Virus record (IMG/VR): IMGVR_UViG_3300020473_000010
Location: 186,001-250,000 of that record
Length of the DNA: 64,000 nt
Direction: 5' to 3' (one strand)
Part shown: one piece after another, positions 1 through 64,000 of the stretch
How positions within the stretch are numbered: position 1 is the stretch's first letter
Layout: every line of letters starts with the position of its first letter
Position numbers and translations under genes: made by a program
The notes under the pieces: model-generated
What the model was told of the DNA's origin: nothing
The model's database searches: none
The model's input: only the letters and a program-made list of their open reading frames with translations

Positions 1-1218
1 GCAGCGGTTTTTACCAAATATTCCAATAATTCCGTTTAATTTTGTAAAATCGACAGAATTATCTGATCCATAACCAAATGTATTGTCAAAAGTCATACGC
101 TGAACGGACCATGAATTTCCTTTTATTTCTGTACCGGAAGCTTTTGGCACAATATCATCCAATATTTTATCAACTTCTTCCCAAAATTCGTTAGATTCTG
201 TTTCTTCGCCGTAATATTCTCGCAAAAGATTCTTATGGGTTTCAGATTTAGATAAATTTTCTATTCTTACCTTGTTTGCAGTGGCTTCGTCTATTCCAAG
301 GTCATTAGAAGATTTTGGATCGATTTTAAAAACTACTTCATCTGCAGATTTTACTCTTCTTAATACTGTCGACAATTTTCTTTGTGTTTTTGGATCCAGT
401 TGTTTATAAGACCGGATCCGGAAACGGGATCCATCCGGCCATTTGTCACATTCCTTTACTGTCGCTTGGATATTTTCTAGAAAGTCAACAGTAACAAAGG
501 GATTATGATGTGTAACAGGGTAAAAATCAACAGACCAATCATTAACCCCACTAATATCCCAAAGTAAAAAGCCTTTTTCTCCAGATTCGCCATAATTTTG
601 CTGAATCGTCGATCCACAATACCAAATCCTCCCATCTGCATCAATCTGCTGTCTTTTGTGGATATCACCTAACATTGTAAAGTCAAATGTTTTAAATAAA
701 TCCATCTTACAATCACCGTCGAGCATCCAGTCAGTATCAGTATGAGAACCCCAGACAGCTCCGTGATAAAGGGCAATATTAATTTTTCCGGGAGTGGGCT
801 TAATTGATGACCACCCATCTAGATCAAACGGGCTGAAAACACACCAATTAATATTTTCTCCTTCTGGATCCGGATAAACGGCGGATTTTCTATAGAGGTG
901 TACATTTCTTAAATTTAATGCGCGCAAAATCGGTGAAATTGCGTCCTGGCGATCTGTATTAAGCACTAATCCATCATGATTTCCTAACATAACATGGACC
1001 GGTGCTATGGAAGACATTTCAGTAAACCACCAATTAAGACAGTCAATAAGTTCTGGGGATATCCCTTGAGTTTTTGAATGTACAATATCACCTGCGATGA
1101 CGAAACAATCTGGGTTTATATCTCGACACTGTTCGAACATGTCGGTAAATGAGCGTCTGTATTCTGCATGTCGAGTTAATCCTCTCCAATGCACGTCCGC
1201 AATGTGTACTATTTTCAT
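1..1218 (-). CDS. Mre11/SbcD (gp47-like) nuclease fused to the start of a Rad50/SbcC (gp46-like) ATPase; runs off the left edge
   Basis: Not in the ORF track; translated by hand from the ATG at 1218 (ATGA overlap with the primase stop). Metallophosphoesterase motifs MKIVHIADVHW, IAGDIVH, LGNHD, YHG, LGDIH and YCGSTIQQNYGE are present. The frame continues without a stop into SVQRMTFDNTFGYG...VDFTKLNGIIGIFGKNRC, the SbcC N-terminus with the start of Walker A. Confidence 0.9.
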   Translation of the reverse strand, partial: MKIVHIADVHWRGLTRHAEYRRSFTDMFEQCRDINPDCFVIAGDIVHSKTQGISPELIDCLNWWFTEMSSIAPVHVMLGNHDGLVLNTDRQDAISPILRALNLRNVHLYRKSAVYPDPEGENINWCVFSPFDLDGWSSIKPTPGKINIALYHGAVWGSHTDTDWMLDGDCKMDLFKTFDFTMLGDIHKRQQIDADGRIWYCGSTIQQNYGESGEKGFLLWDISGVNDWSVDFYPVTHHNPFVTVDFLENIQATVKECDKWPDGSRFRIRSYKQLDPKTQRKLSTVLRRVKSADEVVFKIDPKSSNDLGIDEATANKVRIENLSKSETHKNLLREYYGEETESNEFWEEVDKILDDIVPKASGTEIKGNSWSVQRMTFDNTFGYGSDNSVDFTKLNGIIGIFGKNRC

Positions 1219-2150
1219 AGTTCTTGTATCCTGTTTAATAGGTTGGAATTCTCATTCCATTTTACTGGCTTTGAGACCAAATGTACAACTTCTTTTGGGC
1301 TTAGGTCACCAACGTCACCTTCCGTTAAATTTAAATAAGAAACTTCTAGATTATAACTAGCCAAAAGATCAGCAATATTGTCTTGTTTTTTCTTGGCGTC
1401 CGGATCTAAACATAAAATAACCGGAGTATTATTGGCGGCTAATTCATAAAACAATAAAGAGTTTTCAGACAAAGAAGATCCAAGTAAACATGTTGAATTA
1501 AGATTGATACACTTGACTAAATCTAGGGGACCTTCAACAAGATATACCGGTTGAGTAAAATCTAGATCGATTTCGTTAAATATGATAGCGACCTTAGGGG
1601 CCTTTGCGTTAACGTATTTAATATAAGCGTCGGAATCGATAGCCCGGGCGACCCAATAATTAATATCTCCGGAAGAGTCAAAAGAAGGAATGATTAATCG
1701 GCGCCGGAGTTTCCAATCATCAGAATATCCGATACGGTATCTCCAAAGCATTTGATCTGTAATTCCCCGAGAGTGGGCGTATTTGCGGATCGCAATTGCG
1801 TCTGGATCATGGAGAGATTCCATGATAAGATTAAATCCTTCAGGTAATACGATAGGATCGAATTCGGGTATAGAAAGGGAATTGTTGTAGGTGAAGCCGG
1901 CTGGTTTGAAACGCTGCATGTATTCAGAAACCAAATTTGGTTTCTTCATCTGAATTAGCTTTGCGACATTTCTTCCTCTGATGTTGCATACCCAGCAGTG
2001 GTAGAGATCTGAGTCTAAACGGATACAGAGTTTTTTCTTACCGGGTTTGCCACATTTTGGACAGCGAACTGTTAATTCAACTTCATCGTTTTGGAGTTTT
2101 GATTCTCCAAATACATTTGTTAAAAATTTAATTTTATCTGCATACTTCAT
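1215..2150 (-). CDS. DNA primase (Zn-finger plus TOPRIM, DnaG/gp61-like)
   Basis: CPKC...CWVC zinc-binding domain; RLIIPSFD...YWVAR; TOPRIM motifs YLVEGPLD and LCLDPD. Confidence 0.9.
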   Translation of the reverse strand: MKYADKIKFLTNVFGESKLQNDEVELTVRCPKCGKPGKKKLCIRLDSDLYHCWVCNIRGRNVAKLIQMKKPNLVSEYMQRFKPAGFTYNNSLSIPEFDPIVLPEGFNLIMESLHDPDAIAIRKYAHSRGITDQMLWRYRIGYSDDWKLRRRLIIPSFDSSGDINYWVARAIDSDAYIKYVNAKAPKVAIIFNEIDLDFTQPVYLVEGPLDLVKCINLNSTCLLGSSLSENSLLFYELAANNTPVILCLDPDAKKKQDNIADLLASYNLEVSYLNLTEGDVGDLSPKEVVHLVSKPVKWNENSNLLNRIQEL

Positions 2151-2157
2151 GCATATA

Positions 2158-2721
2158 TTATACAGCTGAATTACTGTTTTTTACAAAACCTGCTTTCGTA
2201 ACAACCCAAGCATCTGCCATATCTCGAGATTCCGGAATTATAATTGTTTTCCCTTTTCTTGGCCCTGATTGTAAAATTTTTGTGGGCCAATTATAATTTA
2301 AATGATTGTTGACCCAATCAAACACTTGTTCTTTGACATCTTTTCCGGCTTTCTTTTTCGAGATGGTTTTGATGCCGCATAATTTTCTAGCTTCGCTAAC
2401 AGAGATTAGTTCAGGCTTAACAGATATCTCATCGAAACAGATATATTGAACTATCCCATTGAACGAAGCTAAACGTGTTATGGTTCGCGCAGAGGACATG
2501 CCAGACGCATATCTCTGGAGTGGCTCTTCAATATAGACTTCGGAGATATTGTATTCATGTTTTTTGTCTTGCAGCCAAATTCTAAATTGAGACCCTTTCG
2601 AAACTAAATCTTTTGTTTTCGAAAGAGAGATATAGCCTAAATCCAGAAGATTTCCTTCTAAATCTAGAATACAAAAACCGGTTGCAGATGTTGAAACATC
2701 TAATCCTAATATAGTCGACAT
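2158..2721 (-). CDS. RuvC-like Holliday junction resolvase
   Basis: ILGLDVSTSATG, VYIEEPL and DMADA acidic motifs of the RuvC/RNase H fold. Confidence 0.85.
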   Translation of the reverse strand: MSTILGLDVSTSATGFCILDLEGNLLDLGYISLSKTKDLVSKGSQFRIWLQDKKHEYNISEVYIEEPLQRYASGMSSARTITRLASFNGIVQYICFDEISVKPELISVSEARKLCGIKTISKKKAGKDVKEQVFDWVNNHLNYNWPTKILQSGPRKGKTIIIPESRDMADAWVVTKAGFVKNSNSAV

Positions 2722-5700
2722 TAATAATCCATTTTTATTCTTAGCAAATAAGAATCGTTATTTCTCTTGAGGAGGGGTTGAGAAAATTTGGCTTTTCCGA
2801 CAACGTTTAAATTTTCATCATGTAAATATACTTCGGAAATATATATAAATTCTTCCTCTAGAGATTCATGGTCGGCCCCTGAAGCTTTGATTGTATCAAT
2901 ATGAGATGGGTTACTTGAAGAATTAAAAAGACCAGTTCGTAAAGGTACATTGATTTCTTGCACATACATGTTTTTGTGGGCTTTAAAATTTATATCTAAA
3001 TCAAAAAGACCAACATAATATATGTGTGGTGATTGTAGCAATATTGTTCCGTGCTCATAAAATACTTGACCAATTTTGTTCCATTTAGCAATTGATCCTG
3101 AAGAATTACTTCTATATAAATTTCCTATGCCATCATCTTTTATGTTTATATAAACATCCGGATTTTCGCTAATTTTGGCTTTTATTTCTATTGATTCTGG
3201 TGATATTTGATCTCCATAAAATATCGTTGGAATATCTATGATTGTTTGTAATGGAGAAATTTGATCAAAATCATCAATATATGTATTATAATCATCCGGA
3301 GAATCAGGGATCATTGTATCATTAATTGCAAGATCTAGTGCATTTCCTTCTTCATCTTTAAAGTCACTAAAATTTGCAAATTCATCGGCAAATTGAAACT
3401 TCGTTTGGCGGCCATCTGTTTTGTCACCGAGCCCTAATAGGCTAATCATGGATTTATTATTAAAATATTTTCCTTGAGAACTTGATATAATTTCATACGA
3501 AGGAACAAAATTCCCATTATCACATGGAAAGATTAGATTATTTCTTCTAGTTGTTGAAGGGTAATTTTTCCAGGAGCCAGTAAGATCCATAATCGAAGGG
3601 GAAGACCGGTCTTTCCCAGCAACCAAGTTGCTCCAGAGTACCAGGCCGTTTGTAGTTACCCATGGGTTTGGCGCGGTGAGCTGGTGAGCATTCCCGGGAA
3701 TATCTGCAGAAATTTTAAGCGAACGACCAGTGCCCATATCTTCGACAGTAAAACCCTCAAGTGATGTTAATAAAGTAGTTAATCTTGAAAATCTTGTTGA
3801 ATGATTCGTTTGAACGTCCGATGTGCCAATTGTTGCTGAGTATTGATTTGTGCCAGTTTCGGTGAAATACTCATCAACCGTTGCTGTGGCATGGTTGAAG
3901 ACTACCTTGTATGTAATCCAATTGGAATAATCCATCTTGAGTTGAAAGGTGAATTCCTTTGTTGTTGCAAAAATGGAGTCAGTATTGCTTAGTGCTATTT
4001 CTATTGAAGCTGTTTCTTCAATATCAGATGTATTTGCTCCTTGACTATAATGTGTAGGCACCAAATCTGCAAAGAATCCCATATTATACAAATAGGGATA
4101 CTCACTATTCGCATAATCTTTACAGAAAGCTTGAACATTTATATTTGGTATTGACCCCATAAAAGCATGATTATTATTAAACGGAGCATTCATAATATTA
4201 GAAACTAAACTAGAAGTAACAAAAGGGGGAAAATCTGTAGGCGAAAGTAAACCAGGAGCTGAAGTAGCATTAGTGTCATTTTCGTTAAATCCCAATGTAG
4301 AATCCGGAGACTGAAACAGTACTGGCAGAATAGTACTCGGATATGAAACTCCATCTGCTGCTCTGTCTTCACTATATTCTAATACGTGATAAAAACTTAC
4401 CGGTGAAGGTTGGTCATATATTACCGGAAGATAAAATAATAATCCATCTGAACCTGTTAGGCTGCATGTATGAAAAGTTTTAATTAGTGTAGATGTTCTA
4501 GGATAATCCCAAATGCGTAATTCAGAAATTTCACATTGAAGCCCAAATTTTAAATTACCCTGCCCTTCTATTGTAGCAAGCCCTGTAGTTTGTGAAGAAG
4601 AAGGTATAATTCCATCTCTTCTAATGGAATCTTTAGCTAGTTTACCAAAACTTAAAAGACTGCTACTGCTATTAGTATCCCAAGCGCCTATTTGGAGATG
4701 CCACCCCTCGCTGGTTCCAAATGTTGATGTCCAGGCCGGGTTGAGCTGAGAGTAATACACTAAGGATTTATTTGATGATAATATATCTTTTTGATTATTA
4801 ATTAAAATCTCTAAATTTTTTCCATTAAAATTAGGTCCCCATCTGATTGCAACATGTGACCAAGTATCAACGGCAACAGTTAAGCTACTAGACCATTGAA
4901 AACTGGATTGGTAGCTGTGTGGAATGGTGTGGTATTGTGAAGCAGGTCCATGATAATATTTTATAAAAAACTGTGTTGGTTTACCATTTAAGTCTAATGA
5001 ATTATTGTCAGGACTAATAGTAATTCCATAACGGTTTTTCAAATGTATGATAGCCGATTCGCTCGTTTGCCTCTTTGAAGGTTTAATCCAAAATTCAAAC
5101 GTAAATCCTTTGTTTATATCTGGAGAATATTGTCCTTTTGGTTTTGTTGTGGTAATCGAATCCGGATCTGTTCTGTTTACGTATACCAAAGCAGAGTGTC
5201 GGCTTCCGAAGCTATTATCTCCTTCTTGGATAAAGTTTAAGCAATTATAATTTGAATAATAATTTCCGCTTTTATAATTCCCGAGTTGTCTAGCCGGCTC
5301 AATTTGATTTCTTGCTATTTGTTGTAAAATATTGGACCCTGAGGAAAAAGTATCATGACCGGCCTTTAATACTCTTATATCTTTTTTTGTGTTATTCCTT
5401 GGATGCATTGGCAAATCGGAATAACCCATATGAGCTTTATGGAGATTTAATTGAGTAATTCCAGGTTTTGAAATTTCGGGTGGCCAATTCTCTTGTGATT
5501 CATATGGATTAGCGCCATCGAGAAGGAGGGCTAAAGCAGCTTCGTAGTTCCCATCGTGAAAACCCCCAGTATTTGATTTAGCATCAATCAATTTTATTTT
5601 GTATCCGGAATCTCCGCTTTCATAAACTGCAAATGAGCCTAATTGGGGATAGGTCGATAATATATTAACTGTAGCTAATGAATTAGTAGATTCAGGATCT

Positions 5701-6356
5701 TTAGATGGAGTTAAGCTGGTAAGTCGGATTATATGGTCCAGATAAATAGCTGGATTATTTGGATCCGTAAATTCTCTCCAGGTATGAGTCCCGGTTTTGG
5801 TGTTGTTGGTCCATGTTTCTGCATCTGAAGTGCCATCATCAGCTTTACCAGCAATTCCTTTATTGATTGCTGAAATAACAGCATCGGCTATTAACCCCGC
5901 GTTGGCGTGAACGCTGGTATTGATAACATGGTTATAATCAGAGACAGTAGGCGTCCCTGAAGAATGAAAAGCGATTATTTTCTTTTGGTATGATAAATCA
6001 CCATTTTTTACTGCTGCTTGGACTGTAATCGTTGCATTATCTGCTGGAACTCCTGAGAAAATAAACCCTGCTGAATATGAATTTGCATTATCAACAAACC
6101 CTTGGCCTGAACCGAATGCCGGCTCATCACCAGCAAAAATTTCAATTCTTCTTTGTTCAAAAGATTGAGCGCTATAAGGGGTAGTTTGAGACAAAAGCAA
6201 TCTTGAATCAACATTATCTTTTTGTAGTTCTGATCTATTGGGGAAGATATAAACAGACCCTGTTAATCCGGAGCTTGATGAAGCCCAGTGACGGGATGTA
6301 TTTAATTGGACCTTTGAATTAACAATCCTCCCTGAGGAAACTTTAAAGATCGACAT
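2721..6356 (-). CDS. Large virion structural protein (1211 aa) with a LamG/concanavalin-like domain, two inserted modules and a conserved C-terminal domain
   Basis: LamG-like FTFEFWIKP/WSHVAIRW/ISELRIWD motifs. The C-terminus FNSSSNPS...YISEVYLHDENLNVVGKAKFSQPLLK...RIKMDY is paralogous to that of the adjacent 520-aa ORF. Confidence 0.65.
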   Translation of the reverse strand: MSIFKVSSGRIVNSKVQLNTSRHWASSSSGLTGSVYIFPNRSELQKDNVDSRLLLSQTTPYSAQSFEQRRIEIFAGDEPAFGSGQGFVDNANSYSAGFIFSGVPADNATITVQAAVKNGDLSYQKKIIAFHSSGTPTVSDYNHVINTSVHANAGLIADAVISAINKGIAGKADDGTSDAETWTNNTKTGTHTWREFTDPNNPAIYLDHIIRLTSLTPSKDPESTNSLATVNILSTYPQLGSFAVYESGDSGYKIKLIDAKSNTGGFHDGNYEAALALLLDGANPYESQENWPPEISKPGITQLNLHKAHMGYSDLPMHPRNNTKKDIRVLKAGHDTFSSGSNILQQIARNQIEPARQLGNYKSGNYYSNYNCLNFIQEGDNSFGSRHSALVYVNRTDPDSITTTKPKGQYSPDINKGFTFEFWIKPSKRQTSESAIIHLKNRYGITISPDNNSLDLNGKPTQFFIKYYHGPASQYHTIPHSYQSSFQWSSSLTVAVDTWSHVAIRWGPNFNGKNLEILINNQKDILSSNKSLVYYSQLNPAWTSTFGTSEGWHLQIGAWDTNSSSSLLSFGKLAKDSIRRDGIIPSSSQTTGLATIEGQGNLKFGLQCEISELRIWDYPRTSTLIKTFHTCSLTGSDGLLFYLPVIYDQPSPVSFYHVLEYSEDRAADGVSYPSTILPVLFQSPDSTLGFNENDTNATSAPGLLSPTDFPPFVTSSLVSNIMNAPFNNNHAFMGSIPNINVQAFCKDYANSEYPYLYNMGFFADLVPTHYSQGANTSDIEETASIEIALSNTDSIFATTKEFTFQLKMDYSNWITYKVVFNHATATVDEYFTETGTNQYSATIGTSDVQTNHSTRFSRLTTLLTSLEGFTVEDMGTGRSLKISADIPGNAHQLTAPNPWVTTNGLVLWSNLVAGKDRSSPSIMDLTGSWKNYPSTTRRNNLIFPCDNGNFVPSYEIISSSQGKYFNNKSMISLLGLGDKTDGRQTKFQFADEFANFSDFKDEEGNALDLAINDTMIPDSPDDYNTYIDDFDQISPLQTIIDIPTIFYGDQISPESIEIKAKISENPDVYINIKDDGIGNLYRSNSSGSIAKWNKIGQVFYEHGTILLQSPHIYYVGLFDLDINFKAHKNMYVQEINVPLRTGLFNSSSNPSHIDTIKASGADHESLEEEFIYISEVYLHDENLNVVGKAKFSQPLLKRNNDSYLLRIKMDY

Positions 6357-6368
6357 AAGCGAGTCTCC

Positions 6369-7931
6369 TTAAAAGTCTAGGCGAACCCTTATTGTAAGAT
6401 CGGTCTCATCATTTTTTTCAATTGGCCTATTGAGTTTTGCAACAGCACATAAGTTTTCGCTGCTGTCGTATAATCCGATTGTTGTTATGAACGTAAAAGT
6501 TCTCTGAGTAGCGGAGGTTGGATCAGTGATTGTACTGAATTGTCCTGTACTTGGTATCGTAAATGTTGGATTATTGCTATAGTTAAATTGAGCAGCTGGA
6601 GCACGACAAAAATAAATATTACTAGATATTTCGGTTTGATTCTGCCAGGCCATTGCAGTTAATGAACTCGACCCTAATCTAACGGTAGAAATATGGTCAA
6701 TAATATTATCAATACTGGCACTAACCACAAAATCTGGAATAAATTTAGCATATGGGTTTGAAAATTGACTACTTGTTCCAGCAGTTCCTTTTGTAGAACC
6801 CATAATAGTCCTACCTTTTGAAACAACTTTTCCATGAGGGAGTGCATGTCTTTGGGGTGGGGTGTTTGCAACTGTTTCTGTCACATCGGTCATTGCATCA
6901 ATTTGCCCTAGCATATGCTGATCAGACCAAAAAGCTTTTCTCATGTCAATAACAGCCATTCCAGCATTATAAAAAATTAATCCTATTGTTTTTGTAGTAT
7001 CGGCTGCTCGAACTAACCTAGCAACTTCTCCACAGGATGCTAGTCTCGTATTAGTACTTGCTCCTAAGTCTGCAACAATGAACGGAGGATGGGTTGCCGC
7101 GGCGGAATGTCCAAGTAAACTTACATTAGAACCGGTAAGATTTGGTAACCATTGTGTCATTAACGCTCTACTTCCCAAGGTTGTAAGTGTTGTTGTTAGG
7201 GCTGTACTTGCTTTTCCGTCATAATAGGTTACATGAGAAGCGGCATCATATGCAGTTCCGTAAGAATCAACAGGGTTAGTTCCATCGAATCCGGAAAAAC
7301 TGGCCGTTGGATAAAGCCTCATTGCGAATGTTTCTTTCCTAATACCATCTCTAACAAACAGTCTGCGAAGATTAATAAACAGAGCTTCGTGAATAACACC
7401 GTAAGTTGAATTTGGTGGTGTGGAATTAACATCTGCAGCATAAGTTGCTGCTGGGATTCCATTATATGGCCAATTGGCATCTGACAACATGAAAGGTGCG
7501 TCTGGGTCACCTAAGCAATGAGCAGCCATCTGTCTGTAATTTGAAACTTTTTCTCTCATCATTAAAGTATTTTGAGCAAACCCTAATTTCCCTGTATTAG
7601 CATCACGGGTAAAACCGGGAGCTTGAGAAACAATGTTATCATAGCCAGAAGACGAATCTCCGAATAAACTGTTATAAAATAACCCAACAGTCATTTCACA
7701 TATAGGGTTTGCAGTCTGTAAAGTAAAATCTTGATCATAAATTGTTTGATACAGGGAAGAAGTTACTCCCGGACCGATTCCACCGGTAACAAATACCTGG
7801 TATTGTCTTCTGGATACAGACGATGAAATATCTTCTTGGACTACATCAATTAATTGATTTAAATGACTTTCCGCGGCTTTGTATTCAGTCCCAAGATCAA
7901 AAGGTTTTGTTGAAATTGTATAAAGGCTCAT
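6369..7931 (-). CDS. Putative virion structural protein (520 aa)
   Basis: C-terminus FNYSNNPTF...FITTIGLYDSSENLCAVAKLNRPIEK...RVRLDF is shared with 2721..6356; lies in the structural gene block. Confidence 0.6.
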   Translation of the reverse strand: MSLYTISTKPFDLGTEYKAAESHLNQLIDVVQEDISSSVSRRQYQVFVTGGIGPGVTSSLYQTIYDQDFTLQTANPICEMTVGLFYNSLFGDSSSGYDNIVSQAPGFTRDANTGKLGFAQNTLMMREKVSNYRQMAAHCLGDPDAPFMLSDANWPYNGIPAATYAADVNSTPPNSTYGVIHEALFINLRRLFVRDGIRKETFAMRLYPTASFSGFDGTNPVDSYGTAYDAASHVTYYDGKASTALTTTLTTLGSRALMTQWLPNLTGSNVSLLGHSAAATHPPFIVADLGASTNTRLASCGEVARLVRAADTTKTIGLIFYNAGMAVIDMRKAFWSDQHMLGQIDAMTDVTETVANTPPQRHALPHGKVVSKGRTIMGSTKGTAGTSSQFSNPYAKFIPDFVVSASIDNIIDHISTVRLGSSSLTAMAWQNQTEISSNIYFCRAPAAQFNYSNNPTFTIPSTGQFSTITDPTSATQRTFTFITTIGLYDSSENLCAVAKLNRPIEKNDETDLTIRVRLDF

Positions 7932-7949
7932 ATTTTAGTTCCGATTAAA

Positions 7950-8591
7950 TTATTGTGTATACTGTACAGTGATATATGTTGTCTTCTGTGGGCCGAACTG
8001 GCTGCGAACAGTAACAGGTACTGTAACTTGGTTATTTTGTAAATATTGCGTTTTTGAAGCCCCGTTGGCATTAATCTCAAATATCCAATCAGAAACCGGG
8101 CTAGAATTATTCCAGGTTGCTGTTGATTCAATTGATCCACCTACTAAGCTTAAAAAATCTGAATTATACTGTATAACCACATCTCCCGGTGATGCAATAG
8201 ATCCGTTCTGATATTTTTGCCGGTCTGTTGGAGATGTCGATAAAGTTATTGTCGTTTGATTTGTTGAGGCTTGATTAATTGTAGACTCAGTTACAGAAAT
8301 TGTAAACGGAATAAACCCAGTATGAGAGGTAGAAACGTTGTTGCCAGTATACAGCGAGTGTTTTGCTGAATAAACACTGTTTGTTGACGCTTCAAAAATT
8401 GGTGTATTTTTTTCAATTTTTTCTTTGCCAATTACTCTACCATATTTTTGAATCAGGGTATAATCTACTTCATCATCGAAAAAAGCGAAAGAAGCTATAT
8501 TTAAATTTCCTTCCGATATTAATTCACGTCCTTTATCTGTTAAAACAGCATCAACTACTATATTGTTAGTACTGTGATCTAAAAATCCCAT
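7950..8591 (-). CDS. Putative virion structural protein (213 aa)
   Basis: N-terminus MGFLD...DAVLTDKGRELI...IASFAFFDDEVDY is paralogous to 19484..20434. Strong SD (AAGGAG) and an ATATTTAT motif lie upstream. Confidence 0.6.
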   Translation of the reverse strand: MGFLDHSTNNIVVDAVLTDKGRELISEGNLNIASFAFFDDEVDYTLIQKYGRVIGKEKIEKNTPIFEASTNSVYSAKHSLYTGNNVSTSHTGFIPFTISVTESTINQASTNQTTITLSTSPTDRQKYQNGSIASPGDVVIQYNSDFLSLVGGSIESTATWNNSSPVSDWIFEINANGASKTQYLQNNQVTVPVTVRSQFGPQKTTYITVQYTQ

Positions 8592-8613
8592 TTTTTGTTC
8601 TCCTTAACTTAAA

Positions 8614-8621
8614 ATAAATAT
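8614..8621 (-). promoter_or_regulatory. Putative late promoter motif ATATTTAT
   Basis: The same 8-mer lies 18-22 nt upstream of the start codons at 8591, 26149 and 48312. Confidence 0.5.
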
Positions 8622-8692
8622 ATCCTTCTTGAATAAATAAATAAAATTTCTTTATCATCGCCTACGAAATTTAATCCTTTATTTTTTAATAA

Positions 8693-10543
8693 CTATAATA
8701 TTTTGGATTGTACCTCTTGTTCGGACAGTATATTAATAGATATTTTTACAGAATCTTGAGCCGCAACATCGATTAATTGGACTACGTAATCTTCTGTTAG
8801 GCCTACCTTCTCCACAGAGGGAGAATCCGGATGATAATATATATCAATATTTTCAAAAGTACTAGATGTCATTGAATCTTTATATAAATTGTTTATCATA
8901 TATAAATTTGGATATTGTTTTGGTGCTCCCTGAGGCGAAACTTGTCGATTAACCAGCCTTCCTTTTACATTGTCAAACATTACTTCAATTTGTTCCGAGT
9001 AATTACTGGAATTTCCATGGGCATCTATAGCTATTAAGGCAAAATAATATAATCTATTAGGGCGGATGATTAAATCATACTGGTATTGTTTTTTATCATA
9101 TTCTGATATGTATTCAATTGCAATGTTTTCTGGAGGTAAATCAGCTTCTGGAATAAATTTTAAATGTTTTACCAAAGTATACGGGTCATCAAGGCTTTCG
9201 CGAACAAATATCTGAACTCCTCCTAAATCATCTTGAATTAACGCATTTCCTGCTGGTCCGGTTACTTCTCCAAAATTATATTTCCAGGTTAAAGAAATAA
9301 AGTTTTTATTTAGTTTAGCTTTTAGGTTTGACGGAGGTTGTGGAACAACCAATTCAGTAGTTGGGAGAGTGATTCTTTGGTATTTTTCAGAATATAATAT
9401 TGAAGCTCCTTTTACTTCGTTGTACCCGTATGTTAGGCCTAAATCACCTGCGCTCATAGCGGGAACCAAGCTGTAAATAACAAGAGCAGCTGAATGGATA
9501 AAAAATTGATATTCTGTTCCGTAAAGTATTTTGTTATCTTCAATAGTAGAAATATCTGTAAGACCTGATGGAGTAATGTAAGCCGACACAAATCTTAAAT
9601 CTGTTTCATTTAATTTTTCATATTTTAATATAAGATATCCTAAGAAATAAGTTCCAGTATCGTGTGTTTCAGGCCAAACACCTGGTTGCAAAGTATATGT
9701 ATTGAGAGCCCCTTTAGGAACATATAGGCTGCTCCAATTATTTATATTTTGGGGATCAGTCCATTTTGATAGTAGCTCAAACTCATCAGCATCTATTGTC
9801 CCCGGGGCATGCGTTGCCCTAGATTCTATTTGGGTGTTTTCGAAATCTTCCTGTATTTTTTTTAATTGATCATGATACGGACTGCTACCATTACTAATAC
9901 TCGCGCGAACTATTGAAGAACAAAAATCTGTAGCTAATGTATTCGTCATTGAAAGATCTGGTACTTCGTTAATACTTGATTTTATCGGCTGACCTGTACT
10001 GGGCTCAACAAGAGGCACCATATCTGGAGATGTCGATGCAGCTTCAACTATTGTTTCTGCCAAAGAATCTGTTGTTTCTGAAGAAATAACGTTTGAAATC
10101 TGAGCTTGAAAAATATCTATTTTTTCGGCAGCATATGAATTACTTTGGTGTAAAATTTGAAGTTCCTGATCAGAAGGATCAAAATCAAGTCTAATATAAC
10201 CGTTTTTTTGTATGTCATATTCAGATAATATATTAGATCCTATAACTATTTTTTGTTCTAATACATTATCCATCCAGTTTGTAAATTCAGTAAAATCGAT
10301 TTGTCCATCAAAATGATGGGCTTTGGGCGGCTGTATAGTAAATCTAATTGACCTTGCTCCGCCTATTAAATTGATTTCTCTTTCAGATTGATTACCTAAA
10401 TATGCAGCTGATTCATCCCACTTTTCTGTTGGTTCGAAATATCTATAAATAAACCGGCCTTCTGTCTCTCCCGGGATCGGTAATTCACATATAAAATATG
10501 CTTTAGAGGGAAACAAATCAGAAACTTCATATGCTAGTGGCAT
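8693..10543 (-). CDS. Putative structural protein with fibronectin type III-like domain(s) (616 aa)
   Basis: PQPPSNLKAKL...ISLTWK...YYFALIAIDAHGNSSNYS is an FN3-like pattern; GGAG SD upstream. Confidence 0.6.
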   Translation of the reverse strand: MPLAYEVSDLFPSKAYFICELPIPGETEGRFIYRYFEPTEKWDESAAYLGNQSEREINLIGGARSIRFTIQPPKAHHFDGQIDFTEFTNWMDNVLEQKIVIGSNILSEYDIQKNGYIRLDFDPSDQELQILHQSNSYAAEKIDIFQAQISNVISSETTDSLAETIVEAASTSPDMVPLVEPSTGQPIKSSINEVPDLSMTNTLATDFCSSIVRASISNGSSPYHDQLKKIQEDFENTQIESRATHAPGTIDADEFELLSKWTDPQNINNWSSLYVPKGALNTYTLQPGVWPETHDTGTYFLGYLILKYEKLNETDLRFVSAYITPSGLTDISTIEDNKILYGTEYQFFIHSAALVIYSLVPAMSAGDLGLTYGYNEVKGASILYSEKYQRITLPTTELVVPQPPSNLKAKLNKNFISLTWKYNFGEVTGPAGNALIQDDLGGVQIFVRESLDDPYTLVKHLKFIPEADLPPENIAIEYISEYDKKQYQYDLIIRPNRLYYFALIAIDAHGNSSNYSEQIEVMFDNVKGRLVNRQVSPQGAPKQYPNLYMINNLYKDSMTSSTFENIDIYYHPDSPSVEKVGLTEDYVVQLIDVAAQDSVKISINILSEQEVQSKIL

Positions 10544-10580
10544 TTTTTATACTCCAAAAATAAAATATTGTACATTATAT

Positions 10581-13500
10581 TTACGCAGGCGTTGACGACT
10601 GGCCACCTGCTGTTAATATATTATATGTAATTACACCTATTAGGTTTCCGTCATATTTTGGTTTTAACATAAGAATTGCAGAACGACTGTGAGACCTTGA
10701 AATTGGGATGCTAGTATCTTCTAAACCAGGATGCTGAGAGGAACCGAAAGGGTTTCCTATTCTAATTGTTGGGTATCCTACCCATAATTTGTAACCTGTG
10801 TCCCATGGGATAAATTTTGTTGTAAAAACTTCTGAGTTATCACTATCAAAATCCTGGTATCTAAAAGACGAGCTGGATTCTGAAACGATATATATCTCCC
10901 AATCTTCCGAATCTTTAAAATGTTCATATATATCGATAGCTTTGTATGTAGTACTGACACCGGTAGCCCCATTTAGATTGGGGAAAAAATAGAAAACCCA
11001 ATTATGGGTCCCTTCTAGAAAATGGAAAACCCTGTCAAAAACTTTTGGTGATGCAACTTTTCCTATAGCGGTATCTGGAATTATCATTGATGATAATGAA
11101 TAATCTGAATCAACTTCTATGATTGGTTTTCTTTCGTTAAAATCACCTTTAACCCACGGAAAGGTTGAATCATCATTTTCAACAGCCTCCGGAGAATACA
11201 CGTGGTTTTGTATTTCGTCATCTACTAAAAACGTTTCTTCCTCAAGTGTTAGTCCTCCATAATACTCATGATATGCTTTGCAAAGAAAATCCTGGATATG
11301 ATTATAGGCTATAAATTTTGCTAATTCTTCTGGAGTGCAGTCGTCTGCTGTTCCATCTAGCCACCCTATAAAAGCTTCATCTAAATATCCAAGGCCGGAT
11401 CCTCCTGGGGCATTACCGCTTGGGATTTGCGCAAATAATCCGGTATCAATATCATTTCGAACTAGTTCTATTAGTGAATCTGTTCCATCTATAGATCCAT
11501 CATAACTAAGTTTTTTAATTTCGTTATCATCAATTAAAGTAAATTTAATTTTTGGAATTAGTAATTTTTCCAAAACAGCATTAGAACTTGAAATTGCTTG
11601 GTCCCAAGCGTAGCTACCAGCGGTTGTTTGATCAGAAAATAAAGTGTCTGTTTTTTCTGTTAATTCGTTAGCAATTAGCGGGTTCCATAGTTGGTCTGGT
11701 AAATCATCTGGCATAATAAATAGACGAGTGTTGTATATTCTAGGAGATTTAATTAAATTTATAGGTTGTGGTGCTGTAATTTCATCAGTTATATCCCCAT
11801 AAGTAATTACATAAGGATTTGCTTGTCCTATCATTTTTGTTGGAATTCCAAGAGTGACGATCTTCCATGGGGAGCCGGTTCTACCTTGCCCTAAGGCAAC
11901 ATCCTTTGGGTTAACTAATTTATCTGCCCAGGTTCTTAAAATTAATGACCAATCAGAAGAAGTTATCTTAAAGTATTTTGAAGGAATATATGAAGGATAA
12001 ACTCCGACTTCGTTCATTAGGGCTTTTTTGGTTAATGTTATTTGATGGCGATCTAAATAAGAAGCATGCTGGACTGCATCTAACCCTTTAATTTCGAATA
12101 TTTTGTTCAAAGATTGAGCTAGGGCACCAATTACTGGGACATCCACTTTGAATTTTTCAAATTGGGTTCGAATATTTTCTAAATAAGACCTTAGCTGAAG
12201 CCCATTAGAAACTTGGCCACTCATAAAATTTGAACAGTAAGAACTACCAATAAGTTTCGGTTCGGCGGTTGAAAATTGAACGTCCGGATGAAATGAAATA
12301 ATCCTTCTATAAGAATTGATTTCTTGAGCTTCTTGTGCAAAATCAATATCACCAACGGAAAGCAAATATGATGCTTGAGAAAGCCCGTAATTAAAATAAC
12401 TTGTAGATTGGGCGTTTTCTGCCCCTTTGTATTTGCTTAATAATTCACCTGATTTGTTAAATACATCGGAAAAATAATCCTGAATGTCAAACCCGGCAGA
12501 AGAATCAGAAACTTCATATAGTAAAAAAGAATCGGATTTTTCTACAGACTTATTTACATTCATCCATGTTCTGCTTATTCTTTTAAAACACCACGGTGTT
12601 AGAGAGGTTTGGCAATATTCAGGAAGAGATTCTCCATTTGAGAAATATAATCCGCATCGTTGATGAACTGGTGCCCAAAGTGCCGAACATTCTCTTTTGT
12701 GTATTTCTACCCATGTATTGTAATTTGCGTATTGATTAATAGAGCGCCAACTATGTTGCCCTAAACAATTCGTGGATTTATTGAAGTCGTTAGGTGTAAC
12801 TCGAGGTTTGGTTCTATCCAAAGAAAAAGAACCATTTCCAGATAGGTTGATTTCAAATGCGGAATAGTCACCTTGGCTGTTAAACTCTTCTTTTGCAATT
12901 CTACATAAATAAGAAAGTACTTCACCATACCATGCATATCGTTGATCGCCTAACAAGGCTTCAAAATCGGCAATATTATCGCAGTTTTCGGTTAAGATTC
13001 CGTATTTTGAAGAGACGTCTTTGAATGTTTTAACAACATTTAAAGTAAATTCCTGTGCTAGTTTTCTAAGCAAGCTAACCGTTGTATAATATATTCTTGC
13101 CGGTGCAAAATTAGTTTGAATATTCCATTCATTAAACCCACATGCATGTCGGTCGTCAGAGTTTAAATTAGAATAATTCCAAAAATTTTGATACTCATCG
13201 TAGCTCTCCCCCGCGTCGGCATAGGATGGAAGTTTTTCATAATTGTCATAATCATAAACAATATAAAGAGGGTCGTTTTGGTTACTAGCGGGGCCTCCCA
13301 ACTTCCAAGCCGCATTCCGTCCCTGCCAAAGATACTGGTTGCAATCTTCTTCTTTATTATAAACCTCGCAGCTTAGATATGCAAGGTGATATGGTGAATA
13401 GAAAAACGCTAATTGGTGGGGATAATCAAAGTCAGTCTCCGTATAGGCTCGCTGGTACTTGTCGTTGGAGGTAAAGATAGTATCAGCTGATAATCGGGAT

Positions 13501-16500
13501 GAATTAACTGCTGCACCATAAAAATAATGGGTTTGATTAGGAGCATACATGGCCTGTTTCGATTGGTTAGCCCATGGGGCAACTAAATTTTTCCACGGGG
13601 AGCCAGTAGTCATTATCTTGGTTCCAAATTGGGTATTCATATCAATAAATTGGGATAATTGTGGATTAACATTATCATATCTCATTCCAGTCTTATCGTT
13701 ATCTTGAAAATATAAATCCGGACCAGCTAAATAATCTAGGAAAAAAGTTGTATTTGATTCTTCTTCAAATTCGCCTACAGCTCTTTGTGATGCATATGAT
13801 ATTCCCTGTGTAACACCGAAGATGTTACTCTCTGATGGCATATAATACCCTCCAGGAGAAGGAATATGGCTTTTCCACTTATTGGTTGGTCTTGTAAAAT
13901 CTAACTCACTAGCAAAAAATAATAATTTACTATTAATACAAAGCCCAGTTGTAATAAAGGCGTTTAAATTTCCAGTTTGGCCATACTCACCATGATGTGA
14001 CGAGATACTCTGCTGCATCTGGTCAGTATAGTTTGAGTCAGCCCAGTAATCTCCAAAATGGGTGACTCCTAGATGGGCGCATAGTGATGCTTCAGGTCCA
14101 GAAAGTCTCGAAAGGTTTCTCATGTTTCCTTTAGAAGGGCTCAAATCAATGTCGACATAGCCCCATGAATTTGATTGTTCACTTTCGCTCATTTGGTAAA
14201 CATCGATGCTGTGATCAGAAGAAACTCCTATATAATAGGGGATATCGCCTTCGATCCAGTTGAAGCCCTGTCTGAATCTTTGGTTAAACCATTCGGTCCA
14301 AAGCTTGGAATTGTTATTGGGAAACACATATCGGTTGTAGGCCCAGTACCAACTATCATGCCCAATTCCGTCTTCTATCATTTGTGCGTACGAATATCCC
14401 AGAGTAGCCGGTGTCAGCCACTTTGACTTTGGGCTGTTCATGTGTTCATAACTCTGATAATAATAATCTAACCAACCATTCCCTAGTGGTGTGTTAATCG
14501 ACATTGGCGATATTGCTATATTATTGTCATAGTTCTCTGTTTCGGATGTTAAGTATTTGATATACTGAGCGATATTATGCAGACATGGATAATATCCTCC
14601 AGCTACTTGTAATTGCATCCACTGCCTAACATAATCTAGCTTTCCAGTTTCTGTTGCAGATGAAGAAATATGATCATCTCCAAAAATTCTATTATGTTGC
14701 CCTAAAAATTTAATAAGAAACATAAAATCAACAGCTTTCCATTCACTGGATTTGATTGGCTCGTAAGCACTTGAAATATTTTCGTTACCAGTATCTAAAC
14801 CGTTATCCCGGAATTCCTTATTGTATGCTCTAGAAGTTGGAATAAGCCCCGGGGCGGAGGCCTGGTAGCTTGATTGATGCCTTATTTCTTGACGGTGTTG
14901 AAAGATCCTTCGGTCATTGGTCCATGCGTCCTCGTTAACACCAAAACCATCTTCATCAAAATCACTTAGAATGGTGGGATCTTCACCAACCATCCAATAG
15001 TATGAATCTTCCACCCAATTACCAAAATCGCCGGACCACATTTCTAAAATGTTGGATTGGTAGGTCATACTTTCGGCTTTGGTCGGCATGGTTGTGTCTT
15101 GAATATAACCTGTGTATTGTGAGGTACCTTTTACCGTATCGATGCAGGAATTTAAATTAGATTTATATGTATTAAGCCCTACGTTTGCTATATACATATC
15201 GTTTTCAACCAAATTAACAAAGGTCTTCAATGCGTCGTTTAATACCGAAACTGAATTTGCTTCTAGAATTTTTGCATTAGCCCTGTTTACATTCAGAGAA
15301 ACAACTTCATCCCATAATGATAAAAAATCATCTAATGGGGCAAAGTCCGCATCGTTCCCTTCTAAGATCATGCCAACATTTTTAGCAAAAAATTGAGTAA
15401 ATCCAGTTACTGTAGCCCCTGCTGTTTTTGACCCAAGAGTATTTACATAAAGCCCACCTGTTTTGTATCTTAATATATCCCCTATTTTTGACTCAACAAA
15501 ATTATCTAAGCTTGCTCCTGTTGCTAAGTCGCCTAAATCCTCCGTAATATTTGAAGTATCGCTTCTCTGTAAGGACAGCACTATAGTTGTCCATAATTTT
15601 TGACCAAGAGCGGCTGTAGAAATCTCTTCATCTCGTGAATTTATGGTTGGCATACCCTGAATATAGTCTTGCTGAACCGTGTGATGTGCAACCCAATTGG
15701 TAAGATTGGTCCATGCGGCTTGCGAATTGAATCTAGCAGGATCTATCGATGAAAGTGCCGGATATGAGGGAAGCCAACTACCAGCAGAGGATGAATCAAG
15801 CGTTCCTAATTCAAAGCTCGAGTTGGTAGGTTGAGAAACCGGTAACATCCCTACCCCTAGATCAATCAAGGCTTGGAGTGTTATAATTGCCGGATCTGTA
15901 ATATTGTACGGATTTGGAGCAGCAATAGCGCTGATAAAAGCATCCTTTTTTTCTAAAAGCTTTTCTGAATAATCTATAAAATCATTGATTAATTCTGTGT
16001 ACTCTTGAATTGTTTTTGAATATTTTTTTATTGTTTTTGCAGGAAAATTAGATATTTTTTCTATAGAACTATATAATTTGTTTAGTTTTATGGTCATGTT
16101 TATATCTAAAAGATCTTGGTCATATAACAGTTTTGATCGAGATATCATAACACAGCGGTTACCTGGTATACCGTTCTCTAAAAGCACTTCATCTGTAAAG
16201 TCGTTAACTGAAACTGGACGAAGAGCTGATGATGTTTTTATGTTTGATATAATTCCGGAAAAATCAATCTGATCAGGCTTGACGCCAGATGGGATTGAGC
16301 CTTCCGGGACAGCCCCTGTTCCAAAAACGGCGTCTTCAGCCAATATATCCCTTTTAAAAATGATGGAAGCTGTTTCGTTATTAAATTCAACCATAGCTTC
16401 ATGGCTCATGTGAACTTTAAAATAAAGAAGCGGTTCTTCCCAATGCCATTGAGGCACATCGAAATTTAAATCTAAATCTAAGTCAATTAATAATTGGTTA

Positions 16501-16610
16501 TATTCCGATGGAGAACTTAATAAATTTCTGACCAATATTTCAAATTGAGATGTATTGGTAATCAATTTAGAATTTGACGGGATATCATATGTTAAATTAA
16601 CTATTGCCAT
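10581..16610 (-). CDS. Very large hypothetical protein (2009 aa), probably virion-associated
   Basis: 6-kb uninterrupted ORF within the structural block, with a Trp/Tyr/Cys-rich central region. No family motif recognised. Confidence 0.55.
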   Translation of the reverse strand: MAIVNLTYDIPSNSKLITNTSQFEILVRNLLSSPSEYNQLLIDLDLDLNFDVPQWHWEEPLLYFKVHMSHEAMVEFNNETASIIFKRDILAEDAVFGTGAVPEGSIPSGVKPDQIDFSGIISNIKTSSALRPVSVNDFTDEVLLENGIPGNRCVMISRSKLLYDQDLLDINMTIKLNKLYSSIEKISNFPAKTIKKYSKTIQEYTELINDFIDYSEKLLEKKDAFISAIAAPNPYNITDPAIITLQALIDLGVGMLPVSQPTNSSFELGTLDSSSAGSWLPSYPALSSIDPARFNSQAAWTNLTNWVAHHTVQQDYIQGMPTINSRDEEISTAALGQKLWTTIVLSLQRSDTSNITEDLGDLATGASLDNFVESKIGDILRYKTGGLYVNTLGSKTAGATVTGFTQFFAKNVGMILEGNDADFAPLDDFLSLWDEVVSLNVNRANAKILEANSVSVLNDALKTFVNLVENDMYIANVGLNTYKSNLNSCIDTVKGTSQYTGYIQDTTMPTKAESMTYQSNILEMWSGDFGNWVEDSYYWMVGEDPTILSDFDEDGFGVNEDAWTNDRRIFQHRQEIRHQSSYQASAPGLIPTSRAYNKEFRDNGLDTGNENISSAYEPIKSSEWKAVDFMFLIKFLGQHNRIFGDDHISSSATETGKLDYVRQWMQLQVAGGYYPCLHNIAQYIKYLTSETENYDNNIAISPMSINTPLGNGWLDYYYQSYEHMNSPKSKWLTPATLGYSYAQMIEDGIGHDSWYWAYNRYVFPNNNSKLWTEWFNQRFRQGFNWIEGDIPYYIGVSSDHSIDVYQMSESEQSNSWGYVDIDLSPSKGNMRNLSRLSGPEASLCAHLGVTHFGDYWADSNYTDQMQQSISSHHGEYGQTGNLNAFITTGLCINSKLLFFASELDFTRPTNKWKSHIPSPGGYYMPSESNIFGVTQGISYASQRAVGEFEEESNTTFFLDYLAGPDLYFQDNDKTGMRYDNVNPQLSQFIDMNTQFGTKIMTTGSPWKNLVAPWANQSKQAMYAPNQTHYFYGAAVNSSRLSADTIFTSNDKYQRAYTETDFDYPHQLAFFYSPYHLAYLSCEVYNKEEDCNQYLWQGRNAAWKLGGPASNQNDPLYIVYDYDNYEKLPSYADAGESYDEYQNFWNYSNLNSDDRHACGFNEWNIQTNFAPARIYYTTVSLLRKLAQEFTLNVVKTFKDVSSKYGILTENCDNIADFEALLGDQRYAWYGEVLSYLCRIAKEEFNSQGDYSAFEINLSGNGSFSLDRTKPRVTPNDFNKSTNCLGQHSWRSINQYANYNTWVEIHKRECSALWAPVHQRCGLYFSNGESLPEYCQTSLTPWCFKRISRTWMNVNKSVEKSDSFLLYEVSDSSAGFDIQDYFSDVFNKSGELLSKYKGAENAQSTSYFNYGLSQASYLLSVGDIDFAQEAQEINSYRRIISFHPDVQFSTAEPKLIGSSYCSNFMSGQVSNGLQLRSYLENIRTQFEKFKVDVPVIGALAQSLNKIFEIKGLDAVQHASYLDRHQITLTKKALMNEVGVYPSYIPSKYFKITSSDWSLILRTWADKLVNPKDVALGQGRTGSPWKIVTLGIPTKMIGQANPYVITYGDITDEITAPQPINLIKSPRIYNTRLFIMPDDLPDQLWNPLIANELTEKTDTLFSDQTTAGSYAWDQAISSSNAVLEKLLIPKIKFTLIDDNEIKKLSYDGSIDGTDSLIELVRNDIDTGLFAQIPSGNAPGGSGLGYLDEAFIGWLDGTADDCTPEELAKFIAYNHIQDFLCKAYHEYYGGLTLEEETFLVDDEIQNHVYSPEAVENDDSTFPWVKGDFNERKPIIEVDSDYSLSSMIIPDTAIGKVASPKVFDRVFHFLEGTHNWVFYFFPNLNGATGVSTTYKAIDIYEHFKDSEDWEIYIVSESSSSFRYQDFDSDNSEVFTTKFIPWDTGYKLWVGYPTIRIGNPFGSSQHPGLEDTSIPISRSHSRSAILMLKPKYDGNLIGVITYNILTAGGQSSTPA

Positions 16611-16637
16611 TTTAGTTTCCTGTTTTTAATATCGAAA

Positions 16638-19484
16638 TTACCATGAAACCGATTGGTTGTCATCTTCTTCGCTCTCTTCATCGTCATCATCATTCTCATT
16701 ATTTGTGCTAGAATTATTATCGTCATTATCGTCATTGTCTTCGTCGTTATCACTGTATTGATCCGTTGAAGCCCCAACTAGATTTGCTGTTTCTGCTAAT
16801 TTACTAGTAAGTTGTTGATACCATTGTGAATTATTTAAAGCATCTACCATATCCTGATATTCTTCAGCTTCTTTTTGAGCTATTTCTTCATCGGACATCC
16901 AGCCCTCCGGAGTAGTATTTGGCATTGAATCTACATCATAAACCAACTCAGTAGGAATACCTACATGGAATTCTTTTGCTGCTATTACATAGTTTGTTGG
17001 CATATACCAATTGTCGACACTGGGATTACCTTCTGATTCTTTCCAACCAAAGATTTTTATTACATATTCTATTCTTGTGTCTGGCCAATATTCCGGGAGA
17101 CCATAAGAATTTGTGACATCTTCTTGGGATTCAAGCAAGTGTAAATAATGGTGCCAACGAAAGATGGTTGGTGAAAGCCAGTCTGCAATATATATGTCCT
17201 TTTCTGTAATTGCAAATTTTCCTATTAAAATTTCATTAGCTGGGATTTGCTGACCAAGTGAATGATGAAAACCACCGGAAGAAGAATTGTTAGGAGGGCA
17301 TCTCACAGTTACAATCCCATATGATCCTGTTTGTTTTAAATAATCTGAAAGATGGATATTCATTGTTACATACTTCATTAGAAACAATTTGTCGATTGTA
17401 ACTAACTCATATTCTCTTCTTTTAAATCCATCATCGTGTATTGCAACTCGAGGATTTACTGCGTCTCTCCCTGAACTTTTTCTTTGTTTTGGTTTCCATT
17501 TAATATCTAATCTACCATCAGTAATCCCGGAAACCATATAGAAATCTTTTACATTTTCAGTGACAATAATTTCGTCATCGTATGTTAAAGCTGGCGTATC
17601 TTCAAATTCTCTTATTAGATCAAAAGTATCTGAGCTCATAGCATAACGGTTTATATTCTGGAGGGCTGATTGTTGGTCTATTAAATCGGGTGCTTCCTCT
17701 CCGGCCATTACAGCTGGGTGATGTTCATACCATGGATATCTAATTCTTTTTACTTTACGGGGTATTAAACCTAGATGATCTACATGGAGTGGTAGAAAAT
17801 TAGGGTTTTCAACCCATGCTCCGTCGACGCCATACCGGTAACCAAATTCGGCCGCAAGTGAAACTTTTGAAAGCCGAAAATTAATTCTGCTCATTCCTGA
17901 GCCTCTAGTTGATACTCTTCGGTATTTTGTTCCTGCTAAAGTGTTTGTTGAAGAATTCCATGTTCCTTTTGCGCCATCAGGACCAAATTGTTCATATCCA
18001 CCGGTCAATTCTAGAAGTTGATATCCTCCAGAGGTATCAAGATATCCATTCAATAAAATTCTTTGATTGCTAATTAAAATTTCATCATGAAATTCTTTTA
18101 CATGCAAAAAATATAGTAACGTTGAATTATTAGCCCAAGTTGATTTTGTATCTTCCCAAAAGGGATATCCTTCTTCGTTTATTGCTGTTAAATCTAGCTG
18201 ATGAGGGCTTTTGGACGCAATAAAAAAATCATCTAGATTATTAAAGTCAATAGTAATAAATTGATCATCATCATTAACTATATTCATTTTTTGCATTAAA
18301 GGAGGGCCATAAATTCTTCTATCTAAGTGAGTTGTTTGAGAAAATGACTGTCTTTCATGTTCTTTACCAAACTTTAATTGGGTATTAATAAAATTTAATT
18401 GGTACCAACTGTAATCTGTCTGTATTGTTTCTTGATAATACTTTTGCCCTGGTATTGTTGATATTTTTTTAATTACTTGAAGGCCATTGGGTTCACAAAT
18501 TTCAATTTTATCTGGGATTGTATCTGTATCAAAATAAATATAAAAATTATGATATCCAGGAATCTGTGTAGATTTTGAATCTTTATACAGTTGCATATTG
18601 CTGTTAAACTCTGTCTCTACTCTCCAGTTATACGAATAAGGACTATCTTTATAGATAAACTGTTTTTGATGATCAAAATATCCGATTTCTTTATTGTGTT
18701 TATGGTTCGATAGAATATAAACTTGACCGCCCATGGGTTCAGTCCGGGCTGGAGAATATCTGTCGTTGAGAGAAACTGTAAATCTATTTCCGATATCATC
18801 TATGTTATAATAATTTCTGCAATACAAATTTGGTATTACGTCTGGTGAGTCATCAACATAATTTATGTGATGAAATGGATTTTCTACACTTACTGATAAT
18901 AATATATTTTGATCATCTCCATCCTTTGAATTCATATATGGAATATCTTTAAAATAATCTTCATCAAAAATATATAATTCTAAAAAATCATCGGTTTCAG
19001 CTACTCCACCAATACCTGTAGTGCCATCAACAATATTAAATGGGCCTAGGCCTTGCTCATCAATCCAAGTTTCGTACCACGGAGAAGGAATCCAGTATGT
19101 TTCGAAATTATATTGAGCTCTATTAAAATAATACTTGTCTAATTCAGATAATTCATCATAATGCTGATAAGACTGAGGTAATTGGTCATCAACGAATTCG
19201 GATGGCTGTTGCAATCCAGGGGCACTATTCCACGGTACCCTTTCTAGCAACCCGATATTTGAAGCATCGAAAACCTCTAATAAACCCATGGATTGTTCCG
19301 CGGAAAAGCTTAGGGCCTGAATCTCTCCGTTGTTTCTTACGGAATTTAAAAAATCCCTAGCATTGGATCCATCAACCGCATGGGGTTCTTCTATTACAAT
19401 TGTAGTATCTTTTTTTCCCGTTATTGCCAGAGACTTATTGTTTGGCAATTTTAATATTACTGATTTTCCAGCTGGAGTTGGCAT
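16638..19484 (-). CDS. Hypothetical protein (948 aa) with an acidic low-complexity C-terminal tail
   Basis: Long ORF, TAATG-coupled to the upstream gene; ends DNDEDNDDNDDNNSSTNNENDDDDEESEEDDNQSVSW. Confidence 0.55.
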   Translation of the reverse strand: MPTPAGKSVILKLPNNKSLAITGKKDTTIVIEEPHAVDGSNARDFLNSVRNNGEIQALSFSAEQSMGLLEVFDASNIGLLERVPWNSAPGLQQPSEFVDDQLPQSYQHYDELSELDKYYFNRAQYNFETYWIPSPWYETWIDEQGLGPFNIVDGTTGIGGVAETDDFLELYIFDEDYFKDIPYMNSKDGDDQNILLSVSVENPFHHINYVDDSPDVIPNLYCRNYYNIDDIGNRFTVSLNDRYSPARTEPMGGQVYILSNHKHNKEIGYFDHQKQFIYKDSPYSYNWRVETEFNSNMQLYKDSKSTQIPGYHNFYIYFDTDTIPDKIEICEPNGLQVIKKISTIPGQKYYQETIQTDYSWYQLNFINTQLKFGKEHERQSFSQTTHLDRRIYGPPLMQKMNIVNDDDQFITIDFNNLDDFFIASKSPHQLDLTAINEEGYPFWEDTKSTWANNSTLLYFLHVKEFHDEILISNQRILLNGYLDTSGGYQLLELTGGYEQFGPDGAKGTWNSSTNTLAGTKYRRVSTRGSGMSRINFRLSKVSLAAEFGYRYGVDGAWVENPNFLPLHVDHLGLIPRKVKRIRYPWYEHHPAVMAGEEAPDLIDQQSALQNINRYAMSSDTFDLIREFEDTPALTYDDEIIVTENVKDFYMVSGITDGRLDIKWKPKQRKSSGRDAVNPRVAIHDDGFKRREYELVTIDKLFLMKYVTMNIHLSDYLKQTGSYGIVTVRCPPNNSSSGGFHHSLGQQIPANEILIGKFAITEKDIYIADWLSPTIFRWHHYLHLLESQEDVTNSYGLPEYWPDTRIEYVIKIFGWKESEGNPSVDNWYMPTNYVIAAKEFHVGIPTELVYDVDSMPNTTPEGWMSDEEIAQKEAEEYQDMVDALNNSQWYQQLTSKLAETANLVGASTDQYSDNDEDNDDNDDNNSSTNNENDDDDEESEEDDNQSVSW

Positions 19485-20434
19485 TATTGTTCCTTCCTTT
19501 TGAAAACTATAGAAAATAATCTTAAAAATTTTGGTATATCACTCGAATCTCGAAGGATATGACCAGCATAAAAAACTCTTGCAAGAGGGTTCCCAGTAGA
19601 GTCAAAAAAATCTCCGGCATCGACGATTACAAGTTTTCGGATTTTTGATGACTCTATTTCGAAAACTTGACCTAATAGATTTACCGTTAACGAACTTTTG
19701 TTAATTGTTATATTTTGATGTTGGGCTTCTGATATTAATTCGGCTTCAAGTTCTTCAAAAGTTTGAGGAGGTTTAGATATATATTTAGCGTATACACCAA
19801 TTGAGTTTCCTAATTGATCGACTGGGGGCAAATAAGACATTGCTCTAGTATTTCGAAACCGTGAATCAATAATAACTGGATTAAGAATATTTTCATTTGT
19901 GATCGTACTTTCATCTGTATATACTCTATTAAATTCTATAGCTTTAGGCCATACTTTCATTTCTGAATTGTTGAAAAATTCATCTTTTGTTTTAACAATT
20001 TTTAGATTTTTAAAATTATTAATAGATGTATCTAATGATGAAAAAGTTCCGGAATAAATATCTTGAGACCCAGTAGCAATAGCAAAAGTTTCATTGGGAA
20101 GAGCATTCATAATCGTGCCTTCCCTAATTAAGATTTTAGGTTCAATTACTACCCCAGATTCATCTGTTGCAAATACAGAACTTCTGGCAAACATCCCAAT
20201 TTGGCCAAATTCTTCAATTTCCGGAATGATTGTATCTTGAGGGCCACCAAAAGCTTCTAGTTGAATTTCATTAGAAATATCTAAAAGTTGGACTCCATCT
20301 GTTTGATAATACGCTGTTTTGTCCGTAATGCTAGCATATTTTATCTCGAACGTTCTGTTTCGAATTTGTCTTCTACCATTTGGGGTAAGAATAACATCTA
20401 AAATACGCTGCTTTGGATCTAATATACCTGCCAT
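19484..20434 (-). CDS. Putative virion structural protein (316 aa)
   Basis: N-terminus MAGILD...DVILTPNGRRQI...IKYASITD is paralogous to 7950..8591. AAGGAG SD and an ATAATTAA motif lie upstream. Confidence 0.6.
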   Translation of the reverse strand: MAGILDPKQRILDVILTPNGRRQIRNRTFEIKYASITDKTAYYQTDGVQLLDISNEIQLEAFGGPQDTIIPEIEEFGQIGMFARSSVFATDESGVVIEPKILIREGTIMNALPNETFAIATGSQDIYSGTFSSLDTSINNFKNLKIVKTKDEFFNNSEMKVWPKAIEFNRVYTDESTITNENILNPVIIDSRFRNTRAMSYLPPVDQLGNSIGVYAKYISKPPQTFEELEAELISEAQHQNITINKSSLTVNLLGQVFEIESSKIRKLVIVDAGDFFDSTGNPLARVFYAGHILRDSSDIPKFLRLFSIVFKRKEQ

Positions 20435-20452
20435 AACTTAAAACTCCTTTAT

Positions 20453-20460
20453 TTAATTAT
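20453..20460 (-). promoter_or_regulatory. Putative late promoter variant ATAATTAA
   Basis: 18 nt upstream of the ATG at 20434. The same variant occurs at 20987-20994, upstream of the ATG at 20964. Confidence 0.35.
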
Positions 20461-20486
20461 GCAATTAGTAGATTTACCATAATATT

Positions 20487-20654
20487 TCAAGTAGGAGTTC
20501 CTTCTTCGGAGTTCCATTTATTCGATCTTTTTAAAATCTCTCTTTGTTTTCTTATATTGATAGGTCGTTCACCAACTTTTTTTCTTGTTTTGTAGGTTTT
20601 CTTTGAAGAATTTTTATTTAATACAGCGATTTCAATCGCTTTTTTTTTCCTCAT
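20487..20654 (-). CDS. Small basic ORF (55 aa), or the frameshifted C-terminal extension of 20632..20964
   Basis: Manual translation: MRKKKAIEIAVLNKNSSKKTYKTRKKVGERPINIRKQREILKRSNKWNSEEGTPT*. It fills the otherwise empty gap and overlaps the upstream gene across an A9 run. Confidence 0.55.
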   Translation of the reverse strand: MRKKKAIEIAVLNKNSSKKTYKTRKKVGERPINIRKQREILKRSNKWNSEEGTPT

Positions 20655-20964
20655 CCTCGAGGATTTTGATTTTCTCTAGGACTTCTTCTAAAGTTTTAAT
20701 CTGTATTCGATAATCTCCAACATCTTTTATTGTCCCTTGCGCTGTGTCTTCTATTAAATTTATAACAGCTTGCAGGCCTTGAACTAAAAACGCAATTCTT
20801 TCATCAACAGAGCCAGTGGCGTTTGCTTTTTCCACCATCGATTGAGCAAGTTTTGCGCAGTCTATAGCTAATTTTTCAACAACGACACATGCATCATTAG
20901 ATTCTATTAAGCTGCTGTTTAAATCATTGATTTCTTTTAACACCCCTTCTTGAATTATAGACAT
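20632..20964 (-). CDS. Hypothetical helical/coiled-coil protein (110 aa)
   Basis: Strong SD (AGGAGG) and amphipathic-helix-like sequence; ends EDEEKKSD* across the A9 run. Confidence 0.7.
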   Translation of the reverse strand: MSIIQEGVLKEINDLNSSLIESNDACVVVEKLAIDCAKLAQSMVEKANATGSVDERIAFLVQGLQAVINLIEDTAQGTIKDVGDYRIQIKTLEEVLEKIKILEDEEKKSD

Positions 20965-20999
20965 AAATCCTCCTAAATATATTTTCTTAATTATGATAC

Positions 21000-21032
21000 A
21001 AAAAAAGTCGTCCGTGTAAAAACACGGACGAC
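21000..21032 (-). terminator. Rho-independent terminator downstream of the paired fibre-like genes
   Basis: Perfect 11-bp stem GTCGTCCGTGT (21007-21017)/ACACGGACGAC (21022-21032) with a 4-nt loop, followed on the minus strand by T7 (21006-21000). Confidence 0.85.
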
Positions 21033-21059
21033 ATAAATATGTTTTTCAGCTAAAAAATC

Positions 21060-23513
21060 TTACGATTTTCTATAGATTATAGAAACATTATCATCCAAAT
21101 CGATATCAAAGTTGAAAACAACATGCTCAGCACTAGAAGCACCTTGACCATAGTCATAATCTAAATCTTGACCATCATGACCACCAGTAGATGAAGCAAA
21201 AGATACATCTGCAAGAGAGGAATTTCCAGCAGACCCATTTGCAGTTCTTAACGAGAGAGGACGATCATGTCCAGTATTTGAACTTCTAGCAGCACCCCAG
21301 TCATTGAACATGCTATCAAAAGCACCTCCACCACCGGTTGCCCAACATCCTTTTGCTTGAATTGTCATTCTTACTGCAGCACCGCCTTCGTTTGCTACTG
21401 AAGCTTTATAATCTGCATCCGGATCTCCCAAAAATGGGTCGATTTCTGCTGCAAGATTTTCTAAAGCAGCAAACTGTGTTGCTCCAATATCAACTGGATA
21501 TCCATTAATAATGTCATCACATTTAATATTTAATCTGTCACCGTTTGTGTTTGATGCATCAACACCGTATTGGCCGGATTTGACAAGAAACCTTCCAGCA
21601 CGAGACGTACGAGTTGCTGTCTGGTCAGTTCTGACCCATGTGGTATCAGCACCAGATGAATCAACACCAGCAAGACAGTCGCCATCAGCAATCTTTTGGG
21701 CGCCATCAGCGCGGAGTGCACACCATTCAATTCGCGTATCATTTGCGTCTGGCTGATTAGCTCCAAATTCTAATGTTTGTGCAACAGCAGCAGTTTGGTT
21801 AAAGTTACATAAGTGAAGATATCCATCATTACTTCCTTGGATCACGCTTCGAAAAGCTCTGTAAAGCCGTAACTCTACTAAGCCTACATCACTACCTCCG
21901 GTACCAAAGTTGCTTGCTGAACCTCCAACAAATTCTATAATATCGTTATCTTTGATTTTGTCAAAAATATTTTTATGATCGCCGTTGGCATATTCAATAA
22001 CACCGCAGAGGGACTCGACATCAAACAAAAGGTTACCGCCACCGGCGTTGTTTCCAATCGCTGAATTTGGAACAGTAATAGTTTCATTAACTACAAATCC
22101 TTTACCAGGCTGAATAACTGTTACAGTTGCAGACATTCCGTTGGCGGCTGTAACGATTTGATATTTGGCGCCGACACCAGAAGATTGAGTTGTTACACCG
22201 TTTTGACCAGCTTCGACGTTGTAAGTTTGAGACGCCGGCCAGGCATTACCGCCATTTGCTTGAATACTATCAACTGATTTACAGCCAGAGTTAGAAAACT
22301 TGGAACCAGCAACATTAAGAGCTGATCTTTTATTTGTTGCATCAGCTTTTGCAATTGAATTTGGTCGATCTACATATACAAAAGTTGCACTGTCAGTTGT
22401 TTTATCAACACCCTTAGCCGATATCTTAATGTGAGATCCAGGAGTGATCAAATAACCGCTAGCGGAGCCCCCGGTAAGTAATACTTGATGATCTGCTGTA
22501 GCAGCAGCAGCAGTTCTGAAAGGGAAATCTAAAGTGCCTTTTGCTGGAAGGCCAGTTGATGAAGGTCTTAATAAAATACCATTGTGGTATATATCCATAT
22601 ATTGACTGTTTGTTCCAGTGGTTTTGAAAGTGTCAGTACCAAGATTGCTTAATGCTGATAAATTCCATTCATCCTGCATATTTCCTTGAATTCTTACTTC
22701 TCGTCCAGCTGTAATTTTATCATTAGCAGCAATTTGAATAAAACGTTTTTGACGCGTTTCTTTAACATCTAACCACTGAAGCTGTAATTCGCGATTTGAA
22801 CCATCGATAGTATTATTTGCTTGGATTGCTAATACCATGCCGGCAGCAGCTGTAGTGGAATTAGCAGGCAATTTATATCGACAGTTTCTGTTTTCTGCGT
22901 CTGCTGTACCAAAGGAAAAAGCGGCATAGTTGTCTCCGTCAGCATCTTCAAACCTAAGATTAGTATCAGATTTTATCGCAATATCATTAGCACCTAATTT
23001 TTGTAATTTATCGACTTGTAAAATACCGTCTCCGCGCAGAACCAATTTATCAGCTGCAGCAGCAGCAGAAGCTAATTTTACTGTAAAAGTTGCAACAGCA
23101 TCTGCGACTTCGGTGATTTCATTTAAGGATTCTACTTTTATTTGTGCAAAGTTGCCGGCGGCTGCAGCTTCGGAATCTTCTGTTTTAAATTTAATTGTTC
23201 CAATATCGTCACCAGCCCCTATTGAAGTATCTAGATTCGAAAACTGTAGAGTAGCGCCTCCATCGACATTTATTTGAGTGTTTGCTTGGTCCATTTGTCC
23301 AGCATTCTGATTAAACCAGTCTGATTTACCGTTAATTCTAGAAAGAGCGCGACCATATTCTTGTAAAAGGTCATTTACGTCTTGGACGTCTATGGCTGCA
23401 ACTGATGTTGAATTTTGTAAAGCATTATCCACTTTTAGAGCTAATGGGTCTGTGGAATTATGTGCCCCAAGAGTTCCAGACAAGTGCTGTAGCCTAAATT
23501 GAGTTTTATACAT
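21060..23513 (-). CDS. Fibre/decoration-like virion protein (817 aa), paralog of 23620..25764
   Basis: Ala/Gly/Asp/Thr-rich. Shares KTQxRLQ, YGxAxSRIxGKxDWFxQxAGQ, NLDTS...GDDIG, KLASxAAAA and PGSHIK, and the C-terminal F.FD...DD...YR, with its neighbour. Confidence 0.65.
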   Translation of the reverse strand: MYKTQFRLQHLSGTLGAHNSTDPLALKVDNALQNSTSVAAIDVQDVNDLLQEYGRALSRINGKSDWFNQNAGQMDQANTQINVDGGATLQFSNLDTSIGAGDDIGTIKFKTEDSEAAAAGNFAQIKVESLNEITEVADAVATFTVKLASAAAAADKLVLRGDGILQVDKLQKLGANDIAIKSDTNLRFEDADGDNYAAFSFGTADAENRNCRYKLPANSTTAAAGMVLAIQANNTIDGSNRELQLQWLDVKETRQKRFIQIAANDKITAGREVRIQGNMQDEWNLSALSNLGTDTFKTTGTNSQYMDIYHNGILLRPSSTGLPAKGTLDFPFRTAAAATADHQVLLTGGSASGYLITPGSHIKISAKGVDKTTDSATFVYVDRPNSIAKADATNKRSALNVAGSKFSNSGCKSVDSIQANGGNAWPASQTYNVEAGQNGVTTQSSGVGAKYQIVTAANGMSATVTVIQPGKGFVVNETITVPNSAIGNNAGGGNLLFDVESLCGVIEYANGDHKNIFDKIKDNDIIEFVGGSASNFGTGGSDVGLVELRLYRAFRSVIQGSNDGYLHLCNFNQTAAVAQTLEFGANQPDANDTRIEWCALRADGAQKIADGDCLAGVDSSGADTTWVRTDQTATRTSRAGRFLVKSGQYGVDASNTNGDRLNIKCDDIINGYPVDIGATQFAALENLAAEIDPFLGDPDADYKASVANEGGAAVRMTIQAKGCWATGGGGAFDSMFNDWGAARSSNTGHDRPLSLRTANGSAGNSSLADVSFASSTGGHDGQDLDYDYGQGASSAEHVVFNFDIDLDDNVSIIYRKS

Positions 23514-23567
23514 ATTTTTTCTCCAAAATATTTTATAAGATTAAGATTATAACTTTCTCAAACATCC

Positions 23568-23606
23568 TTAGGAAAGGCCCGTACTTTGTACGGGCACAAA
23601 ACCTAA
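23568..23606 (-). promoter_or_regulatory. Intergenic RNA hairpin (possible weak terminator or processing/stability element)
   Basis: GCCCGTAC-TTT-GTACGGGC (23577-23595), with possible outer pairing TTAGG (23568-72)/CCTAA (23602-06). Only CTTT follows on the minus strand. Confidence 0.55.
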
Positions 23607-23619
23607 AGACGACTACGGT

Positions 23620-25764
23620 TTATTGTCTATAAACCACGCATAAGGTATCATCGATTTCAAGGTCAAAAGCAAAAACAATGTAAGAATTGCCTGATCCTCC
23701 AACACCATAATCACCATTCAGTGCAACGCCGCCAGCAACTACTGGGCCGAATGTACCACCAGTAAGTGCTACATCTGAGTTTGCATTTGCATCTCTTAAT
23801 GATATAGGATTTGCGAAAGAAGTAATAGCGCCATTATCCGGAGCAACACCTTGAAGATTTCTTTGTGAAGTGAATGTAAGATCGCTAGCAGTAGCAACTT
23901 TATATCTTCCAGCAGTAATTGTACAATCAGCGCGATTTCCATCGATTGCAGTTGCTGCAGAATGGAAAGTTTTGTCTGCGGTACCTGCCCAAAGGCCTGT
24001 TTTACCAAGAGCAACTGCCAAGGCATCCCAAGCATTCTTTTGTGTAATAGTATTTGAAGCCAACGTGATGTCTTGAGCATTACAGACATCAACAGCAATT
24101 GCGCCGATGATATCGTTGTGTACAACAGATAATTTCTTTGCATCATGAGATGAAACGTCGGTAGCTCCGGAGATAAGTTTATATCTCTCTGCGCCATCAT
24201 TAGCAGAACGCTGATTCGCAAGGGTTTGTGGATTAGCACTGGTACCGTAAGCTCCAGCAATACAATCACCGACCGCAAGTACATCACCTGTATGAATAGC
24301 ATAGGAAGTTAACTTGAAAGTGTGTCCACCTGTTCCTGCAGAAAGAGTGATAACAGCTTCGTCTTGGTCATCAATTTCACAAAGCTGGATTCGATCTGTA
24401 GCCGGCTTCGAGCGAATTCTGTATAGAGTGCCATTGACCAGCCCACCAGGCATGCCACTTGCAACCTGTTCAGCTAACAGAGTATCACCAACTCTTACTG
24501 CTGCCCAAAAGGTATTTGGAACGATGACTCGATCTTGGGCTGCGTCGATACCTGACGCCGCGTCAAGGTTTCCTGTTGTTCCTTCAGCGTCTGTAAATCC
24601 GGCGCCTGTTCTTCCAGCAGCTCCTGCCAAGATAGAAGAGTATCTATCAACAAAACAGAAAGTTTTATTTTCGTCATAAAGGGTTACCTTGATGTGAGAA
24701 CCAGGCACGACTGGATATACATCGCCGTCTCTGTTTTGAGCTGTTCCACCAATAGCTACTGTAGCATCTTGATCGGGGCAACGGATATCTAAAGTTCCTC
24801 GAGCGTGACTGGTGTTTGAAGGCTGAAGATATTGACCGTTAACATAAATATCTAATCTTTGTTGTTCACTATTGCCGGAGACCATAGAACCTGCAGCAAT
24901 ATCTGGAGTTAAAGCAAGGTTATAACCGGTGGCTCCATCTAAATCAAATTCAACACCAGCTCTGACGTCGTTTGAGGCGCTAATTGTTAGGAATTTTTTC
25001 TGTACTGGATCGGCTGCTGTAATCCAGTCTAATTGGACTGTTGTTAAAGGGTCACCAGAGTCAGTTGAACTAATACCTAAAAGCTGGTTTGCTGATGCTG
25101 TTGAACTGTCGGCTGGTAATTTTAAGATAACACTTTTTGTTGTGTTAGCAGAGTAATCCCAAGCAGCATAGTGAGAATCATCACTGTCATACATCCGAAG
25201 TAAAGTGTCTCCTTTTACAGATATATCACCAGTACTAGTTAATTCTTGTAATTTATCAATTTTTAATGTACCATCGTGGGTTAAGCGCAACTTTTCTGCG
25301 GCTGCTGCACCACTGGCCAATTTAATGCTCATTTCTGCTTTTGCATCCCCAACGGAGCCGATGGCGTTAGAAACTTGCTCTACATATAATTGAGCGAAAT
25401 CGGCAGCAGCGCCGGCTTCTGAATCAGCAGTTGTCCATTTAATAAGACCTATATCATCACCAGTATTCACGGAAGTGTCTAAGTTTCTTAAAGTGATTTG
25501 TGGAGCTGAAGCATTTCTAATATCTAAATTATGAGTAAATTGTCCTGCAGCTTGGGAGAACCAGTCTCCTTTTCCTGAGATACGAGAAATTGCATTACCA
25601 TATTGTTGTAATATTCCTGCCAAGTCGCCTACGTCGATTGCTTCAGCGGCAGCGGCAGCGGGGAGGGCACCATCTGTATTAGCTTTAATTGCATAATCGC
25701 GAGAGTCGCCACTAGCAGCTAAAGATCCAGTCACGGCCTGTAATCTAATTTGTGTTTTAGCCAT
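23620..25764 (-). CDS. Fibre/decoration-like virion protein (714 aa), paralog of 21060..23513
   Basis: Same shared motifs as its paralog, and a similar TTTTGGAGAA ribosome-binding context. Confidence 0.65.
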   Translation of the reverse strand: MAKTQIRLQAVTGSLAASGDSRDYAIKANTDGALPAAAAAEAIDVGDLAGILQQYGNAISRISGKGDWFSQAAGQFTHNLDIRNASAPQITLRNLDTSVNTGDDIGLIKWTTADSEAGAAADFAQLYVEQVSNAIGSVGDAKAEMSIKLASGAAAAEKLRLTHDGTLKIDKLQELTSTGDISVKGDTLLRMYDSDDSHYAAWDYSANTTKSVILKLPADSSTASANQLLGISSTDSGDPLTTVQLDWITAADPVQKKFLTISASNDVRAGVEFDLDGATGYNLALTPDIAAGSMVSGNSEQQRLDIYVNGQYLQPSNTSHARGTLDIRCPDQDATVAIGGTAQNRDGDVYPVVPGSHIKVTLYDENKTFCFVDRYSSILAGAAGRTGAGFTDAEGTTGNLDAASGIDAAQDRVIVPNTFWAAVRVGDTLLAEQVASGMPGGLVNGTLYRIRSKPATDRIQLCEIDDQDEAVITLSAGTGGHTFKLTSYAIHTGDVLAVGDCIAGAYGTSANPQTLANQRSANDGAERYKLISGATDVSSHDAKKLSVVHNDIIGAIAVDVCNAQDITLASNTITQKNAWDALAVALGKTGLWAGTADKTFHSAATAIDGNRADCTITAGRYKVATASDLTFTSQRNLQGVAPDNGAITSFANPISLRDANANSDVALTGGTFGPVVAGGVALNGDYGVGGSGNSYIVFAFDLEIDDTLCVVYRQ

Positions 25765-25878
25765 TTTTTATTCTCCAAAAAATGTTTAGTTTATTCTTGT
25801 TTGAGACGAAAACTCTATACTGTCCAAACGATCTTAATAATTTTAATTAAACCAAAAACATAAATTGGGATTTCAACT

Positions 25879-25886
25879 TTAAATAT
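25879..25886 (-). promoter_or_regulatory. Putative late promoter ATATTTAA upstream of the 714/817-aa pair
   Basis: Variant of the ATATTTAT motif in the intergenic region, about 115 nt before the ATG at 25764. Confidence 0.35.
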
Positions 25887-25921
25887 GCAGCTCAAGCTGA
25901 AAAACTAAAAAAAATAAAACT

Positions 25922-26149
25922 TTAATTTCTATATAAAATCTTCTTTAAATTTCTAACATGATTATCGTAAACTGCACATTCACTACCAGTAAATTCTATA
26001 GCGAACTGAGCACCTTTTCCGTCAGGATCCGCAAACTCAAACATAAATTGGCCATTAGAAGAACGAAACGCATTTAACAACTTTAGGCCTTTCATCATTA
26101 GAAAAGCTGCTATCGATAAGTCCGATGTTTTATAAACGTTATTTTTCAT
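25922..26149 (-). CDS. Small DUF5659-like protein (75 aa), possibly DNA-binding
   Basis: YKTSDLSIAAFLMMKG.KL...FMFEF.D resembles the DUF5659 pattern (from memory). GAGG SD and ATATTTAT lie upstream. Confidence 0.55.
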   Translation of the reverse strand: MKNNVYKTSDLSIAAFLMMKGLKLLNAFRSSNGQFMFEFADPDGKGAQFAIEFTGSECAVYDNHVRNLKKILYRN

Positions 26150-26169
26150 ATCTTTTATTTACCTCAAGT

Positions 26170-26177
26170 ATAAATAT
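26170..26177 (-). promoter_or_regulatory. Putative late promoter motif ATATTTAT
   Basis: 20 nt upstream of the ATG at 26149. Confidence 0.5.
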
Positions 26178-26243
26178 GTAGTTAGTTAAGAACATCTCAT
26201 TCTATTTGTCGCAATGAGGTTTCAAATTTAATATGGTGACAAT

Positions 26244-27323
26244 TTAAAATACTATAATTAAAATACTGTCACCTTTAGTAATGCTCGTATTAAAATCTAT
26301 TTCATTATCCGATACAAGTTGATAATCATAAGAAGATCCGGATCTTAAATGCTGTCCGTTTAATAAAACATCTATTCTTGAAGGGTCGTAATTAACTGTT
26401 GAGAAATCCAGAGGAGAACAAGAAAAATTATCTCCTGGAGCATAGGATGTAGATGCTTCAAAATAGGTTTTTACTCTATTTGTTTTAAATAGCACCGTGT
26501 CAGATCCAGCGTCTGTAGTAATAGAAATTCCAGATCCAGCTGAAAAAGTTAGAGTGTCTGTTGCAGAATCCGCAACTACGCTTGTTTGCCCAGTGACAGA
26601 CAAAGTTTTAAAAGCTTGGTTAACAGATCCACCACCTCCACCACCCCCGCTTAAGGAAGACAGGCTTTCGTTGAGCATCTTCCCAACATATAAAAACCCT
26701 CTTGCATGTGCAGGAATTTTTGTAGAATCATAATCTTGTAAAAATAAAACGCCGTTATAATAATCAATTGACCAATCAATTTCGTCTAACAGTGGTATTT
26801 CCGATCCAACCCCACCTGATCCGTCATCTCTGTATATTTTTAAAATATATGGATTAGGAGATTGCCCAGAAAAATTTGGTGGAACAATTTGAGCTGCCCC
26901 AATAGTTTCATATAAAACTTTATCATTATCAAAAACGCCGTTTCCTTCATTCGGGTTTGATGATAGAGTTGTATAATTTGATGGCAGTGCTAATTTATAA
27001 CAATGAGGGCCGGCATCCTGTGGTTTCTGTACTTTAGAATCGGAATCCCAGTCATTAGAATTATAAGTTGATCCGCTTATTTGCAAAACTTGAAATTGAA
27101 CATATTCTACTGTATTTGGGGTTGACCCGCCGGCGTTCTGAAGAGCCCACAAAGTTCTACTTGGGTTATCCGGTACATCTTCCCCAAAAATAGTTTGTGC
27201 ACCAATTGTAATATTTGAACCAATTGATTCTTCTGAATCGGATTTTACTATTGATGTGTTTGCTTTTCCAAATAATTTCTTTTGGGCAAATAATGTTGCT
27301 GATAAATTACTTTTTCCTGCCAT
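26244..27323 (-). CDS. Virion structural/fibre-associated protein (359 aa)
   Basis: WSIDYYNGVLFLQD motif, a poly-Gly linker, an AFKTLSVTGQ..VVADS..DTL module shared with the 1871-aa ORF, and a C-terminal IDVLLNGQ.L...DY domain. Confidence 0.6.
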   Translation of the reverse strand: MAGKSNLSATLFAQKKLFGKANTSIVKSDSEESIGSNITIGAQTIFGEDVPDNPSRTLWALQNAGGSTPNTVEYVQFQVLQISGSTYNSNDWDSDSKVQKPQDAGPHCYKLALPSNYTTLSSNPNEGNGVFDNDKVLYETIGAAQIVPPNFSGQSPNPYILKIYRDDGSGGVGSEIPLLDEIDWSIDYYNGVLFLQDYDSTKIPAHARGFLYVGKMLNESLSSLSGGGGGGGSVNQAFKTLSVTGQTSVVADSATDTLTFSAGSGISITTDAGSDTVLFKTNRVKTYFEASTSYAPGDNFSCSPLDFSTVNYDPSRIDVLLNGQHLRSGSSYDYQLVSDNEIDFNTSITKGDSILIIVF

Positions 27324-27334
27324 AATAAACCGCC

Positions 27335-30300
27335 TTAGCTATAAGCCACTGTTATCCCTGAAATATAGCCTGTCCAGTTTTCGTGTGCTATGATACTAAT
27401 TATGAAGTACTCGGGAGATGAAGCGGTTCCATTAACAGTTTGTCCATTAAAAGTACAAATATTTGAAGCGCCGGAAGGATCGATAGCAGCATCTAAAGAC
27501 CCATATAAACCGCCGTCGCCGTCGGTGATATTTCCATCGCCCTCAGAATCTTTTGCTACATCCATCCAACCGGTTTTTCCAGGGATTTTTGCCAATAAAT
27601 GAATATTTTTATTTGCACCTATAGTACCAGCATAGGAGCCTGTTTGACCAACCAGTGTTGCATCTCCAGCAATTGTTATTGTTACACGCGGGGTATCTGT
27701 TGTAGTGTTATTTTTAAACCTTCTTATATAGTGTCTTGTTGATCGGCCACCTAGATTGGTATAATTCACATTGCTTAAAGGAGATGTCATATTGGTTGCT
27801 CCTGAATTTTCAGATGTATCTCTAAAATCTCCATTAAAAGGCCCTTTTTTAGGAGAGATTAATTTTCCATTATAAATTAACAAACCTGTTGAATATGGAG
27901 CGTAGGATGTTGAATTCATTGTTATTTGAGAGTTCCATCCGTTTCCGGAAATAACAGAAGCTTGATTACCGTAGCTACCCGATTGCAATCTCTGGGTTTC
28001 TTGTACAAAATTTTCTGTTGTATTAATATTAGAAGAATCACTTCCGGAATATACTAAGAAACTATTTTTCGTTTGAGAGGAAAGAGTTCCATTTGATTTT
28101 AGTGGATGTTTTATAGTGGCTGATACTGCAGCATTATGGGCTGTTCCTCCTGCGATGGTTGAATTTGGGAGAGAGCTGGGTTTATTAAATGTTAAAGAAG
28201 CAATTACATTTAAAGTTTGGTTCTGAGGATTTGCAACAGTAGTATCTAAAAGAGGTAATGACATAGATGATGCGTTATTAAAACTATTTACTACACCTGA
28301 TCCTTGAGCATCAACCCGAGTGATATTAAAGTTTGAATCATTTGTAATTGAAATAGCGTTGGTTTTTGAAGAGCAAACATTTTCATAGCAGTTATCAACT
28401 GCAAACGCTAAAGTTCCTGTAGGGTTTGCAGAGAAATATTTTACTCCACTTTGGTAATAAGTTTCTGCAGATGAAAATGTAGAGAAAGTTGGAGATGAGG
28501 TTGATATATCGTTTGTCTGTCCTAAAGTATCATTAATCCATTCTATATAATTTGTTTCTCTATCTGCTTGCCCAGAGATGGAATGGACAACCCGAGCATA
28601 ATTCCATCCATTACGCTGATCGTCGGGGTGGATCTTATAAGAAGCGGTTCTGTACCAATATCTAAAATCTGGCAGATTATCACCATCTTTTCCGTTTAAC
28701 GCTCTTGTGATATTATGAAATCCTGTTCGGTTATTTGAACAAAGACTTTCAGTTTTGGAAATACCTAAAATTACTAAATCATCTAAATCTGCTGTTGCAA
28801 GGAGAGATCCATTAACATATAATTTTAAAACGCCTTCATTGCCTTGTCGAAAGGCTAATGCTGGGAAATTATTTCCTGATCCACTTTCGTGAGAATTTAC
28901 CTCACCATCGATTGTTACATTTCCTTTAAATATTGCCATTCTAAGATTGTTGGCGGAAGTGGCTGTTCCAAAAGTTCCGTTGATATCAACTACCGGAGAG
29001 AAACCGGCTGTGGTATCATGTTTTTCATAACCGGTAATTGTTTTAGACGCCCCAAAGGAAAGTCTTCCTTCTTTACCGTTAGTATCGTTGCAGTCAATTC
29101 TTTCAACTTTTGGAGCATGTGAAACCGCGGTTACTCCAACAGCCGGGAATGTAACCGTCATATCCTCGAGAAACCCAGTCCAACCAGCAGGTGCTTCAAC
29201 TGCAATCACTACTGAGTCGTTATGCGCGACTGTGGTTGTTCCAAAACTGAAATGATTAGTAGCACTAAAGTTTGAAGAGAGTGAGCCTATATAGCCACCA
29301 GAGCCATAAGAAGACGAATTATAAATAAATGGCTTTGCTAAATCCATCCAGTCCGTTGAACCTGGAATTCTAGCAGCAATTTTAATATTAGTATTTCCCA
29401 TGGCTGAATCTAAATTAACAAGGGATGTTCCGTTTGCAGTAATTGCTAAATGAAAATCTCGAACCGGGTTTGAGGATTCGTTTTTAAATGCCCGGAAAAA
29501 AGTTTTAGTACCAGAATTTAAAGAGCTATAATTTGGATTTCCAGAATAGGCATTTGCTAAAGAACCGCCGTCCGTAGTGTTTCGAAAATCTCCAGAATTT
29601 AAAGTATTAATTGCTGAAAATAATTTATCGTTATAAAATATTAGGCCGTCTGCTTGGTTTGCAGATCCGGATAAGTGTAAATTGTTATTCCAACCATTTG
29701 ATGCTATATCTCCTTGGGCTCCGTATGAAGCGCTAACTAGTCTTTTATTTTCCATCCTAAAAGATTCATACTGATCTGTAGAATTATTTGTTACATTATA
29801 GATTAAAAATCCAGTTGCTGAGGTAGAGCCGCCATTTGACAAGTTTTTTGACTCAAATGGGTGTGTAACATTGACAGCTGCGCTACACGTTCCTCCAAAC
29901 TGGCCAGATAAATTAATATCCATAGCCCGGTTAATATTGATTATTTTTGTGTGGGTTTCGCCAGAAGATAGTGAAGGTTTGGGAGATATTGAAGATATAG
30001 AACAATTTGTAGTTGTGAATGTTATATCATCATTATTATAAATGTATTTATAAGCATTTTCAACATTGACTTTATAATTTGCAGTAGCATCAGTTGCATA
30101 TCTTATACCAGAAATTGCTACATTGCCGGTTAAAGTTATATCTGTTATTTGGTTTGATGTTGCTGCAATCGCCTCTGCGTTCGAATCATTAACCCATTCT
30201 ATATAATTTGTTTCAATATCGGGCTGACCCGATATTGAATGAACGACCCGAGCATAATTCCAGCCATTACGTTGATCAGATGTCCCGATTTGGTATTTTC

Positions 30301-30805
30301 CAGTTCTGTGTTGGAATGGTGCAAAAGCTGAGCCATCAGGCTGAGTTCCATCGGCTTTTTGAGATAAAATAAAACCTGAATTATTAGAATTAAAATGATC
30401 CTTTCCAGTTGATCCGGGAGCATTCTGGCCTGTTGAGGCTTGGGTGAGGTCGACAGAATGTTTTAGAGCTCCGTTAACGTAAAGTTTTAAAGTTCCTTGT
30501 TCAGCGCTTCCAAAAGAATTTGCAACATAATTTGTGACCCCTGTATTATGTTGGTTTTTAATAACATCTTCATTTAAATCACCAGAGATAACTTGGGTAC
30601 CGTTATATATACCTTTTCTAATATTGTTGCCCGAGGTTGTAGGGGCATAAGAGCTATTAACATTAGCCGCAGGGGAGAAGCCGGCTGTTGTTGAATGAGA
30701 TATATAGGGATTGCCACTAGATGATTGATCATTTCCGGCACCGAAAGATAATAGTCCCGTAATTCCAGGGCTTGTATCACAGTCGATGTTATCTAATGGC
30801 GGAGC
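27335..30805 (-). repeat. Intragenic tandem duplication of a ~560-aa unit (copy 1 ~29147-30805, copy 2 27335-~29116)
   Basis: APPLDNIDC vs APKVERIDC starts are 1689 nt apart. Shared TTAGFSP, LKLYVNG, QRNGWNYARVVHSISGQ, IPG.T.WMD and WTG. Near-identical DNA at ~28590-28620 and ~30247-30277. Confidence 0.85.
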
Positions 30806-32950
30806 AGTACCTGGAGCAAATTGTAAAAGGACTTCATTAATTGCATCTAGGGCGTTGCTAATCGAAGTTCCGGAAGTCCACCCAGAAAATAAACCATCTG
30901 CCCAAGAACTGTCAGAAGGGGTACCAATATTGGCATTAACATTACCTGATATTGTTATAGAATCACTGGATGCATTAGTTGTAATAGAAATATTATCGCC
31001 AGCAACAAAATTTAAAGTATCTGAAGTTGAATCAGCAACTACATCTGCCTGACCGGAGACAGAGACTGTTTTAAATGCTTCCCCAGAAGTACTAGCTGCC
31101 AAAGTAATAGAACCATCGGCATTGTTGGTTACAGTCATATTACTTCCAGCTTGGAGGAAGTTGGTTGAACCGTCCGATAATTTCTGAATTGAACCTTTAA
31201 TTCCGGAAGCGCCTGGTACAGTAATGTTTCCTGTGAATGTAGCGCCAGAGAGATGAGGAATAATTGAATCATCTACAGTTAATTCGGTACTATCAATTTT
31301 TAAGCCCCCAGAGGCTTTAAGATCCAGACTAAATGTAGACCCTGTTAAATCGAGGCCGTCTCCAGGGGAATATGTTCCTTCTGTATTAACTAACGCTTTT
31401 AGTTGGGTTAGTGTTATTTTCTTGGTTAAATTACTATCGCTAGCATCTGAGATTGCTATAGAATCTGCTAAGTGTCCAGAGTTCGAATCAACTGGAAGGC
31501 TATCAACATTGATTCTAAGGTTGTTGTTGAAAGATTCAATCCCAGTACCGGCTATGTCTTCAGGGTTTATATCCAAAGTTACAGAAGATGTTGCTGACCC
31601 TAATGAAAAAGTACCTCCTCCAGACAATCCATCGCCTGCTGTAATTGTCACCTGGTTCGAACCTTGAGCAGCTTGACCTGTAGAAGAACCATAATCTATT
31701 TTTAATTTACCTGAATCTATAGTTAAACCTGAATTTGATTTCAAATCTAAAGAAAGAGTTGCAGAAGAAAGGGATATCCCGTCTCCTCCTGTTAAAACTG
31801 ATTCATTTGTTAGTTGGCTATTTGATGCCAAAACCAAATATTGAGCATTGGCTGGAGCAGATCCGACAGAAAGATCAGTAATTGATGCTTTTTTAAGACC
31901 GGTTGCTGAAGCATCATAAACCATCACATAATCATTATTCGCATCAAGGGTTGTAGTAGAAAGACTGTTGATATCAACATTCAAAACACCAGATGTTGAA
32001 GATATCCCTGTTGATGACGGTGTTCCCCTGATGGCATCGACAACATTAGATAATCCAATTTTTTTAGCTAATGATGATCCGTCGGATGCATCATCAATGA
32101 TGATAGTATCATCTGCTGGATTAATTGCCGCGGCGGTACCTAAATCAGAGGGTTTTAGGTATAAATGACCGTTATAGGATTGAATACCATAATTTGATGA
32201 ATTAGAAAGAGAAGTTTGCCATGCACTTAAATTATTTAAGGTTATTTTTTTTACTGTGTTACTATCGGATATATCTGCGATTGCTAAAATATCAGACTTA
32301 TCCAGAGAAGATAAATCACTACTTATACTCGCTATGTCAATCCCACCAGCTCCTCTAACATCTGATACAGTTACTTTTTTAAGTGCTGAAGCAGAAGTAT
32401 CATAAATCAGTATTTCATCATTTGTTGCTATTCCAGCTGATGTTGACGTACCAGTGATGTCAATCTCTAATTCTCCAGTAGAAGATTTTAAACCTCCTCC
32501 AGATTTTAAATCTAAACTTATTGTTTGAGCAGCAGAGCCATCAAAGGTGGTACCGCTTGTAAAATCAATCCCGTTTCCTGCTGTAAGGGCGCTGTTTGAA
32601 AATCCAGTAGCAGAGATTTTAATAGACCCATCATCATTATATGTTAACCCAATATTGCTTCCAGCTCGCAGATAATCTGTTCCATCGGTTAATTTTGTTA
32701 AAGATCCAGTAAATCCAGACAAAGCATAAACTATTGACCCTGTAATATCACCGGTTACTAGTAAATCAGATAAAAAATCTTTATCATCTAATCCTATTTG
32801 TACCCTATTGGGAAGAGTTACCGAAAGTATGTTTGCGTTCTTTTTGCTGCGCATTACAACCATATCGGTTTTTTTTAGATCTTCGCGGGGGACTAATTTA
32901 GACCGGATCTGAGGATGCACTCTTTGTTTTAAAGTCTTAAATCCTGACAT
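27335..32950 (-). CDS. Long tail-fibre-like protein (1871 aa) with fibre repeats and a ~560-aa tandem duplication
   Basis: Ser/Thr/Gly-rich. Repeated xGDGL...LSLDLKxxGGLxI and GSxxKLxDG motifs; two copies of DQRNGWNYARVVHSISGQxDxETNYIEWxND. Confidence 0.65.
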   Translation of the reverse strand: MSGFKTLKQRVHPQIRSKLVPREDLKKTDMVVMRSKKNANILSVTLPNRVQIGLDDKDFLSDLLVTGDITGSIVYALSGFTGSLTKLTDGTDYLRAGSNIGLTYNDDGSIKISATGFSNSALTAGNGIDFTSGTTFDGSAAQTISLDLKSGGGLKSSTGELEIDITGTSTSAGIATNDEILIYDTSASALKKVTVSDVRGAGGIDIASISSDLSSLDKSDILAIADISDSNTVKKITLNNLSAWQTSLSNSSNYGIQSYNGHLYLKPSDLGTAAAINPADDTIIIDDASDGSSLAKKIGLSNVVDAIRGTPSSTGISSTSGVLNVDINSLSTTTLDANNDYVMVYDASATGLKKASITDLSVGSAPANAQYLVLASNSQLTNESVLTGGDGISLSSATLSLDLKSNSGLTIDSGKLKIDYGSSTGQAAQGSNQVTITAGDGLSGGGTFSLGSATSSVTLDINPEDIAGTGIESFNNNLRINVDSLPVDSNSGHLADSIAISDASDSNLTKKITLTQLKALVNTEGTYSPGDGLDLTGSTFSLDLKASGGLKIDSTELTVDDSIIPHLSGATFTGNITVPGASGIKGSIQKLSDGSTNFLQAGSNMTVTNNADGSITLAASTSGEAFKTVSVSGQADVVADSTSDTLNFVAGDNISITTNASSDSITISGNVNANIGTPSDSSWADGLFSGWTSGTSISNALDAINEVLLQFAPGTAPPLDNIDCDTSPGITGLLSFGAGNDQSSSGNPYISHSTTAGFSPAANVNSSYAPTTSGNNIRKGIYNGTQVISGDLNEDVIKNQHNTGVTNYVANSFGSAEQGTLKLYVNGALKHSVDLTQASTGQNAPGSTGKDHFNSNNSGFILSQKADGTQPDGSAFAPFQHRTGKYQIGTSDQRNGWNYARVVHSISGQPDIETNYIEWVNDSNAEAIAATSNQITDITLTGNVAISGIRYATDATANYKVNVENAYKYIYNNDDITFTTTNCSISSISPKPSLSSGETHTKIININRAMDINLSGQFGGTCSAAVNVTHPFESKNLSNGGSTSATGFLIYNVTNNSTDQYESFRMENKRLVSASYGAQGDIASNGWNNNLHLSGSANQADGLIFYNDKLFSAINTLNSGDFRNTTDGGSLANAYSGNPNYSSLNSGTKTFFRAFKNESSNPVRDFHLAITANGTSLVNLDSAMGNTNIKIAARIPGSTDWMDLAKPFIYNSSSYGSGGYIGSLSSNFSATNHFSFGTTTVAHNDSVVIAVEAPAGWTGFLEDMTVTFPAVGVTAVSHAPKVERIDCNDTNGKEGRLSFGASKTITGYEKHDTTAGFSPVVDINGTFGTATSANNLRMAIFKGNVTIDGEVNSHESGSGNNFPALAFRQGNEGVLKLYVNGSLLATADLDDLVILGISKTESLCSNNRTGFHNITRALNGKDGDNLPDFRYWYRTASYKIHPDDQRNGWNYARVVHSISGQADRETNYIEWINDTLGQTNDISTSSPTFSTFSSAETYYQSGVKYFSANPTGTLAFAVDNCYENVCSSKTNAISITNDSNFNITRVDAQGSGVVNSFNNASSMSLPLLDTTVANPQNQTLNVIASLTFNKPSSLPNSTIAGGTAHNAAVSATIKHPLKSNGTLSSQTKNSFLVYSGSDSSNINTTENFVQETQRLQSGSYGNQASVISGNGWNSQITMNSTSYAPYSTGLLIYNGKLISPKKGPFNGDFRDTSENSGATNMTSPLSNVNYTNLGGRSTRHYIRRFKNNTTTDTPRVTITIAGDATLVGQTGSYAGTIGANKNIHLLAKIPGKTGWMDVAKDSEGDGNITDGDGGLYGSLDAAIDPSGASNICTFNGQTVNGTASSPEYFIISIIAHENWTGYISGITVAYS

Positions 32951-32967
32951 ATCTTATCCCTCCATGG

Positions 32968-35900
32968 CTAATCTTTGAGTTGTCCCATTCCCCATCCGCT
33001 CCCGCCTGGTCCGTTGTTGTTTCCGGGCCCAGTTGAAATCGTAATTGATGTATCTTCTGCAATATTAATAGTTCCGTGACCATCATCTTCTTCTTCTGGG
33101 TTATTGGTTATTAAAGTGTTTTGATGGTTCTCTTCTTCTATATATGGGATATCTGACTGGTTTTCGCCAGATGTATTAAAACGCATTGAGTCATCTCCAG
33201 TAATTTGTGTATCAATTTCAACATTGCTCCAAAACGATGCCTGAACTGGACTATCAACTTCTACTAACTCATCATTTTCATCTATATAAACTAATTTTGT
33301 GTCTTTTCTTTGCTCGAGCCGATCACACCAAAAACCAAAATGGTTTCTTCTATATACGGCGGATAACCTTAGCGGTTGAACACTACTAAATCCATATTTA
33401 GCCCCCCTGATATGATCGATATAGAAGTGGGTGTTTGTTGCATCATAACCAAATGTCCACCAATAATATGTGACTTTAACTTCCCAAGGGTGTCTTGGCA
33501 GGAGCAAAGATCTATGAACTTTCCTGATCCCTGTTCCAAAACCAAAGAGAATTTTAGTAGTATTAATATAGGCTGTATAACTGTCAATTTCGTTTAGTTG
33601 GGTATCCGAATGCTCACGAGTGAATGGAGCAGCGTATTTGAGGTCATTAACGCCAAGCGCTGGACTGGTATTGGCAGGAGGAGATGCGTCGTACCTTACT
33701 TGGTCATAATATCCATCTAGATAGAAGCCCTCTGTACCTCCGGGGTTGGATGGGACAGTTCTATATAGAACATAATCAACACCCGGCCGTGAATCTACTG
33801 AACCAAGAGTTTTTGGTGCCTCTAGATCTCGATACCGCTTAGAGTATGGCCATGTAAAAGGCCATATTTTATTGTGTTTATAATCGCCAGACTCCCAATC
33901 ACCAATAGTATAATAATCAACCGCTGCTAAGTCATTAATACTGGCGCCATCAGCCGGCCAGACTTTGAATAAATCATAATATATTGAATCTTCGTGGAAA
34001 TATTTGTTATCAGATAATTTTAAATTTCTTTTAAGAGCACCATATTTTCCAGAGCCATCAGAAGAAGCCTTTCCAACAGTTTTTCGGTTAAAATTAATTC
34101 CCTCACTGTTATATAAAGTTCCAGTCTGGTTATCAGAGAAAAAATCTGGTTGATGAGAGCCAGACATTAACTTATCATGGAAAGATCCACTAAAAGCCGT
34201 TCTATATTGAATATCCCATTGATCGTGCCAAAGATCTTTAAACGTGGTATTAATATTTTTAGTAAATTGAGGAGTTTGATTTAAATTATTAGGTTTTGGT
34301 TGAGCAGCCTTCATATAAGAGCCAAACATTCTAAATCTTACTTTACTTCCTAGTGGAAGTTCCACTCCGGAGGAAGACATGCTATATGGCATGCCAGAGG
34401 AAGGAGAAAGATGTAACGCAAATATTAATTTATCAGTTGGCAAAATTACCATCGGCATATTCTCTCTCTGGGGAGATTTTGAGAAAGATAAATTTTGAGG
34501 TGCTTGGCTGAATATTGGATTAGGATAAGAAATTGTTTTTTTACCTAAGTCTGTAGCAATAGGAGTACCCCAGGTAGCATTAGCTGGGTCATCCCGGCCT
34601 GAGACTGCACCAAAATCCCAGCTTAGACTTGTCTGCTTACGGCCGCCTGAGGTACCAACATAATCCATCCCAACATTTTTTAATTTATCATATTTACACG
34701 GCTCGAACCTAATACTAAAACTTTGATTTGAACAAACTATTGGGAAAGAAGTGTTATCAGGTTGAGCCTTAAACGAATTTGAATAATTGGCTTTTGTTAT
34801 CTTTGGGAGAATGGTATTTTCCCACACATTTCTTTGGTTAGTTTGCGCAGTTGTCGGAGGACTTGAAATAGTTGTCCATACTATTGCTTTTCCAATGGCT
34901 AAGATATCTCTATTTTTTGCCGGATCCGTAGTGGATGTTGTTGTTGTTGTAGAAACTTTAAGATTTGCGGCGGCAGCAGAAACTGATCCGTCCATATCAT
35001 AAAGGGGGATTTCAGAGGTAAACCCTAATGACTCTGGGTATTCTTTCATTAAAATTGCGGAGATATCCCATGTCATTATATCGGTGGAGAGTTGGTAGGA
35101 AGGGCTAGAATGAGATTGATCCCATGATTTGATAAAATTGTCGTGCCCATAAAGGTTTACACCTTCGAATTCTACAATTAGTTTTTCCAACAAAAAAGGC
35201 TCATGAATTAAATCAGATGCACTTATTGATTGTCCAGATGTTGAATTATATTTTTTATCCGAAGGAAAACCAAAAGAAGATACAATACCGCCTGGTGAAT
35301 TATAGAATTCGTCACCAAATGCTTGTTGGGCTGTTCCGTCCGGAGATATCATTACTGTAGTTCCGTTAGAGCCTGGACCAATTGAATGAAGAGTATCTAG
35401 ATAAGACTTGGCCGCGGCTGTATTTTGACCTGGCCAGGAATAATTTGTTTTATTGTTAAATTGGTTTCCAGTAAAACTATAATAAGCCATAAAACTCATA
35501 TTTTGGTTGGTATAATTAGATGTCCTATCATTAAACCCAAGAAGAGTCGCTTTTGAATTATTTAATTCTAAATATATTTGCTGTTTATCATCTAAAGACT
35601 GACTAGCAAATGGGAGAGCCGTTGAGATATAACTTGTTCCGGAAACGTAGAAAATGCTATCATTTTCTAGTACTCTGTTATCGTTAAATGGAGGGAGAGT
35701 TGGACGATCGACTCTATCATAAAATTCATCATATATAGAATATTCTTCTGGCAAATGTATTGATCCAGTTTGGTGGCTTCCGGACATTTTGTATGTGTTG
35801 ACAGTAATACTTCCGTCAGGATTGGTAAACTCTTTTACAACATCAAACGGTGCCTGATATTGAGGATGGGTAGGGTTTTTTCCTATAGGATCTTCTATAG

Positions 35901-37080
35901 GAACATCTAGATTTCCGTCTAGATAGAAATCATACAAGAAATTTGATAATAATGGGTCTTCTGAATTCAGTTTTGAAGGATAATTAACAGTTCCTTTAGT
36001 TGAATCGACATGCATTCGAGAGTCGTCCCAGAAAATTTTATGGTCGCCTTTTCTAGTGTGGTCGATTCCTCTGTGAAGTGTTGGAAAAAATCCTCTATCA
36101 TCCATTTCCCTATATTTAGCTCGAGCAGGAATATTTAAATATCCAGATTTTATTCCATGTGCTCCTCTTATTGACGCCTTATAAAGAAAAGCAATTTGTT
36201 CATCAGATAAATTTACAATCTGGGACCCTGCGAAAATAGCTAATTCAGAAAACTCCCCGTGGAAGAAAGCAGGTTCTCTTGCTCCGGAACTTATGTTTGC
36301 CTCACCATAGCCGTTGGCAAAAATAATGGCTGAATTTTCATTAGGGTTTCCAGTTCTTGTTCTGTAAGATGCAGGACTATATTCTGAAATAGCCTCTGTT
36401 TGCTGTGGTATACCATTTACAAATATTTTTGGATTGGCTGCAGAAAACTGGGCTGAAGTAAAGGTGTGGTTTGTAGAATCTAAAACAGAAGCTTGTACGG
36501 GGAGGTGGAAAATTATATGCTGCCATCCAAGAGAAAGCTTGTTTGCTAATGTAAAATTAAAAAACGAGGTAGTTCTTCCTAAGTATCGAAAACCTATTTG
36601 ACCGGCGGAATCTCCACCTCCGTTTCCAAATATCTCCCAATAAGGTTCTTTGAATCCAGATGTTGGATCATATGCCATGCATGTCATATAACTATTTCCA
36701 GCATTCGAAGCTGCGGGGTGGGACCCAGATTTAATATTTACCCAAAATGAGATTAATAAGCCGTTTCCTGGGGTTAAATCATGTTCGAGGAAACCTTTGC
36801 ACAAATTCGTACTCATGTCTATTGTAGTGGTTGGATAACTCCAGCCCTTGAGGGGAAATTTATCTGAAATTGGAGTATCTACAGTTATAGAATCACGAGC
36901 GGATGATATTAGCGTTCCTTGCTGGATTATGTTGGCAATATGAAAAAGATCATCCTCTTTTTTTGATGCTCGTAACCACAATTTTAAAGAATTTCTATAA
37001 TCATAAATCCCGGAAGAACGATAATATCGCTGATCCTTAAGAAGATTATATCTTTCTCTCTTTTTTGAATAAGTTGGCAT
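32968..37080 (-). CDS. Large virion protein with an N-terminal LamG-like domain (1370 aa)
   Basis: ISFWVN/WQHIIF/KIFVNG/GEFSELAIF form a LamG-like pattern; lies next to the baseplate genes. Confidence 0.55.
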   Translation of the reverse strand: MPTYSKKRERYNLLKDQRYYRSSGIYDYRNSLKLWLRASKKEDDLFHIANIIQQGTLISSARDSITVDTPISDKFPLKGWSYPTTTIDMSTNLCKGFLEHDLTPGNGLLISFWVNIKSGSHPAASNAGNSYMTCMAYDPTSGFKEPYWEIFGNGGGDSAGQIGFRYLGRTTSFFNFTLANKLSLGWQHIIFHLPVQASVLDSTNHTFTSAQFSAANPKIFVNGIPQQTEAISEYSPASYRTRTGNPNENSAIIFANGYGEANISSGAREPAFFHGEFSELAIFAGSQIVNLSDEQIAFLYKASIRGAHGIKSGYLNIPARAKYREMDDRGFFPTLHRGIDHTRKGDHKIFWDDSRMHVDSTKGTVNYPSKLNSEDPLLSNFLYDFYLDGNLDVPIEDPIGKNPTHPQYQAPFDVVKEFTNPDGSITVNTYKMSGSHQTGSIHLPEEYSIYDEFYDRVDRPTLPPFNDNRVLENDSIFYVSGTSYISTALPFASQSLDDKQQIYLELNNSKATLLGFNDRTSNYTNQNMSFMAYYSFTGNQFNNKTNYSWPGQNTAAAKSYLDTLHSIGPGSNGTTVMISPDGTAQQAFGDEFYNSPGGIVSSFGFPSDKKYNSTSGQSISASDLIHEPFLLEKLIVEFEGVNLYGHDNFIKSWDQSHSSPSYQLSTDIMTWDISAILMKEYPESLGFTSEIPLYDMDGSVSAAAANLKVSTTTTTSTTDPAKNRDILAIGKAIVWTTISSPPTTAQTNQRNVWENTILPKITKANYSNSFKAQPDNTSFPIVCSNQSFSIRFEPCKYDKLKNVGMDYVGTSGGRKQTSLSWDFGAVSGRDDPANATWGTPIATDLGKKTISYPNPIFSQAPQNLSFSKSPQRENMPMVILPTDKLIFALHLSPSSGMPYSMSSSGVELPLGSKVRFRMFGSYMKAAQPKPNNLNQTPQFTKNINTTFKDLWHDQWDIQYRTAFSGSFHDKLMSGSHQPDFFSDNQTGTLYNSEGINFNRKTVGKASSDGSGKYGALKRNLKLSDNKYFHEDSIYYDLFKVWPADGASINDLAAVDYYTIGDWESGDYKHNKIWPFTWPYSKRYRDLEAPKTLGSVDSRPGVDYVLYRTVPSNPGGTEGFYLDGYYDQVRYDASPPANTSPALGVNDLKYAAPFTREHSDTQLNEIDSYTAYINTTKILFGFGTGIRKVHRSLLLPRHPWEVKVTYYWWTFGYDATNTHFYIDHIRGAKYGFSSVQPLRLSAVYRRNHFGFWCDRLEQRKDTKLVYIDENDELVEVDSPVQASFWSNVEIDTQITGDDSMRFNTSGENQSDIPYIEEENHQNTLITNNPEEEDDGHGTINIAEDTSITISTGPGNNNGPGGSGWGMGQLKD

Positions 37081-37082
37081 TT

Positions 37083-40000
37083 TTACCTCAATAAATCCCT
37101 ATAATAATAATTATCCCATTGTTGACCAGCTTCATCAATCCAGCCGCATGCTTGTTCAACTGCATCATATGGCAAACTTGATAAATCACATCGTTTTATT
37201 GCAGCATGCAAATTTACATTATACTGGTTTGATGGTTGTAATCTATATTCAAACCCATCAACAGGGTCGATATAGGGGAAAGCAACATTATTATTTCTGG
37301 TGATTTTTTCAAATGTATCCATGGCGTTTACTTTAATTATTTTAAAAGCTAATTGAGCATTAAAATTAGGGAAATAAACAGAATAAATATCTCTTTGTGG
37401 GTTTTTTATTGTTATTTTAGCGTCTGCCATAGTTACATTATTTAACCATTTTTGTGTCCATATTGCGGGGGAATATGTTTCCCCATTTGCAGAATAAGTA
37501 ATCCCTTCATCGGCTGGTCTTGCTAGAATCTGAGTTTTAGAACCATGACCTATTATTAAAGGGTATTTTCGAAAAGCATCAGGTTTATCAAGGGATACAT
37601 CTGAAAGATCTAGTACTAATTCTTGATCTGATCTTACATTATAAGATCTTGGGTAGCCATCCCATGTATATTTTAAATCGTTTCTTTCTGAGTTGTACCA
37701 AGAAGGACCGGCAGGATTATTCCAACTAAAATAATATGTTATTTTTGCAGTTTTCAATGTTGTTAATGCGGAAATCATTTCATTATCTAGTTGAACAATA
37801 GCCCCTGTATCACGATCAAGAAATTCTTGATTAGCAAATGTATCAGGCTCAATCCACTCAGCTTCATCAAGATATGCTTCGACTTCCGAGTATCCAGTTC
37901 TGATTTGTCTTGTTAGTCTGTGAGGGGTATTTATATAGGTTACAGAAGCCAAATCAAGTGCAGCTCCACCACTTAAGGCGCTTAAAGTTATTCCATTGGA
38001 AGATACGGCTTTTACCTTGTAAGAGGTACCATGAACCAACACGGTTGTTCCGGAACCGTTTTTAATAGCGCCGAGCCCTAGATTTTCATATAAAACGATA
38101 TCACCTATACCAATTTGGTCTTGGAAATCAGTACCAATCGGGTCTATTTCGTCGGTTGTAAAACTGATGTTTGCTCCTGTAAACGTGGAAGTAATAGGCG
38201 TAGTATCATGATAATTCCAATTTTGATGAATGCCAAAATCCCCCTCAGATCCCAATACATTAAAAGGAAGGTAAAGTGGGTGATCTAGAAATCTTGGAGA
38301 ATCTAAATCTCTTTCACTGATTGTAGTATAATTTCTTATAGGCCTTGGGACACCAAGAGGGTTTTTTGTAATTATTCCAGTATATGCTGATAAGGGGTGC
38401 TGTTGTTTTGGAGAAAACGTTATGTTTTGAGTAATAATATCCCTTACATAGGACATTGGCCCAGTTATTCCTTGCCAAGCTAAATTGTGATCATATGTTG
38501 GTGTATTATATAAATCAAACCATGGCTCATCCGGAATAGACATATAATGTTCTTGGGCTTCCATATATTCAACCGTTGAAAATCCCCCCTGGAATAATAC
38601 AATGTCAGGTTCTCCAAGAGAGGCGTCTCCGACCCTTGATCTTCTACCTCCTAAGTCTTCGTAGATTTCTTTTTCTTCTTTGTAGACTGTATCCTTTCTA
38701 TGAAGACTGTGAAACCCATAAGACCATTTTGTTGAATCGTTACGAAATCTTTTCTTAACAAAATTTGTTGCCGGGGCTGCTGACGGTCCATTGATGTCCG
38801 GAAAATGGACTTCTTGCTCAATTTGTTGAGGTATTTGCAAAACCCAACCGTCATTGACGGCGGTGGTGATATTCACCCGATGATCGTGGTAGGTACTCCA
38901 TGCCGAAAGACCAGCCCAGTCTGGGTATATTATTGCGGGATCAATTCCCGCATTTGAGGCTTTCATAATATCAGCAATTGGATTTGTATCTTTATACCAC
39001 TGCGATTCAAGAAACGGTTGGCAATAAGGGTATGTTCCGGCCATCCTTCCAATAACAAATTTATCGTGAAAATATTCCGGTATATCCGCCAATTCTGCTG
39101 AAGAGCGATCAACTATTAAGTTATCATTGTTTTGGGTTTGAAGAGACGGCTCTGATAAAATACTCTTAAGAGGTAGTAACCCAAGGGGTTGGTTTGCTAG
39201 GTCAGGGGCTCTGTCGACATAATCCTTCGAAGCAATGAGATAAAAATCTGTAGCTCCTTTTGGGTTATATACTGGGTGAAAGGGGAATTGTCGGTGCTTT
39301 GATTCCCAATTATTAATATCTGATTCATTAAAATAAACCATTTTTAATTGACCGCCAGAAGGATTTCCAGAAGATGCACCTCTTTTTACTATTATGCCGA
39401 CATAGGCTCCAGGATATAATTCATCACCCCATTTTGGAGTTGGGGATGCTGCTTTATCAATTGTGTCGTAATATGCATCAGAATTATAAGATCCACTTAA
39501 AATTTTCCTTTCTGATTGAAAATACCTCTGTTGATGAACAACATTTCCGGCTTGAGTTTCATATCGATTAGTCCTCCTAAAAGTATCATACGGTATATTT
39601 TTATGATTTTCGCCATTCTCGAAAGCGGCAGTGGGGGCGGAAACATCCGTAATGTTAGAAAGGGAGAATGTAGTGTTTCCTAATTTTCCTCCAACGTCTT
39701 GTACTAAATTAACTTTGGAAGAGGCGCTTGTAGCTGATATTTTTATTGGATTTGTAGATGTTATCGCATCTGCGAAACGAGAGGCAATATCAGCGACGGT
39801 GCTAGCACCAGATAATCCTATGATTGCAGATTTATTATATCCTTTCGAAAAATTTGTTGATGTTAGACCAGAAACACTTGAAGTATTTAGGGTAGTATTT
39901 CCGGAAATTCCATTAGTTCCTTGCGTAAGCTTGATTGTAGTAGTTGTTGGTGATTCTGAGGTTATGTTAATATAACCTTGAGCTTGAGCAGATTGAAGAG

Positions 40001-40532
40001 CGTTTAAAATTCTTTCTGTAATTGCGGGGTTTCCGGAAGCACCATCTAAACCGATAATAACTTTTGAACCATCCAGTTTTCCATCGACAGTATCAACGGC
40101 TGATTTAAATATAAATTCTTTTGATATGTTGTTACTATCAATAATTGTAAATGTTGAGTTATTTGCTGGGGTTCCTCCGCCGATAGTTAGGGTTGCGGTG
40201 GCCGGCTGTGTAACCATGGTACCATCTACAGTAGTAGAAGTTTTATCAACATGAAACATCTGAGACGTACGCTCAGAGTCTGTTAAGACAAAATACTCAT
40301 CTGTTGCTTGTGAGGTGCCGGTAATATTTAAGACTTGACGCCCTGGAATTGATATCGATTTTGATACCGCTGTGACTTCTTCATATTCTATATAAGAATC
40401 ATGTCTTCCAATTACGTACGGTGTTGCGGTTCGATCCATAAACGGGAGTGATGACTGGGTATATTGATCAATTCCTGGTTGGGTATCATTTAACCTTCCG
40501 TATCTCTCCTGTCTTGATGTGTCTTTTGACAT
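37083..40532 (-). CDS. Large virion protein (1149 aa) carrying nested inserted modules
   Basis: TAATG-coupled to the gpI-like gene; contains two homologous Thr/Ser-rich modules, one inside the other (see findings). Confidence 0.55.
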   Translation of the reverse strand: MSKDTSRQERYGRLNDTQPGIDQYTQSSLPFMDRTATPYVIGRHDSYIEYEEVTAVSKSISIPGRQVLNITGTSQATDEYFVLTDSERTSQMFHVDKTSTTVDGTMVTQPATATLTIGGGTPANNSTFTIIDSNNISKEFIFKSAVDTVDGKLDGSKVIIGLDGASGNPAITERILNALQSAQAQGYINITSESPTTTTIKLTQGTNGISGNTTLNTSSVSGLTSTNFSKGYNKSAIIGLSGASTVADIASRFADAITSTNPIKISATSASSKVNLVQDVGGKLGNTTFSLSNITDVSAPTAAFENGENHKNIPYDTFRRTNRYETQAGNVVHQQRYFQSERKILSGSYNSDAYYDTIDKAASPTPKWGDELYPGAYVGIIVKRGASSGNPSGGQLKMVYFNESDINNWESKHRQFPFHPVYNPKGATDFYLIASKDYVDRAPDLANQPLGLLPLKSILSEPSLQTQNNDNLIVDRSSAELADIPEYFHDKFVIGRMAGTYPYCQPFLESQWYKDTNPIADIMKASNAGIDPAIIYPDWAGLSAWSTYHDHRVNITTAVNDGWVLQIPQQIEQEVHFPDINGPSAAPATNFVKKRFRNDSTKWSYGFHSLHRKDTVYKEEKEIYEDLGGRRSRVGDASLGEPDIVLFQGGFSTVEYMEAQEHYMSIPDEPWFDLYNTPTYDHNLAWQGITGPMSYVRDIITQNITFSPKQQHPLSAYTGIITKNPLGVPRPIRNYTTISERDLDSPRFLDHPLYLPFNVLGSEGDFGIHQNWNYHDTTPITSTFTGANISFTTDEIDPIGTDFQDQIGIGDIVLYENLGLGAIKNGSGTTVLVHGTSYKVKAVSSNGITLSALSGGAALDLASVTYINTPHRLTRQIRTGYSEVEAYLDEAEWIEPDTFANQEFLDRDTGAIVQLDNEMISALTTLKTAKITYYFSWNNPAGPSWYNSERNDLKYTWDGYPRSYNVRSDQELVLDLSDVSLDKPDAFRKYPLIIGHGSKTQILARPADEGITYSANGETYSPAIWTQKWLNNVTMADAKITIKNPQRDIYSVYFPNFNAQLAFKIIKVNAMDTFEKITRNNNVAFPYIDPVDGFEYRLQPSNQYNVNLHAAIKRCDLSSLPYDAVEQACGWIDEAGQQWDNYYYRDLLR

Positions 40533-43500
40533 TATAATACCTCGTTAGTAATAGTGCCTATAATATCAAGAGGCGGTAATTCTGCCGCTCTTCTATCGTA
40601 TATATCGACATGTACATCACCTTGTTTGTATTCATATTTGTGACGCTCTAAGAAATGGGATTCAATAACAAAATTTACTCCAAAGAATTGAACCGTGTTT
40701 GGCATCATTCTATCAATTAATGGTCCAAAGTTTAAAGAAAACCATTTAAAAAAATCATATAGAGATTTATAATTTATCTTATCAGTTAATCGATTAAAAT
40801 ATTTTTCTCTTAAATGTTCTAATTTAGGATAATTTACCGCATATTCGAGCTCCGGGGCGCCTAAATATTCGTTAAAGAGACCTAGATCGCTTATTATGTT
40901 TACCATATCTTCGTTAACTCGCTGTACAGAAGACATTTCAATTGAAAATCTTCGATCATCAACCGCCGAAAGTTCTGATGGATTATATAATGGTGCTTGA
41001 GCTAAATTGTTTTTATGGGCTTTAATTGGGTCTAAATAAGAATTAACTCTGATTTTATTAGTTGTAATAAATTGATCAAAATCCGGATTAATGATACTAA
41101 AATAAAACGGCTTTGAACTAATTACTTCCTGTCCATGAACACCGGGTGTAGCACCGCCGGCGGTGGCGCTCAATAAATTTTGGGAAATATCATCAATAGT
41201 TAGTTTTCCGGAACTAGGATTTGAACCTGTAATTTCTTGATAAAATTCATATTGCCCGCGAAGGCGTTCCCATCCACCCTGAGGGACGGACCCTTCGTAT
41301 CTTGTCGACAAGTTTGCTATATTAAACTCTTGAGGTGTTATAAAATTATAATTTGTTATTGGATCGTCTGCCCCTACAGAATATGGGTTTATGGCATGTT
41401 CTCGTCGTTCTACATCGGTTAGGCTCTTTGTCCAAAACCTTACTGCAGACAATTGTCCATCATATTGCTTTACTGAAGCTGATATTGCAGTTAGGCTATT
41501 AAGGTGAGACGTTGTATCAACATCATCTTTTCTTACCAGAAATCCATCATCATAATTTCCTGGTGTTTCTTGCCCAACTATAAAATATGGGCCATTTGGA
41601 GTATATAAAGAACTAAAAGCGCCTAAAACATTATCGGTTGAGGTGGCATAATAATAACTTGCAGAATGTGAAGCAAAAATACCATCAACTGTAGGCCTTG
41701 AGAGATGTAAATTAATTTTTGAATAATCTTTTCCTAATTCGTGGTCGACATTAACATACCATCTTGAGCCATCCCATATATTAACTCCCGGGATGGTTAA
41801 TTGGGCTGATACATCCGCTATAGGCACCAGTGAAGCCACATCGAAAGTTAAGGGATCACCGCCGGCGTTACCAATTTGAGAATCAGGTACTGACCAAGAT
41901 GAGTTAATTTGATAGCCTTTACCTCCATTTGTTACAGAGACCGTAGCAACACCACTAGAATCAATTGTAATACTGCAAACAGCATCTGTTCCATTTGCTG
42001 CAGTTACTCCGGAGATGCCATCAGTTACGGTGTATGTACCAGCTGGCCATTTGGTACCGGTATTGGTACTAATTGTATCTACGGTTGCAATAGCTCCGTT
42101 TATTGAGACCGAAGACGATAAAAATAATTGGACTTTTTGATCTAGATCAGCAAACTGTTTATCTTTTCTGCATGCTACTAAGTTAACATAGATTTCTTTC
42201 TTTCCAACACTGTTTTCCGATTCAATCCTCATTAATGATTGAGACAAAATGTTAGATTCCGGATCTAAATTATAATGACCTTCATAAGACCAGGAACCAG
42301 ATGTGAATTGTGTGAGAGTTGGCGCATCTGCTGGTTGTACTATAACAATATCTCCAGCTTCAAGCAATATTTTACTAGCACCAGGACCAGATGCGTTATC
42401 TGGGGCCCCGGGGCAATGGCGATAGGCTTTTAAATTCGAAGATTTAAAATAGTTAATATTTTTAAAATTTAAAAATTTATAATTTGAAGATTTTTTAACA
42501 CGGGAATCAGTAAGAGTTAATGTTTTGGATCCACCATATTCCCTCATACGGAAACCAGTTTCTATATCTAGACCAACAGCATTCATCAAACTTTTTATTG
42601 ATTTAATTGTGCCTTTTGACCTGAGTAGATAAGGAAACTGGATTAATAATTGGGCCCATAACTGGGTAATTGTTTGTTTCAGGGTTGAGGTGGTTCTTCC
42701 TTTTTCGAATTTTAAATTTTTCGTGTCGTGATATTGCGCCGGAGAAGCATCAGAAAACGGGTTTGGCAATTCAAATCCGTAAAACCTAGCAAGAAAAGGC
42801 ATAAATTGCAGTGGTATCGAATCTTCTGAATCATAATTTGCCAATCTTAAAGTTTTAAAAGTGTCTAGATAAATTTTTAATTCATCAAAATAATTTGCCC
42901 ATATAAGAAGAAACATTGTCAAAACTTGAGCTTGCGGTATTTTTCCGCCGGATGGAAAATTTGTTTTTGTATTGTAAACTTTTGCAATATCCCCATCTTC
43001 TGTTTCAAACCCTTCAAAAAACTGAGATTCTAAAAAATAGTGTTTTGGAACTAGTTTCGTAATTAAATTTGGATTATTAATATCATAACGACTAGCTGAA
43101 ATTAATAAATTTTCGTTTAGTGATATTACATCCGGGTGGGATGGAAACAAAATTGGGCTCATATTTTCGTTTTCGTTGACAACTGGTACCGAATAAGATC
43201 CACTTAATCGACATGGGGAATAATTTCCAGATGTTGAATTAATTTGCCCATGCAAACCGTTTCCGCTATAATCTAAAGTAATATTAGCATTTGAATAAGA
43301 TCCGGTTGCTTCATTAAATTTAAAATATAGATTTAATTCATCCTGGGCTGTTACTCCGTCATCAGCTATTTCTCTTAATTCAATAGGTGTATGGGATTTG
43401 CTCCAAATCTTGAAGTCATCCATGGAGCCAGTTAGTGTATCTGCTGGGGACCAGGTTTGGATTGAACCTCCGGAATCGACATAGCGAGCTGGCTTACTAA

Positions 43501-44380
43501 TATCTCCATAACCAATAAGAGCTTTCTTGTTTTTAACAGGTAATTTTTCAAACTCTACTTGATTGCTTGAAGAAACAATATCCGTAGAATTTAAAATAAG
43601 ATACAATTTTTCTGTATCCGTTCTGTCATACTGTATTGCAATATGGTTAAAAACACCTCGAAGGATTTGTTTTTCTACAACCAGTGACTTAAGATCGCTA
43701 GCAGACCCTGAAGATATTATTGCTACCATCTTATAGCTTTTATCTGATGAAGCTGTTGCATCTACCCCAATTGTAACGCCAGAATACCCATCTGTGGAGA
43801 TATGCTGAAACAATACTTGACGCTGAGTGGTACCTATTCCTGAGTTGGGAAAAGCATAATGGAAATCTATCTGAAAATGTTTTTCACTTACATCTTTTAT
43901 GATAGATGCTTCGTATTTTGAATTGCGTGACAATGCTGGGAAAAGATAACCTGTTCTGTCGTCAAATGTAATATAATTTTTATCAGCAGAATGAAAAGTG
44001 AAATACCCTACTTGTTTTGGGAACTTAGATAAAATATAAGCATCAAACCCAGTTAAATTATCCATATAATCCCAAACTTCTGGGGCTTTGCCATCAAAAG
44101 GGAAGCTGTTAATGATTTTATCAAATGCTAAATTTACTTTTGCTTCTGCACTATTAAAAAAGCAGTGATTAGCAAAGTTGCTCCAATCAGTAAATATTTG
44201 CTGGGTAGATTTAAGCCCAGTACCTGGTTGATCAGTTCGCCAGCTACTTAGAGATTCAGAAGTCAGAGGCTGTAATTTTTTATCTAGAAAAGAATTTGTA
44301 ATACCCCTAAATGCTTTTCCGGCATATTGAATATCCTCCCATTCTGATGTTCCAAATAAATAATTCTTTTTTCTTGTCAT
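40532..44380 (-). CDS. Baseplate wedge protein, P2 gpI/T4 gp7-like, with LamG domain(s) (1282 aa)
   Basis: IPLQFMPFLARFYG...PYLLRSKGTIKSIKSL is a gpI-type L..LA...KGT motif. LamG-like NHIAIQY and GSMDDFKIW. Lies downstream of the gp25- and gp6-like genes. Confidence 0.7.
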   Translation of the reverse strand: MTRKKNYLFGTSEWEDIQYAGKAFRGITNSFLDKKLQPLTSESLSSWRTDQPGTGLKSTQQIFTDWSNFANHCFFNSAEAKVNLAFDKIINSFPFDGKAPEVWDYMDNLTGFDAYILSKFPKQVGYFTFHSADKNYITFDDRTGYLFPALSRNSKYEASIIKDVSEKHFQIDFHYAFPNSGIGTTQRQVLFQHISTDGYSGVTIGVDATASSDKSYKMVAIISSGSASDLKSLVVEKQILRGVFNHIAIQYDRTDTEKLYLILNSTDIVSSSNQVEFEKLPVKNKKALIGYGDISKPARYVDSGGSIQTWSPADTLTGSMDDFKIWSKSHTPIELREIADDGVTAQDELNLYFKFNEATGSYSNANITLDYSGNGLHGQINSTSGNYSPCRLSGSYSVPVVNENENMSPILFPSHPDVISLNENLLISASRYDINNPNLITKLVPKHYFLESQFFEGFETEDGDIAKVYNTKTNFPSGGKIPQAQVLTMFLLIWANYFDELKIYLDTFKTLRLANYDSEDSIPLQFMPFLARFYGFELPNPFSDASPAQYHDTKNLKFEKGRTTSTLKQTITQLWAQLLIQFPYLLRSKGTIKSIKSLMNAVGLDIETGFRMREYGGSKTLTLTDSRVKKSSNYKFLNFKNINYFKSSNLKAYRHCPGAPDNASGPGASKILLEAGDIVIVQPADAPTLTQFTSGSWSYEGHYNLDPESNILSQSLMRIESENSVGKKEIYVNLVACRKDKQFADLDQKVQLFLSSSVSINGAIATVDTISTNTGTKWPAGTYTVTDGISGVTAANGTDAVCSITIDSSGVATVSVTNGGKGYQINSSWSVPDSQIGNAGGDPLTFDVASLVPIADVSAQLTIPGVNIWDGSRWYVNVDHELGKDYSKINLHLSRPTVDGIFASHSASYYYATSTDNVLGAFSSLYTPNGPYFIVGQETPGNYDDGFLVRKDDVDTTSHLNSLTAISASVKQYDGQLSAVRFWTKSLTDVERREHAINPYSVGADDPITNYNFITPQEFNIANLSTRYEGSVPQGGWERLRGQYEFYQEITGSNPSSGKLTIDDISQNLLSATAGGATPGVHGQEVISSKPFYFSIINPDFDQFITTNKIRVNSYLDPIKAHKNNLAQAPLYNPSELSAVDDRRFSIEMSSVQRVNEDMVNIISDLGLFNEYLGAPELEYAVNYPKLEHLREKYFNRLTDKINYKSLYDFFKWFSLNFGPLIDRMMPNTVQFFGVNFVIESHFLERHKYEYKQGDVHVDIYDRRAAELPPLDIIGTITNEVL

Positions 44381-45945
44381 TTTACTCTAAACCTTGTATG
44401 TGTTTCATATAAGGAAGTAGCTCCCCGATCATTTACTAATATGTTAATTGTATAAGCTTTACCGGTAGGAAGAAGATTAATTGGTAAATCAAACCACATT
44501 CCATTGGAATCTGAATTGATTCGGGTTGCATTAGTAGTATCTGATTTTATAAAATCTACTAAGGTTTCATTATTATCTGCATCTTTTATTTGGTAGTATG
44601 CTTCTTTTAAAGATATAGATTCTAGTTTTATTGGAGTTCTAGAAGGTTCGTCTGCTAAATTTCTATCTCTGACAAAAACCCTTACTCTAGAAGAATTACC
44701 TATAGTGTATTCTGATTTTAAATCCAAAATAGAGAATCTAAGATCTCTTCGGCTTTTGGATGTTGATCTTTTCGGTGCAGATATAATAATATCTCTTTCT
44801 AAGTATGTATGGGATTTGTGGGTGGCGTCTTTCCATCTTTCAGTCATTGTAATTGACCCGCTAATTGCCAAATGCTGCTTAAGTGTCAAAGAGTGGGAGG
44901 TCGTTGTTTGATCAAATTGACTTAAGGCAAAGGATGAAGAATATATTCCGGTTTTGTATATTCCATTAATTAGGGCTTGGCCGGCGTCGAACGACGCTGT
45001 AAATGAACCGGTTGCCAATGTTAATTCAAGACATGATGGACCGGTCAAGCTTTCGAGGGCAGATGAATCTGCTGTTTTTGATCCGGATACTAAATTTGTT
45101 AATTGGTTATAATCATATGAATAAAAATATAGAGATCCAGAAGCCCCAAATTCCAATATGTTGTGGTAATCGATTATTGAATCGTCCCATTCAGCTCTAA
45201 TTCTTGGTTTTTTATATGGGTTTCTTGTGTGGCGAGAAGCGAACCGCTTTACAAATCTAGATTTAGAATCCCATTCTTCTGAACCAGAATACGCCAATAG
45301 AAACCCTTCGTCTGGAAGGAATCCACACATAGAAGCGCTAGCAAGAGTTGTTATATCTATTTTTAAATTTTCTCTTCCAGTTTTGAAGTATTGTTCTCCC
45401 GTAAGGTTAATCATAGCTGCGGAGGGGGAGGTTTGATTGGTTAAACTTCCGGAAGAGATAACATCAATATTTGTTGATCCAAGAGATCCAGAAAGTTTGG
45501 CTCCAGGTAGTGTCCATAAAGCATTTGCACCGCTTGAGTAAGAAGAAGTGACCCAATTAACTCTATCCAAATCATTAAAATAAACCACATCTGAACCTAA
45601 GCCTTCATCAAAACTTTTTGAAAGTGGATATACACATATAGTAAAATCTTCCGGGGCGACCTGTGTTCCTTGAACATCGAATAATTCTAGATAAATTTTA
45701 AGAGATGGATCATTAAATAAAACTTTATCTTTCATCGAAGCTGATAAATCCGAGAGTTCAAATTTAATTAATCCTCTAGATAGCTCAATTGGCTCATCTT
45801 CTCCTTCGATAGATGTTTCATTATACAACTTGAATAAATCAATCGTACTAGCTCGCCCAACGTTTGCATCTGTTGCCCGAGTTTTAGAGTCAATAATTTT
45901 ATTTGTAATATAAGCATCGCTGCTTGCTGTAATTTGTAAAATCAT
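44377..45945 (-). CDS. Baseplate-associated protein with a DNRLRE/disaggregatase-related-like domain (522 aa)
   Basis: DAYI...NVG...SRGLIKFELSDL...YPLSKSFDEG...NW...W..PG pattern. Confidence 0.55.
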   Translation of the reverse strand: MILQITASSDAYITNKIIDSKTRATDANVGRASTIDLFKLYNETSIEGEDEPIELSRGLIKFELSDLSASMKDKVLFNDPSLKIYLELFDVQGTQVAPEDFTICVYPLSKSFDEGLGSDVVYFNDLDRVNWVTSSYSSGANALWTLPGAKLSGSLGSTNIDVISSGSLTNQTSPSAAMINLTGEQYFKTGRENLKIDITTLASASMCGFLPDEGFLLAYSGSEEWDSKSRFVKRFASRHTRNPYKKPRIRAEWDDSIIDYHNILEFGASGSLYFYSYDYNQLTNLVSGSKTADSSALESLTGPSCLELTLATGSFTASFDAGQALINGIYKTGIYSSSFALSQFDQTTTSHSLTLKQHLAISGSITMTERWKDATHKSHTYLERDIIISAPKRSTSKSRRDLRFSILDLKSEYTIGNSSRVRVFVRDRNLADEPSRTPIKLESISLKEAYYQIKDADNNETLVDFIKSDTTNATRINSDSNGMWFDLPINLLPTGKAYTINILVNDRGATSLYETHTRFRVK

Positions 45946-45957
45946 ATTTGATGTCCT

Positions 45958-47787
45958 TTATTGGGCATTGATAATAATATCATGATCTGGAAATCTACAC
46001 TCAAAAATATCTCCTGGTTCGGCAAAATAAATTCCTTTAGCCTTAATAGAAGCCATATCTACGAATTCTGAAGAATATGATCTATCCAATATTTTCCCGT
46101 TAACATTTTCTAAACTTAAACTTACAAGAGAAAGAACTCCAGTAATCCCTATAATCGAATATACTAAATCCGATTCATTAATGGGTTGTCCAATTTGAAA
46201 ATTCTCTATAGCAACAACTTTCTTTAAATCTGATATTACATTCGAAATAACGTCTAATTTATTAGCATTGGGTGCTGTTACAATATCAGCCCGGATTCTA
46301 TAATTAAGTACTCTTGCATCTAATATGTCCAAAGCATCTCCTACTAATCTAAACTGGTTTAAATAAACAGAAAGATTGTCTTTTAAAGCATCGGGAGATA
46401 CTACTAGATTTCCAGAAGAATCTTTAGATACTATATATAAAACGCTGGCAAGGTTATTATTAGGGTTATCAGAAATTCCAGCCCTGAAAATCCTCCCAAA
46501 TTCATTTGGCAAAGTATATACGCGTGCCATTAAATCTTCTTTTGTTACAATTCTATTTTGCATTGACCTCGAAGAAGGAATGGCTTGCTTGATATCTGTA
46601 ATTGACTGTGGTGGGGCGCCACCAGAAGCTTCTAAAGGATTACTAACAACTATAGAGTTTTTCACAGCCGTCGCTGATGTTGGGTTTGCAGTATCTTTAA
46701 ATTTTATATTTAAAGATGAAACAGAATCAATTGATTCTGCTGAGACATTATGGTTAGCTCCTCCGCCATATCGATATGTGATTGTGAGAGTTGTATTAAT
46801 CGGAGCGATTCCTAAAGTTTTTGTTCTTAAAAGACTTGACGGATCAATGCTGAATTCACTAAATGTTTTTTTACCGTATAGTGGCAAAGCTAAATCTGAG
46901 GGGTCTGGGACTAATTCATCTTTAAGTGATTTTGCGTCGCCGGCACCAAATGAAAGTGTTGTAGATCTAGTCCTAATATCTGTTGTAACGGTATACCGGT
47001 AAGGTGCAGGAATAACTTCTAATCCAGAAATTTCACCATCCGGATCTTCTATTTTGTTAAAAACAGTGTCTTGACTAAGAGACTCAACTTCATAAAAATC
47101 ATTGCCTTCGGTATCGATAACCCTAATTATAGTTGAAACATTGGGGTATTTTAATTTAATCCTCCGGAATTTTTTAAAGTTCCCTACTGATATTTTTTCA
47201 GTAACAACTTCACCAGAGATACACCTTCCTGGTAGAATCATCGTATAAAGAGAGGGCGCTTCTCCGGGGCGCTGGAAGGGTATAGATGTTGCTAAATAAT
47301 CACCGGAGGGTTTTTTAGCAGAAAAATCTAGATCTTCTGTTAAAAAGAATTTTACACCTGCAGTTGAAATTAATACGGAATTTTCCATTATTACCGGTAA
47401 TAAATCCGGATCTGGCTCATAAAGGCCGTCGGCTTTCTGGATGGCTGGGGTTTCTATATAAAAATTAACCATAGAAACGGCTGGAGCTGCACCGACTATT
47501 TTTACGCCGGCATTAATTGCATGCATTTCAATATTATCTAGCTCGGTTGCTAATAATGGATTCACCTCATGAAATTGATGATCCATATAAAAACTTAAGT
47601 TATCGCCAATCATAGCTGCCATATCCAAAAACAACCCACCTAATGAAGCTTCTGAAAAATCTTGGATTTTTTCTGGAAAATATGTTTGAGCATACCGGTA
47701 CAATTCAGAGCGAAAACCATCAAAATCTCGTGCTAAATAATTTCTTTGTACTCGGTTTTTTATTTGTTTTTTGATTTCTTCAGACAT
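45958..47787 (-). CDS. Baseplate wedge subunit, T4 gp6/P2 gpJ-like
   Basis: NYLARDFDGFRSEL...DFSEASLG..FLDMAAMIGDNLSFYMD; SFGAG; TITYRYGGGANHNV; SGGAPPQS...QNRIVTKED. Confidence 0.88.
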   Translation of the reverse strand: MSEEIKKQIKNRVQRNYLARDFDGFRSELYRYAQTYFPEKIQDFSEASLGGLFLDMAAMIGDNLSFYMDHQFHEVNPLLATELDNIEMHAINAGVKIVGAAPAVSMVNFYIETPAIQKADGLYEPDPDLLPVIMENSVLISTAGVKFFLTEDLDFSAKKPSGDYLATSIPFQRPGEAPSLYTMILPGRCISGEVVTEKISVGNFKKFRRIKLKYPNVSTIIRVIDTEGNDFYEVESLSQDTVFNKIEDPDGEISGLEVIPAPYRYTVTTDIRTRSTTLSFGAGDAKSLKDELVPDPSDLALPLYGKKTFSEFSIDPSSLLRTKTLGIAPINTTLTITYRYGGGANHNVSAESIDSVSSLNIKFKDTANPTSATAVKNSIVVSNPLEASGGAPPQSITDIKQAIPSSRSMQNRIVTKEDLMARVYTLPNEFGRIFRAGISDNPNNNLASVLYIVSKDSSGNLVVSPDALKDNLSVYLNQFRLVGDALDILDARVLNYRIRADIVTAPNANKLDVISNVISDLKKVVAIENFQIGQPINESDLVYSIIGITGVLSLVSLSLENVNGKILDRSYSSEFVDMASIKAKGIYFAEPGDIFECRFPDHDIIINAQ

Positions 47788-47796
47788 TTTTAAAAA

Positions 47797-48312
47797 TTAT
47801 CCTCCCACATACAACATTATTTCTAAAGATCTAAGGGTATTATCTATTCTCGGAACTTTATATGTAATTTTAAGACCAACTTTTCCTACTTCTTTGTTTT
47901 CATTGCGATCAATAAACGATTGAAATGTTTCCAGATTGACATATGGCATATATTTTGCTGTAGCACGTTTGATTCTAGAAATTGCTTCTACTTCAAAATC
48001 TTCATCTCCAAACTCAAACACTAATTCGCCTAAATTAGCTCCAAAATCATATAGCCCTAAACGTTCTCCATGGTTAGTTTGAATAAGGTTTCTTAAATTA
48101 TCAGCTATTTGGGGACCGATTTTTGTGTTCATGGAAAATAGTGATGTCAAACCTAATTGCAATGGCGTCTTTATCCCTATAGGCAACTCTACAGGAGCTA
48201 TTAAATCCTGTTGTTCTTTTATACTTAAAGCTGTTTCACCAACACTTTTAAAACTATATACTTTTCTATTTCTTAAAGACTGCGCTTTAAAGCGCTGTTG
48301 AATATAACTCAT
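47797..48312 (-). CDS. Baseplate wedge protein, gp25/gpW-like
   Basis: QIADNLRNLIQTNHGERL...FGANL..LVFE...I.....KYMPYV is the gp25-family signature. Confidence 0.9.
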   Translation of the reverse strand: MSYIQQRFKAQSLRNRKVYSFKSVGETALSIKEQQDLIAPVELPIGIKTPLQLGLTSLFSMNTKIGPQIADNLRNLIQTNHGERLGLYDFGANLGELVFEFGDEDFEVEAISRIKRATAKYMPYVNLETFQSFIDRNENKEVGKVGLKITYKVPRIDNTLRSLEIMLYVGG

Positions 48313-48330
48313 GTTCCCAACTCCATACTC

Positions 48331-48338
48331 ATAAATAT
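48331..48338 (-). promoter_or_regulatory. Putative late promoter motif ATATTTAT
   Basis: 18 nt upstream of the ATG at 48312 of the gp25-like gene. Confidence 0.5.
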
Positions 48339-48354
48339 ATCGTTGAGAATAATC

Positions 48355-48627
48355 TTAAGTTAAATTACCTGTTCCAGTTCCCGATACAACGGTTGAAACT
48401 GGGCCACCTGAGTTACCACCGGTACCGCTTGCAGTTACTGACGTCATTACTGACGCTGAGGTAACATAAGCTTTGATTGCATCAGCAATTGCTAGAGCCA
48501 AAAGTGAATTAATCGAATCTGATGGTAAACCTTTCTTTACCGCGTTGTCTCGTGCATCTGCGAAAGCTTTTTCAATATCCGAAATTAGTTGTGGGTATGC
48601 TGCAGCTAATGACATATTATTCTCCAA
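48355..48627 (-). CDS. Small protein between spike and gp25 genes, possible spike-tip/baseplate accessory (probable start MSLAAAY at 48615)
   Basis: LALAIADAIKAYV...GGPV...GTGTG; occupies the position where PAAR/gp5.4-type genes usually sit. Confidence 0.45.
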   Translation of the reverse strand: MENNMSLAAAYPQLISDIEKAFADARDNAVKKGLPSDSINSLLALAIADAIKAYVTSASVMTSVTASGTGGNSGGPVSTVVSGTGTGNLT

Positions 48628-50107
48628 AAATTCTAGTTGATTTTAATTGAGGTATTTCTGATTTTCTAGAAGCGATTGCAGTTTTTAATGAAGCGGCCGC
48701 TTCTAGAATTTGTGGGGATGGGGCGCCGTACCCAGGTGTAATATGGGTATTCAAAGTGGTTGCAAAAGCATCTAAATCAGACAATATCGCTTTAAATAAA
48801 TCTTCTAATTGTTGATAAAGCACATAAGGTTGGGCTCCATTTTCTCCTGGTCCTCCACCTGCTCCAGAATCCGAGGTTGTTCTTCCTAAATAAATTTGGT
48901 TTCCGGCAATACTAATATTTCCCGATGGTTCTAGAAATATTGAAGCAGCATCATCTTTTGCTGATCCTTCTTTTAATATTCGTATACTTCCGTTAATTGA
49001 TTCTTCATCATCTTTTCGAGAGACTATACGTATATGATCAGACTTTATTACAATTGCTGCTTGATCTTCTATATTATCATATTTCCCTGTGAACGGGGAG
49101 GGGAATGATTCATTTAAAGAAAACTCTTTTTCAGGGGAGGATTTAGATGAAATATAAATCCTTGAAGCATCTTTATAGAAATCCGGGTCTCCTTCGTGAG
49201 GGTTTTGAGCAATGTTGTTTATCTGTCCATTTTTGTCTGCTTCTTGTTTTCCTAATTCGTTTTCTATTACGGATGGAGCTGTCCTATTAGGAGAAGAACC
49301 AGCCATTGCCGCAGTTGTTGCTGACGGTAAATCTCTAGCACGACCGGCTACTAAATCTATAGACCCGGAAAAGTCCAAGGGCTCTTCTTCAGCGTTTGTT
49401 GTAGAAAAAGAAGTATCAGATTTTGTCCACCCGCGGGCTTCTCCTAAGATTATTGCAGTGTTGTTTGATCCTTGAAGCACTAGATCACCCGGGCGCTTTG
49501 TTAAAGCAGGAACAGGTTCCATTCTAAAATTATTGGATTTACTATTTTCTATTATTGATTGATATGTTTCATCTTCTTTTAATGATTTACCAGAATCTGT
49601 TTCACTACTATCATTAAAAGAAGGAATAACAGGGCCAGTCATTCCAAGTTCAGATTTTTCTTTAGCATTTAACTCAGTAGGTGCAAGGAATTTTCTATCA
49701 GAATGGGTATAATTCACATCTTCTGAAATAGAATTTCCTGGTATTCGAGCTAACCAATAATAAATGTCTTCGTTTTCTTTAATAAGCCAAACATGTTCTC
49801 CAACCTTAATAGGGAGTTGTAAATGCTGAGGAAACAGTGGTGGACAAACAAGCATTTGACTTTTCCCATCTTCTACCAAGGTAACAAACAGAGTATTTCT
49901 TGACATATTTTGAAGATGGGATGGGTTTCTTACTTCTTCTCCAAAGGAGCTCGAGTCAAATGTTAATGGATTATATATAACTTCCCGTACAATTCCCCGA
50001 GTGAGAACTCCAGAAAGTTGCGAATCTTGGGCACTTTTTGATGCTGCGGCTCTTTGTGCTTGTCCTCGTTGTGACGATGGAATTGCAGATGCATCAATTG
50101 AAGACAT
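48617..50107 (-). CDS. Baseplate hub/central spike protein, gp5/gpV-like (496 aa)
   Basis: OB-fold-like LPIKVGEHVWL...YYW; PGDLVLQGSNNTAIILG; IVIKSDHIRIVSR beta repeats; apex-like LNTHITPGYGAPSP; lies upstream of gp25. Confidence 0.7.
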   Translation of the reverse strand: MSSIDASAIPSSQRGQAQRAAASKSAQDSQLSGVLTRGIVREVIYNPLTFDSSSFGEEVRNPSHLQNMSRNTLFVTLVEDGKSQMLVCPPLFPQHLQLPIKVGEHVWLIKENEDIYYWLARIPGNSISEDVNYTHSDRKFLAPTELNAKEKSELGMTGPVIPSFNDSSETDSGKSLKEDETYQSIIENSKSNNFRMEPVPALTKRPGDLVLQGSNNTAIILGEARGWTKSDTSFSTTNAEEEPLDFSGSIDLVAGRARDLPSATTAAMAGSSPNRTAPSVIENELGKQEADKNGQINNIAQNPHEGDPDFYKDASRIYISSKSSPEKEFSLNESFPSPFTGKYDNIEDQAAIVIKSDHIRIVSRKDDEESINGSIRILKEGSAKDDAASIFLEPSGNISIAGNQIYLGRTTSDSGAGGGPGENGAQPYVLYQQLEDLFKAILSDLDAFATTLNTHITPGYGAPSPQILEAAASLKTAIASRKSEIPQLKSTRIFGE

Positions 50108-50464
50108 TTACTTCTCCGATATTTGACTAAATAAGTCATCGGGATCTAATTTGGAATTTTTTTCTTCTTCAGATGCAATAAGATCGGCCAATTTTATTAA
50201 TTGGTCATTAGCTTTATTCATTCTTTCCAAGTATTTTGCCATAATAGAACCGAGTTGTACATGATCTGAAATACCTGCTGACATAGTTGTATATACATCG
50301 GTAAACATCATATATGCATTCATGCGATCAACGACTGCATTTTCATAGATCTCTTTCCACAGGTATTTCTTTTTCCCTTCTAAATTTTCTATAGAATTAA
50401 GCAATTCACCAAAGCTGTTAATTTTTTCTTTTAACTCTTCAGGGGACGTTGTTTTATTATTCAT
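50108..50464 (-). CDS. Helical phage protein (118 aa); possibly terminase small subunit-like
   Basis: All-helical pattern (EIYENA..DR...KYLERM.KANDQLIKL); sits beside the late sigma factor. Function is a guess. Confidence 0.35.
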   Translation of the reverse strand: MNNKTTSPEELKEKINSFGELLNSIENLEGKKKYLWKEIYENAVVDRMNAYMMFTDVYTTMSAGISDHVQLGSIMAKYLERMNKANDQLIKLADLIASEEEKNSKLDPDDLFSQISEK

Positions 50465-51186
50465 AATATATCAAACTCCTTATCTGGGCCGGCTATTTCT
50501 CTATATAGCTTTCTAATATTACTCATACAAACTGATAATTGTTTTGAATTTAGCCCACTTAATTCTCTTACATAAACAAATATTGCTCTTTTGTTTAAAA
50601 AATCTAAATCTTCAACGGTTTCGAAGATTGTTATAATTGCATCCATGCACCTTATTTCTGAGTCTGATCTTACCCTAGAGCGCATTACTTTTAACATGTT
50701 ATGAATTGTTTGCAAATTTTGGGCCTCTATAAGGTCTTGTGATGGGGACGGGACTGTATTTCCAGTAGAAGCTAAGACTGCTTCAGCATTCAAATTAGAC
50801 GAATCATCATCTATGAATACCATTCTATCTTTATGTTTTTTTACTTTTCTACTTTGGATAATTAGCCAATTTTTTGCAACAACATTAAAATAGGAAAATG
50901 CATTTTTTCCGCGGGTATGATCGAACTTATGAAGGGTTTCATATAAATTGATTACACAAGAGTGTTTTAAGCCTGGAACATCTGCGTGTTGTTTATGAAA
51001 ACCATAAATAAATATTAAATTTTCAGCAAGTTTATCTAAAGCTGGTTCAATTTCTGTTTTATATAGTTTGTTTCTTAATTCTTGACAGTCTGATTCACAA
51101 AAATCATGGATTGCCTGTTGGGTTGCCTTGGTGAAATATGGAGCACGACCCGAACGTGGTCTTTTTATTTTTTTACGGCCTTTCAT
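50461..51186 (-). CDS. Phage late-transcription sigma factor, T4 gp55-like
   Basis: YFT...AI..F...KLAENLI...KFDHTRGKNAFSYFNVVAKNWLI matches the sigma region-2 FD..K..NAFxYF signature. Confidence 0.8.
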   Translation of the reverse strand: MKGRKKIKRPRSGRAPYFTKATQQAIHDFCESDCQELRNKLYKTEIEPALDKLAENLIFIYGFHKQHADVPGLKHSCVINLYETLHKFDHTRGKNAFSYFNVVAKNWLIIQSRKVKKHKDRMVFIDDDSSNLNAEAVLASTGNTVPSPSQDLIEAQNLQTIHNMLKVMRSRVRSDSEIRCMDAIITIFETVEDLDFLNKRAIFVYVRELSGLNSKQLSVCMSNIRKLYREIAGPDKEFDIL

Positions 51187-51472
51187 CTATTTGGTTCTCC
51201 TCGTTTTCTATTTTTGCAATTTCGTTTGCGACTCTGAGAATTGAATCTCTTGAATCCTTAATGTCATTTATAACTTGCCTAATTTGTGGAGAATCATAAA
51301 ATATTGGGATTTCTAAAATTTTTGATACACTAGAATAGCGATCATCTAGAATATCTAAACTTGTTTCTAATGAATCTGTAATTTTTAATATTATATTTGC
51401 AAATTTATAATTATAATATAACGAAACTATTAACGCTATAGAAATTATCGCTAATAACCAATTTATTATCAT
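51173..51472 (-). CDS. Small membrane-anchored hypothetical protein (99 aa)
   Basis: N-terminal hydrophobic helix followed by a coiled-coil-like region. Confidence 0.6.
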   Translation of the reverse strand: MIINWLLAIISIALIVSLYYNYKFANIILKITDSLETSLDILDDRYSSVSKILEIPIFYDSPQIRQVINDIKDSRDSILRVANEIAKIENEENQIDERP

Positions 51473-52620
51473 GTATGATCTCTTAAAAATTTATCGTATA
51501 ATTCTGATATAGCTTCCTGGGAATATTTTTGCCTTATTACTTTTCCTAATTTACTAGACCAGGTTTCCGGGATGGATGTTCCTTTTTTATAAAATTTATA
51601 AATCCTTTCGGATAAATGCCTAAAATCAATCTCTGCCCAAGAGGAACCTTGGATCCAGATATTGTTATCAACTCTTGAATCTGGTATATTTTTTAAATTA
51701 TATGAAACGGACAACCATTTACCTTTGTTTAAAAACTCGCAATGAGCTGACCAGTTAGTCGCAATAACTGGCAAATTACAAGCTGCGGCTTCTAGCATGG
51801 GGAGACCAAACCCTTCTCCTCTTGTACCGGAAAGTAATGCTTTAACTTTTTTGTTTTTATATAATCCCGAGATTTCACTCTCCGATAAGGCACCGTGAAT
51901 TAAATATACTTTTGGATATTGACCGTCTCTTACTTGGTTAATTAAATTAGATAAATTTCTTCTAGTAATCCTCCTATCAATGGCGCAATTTCTTCCGGAA
52001 TTTGTTTTTATTATTAAACCAACTTCTTTGTTGTCTTTAAAAGTATTACAGAAAGTTGCTATTGTATTATACGTATTTTTCCTGTCATCTTCCTGAGATC
52101 CAGTTAATTGTCCTAAAAGTAAAAAATTAAAATCTGTTTTAATTTCCGGCATAGAAAAATCATTATCGTTTAAGCACTCTGAAATAAAACTTTCCGGAAT
52201 AACTGAAATATTTTCAGATTCGGCACCTGAATTAACTAATACTTTTTTCGAAAATTCAGATGGAACGATAACATGATCCATGTTTTTGCAATTTTCTATC
52301 CATCCTGGATTGCATTTTGTTGCTTCTACTACAGCCGTGACTCCAAAATTCCGCTCTGCAAGATTAGGATCCCACTCATTTGGTAGTTGGATTTGAAAAG
52401 AAATATTTGGTTTAATAATTGGAGGAGCTGATCTTTCCATTATTTCTCCAATTAGGCCATTTAGGTCATCCGGGTTGCAATACCACGGAGTAATTCCCCA
52501 TGGGGTAACTGAAACTGAAATCAAATATTTTTTTTCTAATGCCCATTTAAAAATCTGTCTGGCATGTACACCATAGCCAGACTGAGTTAAAAGCGGGCCT
52601 CGGATATGAATATGTTTCAT
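51469..52620 (-). CDS. Glycosyltransferase, GT4-like (GT-B)
   Basis: SGYGVHAR; IVPSEFSK; RKN; TRGEGFGLPMLEAAACNLPVIATNWSAH. Confidence 0.9.
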   Translation of the reverse strand: MKHIHIRGPLLTQSGYGVHARQIFKWALEKKYLISVSVTPWGITPWYCNPDDLNGLIGEIMERSAPPIIKPNISFQIQLPNEWDPNLAERNFGVTAVVEATKCNPGWIENCKNMDHVIVPSEFSKKVLVNSGAESENISVIPESFISECLNDNDFSMPEIKTDFNFLLLGQLTGSQEDDRKNTYNTIATFCNTFKDNKEVGLIIKTNSGRNCAIDRRITRRNLSNLINQVRDGQYPKVYLIHGALSESEISGLYKNKKVKALLSGTRGEGFGLPMLEAAACNLPVIATNWSAHCEFLNKGKWLSVSYNLKNIPDSRVDNNIWIQGSSWAEIDFRHLSERIYKFYKKGTSIPETWSSKLGKVIRQKYSQEAISELYDKFLRDHT

Positions 52621-53873
52621 TATATTTCCTCTATTGAGATACGCTTATATTTAGTTTTCCAAGATTCCAAAGTTTCTAACATGGTATTATGCCATGCATC
52701 AACTGTGTTTTGGTGGTTAAATTCAGATTCAACATAATTTTTTGCCTTTTGACCTAAGGCTTTTCGGCCTTCGGCGCCCAGTTTATACATATCCCAAATT
52801 TTTTCGCTAATGGTTTCAACCGATGTATAATCTTCATAAATGTATGGAACATTTTGAGAACCAACTAAAGTTTTTAGTTCTATTGGAAGAGCAAAACCAT
52901 TTTCAGTATTATCTCTATGGTCAATAACCTGCCTTGTTTGTCCTCCAGTTTTTGGTGCGATTATGGGAGTTCCTACTTGCATAGCTTCCAATGTGGATAA
53001 ACCGAACCCTTCTGCGTAACTTATATTAATTGTAAAATCAGCAATATTATGCAATGTATTAACTACATCGAAACCTATTCTTTTATTGGAGAACACAACA
53101 TTGTCAATTAACCCAAGCATTTCTATCATAGAAAACAAATTTGGGCCTTCTTTATCTAATGGGTCAGTATGCATTAATAAAGTGGCGTTTTTGTGACCTT
53201 CTTCTTTTTCTAATCTTTCTAGAAAGATCTTCCAAGCCCACAATAAATCGCCCGGGCGCTTTCTTCTTGCGTTTCTATTGATCCAAAACCCTAAAAAATG
53301 ATCTTTGCGATCGGGTCCTAGAATATTTAATTTTTCTGTTTTAATTTTATCTTCTGATAATTGGAAAAATGTTTTGCCAGGAAGGCTATGGGGAATAAAT
53401 TTTGTTTTTTCTGGGTAGTGTTTTACTACTTGTTCGTATGTATGGTAAGAATGACAATTAATTAGGTCTACAGAATCATAGTAACCATTATTAAATTCCG
53501 GGTAAGGGGCATTATCCCAAACATGCCAATATACGATTGGACATATTTGATGGATTTCATCTTCCATTTCAAAAATATGAATATAAAATCTTGGATCAGT
53601 GAAAAGGAAAATGATATCTGGTTTTTCTGTTGCTAAAACAACACGAATCATTTCTCTTGTTCCAAATCCATCAATTGGCTTTATAATAAAATCATCATTT
53701 ACTTTTGCGACGGTATAGTCGTCATGCTTCATAGCGGCGCCAAGTTGGCGCACTGTCCAACAGCCTTTTTCAATTAAACCGTTTATTAAATGTCTAGACT
53801 GTACTCCAACACCGCTGGTGCTTAGAGCGTGGTCGGAAATCATCACAATCTTCTTTTTACCATCCGTTTCCAC
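52620..53873 (-). CDS. Glycosyltransferase, GT4-like (GT-B)
   Basis: SDH....SGVG; NRNARRKR; SYAEGFGLSTLEAMQVGTPII. Confidence 0.9.
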   Translation of the reverse strand: METDGKKKIVMISDHALSTSGVGVQSRHLINGLIEKGCWTVRQLGAAMKHDDYTVAKVNDDFIIKPIDGFGTREMIRVVLATEKPDIIFLFTDPRFYIHIFEMEDEIHQICPIVYWHVWDNAPYPEFNNGYYDSVDLINCHSYHTYEQVVKHYPEKTKFIPHSLPGKTFFQLSEDKIKTEKLNILGPDRKDHFLGFWINRNARRKRPGDLLWAWKIFLERLEKEEGHKNATLLMHTDPLDKEGPNLFSMIEMLGLIDNVVFSNKRIGFDVVNTLHNIADFTINISYAEGFGLSTLEAMQVGTPIIAPKTGGQTRQVIDHRDNTENGFALPIELKTLVGSQNVPYIYEDYTSVETISEKIWDMYKLGAEGRKALGQKAKNYVESEFNHQNTVDAWHNTMLETLESWKTKYKRISIEEI

Positions 53874-54720
53874 TACAATGCTCCGTATTTTTAAATGAAC
53901 AGAATTTACAACTGTTATAATTTTTTAAAGTAAATCCCTTTTTTACGTTTTTAATCATGCTTTCAACTAATTTGTCGGTTTTTTCAAGAAATTTTGGCCC
54001 AGTAGAAACTTTAAAGATTTCACATGTAGAACCTAAAGGAGCTCCGCGTTTTAAGAAAACGAAAGCTGTTTTGATATCTTTTAAGTCAACCTGAGATTTT
54101 TCAGACCAATATTTTTTGTAGAGCCCAACCTGAGCCAAGGATGAAAATTCTTTTTTCTTTTGATAATACCATCCATTTTTACCGGTAGTTTTCCAATCTA
54201 AAATCCAAAAGTTTACTTTGTTTGAAGTTTTGGATTTTGGCGTCATTATAACGCAATCTATAAATCCTTTAAATTTTAAATCGAAATTATTTATAGGCTG
54301 ATATAAATCGTCTTCTGCTTTTAAAATTTCCCAACCTGGAAATGTTTCATCCATGAACTTTGGAAAGTCTGATAAAATATTTTTAGAAGATTGGATCCAA
54401 TCATTTAAATACTCGTGGGTATATTTAGATCCAATTGTAGCTCTTGATTCTGTAATTTTCTTAATATATTCGTGTGAATCGTATTGTTTAAGTTGCCACC
54501 TTTGAGTAATTTTTTTTCCTACATTTTCAATTGAAATATCATTTCCGTTTAAATATTTCTCTATTTCTTCATGGATGATTGTTCCAAAATCAGCGTATGG
54601 ATTATCTTCATATGTTTCTATTTTGTCAACATACATTAGCTTATGCCTATATGAACACTCTTTCCAGGCTTTTAGTTCGGAATAAGATATATGCGGTTTA
54701 CCGGTTGGAAAATTACTCAT
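53857..54720 (-). CDS. PD-(D/E)XK exonuclease (AddB/Cas4/RecB-like) with a probable Fe-S Cys staple
   Basis: HISYS...EC; GTIIH; KGFID; LDWKT; C-terminal CKFC.....C. Confidence 0.85.
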   Translation of the reverse strand: MSNFPTGKPHISYSELKAWKECSYRHKLMYVDKIETYEDNPYADFGTIIHEEIEKYLNGNDISIENVGKKITQRWQLKQYDSHEYIKKITESRATIGSKYTHEYLNDWIQSSKNILSDFPKFMDETFPGWEILKAEDDLYQPINNFDLKFKGFIDCVIMTPKSKTSNKVNFWILDWKTTGKNGWYYQKKKEFSSLAQVGLYKKYWSEKSQVDLKDIKTAFVFLKRGAPLGSTCEIFKVSTGPKFLEKTDKLVESMIKNVKKGFTLKNYNSCKFCSFKNTEHCSGNGW

Positions 54721-54766
54721 TTTTTGTATACCTCTCTAAATAAAGATACTCCTAAGTTTAAAGAAG

Positions 54767-55789
54767 TTAAATTTCGTTTTTTGTATAGACAGAAGGATCA
54801 ATATTATGGTATTTTCCTCTGGCAATTTTGGTTTGAATATCTAGATCGCTTTGATACATGTCTTTAACCAAATCTTTAATATCGTATTTTGGATACCATT
54901 TTAATTTAGTTTTGGCTTTTTCAGGATTACCTAAAAGCAAAGGGACTTCATGAGGCCTAAATAGTCTTTTATCTTGCTTTACATATTTTTCAATTGATAA
55001 GCCAGCGTGTTGGAAAACTAATTCTAAAAATGTTTTCACAGAATAGGTTTTTCCAGTTGCTAAAACATAATCATCCGGGGTATCTTGCTGAAGCATTAAC
55101 CACATTCCCTGAACATAATCTTGAGCATGACCCCAATCCCGTTTTGCTTCGAGGTTTCCTAGATACAATTCTTTTTGAAGCCCTAGTTTTATTCTTGCTG
55201 CTGCAATAGTGATCTTTCTAGTTACAAATGTTTCTCCGCGGCGGGGCGACTCATGATTAAACAAGATTCCGGAACAAGCAAAAAGATTATATGCTTCTCG
55301 ATAATGCCTAATCATATTATGGCAAAATAGCTTTGCACATGCGTAAGGAGATGCCGGCATAAATTTTGTATTTTCATCTTGTGGGTATACAGGGTTGTCA
55401 CCATACATTTCTGAGCTTGAAGCTTGATAAAATTTAGCTTTTGGACAACAGATTCTCCAAGCTTCAAGTAATTTTAGTGTTCCCATAGCAATAGAATCTA
55501 CAGTTTCAACAGGGACTTCAAAACTAACCCTAACATGGCTTTGTGCTGCTAAGTTATATATTTCATCTGGTTTATATTTTAAAAGAAGTCGATGCATCCA
55601 AGTAGAATCATGCATAGAACCATAATGTAAAATAAAATTAGAATCCTCAAATAGTCTATCGATTCGATCAGTTGAAATAATGCTTGTTCTTCGCTTTATT
55701 CCTATAACTTTGTATCCTTTAGAAATTAGCAAATCTGCTAAATAACTTCCGTCTTGACCAGTGATCCCTGTAATTAATGCTGTTTTCAT
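54767..55789 (-). CDS. gmd: GDP-mannose 4,6-dehydratase
   Basis: ALITGITGQDGSYLA, YNLAAQSHVRVSF, YQASSSEMYG, SPYACAK, NHESPRRGETFVTRKIT, RDWGHA. Confidence 0.97.
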   Translation of the reverse strand: MKTALITGITGQDGSYLADLLISKGYKVIGIKRRTSIISTDRIDRLFEDSNFILHYGSMHDSTWMHRLLLKYKPDEIYNLAAQSHVRVSFEVPVETVDSIAMGTLKLLEAWRICCPKAKFYQASSSEMYGDNPVYPQDENTKFMPASPYACAKLFCHNMIRHYREAYNLFACSGILFNHESPRRGETFVTRKITIAAARIKLGLQKELYLGNLEAKRDWGHAQDYVQGMWLMLQQDTPDDYVLATGKTYSVKTFLELVFQHAGLSIEKYVKQDKRLFRPHEVPLLLGNPEKAKTKLKWYPKYDIKDLVKDMYQSDLDIQTKIARGKYHNIDPSVYTKNEI

Positions 55790-55833
55790 ATTTTATTTGT
55801 AGTGAAAGGTTTGTTGAAGTTTTGCCAATTCTA

Positions 55834-55862
55834 ATTTTATCTAGTCTATACCATTTGTACAA
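55834..55862 (-). promoter_or_regulatory. Sigma70-like promoter upstream of gmd
   Basis: TTGTAC (55862-55857), a 17-nt spacer and TAAAAT (55839-55834), in a 75-nt intergenic gap. Confidence 0.45.
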
Positions 55863-55864
55863 GA

Positions 55865-57013
55865 TTATAAAATATCTAAAATTGCTTGACATATGAATTT
55901 AATGTCCGAAGGCTTAAGTTTTTGATGACAAGGAAGGTAAAGTCCAAAATCATGAACCTTATCAGCATTAGGCAGGCTACTGAAAGAACCATATTTTTCT
56001 ATCCAAAATGGATGGCGAGCTATAGATCCGCAAATTAAAGGTCGGCATTCAACATTTAATCGATTTAGTTCTTTGACAATTTGCTCTTTCTTTTTATGTA
56101 TTAGGCCGAACGCCAAAGGGGATGGATTACAACCGGTTGATTTCTGGGTCCACACGTGGTTATCTAGATAGTCTTGGTATATTTTTAGGTTTTCTCTTCT
56201 TTTTTCAATATTTTTCGAAAGGTTATTTAATTGACGGATGCCTAAAAATGCATTTAAATCTGTTGACCTTATATTAAAACCCGGTTTGATAAAGAAGTAT
56301 AAAGAATTAAAATCATCTATGTTGTATTTCTCCGCATATTGTTTCTGAGAATTTGGGTCTAAATCACGTACCCAGCCATGAGAACGTAATATTAGGCACA
56401 AATCTCTAATTTCGGGATCATTTGTACATACCATTCCACCTTCAATAGTTGACATATGATGCCCATAATAATAACTAAAGGAAGACATTAATCCATATGT
56501 ACCTACTTTTTGATCCTGATAGGTGGCACCATGGGCTTCACAACAGTCCTCTAGCAGTATTACATTGTTATCTTTACAAATCTCGAGAATGGCTGACATA
56601 TTGTTGGCCCATCCTAAAACATGAACCAATATCACAGCTGCCGGACGATGTTCTTGGACTAGAGAAGAAAAATGGTGAATATTTAATCCCAAATCATTAG
56701 GGTCACAATCGCAAAGTATAGGTTCGTATCCAAGCTGAATAAAAGGTGCAACAGTTGTTGCCCAACTTACGGCTGGTACTATTATTTTTTTATTCTTTAA
56801 CCTCCCGGATTCAAGCAAGGCTGAAGCCATTAATAAATTAGCGCTGGAACCGGAATTAACAAAACAAGAATATAAAACGTTTTGCCATTGCGACCAATTT
56901 TTTTCAAATTCTTGAGTAAGATGTCCTTTAGTCAGTTTCGGATCTTGGTATAGCCACTCTATTAATGCCATTCGGTCTTTTGTGCCAATTGTATCATCAA
57001 CTAGTTTTATCAT
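55865..57013 (-). CDS. PLP-dependent GDP-4-keto-6-deoxymannose 3-dehydratase-like enzyme (ColD-type, DegT family)
   Basis: VNSGSSANL, EDCCEAHGA, and SFSYYYGHHMSTIEGG with His where the Schiff-base Lys normally sits. Start re-set to MIKLVDD (ATGA overlap with the GT11 stop). Confidence 0.8.
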   Translation of the reverse strand: MIKLVDDTIGTKDRMALIEWLYQDPKLTKGHLTQEFEKNWSQWQNVLYSCFVNSGSSANLLMASALLESGRLKNKKIIVPAVSWATTVAPFIQLGYEPILCDCDPNDLGLNIHHFSSLVQEHRPAAVILVHVLGWANNMSAILEICKDNNVILLEDCCEAHGATYQDQKVGTYGLMSSFSYYYGHHMSTIEGGMVCTNDPEIRDLCLILRSHGWVRDLDPNSQKQYAEKYNIDDFNSLYFFIKPGFNIRSTDLNAFLGIRQLNNLSKNIEKRRENLKIYQDYLDNHVWTQKSTGCNPSPLAFGLIHKKKEQIVKELNRLNVECRPLICGSIARHPFWIEKYGSFSSLPNADKVHDFGLYLPCHQKLKPSDIKFICQAILDIL

Positions 57014-57783
57014 ACTCTCTCCCATCGGTCCGGAATTACATCTTGATCTGGTGTATCGTTTGCAAACCAAATTTTTGGAGCTATAATTTTACTATTAGAT
57101 TCCTCTCCAAGCCAAGCTGCCCACCAAGAAAAAGACGAATTAGCAATGATTTTGTTTTTAAACGAAGTCATGAAATAAAGATCTAAAACATCACTAATAG
57201 AATTCATATATAAGTGGTTATTCCCAAAATGCTCTCGGCACCATTGGACATCATCGCTAAAAAACACAAATTTAGCATTATTGAATTTCCGCATCGCCAA
57301 ATCGTAATAATTCGAATCTTCAGCTAAATTTTTATGTATGTCAGCCAATTTAATATAGTCGCCTCTTCTAACATGAACAGCAACCATATTTTCTTCGAGT
57401 TGAAAATTTCCATAGTAATAATTTAATTGCGATTTTACCCAATTAGTGGGGGCAAATAAATTTTTTATTTTTTCAGCATTATGAGCAAAATGTTTTTCAG
57501 ATTGAAAGTATCCTTGTAAAAACATATTTTCGGAATATGGAATTTTGTGATAGTTAAAATTGGGTTCAATATATAGTTTTCTTGCCCAACTTAATTCATT
57601 CATATATTTTATTTTTGAAAATACAGATGAAGCATATAATGTTCTTTCTTCATGAGAAGGACATGCTCCAATGACATTCAAGGGAAACACTGCTATATCG
57701 GCATTGTCGATTGCTAAAGATTCTACAGTAGCAATAATAAACATTTGATTACCTAACCGACCTCTTATTTCCGCAGATATCAT
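57010..57783 (-). CDS. Alpha-1,2-fucosyl/colitosyltransferase (GT11)
   Basis: GRLGNQMF, VHVRRGDY, FSDDVQWC and IANSSFSWWAAWL. Start re-set to MISAEI (ATGA overlap). Confidence 0.93.
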   Translation of the reverse strand: MISAEIRGRLGNQMFIIATVESLAIDNADIAVFPLNVIGACPSHEERTLYASSVFSKIKYMNELSWARKLYIEPNFNYHKIPYSENMFLQGYFQSEKHFAHNAEKIKNLFAPTNWVKSQLNYYYGNFQLEENMVAVHVRRGDYIKLADIHKNLAEDSNYYDLAMRKFNNAKFVFFSDDVQWCREHFGNNHLYMNSISDVLDLYFMTSFKNKIIANSSFSWWAAWLGEESNSKIIAPKIWFANDTPDQDVIPDRWERV

Positions 57784-58709
57784 AAGATACCCCTTATGTG
57801 GGGGTAACTTTCTATAAACCATTCACATGTTTTTTCAAGACCAGAACGTAAATTAGTATAGGATTTATTATATCCTAATTTTTTTAAAGCTTGAGTTGAT
57901 GAGGGCTTTCGGTGCTGGCCTATAGGTTTTGTTGTATCCCAAAAAATCATACCTGGGGGGAACTCAAATATTTCGCAGATTATACTTGCTACGTGTTTAA
58001 TTGAATATTCAACACAGTTTCCTATATTGATCGGAAGGGAACCATCATAATTTTCTAAAAGCCAGATTAGTGTTTCAGCAATATCAAGAGAATATGTAAA
58101 TTCCCTTAAAGATGAACCATCCCCCCATAAATTTACAATAGAATTATTTTGTTTTCCTTCCCATATTTTCCTTATCAAGGCTGGAATAACATGGCCATTT
58201 TCTAAGTGAAAATTGTCATTAAACCCATATATGTTATTTGGCACAGCTGTAATATATTTCAACCCGTATTGGCTCCGTAACGCGCGAGAATGAACTTCTA
58301 GCATACGTTTAGCATAAGCATACCCATAGTTGCTTTGGTGAGGTTCTCCGTTGTGTATCTGGTCTTCTGTAAGCGGGTATTTTACTTTGTCTGGATATAT
58401 ACATGTTGACAATAAAGAGACGACTTTTTGAATACCTTCTTCTTTTGCGGCATTTAATAAATTTGTATTAATTAAAATATTTTCATGGAAAAAATCAGCT
58501 ATGTAATCAGAATTTCCTTTAACGCCACCAACTTTAGCAGCTAAATGGATAACAGCATCCGGATTGTGGTCTACAAACATTTTGTGGGCATAATATAGTT
58601 TTGTTAAGTCATATTCACTTGATCCAACTAAAACTAAATTGTGGGATGTATTTAAATTTCGAAAAGCAGAACCTACCATCCCAGTTCCACCAGTAATTAA
58701 TATTTTCAT
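57780..58709 (-). CDS. fcl: GDP-L-fucose synthase / ColC-like epimerase-reductase
   Basis: ITGGTGMVGS, HLAAKVGG, STCIYP, YAYAKR, NIYG..DNF...HVIPALI, WGDGSSLREF. Confidence 0.9.
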   Translation of the reverse strand: MKILITGGTGMVGSAFRNLNTSHNLVLVGSSEYDLTKLYYAHKMFVDHNPDAVIHLAAKVGGVKGNSDYIADFFHENILINTNLLNAAKEEGIQKVVSLLSTCIYPDKVKYPLTEDQIHNGEPHQSNYGYAYAKRMLEVHSRALRSQYGLKYITAVPNNIYGFNDNFHLENGHVIPALIRKIWEGKQNNSIVNLWGDGSSLREFTYSLDIAETLIWLLENYDGSLPINIGNCVEYSIKHVASIICEIFEFPPGMIFWDTTKPIGQHRKPSSTQALKKLGYNKSYTNLRSGLEKTCEWFIESYPHIRGIL

Positions 58710-58711
58710 TT

Positions 58712-59353
58712 TTACCCCTTATTAAAATATATTTCATCACACCCGGTAGTACAAAATAAATTAAAGTTTTTAGATATCATGAAATCTTGTATTTCATTGC
58801 CATAATAATTGTTTTCAACGGTTATTACTTTGATAGTGTAATTTTCGAAATTAATACTTTTTAAGATTTCTAATTCGTTGCCTTCAATATCCAGAGAAAG
58901 GATATCGATATTTGAGGGACATAAAGAAAATAACTCTTTTACAGTAACTGTTTCTACATCAATCCATTCTGGGATATTTTTAATCAATCCCTGATGTTCT
59001 TCGAACAGGATTCTTTCAATGTGATTTGGATGATATTTTGATGGAATTCCTGCTAATCCTTGGCCCCAGGCTCCGGTTGGGAATGGTTGGAATTTAGTTT
59101 CGAAACTTAACTCGCTGTTGCTAACTACAGCTTTTTGAATTATTTCCCAATCCCGATTGGTTTTTAGTATGGGGATCTGAGAAGGGTTTGGTTCAATTAA
59201 TAAGCCATCCCAACCCAAGTCTTCAAAAAATTTAGAATTACTACAATGAATTCCATCCATAGCCCCAATATCTAGGAAAAATCCTTTGGTTTGAGATTTA
59301 AAAAATCTTTCAAATATAATTTCATCTTGCTGGTATTGGCTATAATATTTCAT
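58712..59353 (-). CDS. FkbM-family methyltransferase
   Basis: YSQYQQD, FFLDIGAMDG..SNS, LIEPNP, LSLDIEGNEL. Start re-set to MKYYSQ (ATGA overlap). Confidence 0.9.
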   Translation of the reverse strand: MKYYSQYQQDEIIFERFFKSQTKGFFLDIGAMDGIHCSNSKFFEDLGWDGLLIEPNPSQIPILKTNRDWEIIQKAVVSNSELSFETKFQPFPTGAWGQGLAGIPSKYHPNHIERILFEEHQGLIKNIPEWIDVETVTVKELFSLCPSNIDILSLDIEGNELEILKSINFENYTIKVITVENNYYGNEIQDFMISKNFNLFCTTGCDEIYFNKG

Positions 59354-60012
59354 GAATAATCCTTGAAACAACTAAAATTTCTTACATCCGGATATTTCCA
59401 TGAACCTCCACAATCTTCGTTGGTTTCTGGAAGAGAGAGGAAGAGCTTGATACCATATGCAGCTTGTTCCGGAGGCATATACATATTCCACCCAAGCATA
59501 TCGATATTATCATCATCATATTTTACTGTAATATCTCGACCTTCGTATCTTGCCTTTTTAAACCACTGGTATGCACTATAATCATTTGTTAAAATTATTC
59601 CACCTTTACCTATAGGCAATGTTTTCTTTATATGGAAAGATACACACTGATAAGTACCTTCTATATACATCCCTTTTGTAAACCTGGTTGCTCCATCGAT
59701 AATAGGGTATGGATCTAGACGATATGTACCAGACCATTCGATATTATTAAAATTTGGGTTGCAACCTGCGTGAATAATTGCCTGAGGTACTGAAACATAT
59801 GTCTTTGCCGGAATTGTTATTTTGCCTGAAGCATTTAAATATTTCATGCACAAAAATAAACCATTGGTGCAATTATCTACCGCTACAGCATATTTGGAAC
59901 CAGCATATTCGGCTATCATTTTTTCAAATATATCGACGATATCCCATGGGTCATTGATTTCATAGCCTAAAGGTTTAATAATTTTTATAATTTCTTCTAT
60001 AGAACAATACAT
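59350..60012 (-). CDS. Short DegT/DnrJ/EryC1/StrS-family PLP enzyme (220 aa)
   Basis: FEK.IAEY.G.KYAVAVDNCT.GL; SFHIKKTLPIGKGG with Lys retained; GWNMYM. Much shorter than a full-length DegT. Confidence 0.8.
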   Translation of the reverse strand: MYCSIEEIIKIIKPLGYEINDPWDIVDIFEKMIAEYAGSKYAVAVDNCTNGLFLCMKYLNASGKITIPAKTYVSVPQAIIHAGCNPNFNNIEWSGTYRLDPYPIIDGATRFTKGMYIEGTYQCVSFHIKKTLPIGKGGIILTNDYSAYQWFKKARYEGRDITVKYDDDNIDMLGWNMYMPPEQAAYGIKLFLSLPETNEDCGGSWKYPDVRNFSCFKDYS

Positions 60013-60686
60013 TAAATCTCCAACATTCTAGAATAATATTCGCCAATTATGAATTTTTGATTAGTGGTTGCTGTTTGTTTGTCATATAGTGGATTATAAC
60101 ATTTGTTTGGCAGAATTCTAAAATCTAAGCTAACTCGAGTTTTTTCTGTTAAATTAGTTTTGTTAAAATGCCGGCAGCGATTTCCGTTCCAAACCATAAA
60201 TTGTGATGGTACCATGTTTACTGGTTTGTAATCACCTAAATTAGGAACGCTTTCTATCCATATTGTGCTAGTATCGAACATTTCGGTTAGAGGTATTAGG
60301 ATATTAATTTCTCCCAGTGGGTGTTTATGGTGTTCATCTGAATCACAATGGATTGTTGTTACAGCTTTTGCTTTGGGGTATTGTATCCGAAACGAAGGTA
60401 AGGTTTGATATATTAGACTTTCTTCTTCTAAGAATAATGGGAAAATTTTATTCCTTATAAAGCTATGATAAACATATTCAAAATCTTTCCAGTTATTATT
60501 TAGTTTTTTATAAAAAATTTCATGAAAAATACTGTGAGTATCATTTCCTAATCCGGCTATACCATCATCGGCTGAATATAGACTTTGCAAATTTTCGTGT
60601 AATAATTCTAATTCGCTAACACCAAACAACTGTTTTAATAAAGCGGAAAAATTATATTGATTTTTATCGAAATAATAATGTTTCAT
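60012..60686 (-). CDS. 2OG-Fe(II) oxygenase-like protein (StrG-like)
   Basis: YQ..PSFRI; HCD (HxD); EIN..IPLT; H.N..N.T..TRVSLDFR (distal His and RxS). Confidence 0.75.
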   Translation of the reverse strand: MKHYYFDKNQYNFSALLKQLFGVSELELLHENLQSLYSADDGIAGLGNDTHSIFHEIFYKKLNNNWKDFEYVYHSFIRNKIFPLFLEEESLIYQTLPSFRIQYPKAKAVTTIHCDSDEHHKHPLGEINILIPLTEMFDTSTIWIESVPNLGDYKPVNMVPSQFMVWNGNRCRHFNKTNLTEKTRVSLDFRILPNKCYNPLYDKQTATTNQKFIIGEYYSRMLEI

Positions 60687-60689
60687 AAT

Positions 60690-61403
60690 TTATTTTTTTA
60701 CTAATAGAGGATCGAAAGTTTTTTTGATATCTTCTAAAAAGATATTTTTAAAAGCTGATCTTTGAGCAGTGACTAATTCTTTTTTGGTAATTTCCTCTAT
60801 GTTTAATGCCGCAGGATCATGAGGCGTTAATCTTTTCGTTAATTTTTTATTACAGTGTTTATAAATTTCATCGAATCTTTTAGGGTTCCATGGACGGTTT
60901 AAAAATTTTATGCAGCTTTGAAATGTTTGGGCACCATTGTCTCTTATTTCTTCATATTTTATGAAATGCAAATTAGTAATATTTGATTGGTTATTAAGAT
61001 AAAATTGCAAATGCTTATAATATTCCAACTTATATTTTTCGAAAGCTTCAGCAAGATCTATAGATTTTTGACCATCCCAATTTTCCGGAATATTGCCTTC
61101 ATATTTCATTATAGAGAAAATTGTATCAGCTGGATTTCTATAAAGATATATTGCGTTTTTTAACCCAAAAACAGGACCTTCAGATGGATGTGGTTTCGCG
61201 ATATAACGGTGGTGAATATGGAAACCCCATATATTTGATGGCCGGGGATTAAAAAATGACTGTACAATCGAGGGTTCATTTAAATAGGCTTCCATCAAAA
61301 TCCTAAACCAATGGCTTCCTGTACGAGGATATGATATCAATCTAGGAAAATCTAGGTTATCAAATATTTTTAGTTCTTCTTTTTTGTAGCTTATGTCAAA
61401 CAT
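60690..61403 (-). CDS. Sulfotransferase (PAPS-dependent)
   Basis: 5'-PSB-like SYPRTGSHW, 3'-PB YRNPADTIFS, and IKYEE. Confidence 0.85.
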   Translation of the reverse strand: MFDISYKKEELKIFDNLDFPRLISYPRTGSHWFRILMEAYLNEPSIVQSFFNPRPSNIWGFHIHHRYIAKPHPSEGPVFGLKNAIYLYRNPADTIFSIMKYEGNIPENWDGQKSIDLAEAFEKYKLEYYKHLQFYLNNQSNITNLHFIKYEEIRDNGAQTFQSCIKFLNRPWNPKRFDEIYKHCNKKLTKRLTPHDPAALNIEEITKKELVTAQRSAFKNIFLEDIKKTFDPLLVKK

Positions 61404-62003
61404 TTACCAGATCTCCCTTGTTACTTTTTTTGAAAGCATGTGGCCTTCAATTGTTTTTTCATCTAAACTCGAGAGATCAAGAAATGCATGGAGTGATTCA
61501 AATTGAGTATTATAAAACCCTTTTTTCCTTAAGTCTTCTTCTAATGGATATTTAGCTGAATTTAAATTATTTCTGCTTAAGAAATAACCTCCTTCTACAA
61601 TGTTGTTAGCTGCCCAATTTTGAATATTATACTTTAATTCCGGGGTTAGGGGAAATGAACCGATATCGTTGTGAATGAACGCGATTGGAAAATCAGGTAA
61701 TTTTAAAATATCTGAACAGTCTTGAACAATAACTCGTGGATGATTTGTAGGGTTAGCAATATCAAAACCAACGCATCTTTCATATCCAAAATGACCACAA
61801 AGCAAATCAAAACTAATACATCGATTTGTGCCCATTACAACTATAGAACCAAAATCCGGAATATCTCTAATTTTTGTTATTATATGATCAAAAATTTTAT
61901 ACGCATAATAGTTTTTTCCATAACCATGTACATCTTGATTATGGTTATGTTCATCTGTATTTGAGAACCAGAATTTTTCACTATAGTATTTTTTTTCAGA
62001 CAT
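61404..62003 (-). CDS. Hypothetical protein, possible class I SAM-methyltransferase fold
   Basis: VVMGT...VGFDI...FIHNDIG...VEGGYFL. Start re-set to MSEKKYY. Confidence 0.45.
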   Translation of the reverse strand: MSEKKYYSEKFWFSNTDEHNHNQDVHGYGKNYYAYKIFDHIITKIRDIPDFGSIVVMGTNRCISFDLLCGHFGYERCVGFDIANPTNHPRVIVQDCSDILKLPDFPIAFIHNDIGSFPLTPELKYNIQNWAANNIVEGGYFLSRNNLNSAKYPLEEDLRKKGFYNTQFESLHAFLDLSSLDEKTIEGHMLSKKVTREIW

Positions 62004-62883
62004 TTGGGTTTCTCTTTTTAATTGCCCGATAAATAAATTCATCAAAATCATAATACTGTAAAGCTTTTTGGTAATTAATTTGAAGAGAAGATGAAAACTT
62101 TTCGTATAAGTCGTTGTTTAAATTTGGAATAATATTCTCTAATTCCTCTATTGTGTTGAAAATTATTATTGAATCCGGGTCAAAAAATTCTTTAATATTT
62201 GGGGCGCCCCAATATACCGGGATTGTTCTACATGCAAAGCAGTCTAATATTTTTTCAGTAAAATAATTTTCAGCTCGGTTATTTTCTATCACTATTGAAA
62301 ATCTATAATCGTTTAAAGCATCTGATTTATATTCTAGGGGTTTTTTAGTTCCTCTACCATAACAATCAAAACCTTTAAGTTTTGCTGCAATTTCATGACG
62401 TAATTTATGACCAGCTATATCTTTTTTATCAGAAAAAATGTGAGAAATATTTTTTGTTTTAACAATAGATTTTTGATATATTGATTTTGTGTCGACAAAT
62501 AATCCATCGGCTGGAATAAATTCACATTTTTCAGGATAGGTTTCTAACAGGTATTTATCCCAGGTTAAAATTAGATCGAAATTACTAATGTTAGATTCTA
62601 AAACCCTATATATTTCTGGATCATATGCTCTGGGCTCCATGGTCCATGCAATTTTATAAAATTTCGAAGGAAACTGATCAGCATAGCCAAAAAGCTTGTC
62701 TGAAAATATTATTGTTTCATAATTGTCAATTAATTTTATTGCTTCCGGGTCTAGACAGAGAGAACCATCTTCAACAAAAGTTAATTTGTTGTATTTTATG
62801 TGTTTGGTTTTTCTACCTTTTTCCAGAGCATCTGCCCAACATTCCGCGTGGCTGATGTTTATATCACAAAAATTAACAATCAT
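61996..62883 (-). CDS. Alpha-1,3/4-fucosyltransferase-like (GT10)
   Basis: K..AL.DYRFSIVIEN....NYFTEKILDCF...TIPVYWG is the GT10 alpha-1,3 motif. Confidence 0.88.
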   Translation of the reverse strand: MIVNFCDINISHAECWADALEKGRKTKHIKYNKLTFVEDGSLCLDPEAIKLIDNYETIIFSDKLFGYADQFPSKFYKIAWTMEPRAYDPEIYRVLESNISNFDLILTWDKYLLETYPEKCEFIPADGLFVDTKSIYQKSIVKTKNISHIFSDKKDIAGHKLRHEIAAKLKGFDCYGRGTKKPLEYKSDALNDYRFSIVIENNRAENYFTEKILDCFACRTIPVYWGAPNIKEFFDPDSIIIFNTIEELENIIPNLNNDLYEKFSSSLQINYQKALQYYDFDEFIYRAIKKRNPNV

Positions 62884-64000
62884 TTAATAGCCCAATTTTC
62901 CCAAATAAATGGGAAAAAATAGGTAAGTTCATGGGTTTTCTCCAGATCACCTCTAATTTTTTCATATTTTTGGATTGAATCATCATCAATAGGGTGGAAT
63001 TGGACTTGTAGATTTTTAACTTTGTTAATATCACCAGATGATATCATTGCAGGAAGCACTTCATATTCTGATCCTTCAATATTCATTTTTAACAAATCGA
63101 TGGTGTTGAAATTTTCTAGTGCTTTTGTCACAGAAACAAGGCTTATATTTCCATTAGGATCATCGACAACCCGAGTTGCAAGATCATCTTCTATCATTTT
63201 TACTTTTCTTGTTGTTCCACCAATGCCCAAATTGTATACTTTAATGTTTGGTTTATCATTAAATTTTTCTTTTAGTAAATTTGAGAACTTTTCAAATGGT
63301 TCATAGACATGAATTTCGCAATTATATTTGTCATTAATTTGTTGGGCCCACTCTCCTTTAAATCCACCGACATCTATTACAGTAGAATCTGAATTTAAAT
63401 CATAGTTGAGCCTAAGTGTATTATCGCCATCCTTTTTTACCCATTCTTTGACAGCTGTTCCTTGAATTTCTTTAAGAAATTGAAGTGGGGTTTTTGGAGG
63501 AGGCCCTGGGAACCTTTCGTATTTTTTCCTTTTCCTTACTAGCATTTCAACACGATGCTGATCCTCTTGGCGGATTTGATCATCGCTAATAGGGTTAAAT
63601 CTGTTATAACAATAAACTATATTTGGAACAAAAAGAGTTCTTTCCCGAGACATTTCTAACATTGGCAGCATAAAAGCTACATCCCAACCTACGGAAAAAT
63701 ATTTTCCATCTTCATCTCTAAGATCTTCATCTTTGATTGCATGCCATAATTTTGACCTAAATGTCCTAAGGTGGCTTGTAACAAATTTGTACTCTCGAAA
63801 CGCGTTTTTCTGGATAACTTCCGGTGGGAGAGGAAAACAATTTGACATTCCACCAGTGGGGTGGTGAACGTGATTACCATAGGTTAGCATAGGATTATGC
63901 TTATCATAAACATCGGCGATTATGGCAAGAGAATAGTCTGTAAACAAGAAGTCATCTCCATCAATAACCATTAACACAGCTTCTGGATCGTCTTTTGTTT
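62880..64000 (-). CDS. GT2-like glycosyltransferase fused to an FkbM methyltransferase; 5' end lies beyond the window
   Basis: The frame is open to the window end (TKDDPEAVLMVIDGDDFL). GT-A DxD, SHLRTF and D.AFM.PMLEM motifs are followed by VIDVGGFKG, YEP and LLKMNIEGSEY. Confidence 0.85.
   Translation of the reverse strand, partial: TKDDPEAVLMVIDGDDFLFTDYSLAIIADVYDKHNPMLTYGNHVHHPTGGMSNCFPLPPEVIQKNAFREYKFVTSHLRTFRSKLWHAIKDEDLRDEDGKYFSVGWDVAFMLPMLEMSRERTLFVPNIVYCYNRFNPISDDQIRQEDQHRVEMLVRKRKKYERFPGPPPKTPLQFLKEIQGTAVKEWVKKDGDNTLRLNYDLNSDSTVIDVGGFKGEWAQQINDKYNCEIHVYEPFEKFSNLLKEKFNDKPNIKVYNLGIGGTTRKVKMIEDDLATRVVDDPNGNISLVSVTKALENFNTIDLLKMNIEGSEYEVLPAMISSGDINKVKNLQVQFHPIDDDSIQKYEKIRGDLEKTHELTYFFPFIWENWAIK

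What the first reader, a model, noticed from the sequence alone, without database searches (positions are those of the whole stretch)
2721..20434. Apparent split tail-fibre attachment domain: two N-half genes and two C-half genes
Seen: two ORFs (7950..8591 and 19484..20434) begin with D..LT..GR..I......I.......D. Two others (6369..7931 and 2721..6356) end with I..(I/V).L.D...N....AK...P..K......IR...D(F/Y). From memory these resemble the N-terminal (IT.AG..KL...IT.MAVGD) and C-terminal (RE.GLYD..G.LIAVA...K) halves of the P2 gpH N-terminal/DUF3751 baseplate-attachment domain. Inference: the domain may be completed in trans by strand complementation between separate polypeptides, letting large cargo proteins be docked combinatorially on the baseplate.
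Basis: inference. Interest (0 to 1): 0.6.

Follow-up and report, generated by a model that had tools for sequence, protein, structure and literature searches.

The report
Two-piece tail-fibre anchor in phage baseplate
In this 289-kb T4-like marine phage, the domain that anchors a tail fibre to the baseplate in phage P2 appears to be encoded in two pieces on separate, adjacent proteins that are predicted to dock onto each other; the split is conserved in every related phage examined but has never been tested at the bench.

Summary
In the whole 288,697-bp genome, exactly two ORFs start with the N-motif: P1 (7950-8591) and P2 (19484-20434). Exactly two end with the C-motif: P3 (6369-7931) and P4 (2721-6356).

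- **Similarity within each pair:** hhalign gives E 1e-7 for the two N-motifs and 1.5e-12 for the two C-motifs.
- **Link to P2 gpH:** standard Pfam HMM searches find nothing. Profile-profile comparison maps the N-motif onto positions 5-38 of PF12571, the N-terminal fibre domain of P2 gpH. It maps the C-motif onto positions 80-131. The scores are 36.9 and 42.8, against a maximum of 20 in 100 column shuffles.
- **No cis partner:** P3 and P4 hold no N-like segment, and P1 and P2 hold no C-like segment.
- **Predicted docking:** a complex prediction of P1 with P3 scored ipSAE 0.64 against 0.01 for the best control. P1 strand 34-39 pairs antiparallel with P3 strand 482-488.
- **Conservation:** in 80 diverse viral contigs and 3 cultured phages, an N-gene is followed directly by one to five C-genes and is never fused to them.

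The split-domain reading is therefore partly supported. Still open are the P2/P4 pairing, combinatorial docking, and whether P3's domain is already complete on its own. I file it as a new variant of a known kind: phage fibre adaptors that are completed in trans.

The parts
7950..8591 (-). P1, 213 aa: small 'N-half' protein. Residues 1-~95 (nt 8307-8591) form the conserved N-domain (MGFLDHSTNNI..DAVLTDxGR..L....F.I..FA..DDEVDY..KYGR.VGKEKIEKNTP.FEA). Residues ~100-213 are variable.
   Evidence: Translation. Family alignment A1 has 21 invariant columns, all within residues 1-67. hhalign to gpH 5-38. Interface residues 10-97 in the predicted complex.
7932..7949 (-). 18-nt spacer between P1 and P3. 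It follows the TAA stop of P1 and holds a second in-frame TAA, so this is a true gene boundary.
   Evidence: Sequence read. The median spacer is 14 nt in 67 related loci.
6369..7931 (-). P3, 520 aa: 'C-half' protein. Residues ~395-520 (nt 6372-6749) form the conserved C-terminal domain, which ends FITTIGLYDSSENLCAVAKLNRPIEKNDETDLTIRVRLDF. The N-terminal ~90 aa are also conserved, and the middle carries variable insertions.
   Evidence: alignments A2 and A4. More than 3,300 homologues, all 418-562 aa among the 120 listed. AF2 model with pLDDT 78.8. hhalign to gpH 80-131. Interface residues 438-520 plus 6-17.
2721..6356 (-). P4, 1211 aa: second 'C-half' protein. Residues ~1080-1211 (nt 2724-3119) are a diverged C-half ending ...YISEVYLHDENLNVVGKAKFSQPLLKRNNDSYLLRIKMDY. 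A Laminin_G_3 / ConA-like lectin domain lies at residues 415-520 (nt 4797-5114).
   Evidence: PF13385, E 2.7e-6; homology to the P3 C-terminus; HMM hit at 1080-1211, E 4e-36; weak match to gpH 87-114 in the same register, P 0.006.
19484..20434 (-). P2, 316 aa: second 'N-half' protein, a diverged paralogue. The N-motif lies in residues ~3-44 (nt 20303-20428). A well-modelled beta-rich C-terminal part spans residues 160-316.
   Evidence: In the AF2 model, residues 1-87 are mostly below pLDDT 50 while 160-316 are confident. Full-length homologues occur only in the clade whose second C-half is of the diverged 'HD(D/E)NLNV' type.
45958..48312 (-). Context genes: a gp25-like protein (47797-48312) and a gp6-like baseplate wedge protein (45958-47787). 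They mark the start of the baseplate module that runs down to P4.
   Evidence: PF04965 (E 4.9e-6), and phrog_43, phrog_219 and phrog_10646.

Best explanation
P1 and P3, and probably P4, form a two-chain version of the fibre-to-baseplate adaptor domain that phage P2 carries as one piece at the N-terminus of its tail fibre gpH (Pfam PF12571).

- **The two pieces.** The first ~40 residues of that domain (strand, helix, strand ending in a G-D-D/G turn) sit at the N-terminus of the small conserved protein P1. The remainder, a hairpin 'ITTxGLYD..xLxAVAK' plus a final strand, sits at the extreme C-terminus of large variable proteins. One of these, P4, carries a lectin-like domain.
[quoted passage not shown] This makes one composite domain, which then serves as the module by which these peripheral proteins are held on the baseplate.
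- **Stoichiometry.** One adaptor gene serves one to five cargo paralogues, depending on the phage.
- **P2.** It is a lineage-specific second N-half protein whose partner is unknown; P4 is the obvious candidate.

Shown here: the motifs, their homology within the genome, their collinear profile similarity to PF12571, the conserved gene order, and the absence of fused forms in the sample. Predicted only: the P1-P3 interface. Inferred: that the composite is the baseplate anchor, that P1 also serves P4, and the location in the virion.
For: 1. **Collinear similarity to PF12571.** The N-profile (P1 family plus immuto, Mel-JY01 and RM378 members) aligns to gpH 5-38 with probability 82.6% and P 9.7e-6. 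The C-profile aligns to gpH 80-131 with probability 90.3% and P 1.5e-6. The tool's own hhalign runs on the full-length family alignments pick the same segments. Against 100 column-shuffled PF12571 alignments the scores are 36.9 and 42.8, versus null means of 11 and maxima of 19-20. The reversed template gives 10-11.
2. **No half in cis.** The N-profile against full-length P3 and P4, and the C-profile against full-length P1 and P2, all give probability below 1%.
3. **Complex prediction of P3 + P1.** ipSAE was 0.64 (runs 0.67, 0.61, 0.64) and the best of 3 controls 0.01. That mark was reached by 58 of 80 solved complexes and 2 of 110 mismatched pairs; these counts hold only roughly, because my own alignments were used. 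The runs share at least 79% of their contacts, and the partner's pLDDT is at least 74. The interface is P1 10-97 with P3 438-520, and the lowest-error pairs are 487:35, 486:36, 485:37 and 484:38, which is antiparallel strand pairing between exactly the two motifs. No PDB entry matches P1, P3 or PF12571 by sequence, so recall of a solved complex is unlikely.
4. **Conservation.** In 80 IMG/VR loci, the N-domain starts at residue 6 or earlier in 79 of 80 proteins, which are 203-270 aa long. In 67 of 71 evaluable loci the next gene within 120 nt is a C-half protein, and 59 have a second one. In 117 of 131 C-half proteins the domain ends within 5 aa of the C-terminus. None of the 80 loci has both halves in one ORF. 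Cultured phages show the same layout: immuto has N, C, C; Mel-JY01 has N followed by five C; RM378 has N, C, N. The N-half and C-half occur in the same phage records.
5. **P2's N-half is unplaced in its own monomer model.** Residues 1-87 are mostly below pLDDT 50, as expected for a segment that needs a partner.
[quoted passage not shown] In immuto they sit directly before the annotated tail fibre and tail spike genes.
Against: - **No HMMER-level match.** PF12571 finds nothing in the four proteins, in their isolated ends, or in the six-frame genome at E<=10. The link rests on hhalign probabilities of 61-90% over only 28-48 columns.
- **No structural link.** Foldseek against PDB and BFVD, and VIA-align, give no match to P2-type fibres.
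- **P3 may be complete alone.** The AF2 monomer of P3 models its C-terminal domain confidently without P1 (block pLDDT 82-91 over residues 401-450 and 481-520, 63-67 over 451-480), and most fold-search alignments span residues 3 to 520. P3's own N-terminal strands may therefore pack there.
- **Sizes do not add up neatly.** The P1 N-domain (~95 aa) plus the P3 C-domain (~125 aa) is larger than PF12571 (150 aa), so this is not a simple cut.
- **Limited prediction evidence.** Only one pair was folded, by one method, with unpaired alignments of my own.
- **Weak support for P2 and P4.** Their halves match PF12571 only weakly (P 0.007 and 0.006).
- **No experimental data.** There are none for any family member, and no proof that these proteins are in the virion.
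Confidence: 0.5

Rival explanations
1. The C-half proteins carry a complete anchor domain of their own, built from their conserved N-terminal strands plus the C-terminal ~125 aa. It would have a gp8 / whisker / BW3TFN-like 'incomplete sandwich' fold. P1 would then be a separate adaptor that adds a strand, like the 'rope' of phage GP4 or the BW3 linkers of A511 and phage 812. On this reading the system is an ordinary member of the known beads-on-a-string adaptor class, not a fissioned PF12571 domain.
For: - AF2 models P3's C-terminal domain confidently without P1 (block pLDDT 82-91 over residues 401-450 and 481-520, 63-67 over 451-480), and fold-search alignments span residues 3 to 520.
- The weak structural hits keep falling in this fold class. 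They include phage 812 baseplate chain 9euf_b (Z 4.4, rmsd 2.5, 70 aligned), GP4 fiber I 8jou_a (Z 3.3), Bas63 whisker 9mt4 (Z 2.6) and Sf14 neck 9c39_K (Z 2.3).
- The literature describes exactly this trans completion (PMC10811340, PMC13433997, PMC12609058). A P2 preprint models the gpH adaptor on 8JOU with the gpI tail as the rope (10.64898/2026.09.14.750843).
Against: - All these Z scores lie below the tool's stated noise level; the typical best Z for unmatched models is 7-8.
- PF25691 and PF09215 find nothing in the genome.
- hhalign against a 15-sequence gp8 family gives probability below 1%.
- The P1 N-domain is a ~95-aa folded domain with about 280 predicted contacts, not an extended rope.
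- Its sequence matches the N-part of PF12571 itself.
Confidence: 0.27
2. P1 and the C-half proteins do not bind each other. On this reading the shared hairpin motif (hydrophobic strand, G-x-x-D turn, strand) is a common building block. The gene adjacency only reflects membership of one baseplate module, and the predicted complex is a false positive.
For: - Complex predictors pass some non-binders; 2 of 110 mismatched pairs reached the mark.
- The tool description reports that 7 of 44 blind-picked neighbour pairs pass.
- The N- and C-motifs weakly resemble each other (FALGDDEVDY...KYGR against VGLYD..LLAVAKLSRP), but without significance (probability 0.1-0.3%).
Against: - The score of 0.64 stands against 0.00-0.01 in three controls, including P1 against an unrelated 485-aa protein. 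The three runs agree on at least 79% of their contacts.
- The interface uses the most conserved segments of both families.
- Co-occurrence and immediate adjacency hold in 67 of 71 evaluable loci across deep divergence, down to ~35% identity.
Confidence: 0.12
3. P2 is not a free N-half. It is a self-contained single-chain relative whose own C-terminal three-strand meander receives its N-terminus, in cis or by domain swap in a homo-oligomer. Only P1 would then act in trans, and there is no 2 x 2 combinatorial system. This concerns P2 only and is compatible with the main explanation for P1 and P3.
For: - P2's last three strands (269-277, 283-295, 301-312) have the same strand and loop lengths as P3's (480-488, 494-506, 512-519).
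- P2 lies 11 kb away from P4, not adjacent to it.
- At 316 aa, P2 has room for both halves.
Against: - There is no profile similarity between the P2 C-terminus and the C-half. The global hhalign score is 7.4, against a shuffle maximum of 8.3, and 6 of 100 shuffles reach it.
- AF2 did not dock the N-terminus on the C-terminal sheet.
- P2 occurs only in the clade whose second C-half is of the diverged type: 5 of 5 contigs, against 0 of 5 contigs plus 0 of 3 complete phages. That pattern fits a P2-P4 pair, although it may reflect a single evolutionary event.
Confidence: 0.3
4. Artefact: P1 and P3 are one gene interrupted by a sequencing error, a recoded stop codon or a programmed read-through.
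For: P1 and P3 are in the same reading frame, only 18 nt apart.
Against: - There are two in-frame TAA codons in the spacer, and P3 has its own ATG.
- More than 100 independent contigs from different samples keep two ORFs with varying spacers of 3-98 nt.
- ORFs of up to 2,009 aa read cleanly under table 11, so there is no sign of another genetic code.
Confidence: 0.01

Closest known systems
Pfam PF12571 (Phage_tail_fib): N-terminal adaptor domain of the phage P2 tail fibre gpH and related prophage or tailocin fibres
   Same: - The sequence motifs occur in the same order. 'LT..G...LA......I..(M/F)A(V/L)GD(G/D)' matches P1 13-40, and '(F)xI(R/T)ExGL(Y)D..G.L.AV......(K)P' matches P3 474-520.
- The genes lie at the distal end of a contractile-tail baseplate module.
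- The presumed role is the same: holding peripheral fibre or spike proteins on the baseplate.
   Different: - Here the two parts lie on different polypeptides.
- The C-part sits at the extreme C-terminus of the cargo protein rather than at the N-terminus of a fibre.
- Both parts carry extra conserved sequence (~95 + ~125 aa against 150 aa).
- There is no HMMER-level match.
- No fibre-repeat shaft follows the domain.
BW3TFN connectors and 'rope' assemblies: T4 gp8, A511 gp105, phage 812 arm-segment protein gp118, Bas63 whisker with collar rope, GP4 Fiber-1 with separate rope protein
   Same: - The principle is the same: a small beta domain is left incomplete and is completed in trans by a strand from another polypeptide, and the result tethers receptor-binding proteins (PMC10811340, PMC13433997, PMC12609058).
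- The predicted P1-P3 contact is also an intermolecular sheet.
- Weak fold hits of the P3 model fall in this class.
- A P2 preprint models the gpH adaptor domain itself on GP4 8JOU (10.64898/2026.09.14.750843).
   Different: - In those systems the donated element is an extended linker or tail of the wedge, collar or rope protein running through homodimers. Here the donor is a folded ~95-aa domain of a dedicated small protein, and the acceptor is the C-terminus of large heterogeneous proteins.
- There is no sequence or profile similarity to gp8 or PF25691.
- The structural Z scores (4.4 or lower) are below the noise level.
Donor-strand complementation in chaperone-usher pili (a functional analogy, cited from general knowledge and not tested here)
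   Same: An incomplete beta fold on one subunit is completed by a strand from a different polypeptide, which gives modular, ordered assembly.
   Different: It is an unrelated fold in a bacterial secretion context. It involves serial polymerisation rather than a fixed adaptor-cargo pair.

Membership tests
PF12571 Phage_tail_fib (P2 gpH N-terminal domain) | Match to the Pfam HMM above the gathering score (23 bits) | tested here: not met
   hmmscan of the full proteins at E<=1 and of the isolated ends at E<=10 found no match. Neither did a six-frame search of the whole genome at E<=10. As a positive control, P2 gpH scores 196.9 bits.
PF12571 Phage_tail_fib (P2 gpH N-terminal domain) | Remote homology of the N-terminal strand-helix-strand (gpH ~5-40) | tested here: met
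   hhalign maps P1-family residues 13-40 onto gpH 5-38 with probability 61-83% and P 1e-5 to 8e-5. The score is 36.9 against a shuffle maximum of 19.1 in 100 shuffles. The P2 family aligns in the same register but weakly (P 0.007).
PF12571 Phage_tail_fib (P2 gpH N-terminal domain) | Remote homology of the 'RExGLYD..G.LIAV...KP' hairpin and final strand (gpH ~80-131) | tested here: met
   hhalign maps P3-family residues 474-520 onto gpH 80-131 with probability 70-90% and P 1.5e-6 to 4e-5. The score is 42.8 against a shuffle maximum of 19.8. P4 aligns in the same register but weakly (P 0.006).
PF12571 Phage_tail_fib (P2 gpH N-terminal domain) | One contiguous ~150-aa domain at the N-terminus of a single fibre polypeptide | tested here: not met
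   The halves are on different proteins, and the C-part is C-terminal. Neither half is detectable in cis. None of 80 loci carries both halves in one ORF.
PF12571 Phage_tail_fib (P2 gpH N-terminal domain) | The same three-dimensional fold | not testable with these tools
   No PDB entry matches PF12571 by sequence or profile.
BW3TFN / T4 gp8 connectors (PF25691, PF09215) | HMM or profile similarity | tested here: not met
   PF25691 and PF09215 give no hit in the genome at E<=10. hhalign of the N, C, P2 and P3 profiles against a 15-sequence gp8 family gives probability below 1%, and the same holds against single T4 baseplate proteins.
BW3TFN / T4 gp8 connectors (PF25691, PF09215) | gp8-like fold (N-terminal helix, small sheet, incomplete sandwich) | tested here: inconclusive
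   The best hits of the P3 model are 9euf_b (Z 4.4), 8jou_a (Z 3.3), 9mt4 (Z 2.6) and 9c39_K (Z 2.3). All lie below the tool's noise level of about Z 7-8.
BW3TFN / T4 gp8 connectors (PF25691, PF09215) | Sheet completed in trans by another polypeptide | tested here: inconclusive
   This is predicted only: ipSAE 0.64 against 0.01 for the best control, with antiparallel pairing of P1 34-39 and P3 482-488.

The most novel reading that the evidence does not exclude
A dedicated two-component docking system in Far-T4-type and related myoviruses. In it, one small universal adaptor, P1, supplies the missing N-terminal strand-helix-strand of a P2-gpH-type anchor domain to the C-terminus of any of one to five interchangeable cargo proteins (lectin-bearing and others). 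Host-range modules would thus be anchored by their C-termini and could be swapped without touching the baseplate. It would also be a natural protein fission or fusion pair linking P2-type fibres to T4-type peripheral baseplate proteins. In the jumbo clade, a second co-diverged adaptor-cargo pair (P2 with P4) would give orthogonal docking.
Probability: 0.3. Interest if true: 0.7.

Novelty: new variant of a known kind. Interest (0 to 1): 0.55.

Why it matters
- **How common the family is.** One search returned more than 3,300 P3 homologues at E<=0.001 among the 8,000 candidates scored. A capped IMG/VR scan returned at least 565 N-half stretches. The module occurs in marine, freshwater, flavobacterial, cyanobacterial and thermophilic myoviruses, and every member is annotated 'hypothetical'.
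- **What it would explain.** If the two-chain anchor is real, it shows how these phages, which lack recognisable T4 host-interaction genes, hang their receptor-binding proteins on the baseplate. It would also give a rule for finding those proteins: anything that ends in the C-half.
- **Wider use.** It would be a natural example of a fibre adaptor domain divided between two genes, which is useful for thinking about modular host-range exchange and about the evolution of P2-type and T4-type tails.
- **Testability.** Three cultured phages carry the module (immuto, Mel-JY01, RM378), so the idea can be tested directly.

Tried and rejected
**Sequence searches that found nothing**
- Pfam and PHROG scans of P1-P4 found only Laminin_G_3 in P4 and one weak PHROG of unknown function.
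- PDB searches with P1, P3 and the profiles A1, A2 and A6 gave nothing useful; the only hit was a chance DnaK match at E 0.34.
- Megablast of the region against phage records gave no match.

**My own gp8 idea: rejected**
- From memory, T4 gp8 looked like the fused single-chain counterpart, with similar-looking termini.
- hhalign against single T4 proteins and against a gp8 family gives probability below 1%.
- PF09215 and PF25691 are absent from the genome.

**A cis N-half inside P3: not supported**
- I suspected that 'FIPDFVVSASIDNIIDHIS' or 'YQVFVTGG' in P3 might act as an N-half in cis. Profiles do not support either.

**A C-half-like end in P2: not supported**
- The profile comparison shows nothing, although the secondary-structure pattern is alike.

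**Read-through or recoding between P1 and P3: rejected**.

**Fold searches**
- Fold searches of the P2 model found nothing: Foldseek best E 0.14, VIA-align best Z 3.1.
- Foldseek of the P3 model against PDB found nothing at E<=0.001.
- BFVD returned only uncharacterised members of the same family.
- The ESM Atlas returned only unnamed viral clusters, plus one Laminin_G_3 cluster that shares the C-terminal domain.

- The scan for gpH relatives in viral contigs returned 80 near-identical copies and was useless for a profile.
- The genome-contig scan served only to obtain a genome handle. The diverse PF12571 set came from the phylum-wide family search launched from that handle.
- One Pfam call failed on a frame slip and was corrected.

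**Not run**
- The search of protein representatives was not run. It is costly, its 150-row output would be filled by canonical orthologues, and the 80-locus sample already addressed fused forms.
- Read laying and the look-up of sequencing runs were not used, as they are not relevant here.
- No other genetic code was invoked.

Full report
**Setting**

The window is bases 186,001-250,000 of a 288,697-bp IMG/VR virus record that CheckV rates 96% complete. All large genes lie on the minus strand.

A gp25-like protein (PF04965) and a gp6-like wedge protein (phrog_219, phrog_10646) at 45.9-48.3 kb open a long baseplate module of very large ORFs. The module ends with the four genes of the finding. 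Downstream of them lie an unassigned 187-aa ORF (no Pfam match; RuvC-like only by eye), a DnaG-type primase and a Metallophos (gp47/SbcD-like) gene. In relatives, terminase and a T4-type portal follow.

This is a distant T4-like jumbo myovirus. The only cultured phages that share the module are Rhodothermus phage RM378, Flavobacterium phage immuto and Microcystis phage Mel-JY01. RM378 is the reference 'Far-T4' phage (PMC4360716).

**Observation**

- **Homology of the two N-ends:** hhalign probability 94%, E 9.6e-8.
- **Homology of the two C-ends:** probability 97.7%, E 1.5e-12, over 89 columns.
- **Uniqueness:** HMMs of both motifs find nothing else among all 978 ORFs of the genome.
- **P1 and P3 are two genes.** They share a reading frame, but two TAA codons separate them. 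The two-gene layout recurs in every relative.

**Are the motifs halves of the P2 gpH domain?**

Ordinary HMM searches say no. Pfam finds nothing in the proteins or their isolated ends, and PF12571 has no six-frame hit in the genome at E<=10.

I therefore collected 20 diverse PF12571 domains from bacterial genomes and compared profiles.

| Query | Aligns to gpH | Probability | P |
|---|---|---|---|
| P1-type N-domain | 5-38 | 61-83% | 1e-5 to 8e-5 |
| C-half | 80-131 | 70-90% | 1.5e-6 to 4e-5 |
| P2 N-end | same register as P1 | weak | 0.007 |
| P4 C-end | same register as P3 | weak | 0.006 |

Against 100 column-shuffled templates the two main scores (36.9 and 42.8) exceed the null maxima (19.1 and 19.8) by a wide margin. 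The reversed template scores 10-11.

The missing half is not detectable in cis. The N-profile against full-length P3 and P4, and the C-profile against full-length P1 and P2, all give probability below 1%.

The two parts of a domain that is contiguous in P2-type fibres are on separate proteins here.

**Do the halves meet?**

- **Score:** ipSAE 0.64 (runs 0.67, 0.61, 0.64), with the best of three controls at 0.01.
- **Calibration:** 58 of 80 solved complexes and 2 of 110 mismatched pairs reached that mark. These counts hold only roughly, because my own alignments were used.
- **Consistency:** the runs agree in at least 79% of their contacts, and the partner's pLDDT is at least 74.
- **Interface:** P1 10-97 against P3 438-520, plus P3 6-17.
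- **Tightest pairs:** 487:35, 486:36, 485:37 and 484:38. This is antiparallel pairing of the P1 strand 'SFAFFD' with the P3 strand 'ITTIGL'. By the hhalign mapping these are the 'TMAVGD' and 'RELGLY' strands of gpH.

Nothing in the PDB resembles either protein or PF12571 by sequence, so recall of a solved complex is unlikely. This supports binding but does not show it.

**Monomer models**

- **P2** (AF2, mean pLDDT 64.7): the first 87 residues, which include the N-motif, are mostly below pLDDT 50. Residues 160-316 are confident. This fits an N-terminal arm that needs a partner.
- **P3** (AF2, mean pLDDT 78.8, pTM 0.77): the C-terminal domain is modelled confidently without P1, and fold-search alignments span residues 3 to 520. 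P3's own conserved N-terminal strands probably pack against it.
- **Consequence:** 'P3 is complete alone and P1 is an added subunit' cannot be excluded.
- **Structural neighbours are weak.** All have Z of 4.4 or lower, below the tool's noise level. They nevertheless recur in one class: phage 812 baseplate 9euf_b, GP4 fiber I 8jou_a, Bas63 whisker 9mt4 and Sf14 neck 9c39_K.

**Conservation and gene arithmetic**

- P3 has more than 3,300 homologues at E<=0.001 among the 8,000 candidates scored. The 120 listed are 418-562 aa and cover 96-99% of the query, with one exception at 63%, so none carries a P1-like extension.
- A scan of IMG/VR with the P1 alignment returned at least 565 stretches, of which 80 loci were analysed.
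  - All 80 N-domains sit at the start of 203-270-aa proteins.
  - In 67 of 71 evaluable loci the next gene is a C-half protein (median spacer 14 nt), and 59 have a second one.
  - In 117 of 131 C-half proteins the domain ends within 5 residues of the C-terminus.
  - No ORF has both halves.
- Cultured phages show the same layout.
  - immuto has N, C, C, followed directly by annotated fibre and spike genes.
  - Mel-JY01 has one N followed by five C-half paralogues of 352-954 aa.
  - RM378 has N, C, N.
- The ESM Atlas shows the C-terminal domain on viral proteins of 383-896 aa, including Laminin_G_3 proteins.

The variable N:C ratios fit one conserved adaptor serving several cargo proteins.

Two clades emerge from the 80 loci.

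- **Jumbo clade (includes the window).** The second C-half is of the diverged 'HD(D/E)NLNV' type, and a full-length P2 homologue is present in 5 of 5 contigs tested.
- **immuto/Mel-type clade.** Both C-halves are canonical, and P2 is absent from 5 of 5 contigs and from 3 of 3 complete phages.

This fits a co-diverged P2-P4 pair, but it may rest on a single evolutionary event.

**Relation to what is known**

Completion of small beta domains in trans is an established theme in phage peripheral structures.

- **gp8-like connectors.** T4 gp8, A511 gp105 and the phage 812 arm-segment dimers are threaded by linkers of the wedge or arm-scaffold protein, which makes continuous sheets (PMC10811340, PMC13433997).
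- **Whiskers and ropes.** Bas63 whiskers are 'incomplete sandwiches' completed by a collar 'rope'. In GP4 the rope is a separate protein (PMC12609058).
- **P2 itself.** A recent preprint models the gpH adaptor domain on GP4 8JOU, with the gpI C-terminal tail as the rope. It remarks that in P2 the element is a domain of gpH rather than an extra protein (10.64898/2026.09.14.750843).

Three features differ from those systems. A folded ~95-aa domain of a dedicated small protein is the donor. The acceptor sits at the C-terminus of heterogeneous large proteins. The two pieces together resemble one PF12571 domain.

My own idea that T4 gp8 is the fused counterpart found no support.

**Verdict**

I put about 0.5 on the two-chain PF12571-like anchor as stated. 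I put about 0.27 on the nearby alternative, a complete C-terminal anchor plus an adaptor subunit of the known rope or connector kind. Little weight goes on 'no interaction', and essentially none on artefact. I file it as a new variant of a known kind, of moderate interest. It can be tested directly in three cultured phages.

No reads tool was used. No sequence resembling human DNA was met. No alternative genetic code was named.

Noticed in passing
window 21060-23513 (-) and 23620-25764 (-): These are tandem paralogues of 817 and 714 aa. They are 40% identical over the first ~390 aa (E 5e-71) and 28% over the last ~220 aa, with a variable middle. Neither has a Pfam or PHROG match. They look like a duplicated fibre or spike pair with conserved ends.
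   Followed up: partly
window 51469-58709 (-): A sugar-nucleotide and glycosylation cluster lies just upstream of the baseplate genes. It holds two GT4 glycosyltransferases, GDP-mannose 4,6-dehydratase (E 6e-128), a DegT-type aminotransferase (E 1.5e-72) and an NAD-dependent epimerase, with a PD-(D/E)XK nuclease in between. Further small ORFs up to 64 kb were not scanned.
   Followed up: partly
window 16638-19484 (-): This 948-aa protein ends in a ~45-residue tail made almost only of D, E, N and S (…DNDEDNDDNDDNNSSTNNENDDDDEESEEDDNQSVSW). It has no family match.
   Followed up: no
window 1-1218 (-); L003 15256-18387, L005 16998-20129: The Metallophos (gp47/SbcD-like) ORF runs off the window. 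In relatives it forms a single 1043-aa ORF that also carries SMC_N, an apparent fusion of gp47-like and gp46-like parts.
   Followed up: no
L028 (Microcystis phage Mel-JY01) 10148-19094: Five consecutive genes (357, 352, 954, 718 and 591 aa) all end in the C-half domain. They follow a single 211-aa N-half gene. This is the largest expansion of the family seen here.
   Followed up: partly
window 19484-20434 (-) against 6369-7931 (-): In the AF2 models, the last three strands of P2 (269-277, 283-295, 301-312) have the same strand and loop lengths as the C-half of P3 (480-488, 494-506, 512-519). There is no profile similarity between them. P2 might be a cryptic single-chain relative.
   Followed up: partly
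window 26244-27323 (-): This 359-aa protein has a weak match to phrog_677, 'baseplate wedge tail fiber protein connector' (E 3.6e-5). It is the only other recognisable peripheral baseplate component in the module.
   Followed up: no
L025 (T4) 16152-17153: The C-terminus of T4 gp8 (residues 269-334) weakly matches the end of Pfam PF25691 (BW3TFN), at E 3.4e-4 and below the gathering score. This agrees with the literature that groups gp8 with the A511-type connectors.
   Followed up: no

What the first reader, a model, noticed from the sequence alone, without database searches (positions are those of the whole stretch)
20487..20660. A9 run with an adjacent hairpin joining two overlapping ORFs: candidate programmed frameshift or transcriptional slippage
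Seen on the minus strand: GAGGATGAGG-AAAAAAAAA-GCGAT-TGAA-ATCGCT. The 110-aa ORF stops at a TGA inside the loop of the AGCGAT/ATCGCT hairpin. The +1 (equivalently -2) frame stays open for 50 more codons of very basic sequence (...KTRKKVGERPINIRKQR...), whereas the -1 frame closes after KRLKSLY. SD-like GAGG copies directly precede the run. Established: runs of 9 or more A promote RNA polymerase slippage, internal SDs stimulate ribosomal frameshifting, and phage tail chaperones use frameshifts to make short and long forms. Alternatives: an independent 55-aa gene from ATG 20654 with a poorly spaced SD, a homopolymer assembly error, or a plus-strand terminator (hairpin plus T-tract) silencing antisense RNA.
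Basis: partly seen in the sequence, partly recalled or inferred. Interest (0 to 1): 0.65.

Follow-up and report, generated by a model that had tools for sequence, protein, structure and literature searches.

The report
Conserved poly-A recoding site, jumbo phage
A run of nine A's near the end of a small jumbo-phage gene is a conserved recoding site, most likely RNA-polymerase slippage, that lets some molecules carry an extra ~50-residue basic tail encoded in another reading frame.

Summary
ORF110 (20632-20964, minus strand) ends just after an A9 run (20640-20648). The +1 frame stays open for 50 more codons.

- **Not an assembly error:** eight contigs from different samples and assemblers read A9 identically.
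- **Context:** the window lies in a 288.7-kb phage genome, in its baseplate/fibre gene block.
- **Conserved run:** 21 diverged syntenic relatives keep an A8-A10 run at the same Glu-Lys-Lys position.
- **Conserved tail:** the shifted frame encodes a peptide with the motif K-x-R-x-K-[VI]-G-E-R-P-I. It varies mostly at third codon positions.
- **Frame offset:** 18 lineages need +1 and 3 need -1. None is in frame. Several have no start codon for the tail.
- **Natural fusions:** more distant relatives encode both parts in one 156-189-aa ORF. Profile comparison gives 97% probability, colinear.

So a fused product of about 158 aa is made by programmed recoding. Mixed shift direction, run length and the lack of conserved stimulators favour transcriptional slippage over ribosomal frameshifting. 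No RNA data could confirm this.

The hairpin and the GAGG motifs are not conserved. The gene is not at the tail-chaperone position, and its function is unknown.

The parts
20632..20964 (-). ORF110, the zero-frame short product (110 aa). Predicted as an antiparallel helical hairpin (helices 3-22, 25-49, 53-109). The long last helix ends at the recoding site.
   Evidence: 47 homologues of 98-136 aa; pLDDT 96
20969..20974 (-). AGGAGG Shine-Dalgarno sequence, 4 nt before the ORF110 ATG (20962-20964)
   Evidence: read directly from the sequence
20640..20648 (-). A9 run, the recoding site. Zero frame reads GAG GAA AAA AAA AGC GAT TGA. One A fewer, or two more, in the mRNA puts the extension in frame.
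20487..20639 (-). +1-frame extension: 50 codons plus stop, AIEIAVLNK...EEGTPT. The conceptual fused product is 158 aa with junction ...EDEEKK-AIEIAVLNK.
20538..20591 (-). Conserved core of the extension, KTRKKVGERPINIRKQRE. Family motif: [FI][KR][ST]R.[KR][VIL]G[EQ][RK]P[ILV].[ILV]..QR.
   Evidence: (per-codon-position differences 0.44/0.33/0.57)
20652..20654 (-). ATG that opens ORF55 as called by gene finders. GAGG abuts it with no spacing. It is not conserved in relatives, so it is probably not the way the extension is expressed.
   Evidence: L011, L109 and L116 have no start codon
20625..20640 (-). 6-bp hairpin AGCGAT-TGAA-ATCGCT directly 3' of the run (-6.6 kcal/mol). Lineage-specific and probably not part of the conserved mechanism. 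On the plus strand it reads as hairpin + T9, like a terminator.
19484..20434 (-). Downstream 316-aa gene of the 'MAGIL...' family, used as the synteny anchor for relatives. Function unknown.
21007..21032 (-). Strong intrinsic terminator (11-bp stem + T7) between the 817-aa gene and ORF110. ORF110 therefore starts a new transcription unit or a read-through unit.

Best explanation
ORF110 and the overlapping +1 ORF are one recoded gene of a marine jumbo phage.

**Products.** Standard decoding gives a 110-aa helical-hairpin protein. A fraction of the product instead changes frame at the A9 run. It continues for 50 more residues, giving a protein of about 158 aa with a basic tail that carries the conserved K-x-R-x-K-V-G-E-R-P-I motif.

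**Mechanism.** The most likely mechanism is programmed transcriptional realignment. RNA polymerase stutters on the T9 template and makes a mixture of A8, A9, A10 and A11 mRNAs. Ordinary translation of the A8 or A11 species yields the long form.

**Shown:** the run, the shifted-frame peptide and the out-of-frame arrangement are conserved and selected. In-frame fusions exist in distant relatives.

**Inferred:** that the shift happens at the RNA level rather than on the ribosome; the ratio of the two forms; and that both forms are needed. The likely role is in baseplate or fibre assembly, with the tail acting as a tether to a second partner.

My odds are about 0.9 that a recoded fusion is made by some mechanism. 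They are about 0.6 that the mechanism is transcriptional.
For: **Conserved site**
- 21 distinct syntenic loci carry an A8 (4), A9 (16) or A10 (1) run at the same Glu-Lys-Lys site. The peptide downstream is homologous in a shifted frame.

**Selection on the shifted frame**
- The peptide changes mostly at third codon positions (0.57, against 0.44 and 0.33 at positions 1 and 2). Arg, Gly, Pro and Ser codons vary synonymously.
- ORF55 scores as coding better than 65 of 66 same-strand spurious ORFs.

**Never in frame**
- None of the 21 split lineages is in frame.
- All 47 ORF110 homologues in a 1.8-billion-protein search are 98-136 aa.

**Natural fusions**
- Twelve natural single-ORF homologues (156-189 aa) sit upstream of the same neighbour gene. 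They align colinearly with the conceptual fusion: hhalign 97.2%, E 3.6e-11, 137 columns.
- The N-terminal part alone gives E 1.1e-6 and the C-terminal part alone E 1.4e-6.

**No separate start**
- There is no conserved start codon for the extension. The shifted frame often has a stop 1-4 codons before the run.

**For the transcriptional level**
- Shift direction differs among orthologues: 18 need +1 and 3 need -1. L112 (+1) and L113 (-1) are sisters, and L011 (-1) is nested among +1 forms. This is the published criterion for transcriptional realignment as against ribosomal frameshifting (PMC3711429, section 10).
- Runs of 9 A or T are the classic efficient slippage length (PMC5009743).
- There is no conserved 5' Shine-Dalgarno sequence or 3' structure.
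- The unused third frame stops sooner than expected: median 4 codons against 9, p 8e-4.
Against: - There is no RNA evidence. The only RNA runs from the source sample hold none of this sequence, and all runs are kept as contigs.
- A ribosomal -1 or -2 slip with perfect re-pairing is sterically possible on every one of these runs. Sequence alone therefore cannot exclude it.
- The A8 runs in three or four lineages are at the lower edge of slippage efficiency for bacterial RNA polymerase (PMC6260861).
- AAA and GAA make up 85% of Lys and Glu codons in this genome, so part of the run's conservation comes for free.
- The third-frame statistic uses loci that are not phylogenetically independent.
- Neither product has been shown to exist, and the host is unknown.
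Confidence: 0.6

Rival explanations
1. The same fused product is made by programmed ribosomal frameshifting on the A-run. In this window the shift would be +1, or a -2 tandem slip of two Lys-tRNAs (GA-A AAA AAA to A1-A6). In the minority lineages it would be -1.
For: - A_AAA_AAA-type heptamers are established slippery sites (PMC3711429).
- On every locus the run is long enough for perfect re-pairing after a -1 or -2 slip.
- In L011 the run is followed directly by a TAG stop, which is a pausing context.
- This window has a 3' hairpin.
Against: - Direction is not conserved among orthologues. Published surveys find it conserved for ribosomal cases (PMC3711429).
- No 3' structure or 5' Shine-Dalgarno sequence is conserved. 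Mean z of downstream folding is -0.55.
- The window's hairpin starts at the last A of the run, with zero spacer. That is too close for a classical stimulator.
- No conserved rare or stop codon follows the run in the +1 loci.
- Ribosome sliding on poly-A is weak at A9-A10 and robust only from A11 (PMC4363877).
Confidence: 0.28
2. ORF55 is an independent small gene. It would be translated from ATG 20654, or by termination-reinitiation coupled to ORF110, to give a free 55-aa basic protein.
For: - An ATG exists in the window and in its two closest relatives (L104, L009).
- Gene callers annotate a 53-55-aa ORF.
- The ORF110 stop lies 20 nt downstream of that ATG.
Against: - GAGG abuts the ATG with no spacer.
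- L011, L109 and L116 have no ATG, GTG or TTG before the conserved motif. In several loci a stop in that frame lies 1-4 codons before the run.
- Distant homologues carry the same motif fused in frame to the N-terminal domain.
- The A-run would have no reason to be conserved.
Confidence: 0.05
3. There is no programmed event. On this view the gene is broken: a frameshift mutation was fixed and the tail is decaying. Alternatively, it switches at the DNA level by replication slippage (phase variation).
For: - Poly-A tracts are also slippery for DNA polymerases (PMC3711429).
- Some lineages have lost the tail altogether (L105, L108, L127, L175, L176).
- L019 has a truncated tail.
Against: - The tail is under purifying selection across 20 loci whose neighbour proteins are only about 30% identical.
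- None of the 21 lineage consensus sequences is in the 'on' (in-frame) state.
- Eight assemblies of this phage from different samples all read A9.
- Raw reads were not available, so minority DNA variants are not excluded.
Confidence: 0.04
4. The hairpin plus T9 is primarily a plus-strand intrinsic terminator that stops antisense transcription. The open +1 frame would then be incidental.
For: The consensus scan lists AGCGATTTCAATCGCT + TTTTTTTT on the plus strand as terminator-like.
Against: - The run is conserved in 20 other lineages that have no adjacent hairpin.
- The stem is weak (6 bp, 3 G-C pairs).
- Terminator-like hits in the region are no more frequent than in shuffles: 10 against 7.5 +/- 2.7.
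- This does not explain the conserved peptide.
Confidence: 0.03

Closest known systems
Programmed transcriptional realignment at A/T runs (Thermus thermophilus dnaX A9; IS630-family and other IS transposases; Shigella spa13/mxiE; Citrobacter tssM)
   Same: - A homopolymer of 8-10 A at the junction of two overlapping frames, conserved among orthologues.
- A trans-frame C-terminal extension.
- Orthologues that need opposite shift directions, as in IS630 (PMC3711429).
- Run length at the known threshold for efficient slippage (PMC5009743).
   Different: - The gene family is new: an uncharacterised helical protein in the baseplate/fibre block of uncultured marine jumbo phages.
- Slippage itself is not demonstrated here.
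- The polymerase involved, host or phage, is unknown. No RNA polymerase was found in the genome by Pfam.
Phage tail assembly chaperone frameshift (lambda G/GT, P2 E/E+E', HK97)
   Same: - The logic is the same: a small late-gene product is made in a short form and a C-terminally extended form that share an N-terminus.
- Sizes are similar to P2 E and E+E' (91 and 142 aa, from my own knowledge). Here they are 110 and 158 aa.
   Different: - The gene is not between the tube and tape-measure genes. The tube-like gene is about 48 kb away.
- There is no sequence or profile similarity to chaperone families.
- The site is a poly-A run with mixed direction, not a phased -1 heptamer.
- The fold is a generic coiled-coil hairpin.
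Nascent-RNA hairpin-stimulated slippage (Roseiflexus IS630, T5C5 motif)
   Same: In relative L009 an 11-bp hairpin (-15.5 kcal/mol) ends 3 nt 5' of the A9 run. It sits in a lineage that needs a one-base deletion. That geometry and outcome match what is described for Roseiflexus (PMC5009743).
   Different: - The hairpin is not conserved. The window's own 5' structure is insignificant (z -1.1), and most loci have none.
- An A9 run needs no stimulator.

Membership tests
Programmed transcriptional realignment (slippage) site | Homopolymeric A or T run of about 8 or more at the frame junction | tested here: met
   A9 at 20640-20648. Relatives carry A8 (4 loci), A9 (16) or A10 (1).
Programmed transcriptional realignment (slippage) site | Run and out-of-frame arrangement conserved among orthologues, with the downstream frame encoding a conserved peptide | tested here: met
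   21 loci, none in frame. Purifying selection acts on the shifted frame. Natural fusions exist in distant relatives.
Programmed transcriptional realignment (slippage) site | Orthologues need not keep the same shift direction (criterion of PMC3711429) | tested here: met
   18 loci need +1 and 3 need -1. The flips are nested within the +1 clade.
Programmed transcriptional realignment (slippage) site | mRNA population heterogeneous in run length while the DNA is homogeneous | not testable with these tools
   Only contigs are served. RNA runs X11-X13 hold no part of the stretch.
Programmed ribosomal frameshift (-1 / +1) | Slippery site in the right phase for tRNA re-pairing | tested here: met
   -1 or -2 re-pairing is perfect on all runs. 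There is no canonical +1 context (hungry or stop codon) in the +1 loci.
Programmed ribosomal frameshift (-1 / +1) | Conserved stimulator (3' stem-loop or pseudoknot at 5-9 nt, or 5' Shine-Dalgarno-like sequence) | tested here: not met
   Downstream folding has mean z -0.55 over 21 loci. GAGG-like sequence occurs in 11 of 21. The window's hairpin has zero spacer.
Programmed ribosomal frameshift (-1 / +1) | Shift direction conserved among orthologues | tested here: not met
   Mixed +1 and -1.
Tail assembly chaperone pair (G/GT type) | Gene lies between the tail tube and tape-measure genes | tested here: not met
   Sheath at genome 159.3-164.2 kb and tube-like gene at 158.5 kb. This locus is at 206.5 kb, among baseplate and fibre-like genes.
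Tail assembly chaperone pair (G/GT type) | Sequence or profile similarity to known chaperone families | tested here: not met
   No PHROG hit and no Pfam hit above the curated cut-off (one sub-threshold TPR_ESP1 match) for ORF110 or ORF55. PDB profile search gives only coiled-coil noise. Fold searches give nothing at E 0.001 or better.
Tail assembly chaperone pair (G/GT type) | Two products sharing an N-terminus, the longer one made by a frameshift near the 3' end | tested here: inconclusive
   The architecture fits, but the products have not been observed.
Independent small protein gene | Own start codon with a properly spaced ribosome-binding site, conserved in orthologues | tested here: not met
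   The ATG is present only in the window, L104, L009 and L118. GAGG spacing is zero. There is no start in L011, L109 or L116.

The most novel reading that the evidence does not exclude
[quoted passage not shown] I found no such case described for a phage in my limited literature searches. Because slippage gives both insertions and deletions, lineages can flip between needing +1 and -1 without losing expression. The family has explored three solutions for setting the dose of one basic tail: recoded, fused and tail-less. That makes it a functional analogue of the G/GT chaperone pair, evolved independently in jumbo-phage baseplate or fibre assembly.
Probability: 0.4. Interest if true: 0.65.

Novelty: new member of a known kind. 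Interest (0 to 1): 0.55.

Why it matters
- **Annotation.** Gene callers split this gene into a 110-aa protein and an orphan 55-aa protein, or drop the second. That happens in every assembly of a whole clade of uncultured marine jumbo phages. The true proteome includes a fused form of about 130-158 aa.
- **Mechanism.** The family is a clean natural test bed for telling transcriptional from ribosomal recoding. The same site has +1 and -1 versions, A8, A9 and A10 versions, versions with and without a 5' hairpin, and in-frame and tail-less controls.
- **Biology.** The pattern suggests that the stoichiometry of a small basic tail matters for assembly of large contractile tails.

Tried and rejected
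**Searches for relatives that found nothing useful**
- DNA and protein searches of 50,697 deposited phage genomes found no relative.
- Single-protein locus search in IMG/VR found nothing.
I anchored on the neighbouring gene instead.

**Function**
- PHROG gave nothing for ORF110, ORF55 or the neighbouring 316-, 948-, 817-, 714- and 2009-aa proteins; Pfam gave only one sub-threshold match (PF25110 TPR_ESP1, E 0.0017, 18 bits against a cut-off of 27) for ORF110.
- The ESM Atlas gave nothing useful.
- The model of the 316-aa neighbour was mediocre (pLDDT 63). It had no convincing fold match: best Foldseek E 0.065 and best Z 3.9.
- ORF110 folds confidently, but only into a generic coiled-coil hairpin. 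The hits were Rad50 and APC coiled coils, all with E above 0.1.
- The PDB profile search gave only coiled-coil noise.

**Reads**
- The first run search failed.
- The second found only contig-level runs. Three metatranscriptomes from the source sample contain nothing from this stretch, so run-length heterogeneity in DNA or RNA could not be measured.

**Rejected leads**
- The 2166-aa hit P0049 of the large search is a beta-rich MBG-repeat secreted protein. It scored by summing twelve weak repeats and is not a relative.
- The window's 5' 'UCCUC...GAGGA' pairing next to the run is not significant (z -1.1).
- Tail-chaperone identity is rejected on gene position.

**Not run**
- No complex prediction was run, because I make no specific binding claim.
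- No alternative genetic code was used.

Full report
**1. What is in the sequence**

On the minus strand, ORF110 (20632-20964) starts 4 nt after an AGGAGG. It lies just downstream of a strong terminator at 21007-21032. It ends ...CTC GAG GAT GAG GAA AAA AAA AGC GAT TGA.

The nine A's occupy 20640-20648. The last A and the next 15 bases form AGCGAT-TGAA-ATCGCT, and the stop codon lies in the loop. This hairpin folds at -6.6 kcal/mol, z -3.2.

The +1 frame (ATG AGG AAA AAA AAA GCG ATT...) runs to 20487 and gives the 55-aa ORF that gene finders call. The -1 frame stops after KRLKSLY.

**2. It is not an artefact and not a chance run**

ORF110 is encoded letter for letter on 19 public contigs. Eight of them, from different samples and assemblers, are 100% identical to the window over 281 bases around the run, A9 included. 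The contig of a further run shows no difference.

The window is bases 186001-250000 of a 288,697-bp virus record rated 96% complete. In that genome only two homopolymers reach 9 bases. The other lies between genes. The genome tolerates 41 runs of eight.

A codon-usage score puts ORF55 above 65 of 66 spurious same-strand ORFs of similar length. It also falls at about the 7th percentile of real coding segments. That is suggestive on its own but not decisive.

**3. Context**

Almost all genes are on the minus strand. Upstream in the transcription direction lie a gp25-like and a gp6-like baseplate wedge gene, then six very large proteins. After these come two paralogous 714- and 817-aa proteins.

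Downstream lie a 316-aa protein beginning MAGIL, then 948-aa and 2009-aa proteins, then replication genes. Tail sheath and tube genes lie about 42-48 kb away, at genome 158.5-164.2 kb.

No RNA polymerase was found by Pfam. Very divergent phage enzymes could escape that search.

**4. Relatives decide the question**

Word-based search found only ORF110 itself. Because that left the protein open, I used the exhaustive search. It returned 47 true homologues, all 98-136 aa and none about 160 aa. Their alignment shows a conserved Glu-Lys-Lys near the C-terminus, followed by tails of 0-20 residues that are not alike.

The 316-aa neighbour has many homologues. I used it as an anchor and fetched loci from assemblies, IMG/VR and JGI metagenomes.

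Twenty-six distinct loci carry an ORF110-family gene upstream of the MAGIL gene. Twenty-one of them have an A8 (4), A9 (16) or A10 (1) run exactly at the Glu-Lys-Lys site.

In 20 of those, a shifted frame downstream encodes a peptide that aligns with the window's. The twenty-first, L019, has a truncated tail. The consensus is [FI][KR][ST]R.[KR][VIL]G[EQ][RK]P[ILV].[ILV]..QR.

Across 20 loci, pairwise differences in that frame are 0.44, 0.33 and 0.57 at codon positions 1, 2 and 3. Arg, Gly, Pro and Ser are encoded by different synonymous codons in different loci. That is the signature of a translated, selected sequence.

**5. The tail is not a separate gene**

The shifted frame has no ATG, GTG or TTG before the motif in L011, L109 and L116. 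It often has a stop 1-4 codons before the run. In the window the ATG is abutted by GAGG with no spacer.

Outside the split clade, twelve loci have a single ORF of 156-189 aa directly upstream of the MAGIL gene. Its C-terminal part carries the same motif, for example ...RRKPGERPVSIKNKR... and ...KRKVGKRPPITLSKYR....

Profile-profile comparison of the conceptual fusions with these natural proteins gives 97.2% probability and E 3.6e-11. It covers 137 colinear columns, 13-150 against 21-165. The N-terminal parts alone give E 1.1e-6 and the C-terminal parts alone give E 1.4e-6.

A third architecture also exists. It has a short form only, with no run and no tail, and lies 39-55 nt from the MAGIL gene (L175, L176; L105, L108 and L127 are also tail-less).

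On a tree of the neighbour protein the split loci form one well-supported clade (support 100). Tail-less forms are nested inside it and fused forms lie outside (quick tree).

**6. Which mechanism**

Eighteen split lineages need a +1 change: one A fewer or two more. Three need -1: L011, which was confirmed in a second assembly, L012, plus L113 and L165.

L113 (-1) is sister to L112 (+1). Their tails are clearly homologous, and a single extra base just after the run accounts for the difference. L011 is nested among +1 forms.

A survey of prokaryotic frame transitions found that direction is conserved among orthologues for ribosomal frameshifts. It found that direction varies for confirmed transcriptional realignment, and it used this as its criterion (PMC3711429, section 10).

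Runs of 9 A or T slip efficiently in bacterial RNA polymerase. They give a ladder of transcript lengths (PMC5009743).

Neither the 3' hairpin nor the GAGG copies are conserved. Downstream folding has mean z -0.55. GAGG-like sequence occurs in 11 of 21 loci, simply because Glu and Asp codons precede the run. Ribosome sliding on poly-A is weak at A9-A10 (PMC4363877).

The unused third frame terminates sooner than off-frames normally do: median 4 codons against 9, p 8e-4 with 18 non-independent loci. That is expected if wrong-way slippage products are made and must be kept short.

Against a firm conclusion, a -1 or -2 tandem slip of Lys-tRNAs would re-pair perfectly on every run. A8 is marginal for bacterial polymerase (PMC6260861). 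No RNA data exist here.

I put transcriptional slippage at about 0.6 and ribosomal frameshifting at about 0.3.

**7. What the protein is**

With 48 sequences, ORF110 is predicted with pLDDT 96 as three helices (3-22, 25-49, 53-109). They form a long antiparallel hairpin, and the last helix ends at the recoding site.

Fold and profile searches return only generic coiled coils. The tail is basic and probably extended.

Position in the genome points to a role in baseplate or fibre assembly. This is inference.

The logic resembles the tail-chaperone G/GT pair. Membership fails on gene position and on similarity.

**8. Verdict**

This is a real, conserved, programmed recoding site in a new gene family. 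It is a new member of a known kind. The proposed hairpin and Shine-Dalgarno stimulators and the tail-chaperone analogy do not.

- Read laying was given 2,501 letters.
- No other genetic code was invoked.

Noticed in passing
L009:1-7954 (NCBI GCA_002170535.1, contig NHDW01000006.1, 305,838 bp): The closest relative, whose neighbour protein is 72% identical, is deposited as a contig of a 'Methylococcaceae bacterium TMED69' genome bin. Its gene content here matches the jumbo phage, so it is probably a phage contig binned as a bacterium, or a weak host hint. Its 53-aa tail ORF is not annotated there.
   Followed up: partly
L009:3256-3287: An 11-bp hairpin (-15.5 kcal/mol, z -4.75) ends 3 nt 5' of that phage's A9 run. 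This is the geometry reported to stimulate deletion-type slippage in Roseiflexus IS630. It is absent or insignificant in the window and in most other loci.
   Followed up: partly
window 20625-20634 (protein P0002): One NCBI record (an 817-nt contig) lists a 116-aa version of ORF110 that reads the TGA as Trp and runs on to the next TAA. This is either an annotation made under another code or a point variant.
   Followed up: no
window 21060-23513 and 23620-25764, minus strand: The 817-aa and 714-aa proteins are paralogues that appear to share an Ala-rich N-terminal region (by eye, not aligned) and differ at the C-terminus. The relatives L009, L010 and L013 have a single copy of about 690-720 aa preceded by a DUF5659 gene. 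No family or fold match was found. They may be fibre-like proteins with swapped distal parts.
   Followed up: partly
genome G000:C1 about 19,800-28,000 (outside the window): At least 15 paralogous ORFs of 50-70 aa begin MK[VI]GD[LM]V and are arranged in tandem. This is an expanded small-protein family of unknown role.
   Followed up: no
genome G000:C1:158488-164229 (outside the window): Two sheath-like matches lie in very long ORFs (1053 and 1534 aa), next to a 163-aa tube-like ORF. These would be unusually large or duplicated sheath proteins.
   Followed up: no
window 51469-57070, minus strand: A sugar-modification block: two group-1 glycosyltransferases, a PD-(D/E)XK nuclease, a GDP-mannose 4,6-dehydratase (E 6e-128) and a DegT-type aminotransferase (E 1.5e-72).
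   Followed up: no
L019:1501 upstream region (IMGVR_UViG_3300010883_000038): This split-clade member has an A8 run. Its +1 tail stops after 'KFVRPI', inside the conserved motif. The tail may be decaying there, or a second shift may be needed.
   Followed up: no
protein P0049 (2166 aa), hit: A giant MBG-repeat protein with a type IX secretion signal scored E 3e-17 against ORF110 by summing twelve weak repeat matches. It is a false positive of the large search.
   Followed up: yes

What the first reader, a model, noticed from the sequence alone, without database searches (positions are those of the whole stretch)
21060..26480. Russian-doll fibre proteins: a small terminal domain split by 365-465 aa of nested, swappable inserts
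Seen: the 359-aa ORF ends in an intact ~75-aa domain (RVKTYF...APGDNF...RIDVLLNGQHLRSG..YDY......IDF....KGDSILIIV). The paralogous 714- and 817-aa proteins have the same domain cut after LDIYVNGQYLQPS / MDIYHNGILLRPS. It resumes only at the extreme C-terminus (DYGVG...IVFAFDLEIDDTLCVVYR / DYGQG...VVFNFDIDLDDNVSIIYR). Inside sits a second shared layer (RGTLD/KGTLD...PGSHIK...VDR || GDC.AG...DII...VD...TI.A...GG), and inside that each paralog carries different cargo. Inference: the chain runs out and back so that variable cargo is displayed at the tip of a conserved stalk. This would be a receptor-binding or decoration diversification strategy based on nested insertion rather than C-terminal swapping. 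The pair has its own promoter-like motif, strong SDs and a terminator, suggesting abundant products. This is the best candidate for an undescribed system in the window.
Basis: partly seen in the sequence, partly recalled or inferred. Interest (0 to 1): 0.8.

Follow-up and report, generated by a model that had tools for sequence, protein, structure and literature searches.

The report
Phage fibre knob split by inserts
Two neighbouring tail-fibre genes of an uncultured marine jumbo phage end in a small, widespread fibre-docking-type domain that has been split by 364 and 465 residues of extra protein inserted into one loop, a new example of a known way phages remodel their host-contact proteins.

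Summary
The 359-aa protein ends in an intact ~77-residue beta domain (AF2 pLDDT 88-96). A profile of that domain hits the 714- and 817-aa proteins in two collinear pieces. With residues 321-684 or 321-785 removed in silico, the pieces score as one domain (39 and 35 bits; shuffles at most 9). In 20 related phage loci found through the neighbouring DUF5659 gene, the same position holds one fibre gene. The domain is intact in 13 clear orthologues, with 3-17 residues at exactly this loop. It is split only here and in one sister lineage, whose insert shows no detectable similarity. The window pair is a lineage-specific tandem duplication. The paralogues share insert flanks but not the centre. The 817 centre carries a ~100-aa module also present in the phage's 1282-aa protein.

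The domain resembles the T4 gp10-like XD2/XD3 jellyroll by fold, a known fibre docking module. The proteins are fibres: a conserved N-terminal anchor plus a shaft module shared with S74-type fibres.

Not shown: that the halves pack (AF2 of the nested part failed, pLDDT 31), that the second layer is truly nested, or any function. The closest precedent is the evolved Dit protein. I rate it a new variant of a known kind.

The parts
26244..27323 (-). 359-aa connector-like protein. It has a conserved N-terminal domain (residues ~40-215), a Gly linker, and an intact terminal XD-like domain.
   Evidence: ORF. phrog_677 'baseplate wedge tail fiber protein connector', E 3.6e-5. More than 487 homologues. 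AF2 mean pLDDT 77.
26247..26483 (-). Intact ~77-residue beta domain (residues 281-359) of the 359-aa protein. This is the unsplit reference copy.
   Evidence: AF2 pLDDT 88-96 with seven strands. Foldseek: HRP29 tail 8es4_F E 5.7e-4; CBA120 TSP4-N250 7rfv probability 1.0 over 77 columns. Profile hit to K1 depolymerase 9k4a_A, E 0.0043, two tandem copies.
25922..26149 (-). 75-aa DUF5659 gene, a conserved syntenic neighbour lying between the connector and the fibre gene.
   Evidence: Pfam PF18903, E 3.4e-7. It holds the same position in L004, L007 and the IMG/VR loci.
25878..25889 (-). TGCATATTTAAA motif ~110 nt upstream of the 714 gene; candidate phage promoter element.
   Evidence: The same GCATATTTA core lies upstream of the orthologous gene in L002 and L007. 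Its function was not tested.
23620..25764 (-). 714-aa fibre paralogue (whole gene).
   Evidence: The identical protein is recorded on 9 contigs, the longest 288,796 bp. It was assembled independently in IMG/VR and in a metagenome contig.
25540..25764 (-). 714 residues 1-75: conserved N-terminal anchor domain.
   Evidence: The N-anchor HMM from orthologues hits only 714 and 817 in the window (E 1e-27 and 1e-26).
25003..25539 (-). 714 residues 76-254: shaft region.
   Evidence: Profile positions 75-178 match repeat modules of other phage fibre proteins (E 6.5e-6 to 7.7e-4). One of these, P0139, carries Peptidase_S74.
24805..25002 (-). 714 residues 255-320: first part of the split XD-like domain, ending ...LDIYVNGQYLQPSNTSH.
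24631..24804 (-). 714 residues 321-378: first shared insert flank (RGTLD...PGSHIK...FVDR).
   Evidence: Lies within the BLASTP HSP with 817. Smith-Waterman z = 11.3.
24280..24630 (-). 714 residues 379-495: insert centre. It has no detectable relative.
   Evidence: Unaligned. z = 1.1 against the 817 centre. No Pfam hit.
23713..24279 (-). 714 residues 496-684: second shared insert flank (GDCIAG...NDIIG...).
   Evidence: BLASTP E 2e-11. z = 8.6.
23623..23712 (-). 714 residues 685-714: second part of the split XD-like domain (DYGVGGSGNSYIVFAFDLEIDDTLCVVYRQ).
23577..23597 (-). Hairpin between the 714 and 817 genes with a weak U tract. It could be a leaky terminator or an RNA-stabilising element.
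   Evidence: -17.7 kcal/mol, z = -3.6. Sequence.
21060..23513 (-). 817-aa fibre paralogue (whole gene).
   Evidence: It is sister to 714 in the tree of N-terminal regions (support 90/91).
22554..22745 (-). 817 residues 257-320: first part of the split XD-like domain (...MDIYHNGILLRPSST).
22353..22553 (-). 817 residues 321-387: first shared insert flank.
21693..22352 (-). 817 residues 388-607: insert centre, different from that of 714.
21990..22298 (-). 817 residues 406-508: ~100-aa 'module X' inside the centre.
   Evidence: Smith-Waterman z = 18 against the 1282-aa ORF. Homologous repeats occur in other phage proteins, E 5.5e-7 to 7e-4. Only two copies are found in the window.
21159..21692 (-). 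817 residues 608-785: second shared insert flank.
21063..21158 (-). 817 residues 786-817: second part of the split XD-like domain.
21007..21032 (-). Intrinsic terminator after the 817 gene.
   Evidence: 11-bp stem followed by U7, -20.3 kcal/mol, z = -8.5. An equivalent terminator follows the single fibre gene in L007.
41810..42103 (-). Second copy of module X, residues 760-857 of the 1282-aa ORF (40532-44380).

Best explanation
The 714- and 817-aa proteins are tandem-duplicated copies of a fibre gene that is single-copy in a clade of uncultured marine large or jumbo myovirus-like phages. That gene always follows a gp9/gp10-like connector (here the 359-aa protein) and a small DUF5659 gene.

Shown:
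- Each family member has a conserved ~75-residue N-terminal anchor, a variable shaft that shares repeat modules with S74-type tail fibres, and a ~77-residue all-beta C-terminal domain.
- By fold, the intact form of that domain belongs with the T4 gp10-like XD2/XD3 jellyroll.
- In the window's lineage, the hairpin loop between the fourth and fifth strands of this domain holds an insert of 364 aa (714) or 465 aa (817). In orthologues the same loop is 3-17 residues long.
- The insert was present before the duplication, because the two paralogues are sisters and share both insert flanks.
- The centre was later replaced or remodelled. The 817 centre contains a ~100-aa module also present in the same phage's 1282-aa structural protein.

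Inferred:
- The XD-like halves still fold together, so the chain leaves the knob and returns to it, and the inserted domains hang from the distal knob of a trimeric fibre.
- They most likely add or change binding specificity, probably for a surface glycan, as CBM inserts do in evolved Dit proteins.
- The duplication gives the phage two fibres with different displayed modules.
For: - Split domain: independent HMM hits in two collinear pieces in four proteins (E 3.9e-7 to 2.8e-4, against E 0.098 for the best of 1000 shuffles). The halves rejoin as one domain after in-silico excision (34.6-43.8 bits, against at most 8.9 for shuffles).
- Insertion site: it lies in the loop at residues 327-333 between strands 324-326 and 334-338 of a confident model (pLDDT 88-96).
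- Positional orthologues: 20 DUF5659-anchored loci plus L004 and L007. They hold one fibre gene of 507-1069 aa. The domain is intact in 13 clear orthologues, and the loop ranges from 'GAS' to a 17-residue version in L010 and L012.
- Duplication: L002 and L007 have one gene between DUF5659 and the homologue of the 110-aa gene. 714 and 817 are sisters, support 90/91.
- Layers: flank z = 11.3 and 8.6; centre z = 1.1; module X z = 18 against the 1282-aa ORF.
- Fold class: Foldseek hits to CBA120 TSP4-N250 (probability 1.0), the HRP29 tail (E 5.7e-4) and podovirus fibre N-terminal domains. BFVD gives many tail fibre, tailspike and adaptor hits at 1.5-3 Å over ~80 residues. A profile hit to the N-terminal tandem domains of K1 depolymerase has E 0.0043. 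PMC8825819 and PMC12002296 describe XD2/XD3 as trimeric docking jellyrolls.
- Fibre nature: the shaft module is shared with a Peptidase_S74 protein. Baseplate wedge genes lie upstream.
- Functional precedent: evolved Dit inserts of 168 or 319 aa carrying one or two CBMs promote adsorption (PMC10688798).
Against: - There is no structural confirmation. AF2 of 714 residues 245-714 with the only four available sequences gave pLDDT 30.7, and the ESM Atlas models have pLDDT 0.44-0.45.
- No family, PDB or Atlas assignment exists for the flanks or centres of 714/817. Only the sister lineage gives sub-threshold End_beta_barrel and E1_FCCH hits (E 0.01-0.07). A binding function therefore rests on analogy alone.
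- Known XD2/XD3 modules are docking platforms near fibre N-termini, not distal receptor binders. Both ends of this fibre family are conserved while the middle varies, which is unusual for a receptor-binding tip.
- The first ~24 HMM positions of the domain are not aligned in the split proteins, only similar by eye.
- Expression is unverified.
Confidence: 0.7

Rival explanations
1. There is only one level of nesting. The insert is a linear string of three or more independent domains (first flank, centre, second flank) looped out of the XD-like domain. The shared flanks do not form a single domain split by the centre, so the architecture is not a true 'Russian doll'.
For: - The flanks differ greatly in size: 58-67 aa against 178-189 aa.
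- No protein with contiguous flanks was found in 1.84 billion representatives.
- Module X occurs elsewhere as an ordinary tandem repeat unit. This fits beads on a string.
Against: Variation is confined to the middle, between two conserved flanks. That pattern is what a second nested insertion would give, but it fits a string of domains equally well.
Confidence: 0.4
2. The terminal XD-like domain keeps the usual XD role: a trimeric platform for protein-protein docking. These proteins would then be branch adaptors or struts anchored at both ends. The insert would be a decoration or an added attachment surface, not the primary receptor binder.
For: - XD2/XD3 modules of T4 gp10, CBA120 TSP4 and podovirus fibres dock other trimers (PMC8825819, PMC12002296).
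- The fold matches them.
- Both the N-anchor and the C-terminal domain are conserved across orthologues, while the shaft varies from 507 to 1069 aa in total length.
- Upstream connectors carry one or two XD-like modules, like gp10.
Against: - No partner is identified.
- In known systems XD modules sit near N-termini, not at the extreme C-terminus.
- A 364-465 aa insert in the domain could disturb a docking face.
Confidence: 0.25
3. The long form is ancestral, and the intact short domains arose by precise deletions.
For: The tree cannot say whether the insertion arose once or twice. The insert-bearing clade also contains two intact members in an unresolved fork.
Against: - The intact domain is the form found in 13 clear orthologues, in hundreds of connector proteins and in unrelated phage fibres.
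- Repeated exact deletions that restore a short hairpin are less parsimonious than insertion.
Confidence: 0.05
4. The split-domain resemblance is chance similarity of short beta-strand motifs.
For: Each half alone scores weakly (i-E 0.007-0.5). Pairwise BLASTP gives E 0.023.
Against: - Four proteins show the same two collinear, complementary pieces.
- Rejoined scores are 35-44 bits, against at most 9 for shuffles.
- Positional orthologues carry the intact domain at the same place.
Confidence: 0.03

Closest known systems
T4 gp10-like XD2/XD3 jellyroll modules (T4 gp10; CBA120 TSP2/TSP4; G7C gp66; head-binding domain of podovirus fibres such as cyanophage A4 gp24)
   Same: A small all-beta domain of ~60-80 residues found in phage fibre, spike and baseplate-connector proteins. 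The intact domain of the 359-aa protein matches them by fold and marginally by profile. The 359-aa protein also matches a gp9-type connector PHROG.
   Different: - Here the module sits at the extreme C-terminus of a connector and of fibres, not near the N-terminus.
- In 714/817 it is interrupted by 364-465 aa. I found no description of an XD module carrying an inserted domain, although only a few full-text searches were run.
- The docking function was not tested.
Evolved Dit (evoDit) proteins of siphophages
   Same: The N- and C-terminal regions align with the full length of a 'classical' protein that lacks the insert. Internal inserts of variable size and content (168 or 319 aa, 16 groups, one or two modules) occur at a fixed place in a conserved adhesion-device domain, and they alter adsorption (PMC10688798). 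The logic is the same as in this finding.
   Different: - The host domain is Dit, a hexameric baseplate hub of siphophages, not an XD-like knob on a myovirus fibre.
- The inserts here are not recognisable CBMs.
- The window adds a tandem gene duplication and variation inside the insert.
Endosialidase beta-barrel domain (Pfam PF12195) and E1_FCCH-like barrels in phage proteins
   Same: A small barrel inserted within another domain of a phage host-recognition protein. The sister-lineage inserts (P0124, L007_688) give weak hits to both families (E 0.01-0.07).
   Different: The hits are below the curated cut-offs and are absent from 714/817 themselves. That the endosialidase barrel sits as an insertion in the propeller is my recollection, not tested here.
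Out-and-back chain topologies: the T4 gp37 fibre tip, flagellin variable domains and the nested domains of the T4 gp18 sheath (recalled from the literature, not tested)
   Same: The polypeptide leaves a conserved base, forms distal variable domains and returns, so the most exposed part is mid-sequence. Atlas structural look-alikes of the inserts included flagellin and sheath clusters, but all at TM below 0.5 and from poor models.
   Different: There is no sequence or reliable fold relationship. This is an analogy only.
Peptidase_S74 (endosialidase-chaperone) tail fibres
   Same: The shaft module at residues ~75-178 is shared (E 6.5e-6 to 7.7e-4). P0139 carries S74.
   Different: 714 and 817 have no S74 domain. 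They end instead in the split XD-like domain.

Membership tests
T4 gp10-like XD2/XD3 jellyroll module | Compact all-beta fold of ~60-80 residues that superposes on solved XD modules | tested here: met
   Tested on the intact copy (359-aa protein, residues 281-359). AF2 pLDDT is 88-96. Foldseek: 7rfv (TSP4-N250) probability 1.0 over 77 columns; 8es4_F E 5.7e-4; 9k09_A; 8vbx_S. BFVD hits align ~80 residues at rmsd 1.5-3 Å. E-values are modest because the targets are multidomain.
T4 gp10-like XD2/XD3 jellyroll module | Sequence-profile relationship to a protein with solved XD-type domains, or to a curated family | tested here: inconclusive
   Profile of 66 tails against PDB: K1 depolymerase 9k4a_A, E 0.0043, two tandem copies at 127-172 and 195-246. 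Pfam DUF4183 and Phage_T7_tail each matched 1 of 66 members, below the cut-offs.
T4 gp10-like XD2/XD3 jellyroll module | Both halves of the domain present, collinear and complementary in 714 and 817 | tested here: met
   34.6-39.3 bits after in-silico excision, against at most 8.9 bits for shuffles.
T4 gp10-like XD2/XD3 jellyroll module | Forms a trimer that docks another trimeric protein | not testable with these tools
   No multimer modelling and no experiment were possible.
Evolved-Dit-type insertion architecture | The termini align with the full length of a natural short form that lacks the insert | tested here: met
   Positional orthologues with an intact domain: L004, L010, L012-L016, L018, L023-L026. 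See also the excision test.
Evolved-Dit-type insertion architecture | The host protein is a Dit (distal tail protein) | tested here: not met
   No Dit family hit in Pfam or PHROGs. The host domain is XD-like, on a fibre. The comparison is therefore about how it works, not about membership.
Evolved-Dit-type insertion architecture | The insert encodes carbohydrate-binding modules | tested here: inconclusive
   714/817 inserts give no hit. The sister lineage gives sub-threshold End_beta_barrel and E1_FCCH hits.
Peptidase_S74 tail fibres | C-terminal intramolecular chaperone domain (PF13884) | tested here: not met
   No Pfam hit in 714 or 817. Only the shaft module is shared.
T4 gp9/gp10-type baseplate connector (for the 359-aa protein) | Match to a curated connector family, and position in a baseplate gene block | tested here: inconclusive
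   phrog_677, E 3.6e-5, over residues 225-312 only. gp6-like and gp25-like genes lie upstream. There is no Pfam T4_gp9_10_N hit.

The most novel reading that the evidence does not exclude
One loop of the XD-like jellyroll may be a general grafting site. In uncultured marine large phages, whole domain cassettes would be inserted there, exchanged and nested, including modules copied from other structural genes of the same phage. This would turn a docking module into a display scaffold and add a route of host-range evolution separate from C-terminal tip swapping.
Probability: 0.25. Interest if true: 0.6.

Novelty: new variant of a known kind. Interest (0 to 1): 0.45.

Why it matters
Host-range prediction and receptor-binding-protein annotation usually assume that the specificity-determining part is the C-terminal tip. 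Here the C-terminal ~30 residues are the conserved part, and the variable, probably exposed part lies mid-sequence inside a split domain. Tip-based classifiers and simple domain scans would therefore misread such fibres.

The finding also extends the 'insert a module into a loop of a conserved adhesion-device domain' strategy from siphophage Dit proteins to an XD-like module of marine jumbo myoviruses. It gives a clean natural series for structural and binding studies:
- no insert;
- a 17-residue loop;
- an unrelated ~300-aa insert;
- two paralogous inserts with swapped centres.

The proteins are orphans, with only two full-length relatives found across the 1.84 billion representatives and the metagenome contigs searched. 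The immediate reach is therefore limited.

Tried and rejected
- Word-index homologue searches with 714 and with a 5-sequence profile returned only the query. The 8000-candidate limit was reached; swamping by Ala-rich words is my guess.
- tblastn of 714 and of the 359-aa protein against 50,697 isolate phage records found no match.
- The scan of bacterial and archaeal genomes found no relative, so there is no sign of a prophage copy.
- Pfam and PHROGs on 714/817 and on their sub-segments found nothing.
- A PDB profile search for 714/817 and one for module X gave only chance-level hits.
- AF2 of 714 residues 245-714 with the four available sequences gave pLDDT 30.7 and is unusable, so it was not sent to fold search.
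- I tried to deepen that alignment with split fragments of intact domains. MAFFT smeared the first-half fragments across the whole alignment, so I abandoned it.
- I tested whether the window-type insert and the L007/P0124-type insert are homologous. They are not significantly similar: 9.0 bits against 8.8 for the best shuffle. Short collinear motifs (GDC.xG, HDD..G) leave a very distant relationship open.
- By eye the 714 and 817 centres seemed to share a barrel-like core. Shuffle tests reject this as unsupported (z = 1.1).
- The three ESM Atlas searches gave only leads below 0.9.
- The generic sigma-70 promoter scan is not enriched.
- The CATATTTAWA motif is not enriched window-wide: 2 found against 1.8 expected. 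Its support comes only from conservation at the same position in three phages.
- A 5' UTR hairpin upstream of 714 is not significant (z = -0.5).
- The RNA-run search listed no run holding the stretch.

Full report
**Context.** The window is part of a 288.7-kb viral contig, IMGVR_UViG_3300020473_000010. It was also assembled independently in a metagenome contig (CETM01091749.1). All large ORFs lie on the minus strand. Upstream of the finding, in the direction of transcription, are a gp25-like and a gp6-like baseplate wedge gene. Four giant ORFs follow. Further on are DNA-metabolism and sugar-modification genes. The nearest isolates by the gp6-like protein are only ~30% identical: Microcystis phage Mel-JY01 and Flavobacterium 'immuto' phages. 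This is therefore an uncultured marine jumbo myovirus-like phage, and the finding sits in its baseplate and fibre block.

**The observation.** The three ORFs exist as described. The 714- and 817-aa proteins are clear paralogues. They are 40% identical over residues 1-380 (E 5e-71) and 28% over the last ~225 residues (E 2e-11). The centres do not align: 714 residues 379-495 and 817 residues 388-607. Pairwise similarity between the tail of the 359-aa protein and 714 is weak (E 0.023), so I tested it with profiles.

The 359-aa protein has more than 487 homologues, and most end in the same ~77-residue domain. I built an HMM from 68 such tails and deliberately left out proteins with a 714-like N-terminus. 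This HMM hits 714 (E 3.9e-7), 817 (E 2.8e-4) and two relatives found later (E ~1e-6). Each hit comes in two collinear, complementary pieces: HMM positions ~24-47 just before the proposed cut, and ~49-76 at the extreme C-terminus. The best of 1000 shuffled sequences scored 8.7 bits.

I then removed the insert in silico, for scoring only. The halves scored as one continuous domain:
- 39.3 bits for 714 minus residues 321-684;
- 34.6 bits for 817 minus residues 321-785;
- 43.8 and 43.3 bits for the two relatives;
- at most 8.9 bits for shuffled halves.

**What the small domain is.** AF2 on a 95-sequence alignment models residues 281-359 of the 359-aa protein at pLDDT 88-96. The strands lie at 284-289, 299-301, 317-321, 324-326, 334-338, 341-344 and 353-358. 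The cut in 714 and 817 falls in the loop between the fourth and fifth strands (residues 327-333). Foldseek against the PDB returns ~78-residue matches:
- the HRP29 tail (E 5.7e-4);
- CBA120 TSP4-N250 (probability 1.0);
- N-terminal domains of podovirus fibres: PhiM1, Kp7 and cyanophage A4.

BFVD returns many tail fibre, tailspike and fibre-adaptor proteins at 1.5-3 Å over ~80 residues. A profile of 66 tails hits the N-terminal tandem domains of a Klebsiella phage K1 depolymerase (E 0.0043, two copies).

The literature identifies these as T4 gp10-like XD2/XD3 beta-jellyrolls, trimeric modules that dock other trimeric proteins (PMC8825819). The A4 fibre's head-binding domain has been likened to XD2 (PMC12002296). 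Pfam DUF4183 and Phage_T7_tail appear only below threshold. I therefore call the domain XD-like by fold. Family membership by sequence is unproven.

**What the 714/817 proteins are.** They have no Pfam or PHROG hit. An exhaustive HMMER search of 1.84 billion representatives found only 21 hits.
- One is a full-length relative, P0124 (682 aa).
- Some share the N-terminal ~75 residues and end in an intact XD-like domain (P0132, P0137).
- Some share the shaft module at positions ~75-178. One of these carries a Peptidase_S74 fibre chaperone domain.
- Some share a ~100-aa module present only in 817.

A metagenome scan added a 688-aa relative on a 45-kb contig (L007). The architecture is N-anchor, shaft, terminal knob, which is a tail-fibre-like layout.

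**Orthologues and the insertion point.** Gene order is conserved. A connector with one or two XD-like modules comes first, followed by DUF5659. After these come one fibre gene and a ~110-aa gene. I used DUF5659 as an anchor and fetched 20 IMG/VR loci. The downstream fibre gene is single-copy and 507-1069 aa long.

Its terminal domain is intact in 13 clear orthologues. The loop at the cut ranges from 'GAS' (L023) to 17 residues (L010, L012). The domain is split only in the window's two genes, in L007_688 and in P0124. The L007/P0124 insert (300-315 aa) shows no significant similarity to the window-type insert, with 9.0 bits against 8.8 for the best shuffle. Their inner segment gives weak End_beta_barrel and E1_FCCH hits.

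**Evolution.** In a tree of the N-terminal 260 residues, 714 and 817 are sisters (support 90/91). They sit in a clade with L007/P0124 and two intact forms, and that fork is unresolved. One or two insertion events are both possible, since 44% of bootstrap trees need only one change. The pair is therefore a tandem duplication specific to this lineage. The insert predates the duplication, because the flanks are shared (z = 11.3 and 8.6). The centres were later remodelled, and they show no significant similarity (z = 1.1). The 817 centre holds 'module X' (residues 406-508). This module is homologous to residues 760-857 of the same phage's 1282-aa protein (z = 18) and to repeat units in other phage proteins. 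That pattern points to module shuffling within or between genomes.

**What is not shown.** The only model of the nested region was useless (pLDDT 30.7 with four sequences). The Atlas models are also poor. Contact between the halves, the nature of the second layer and the position of the centre all remain inferences. None of the insert parts in 714 or 817 has a recognisable family. No RNA run was listed as holding the stretch.

**Expression signals.**
- A GCATATTTA motif lies upstream of the DUF5659 gene and of the fibre gene. It is conserved at the same positions in L002 and L007.
- Both fibre genes have TTTTGGAGAA-type ribosome-binding sites.
- A hairpin with a weak U tract separates 714 from 817 (-17.7 kcal/mol).
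- A strong terminator follows 817 (-20.3 kcal/mol, z = -8.5). It is conserved after the single gene in L007.
- The generic sigma-70 scan is not enriched.

**Comparison and verdict.** Inserting variable modules into a loop of a conserved adhesion-device domain is established for evolved Dit proteins. There, inserts of 168 or 319 aa with one or two CBMs fall into many groups and change adsorption (PMC10688798). The host domain here is different: an XD-like jellyroll at a fibre C-terminus. The phage group is different too. The window also adds a duplicated pair with swapped centres.

I rate this a real feature and a new variant of a known kind, of moderate interest. The main rivals concern two points:
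- whether the second level is truly nested or a string of domains;
- whether the knob is a docking platform rather than a receptor binder.

Noticed in passing
window 25922-26149 (-); L004 1044-1271; L007 5616-5846; L010-L028: A 75-aa DUF5659 gene always sits between the XD-bearing connector gene and the fibre gene in this phage clade (92% identical between the window and L007). Its role is unknown; fibre assembly factor or regulator are guesses. No paper in the library mentions DUF5659.
   Followed up: partly
window 25878-25889 (-) and 26169-26180 (-); L002 ~75-90; L007 ~5590-5602 and ~5879-5891: A GCATATTTA(A/T/G)A motif lies upstream of the DUF5659 gene and ~110 nt upstream of the fibre gene, conserved in three phages. 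It is a candidate phage promoter. It is not enriched window-wide.
   Followed up: partly
window 23577-23597 (-): A stable hairpin (-17.7 kcal/mol, z = -3.6) with only a weak U tract lies between the 714 and 817 genes. It could attenuate read-through and set different doses for the two paralogues.
   Followed up: partly
window 41810-42103 (-), inside the 1282-aa ORF 40532-44380: A second copy of the ~100-aa module X carried by the 817 insert. The module occurs as tandem repeats in several other uncultured-phage proteins (P0126, P0133, P0138) and has no Pfam or PDB relative by sequence.
   Followed up: partly
L011 1296-5879; L023-L027 upstream ORFs; L025 4400-5902: Connector proteins of related phages carry two XD-like modules: either two tandem type-A copies, or one internal type-A copy plus a C-terminal 'IFVNGxLQ...DYSVTGS' variant. 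This recalls the XD2+XD3 pair of T4 gp10 and hints at branched fibre complexes.
   Followed up: partly
L010 6325-8145 and L012 6357-8153: The orthologous fibres have a 17-residue expansion (GPYTTDVSAGSFTSG or similar) at exactly the loop that holds the large inserts in the window. This is an intermediate state of the same hotspot.
   Followed up: yes
window 27335-32950 (-): By eye, the 1871-aa ORF looks internally duplicated. Two long segments each contain '...LKLYVNG...' followed by '...QRNGWNYARVVHSISGQ...ETNYIEW(V/I)ND...'. Its homologue precedes the connector in L007.
   Followed up: no
window 16638-19484 (-): The 948-aa ORF ends in a long acidic Asp/Asn/Glu-rich tail.
   Followed up: no
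window 51469-63977 (-): A dense block of glycosyltransferases, nucleotide-sugar epimerases, an aminotransferase and methyltransferases. The phage may modify a glycan, on its virion, its DNA or the host surface.
   Followed up: no
protein P0123 (115 aa; database entry, not in the window): A database protein identical to residues 1-68 of 714 and then out of frame. It is probably a frameshifted read or assembly of the same gene in another sample.
   Followed up: no
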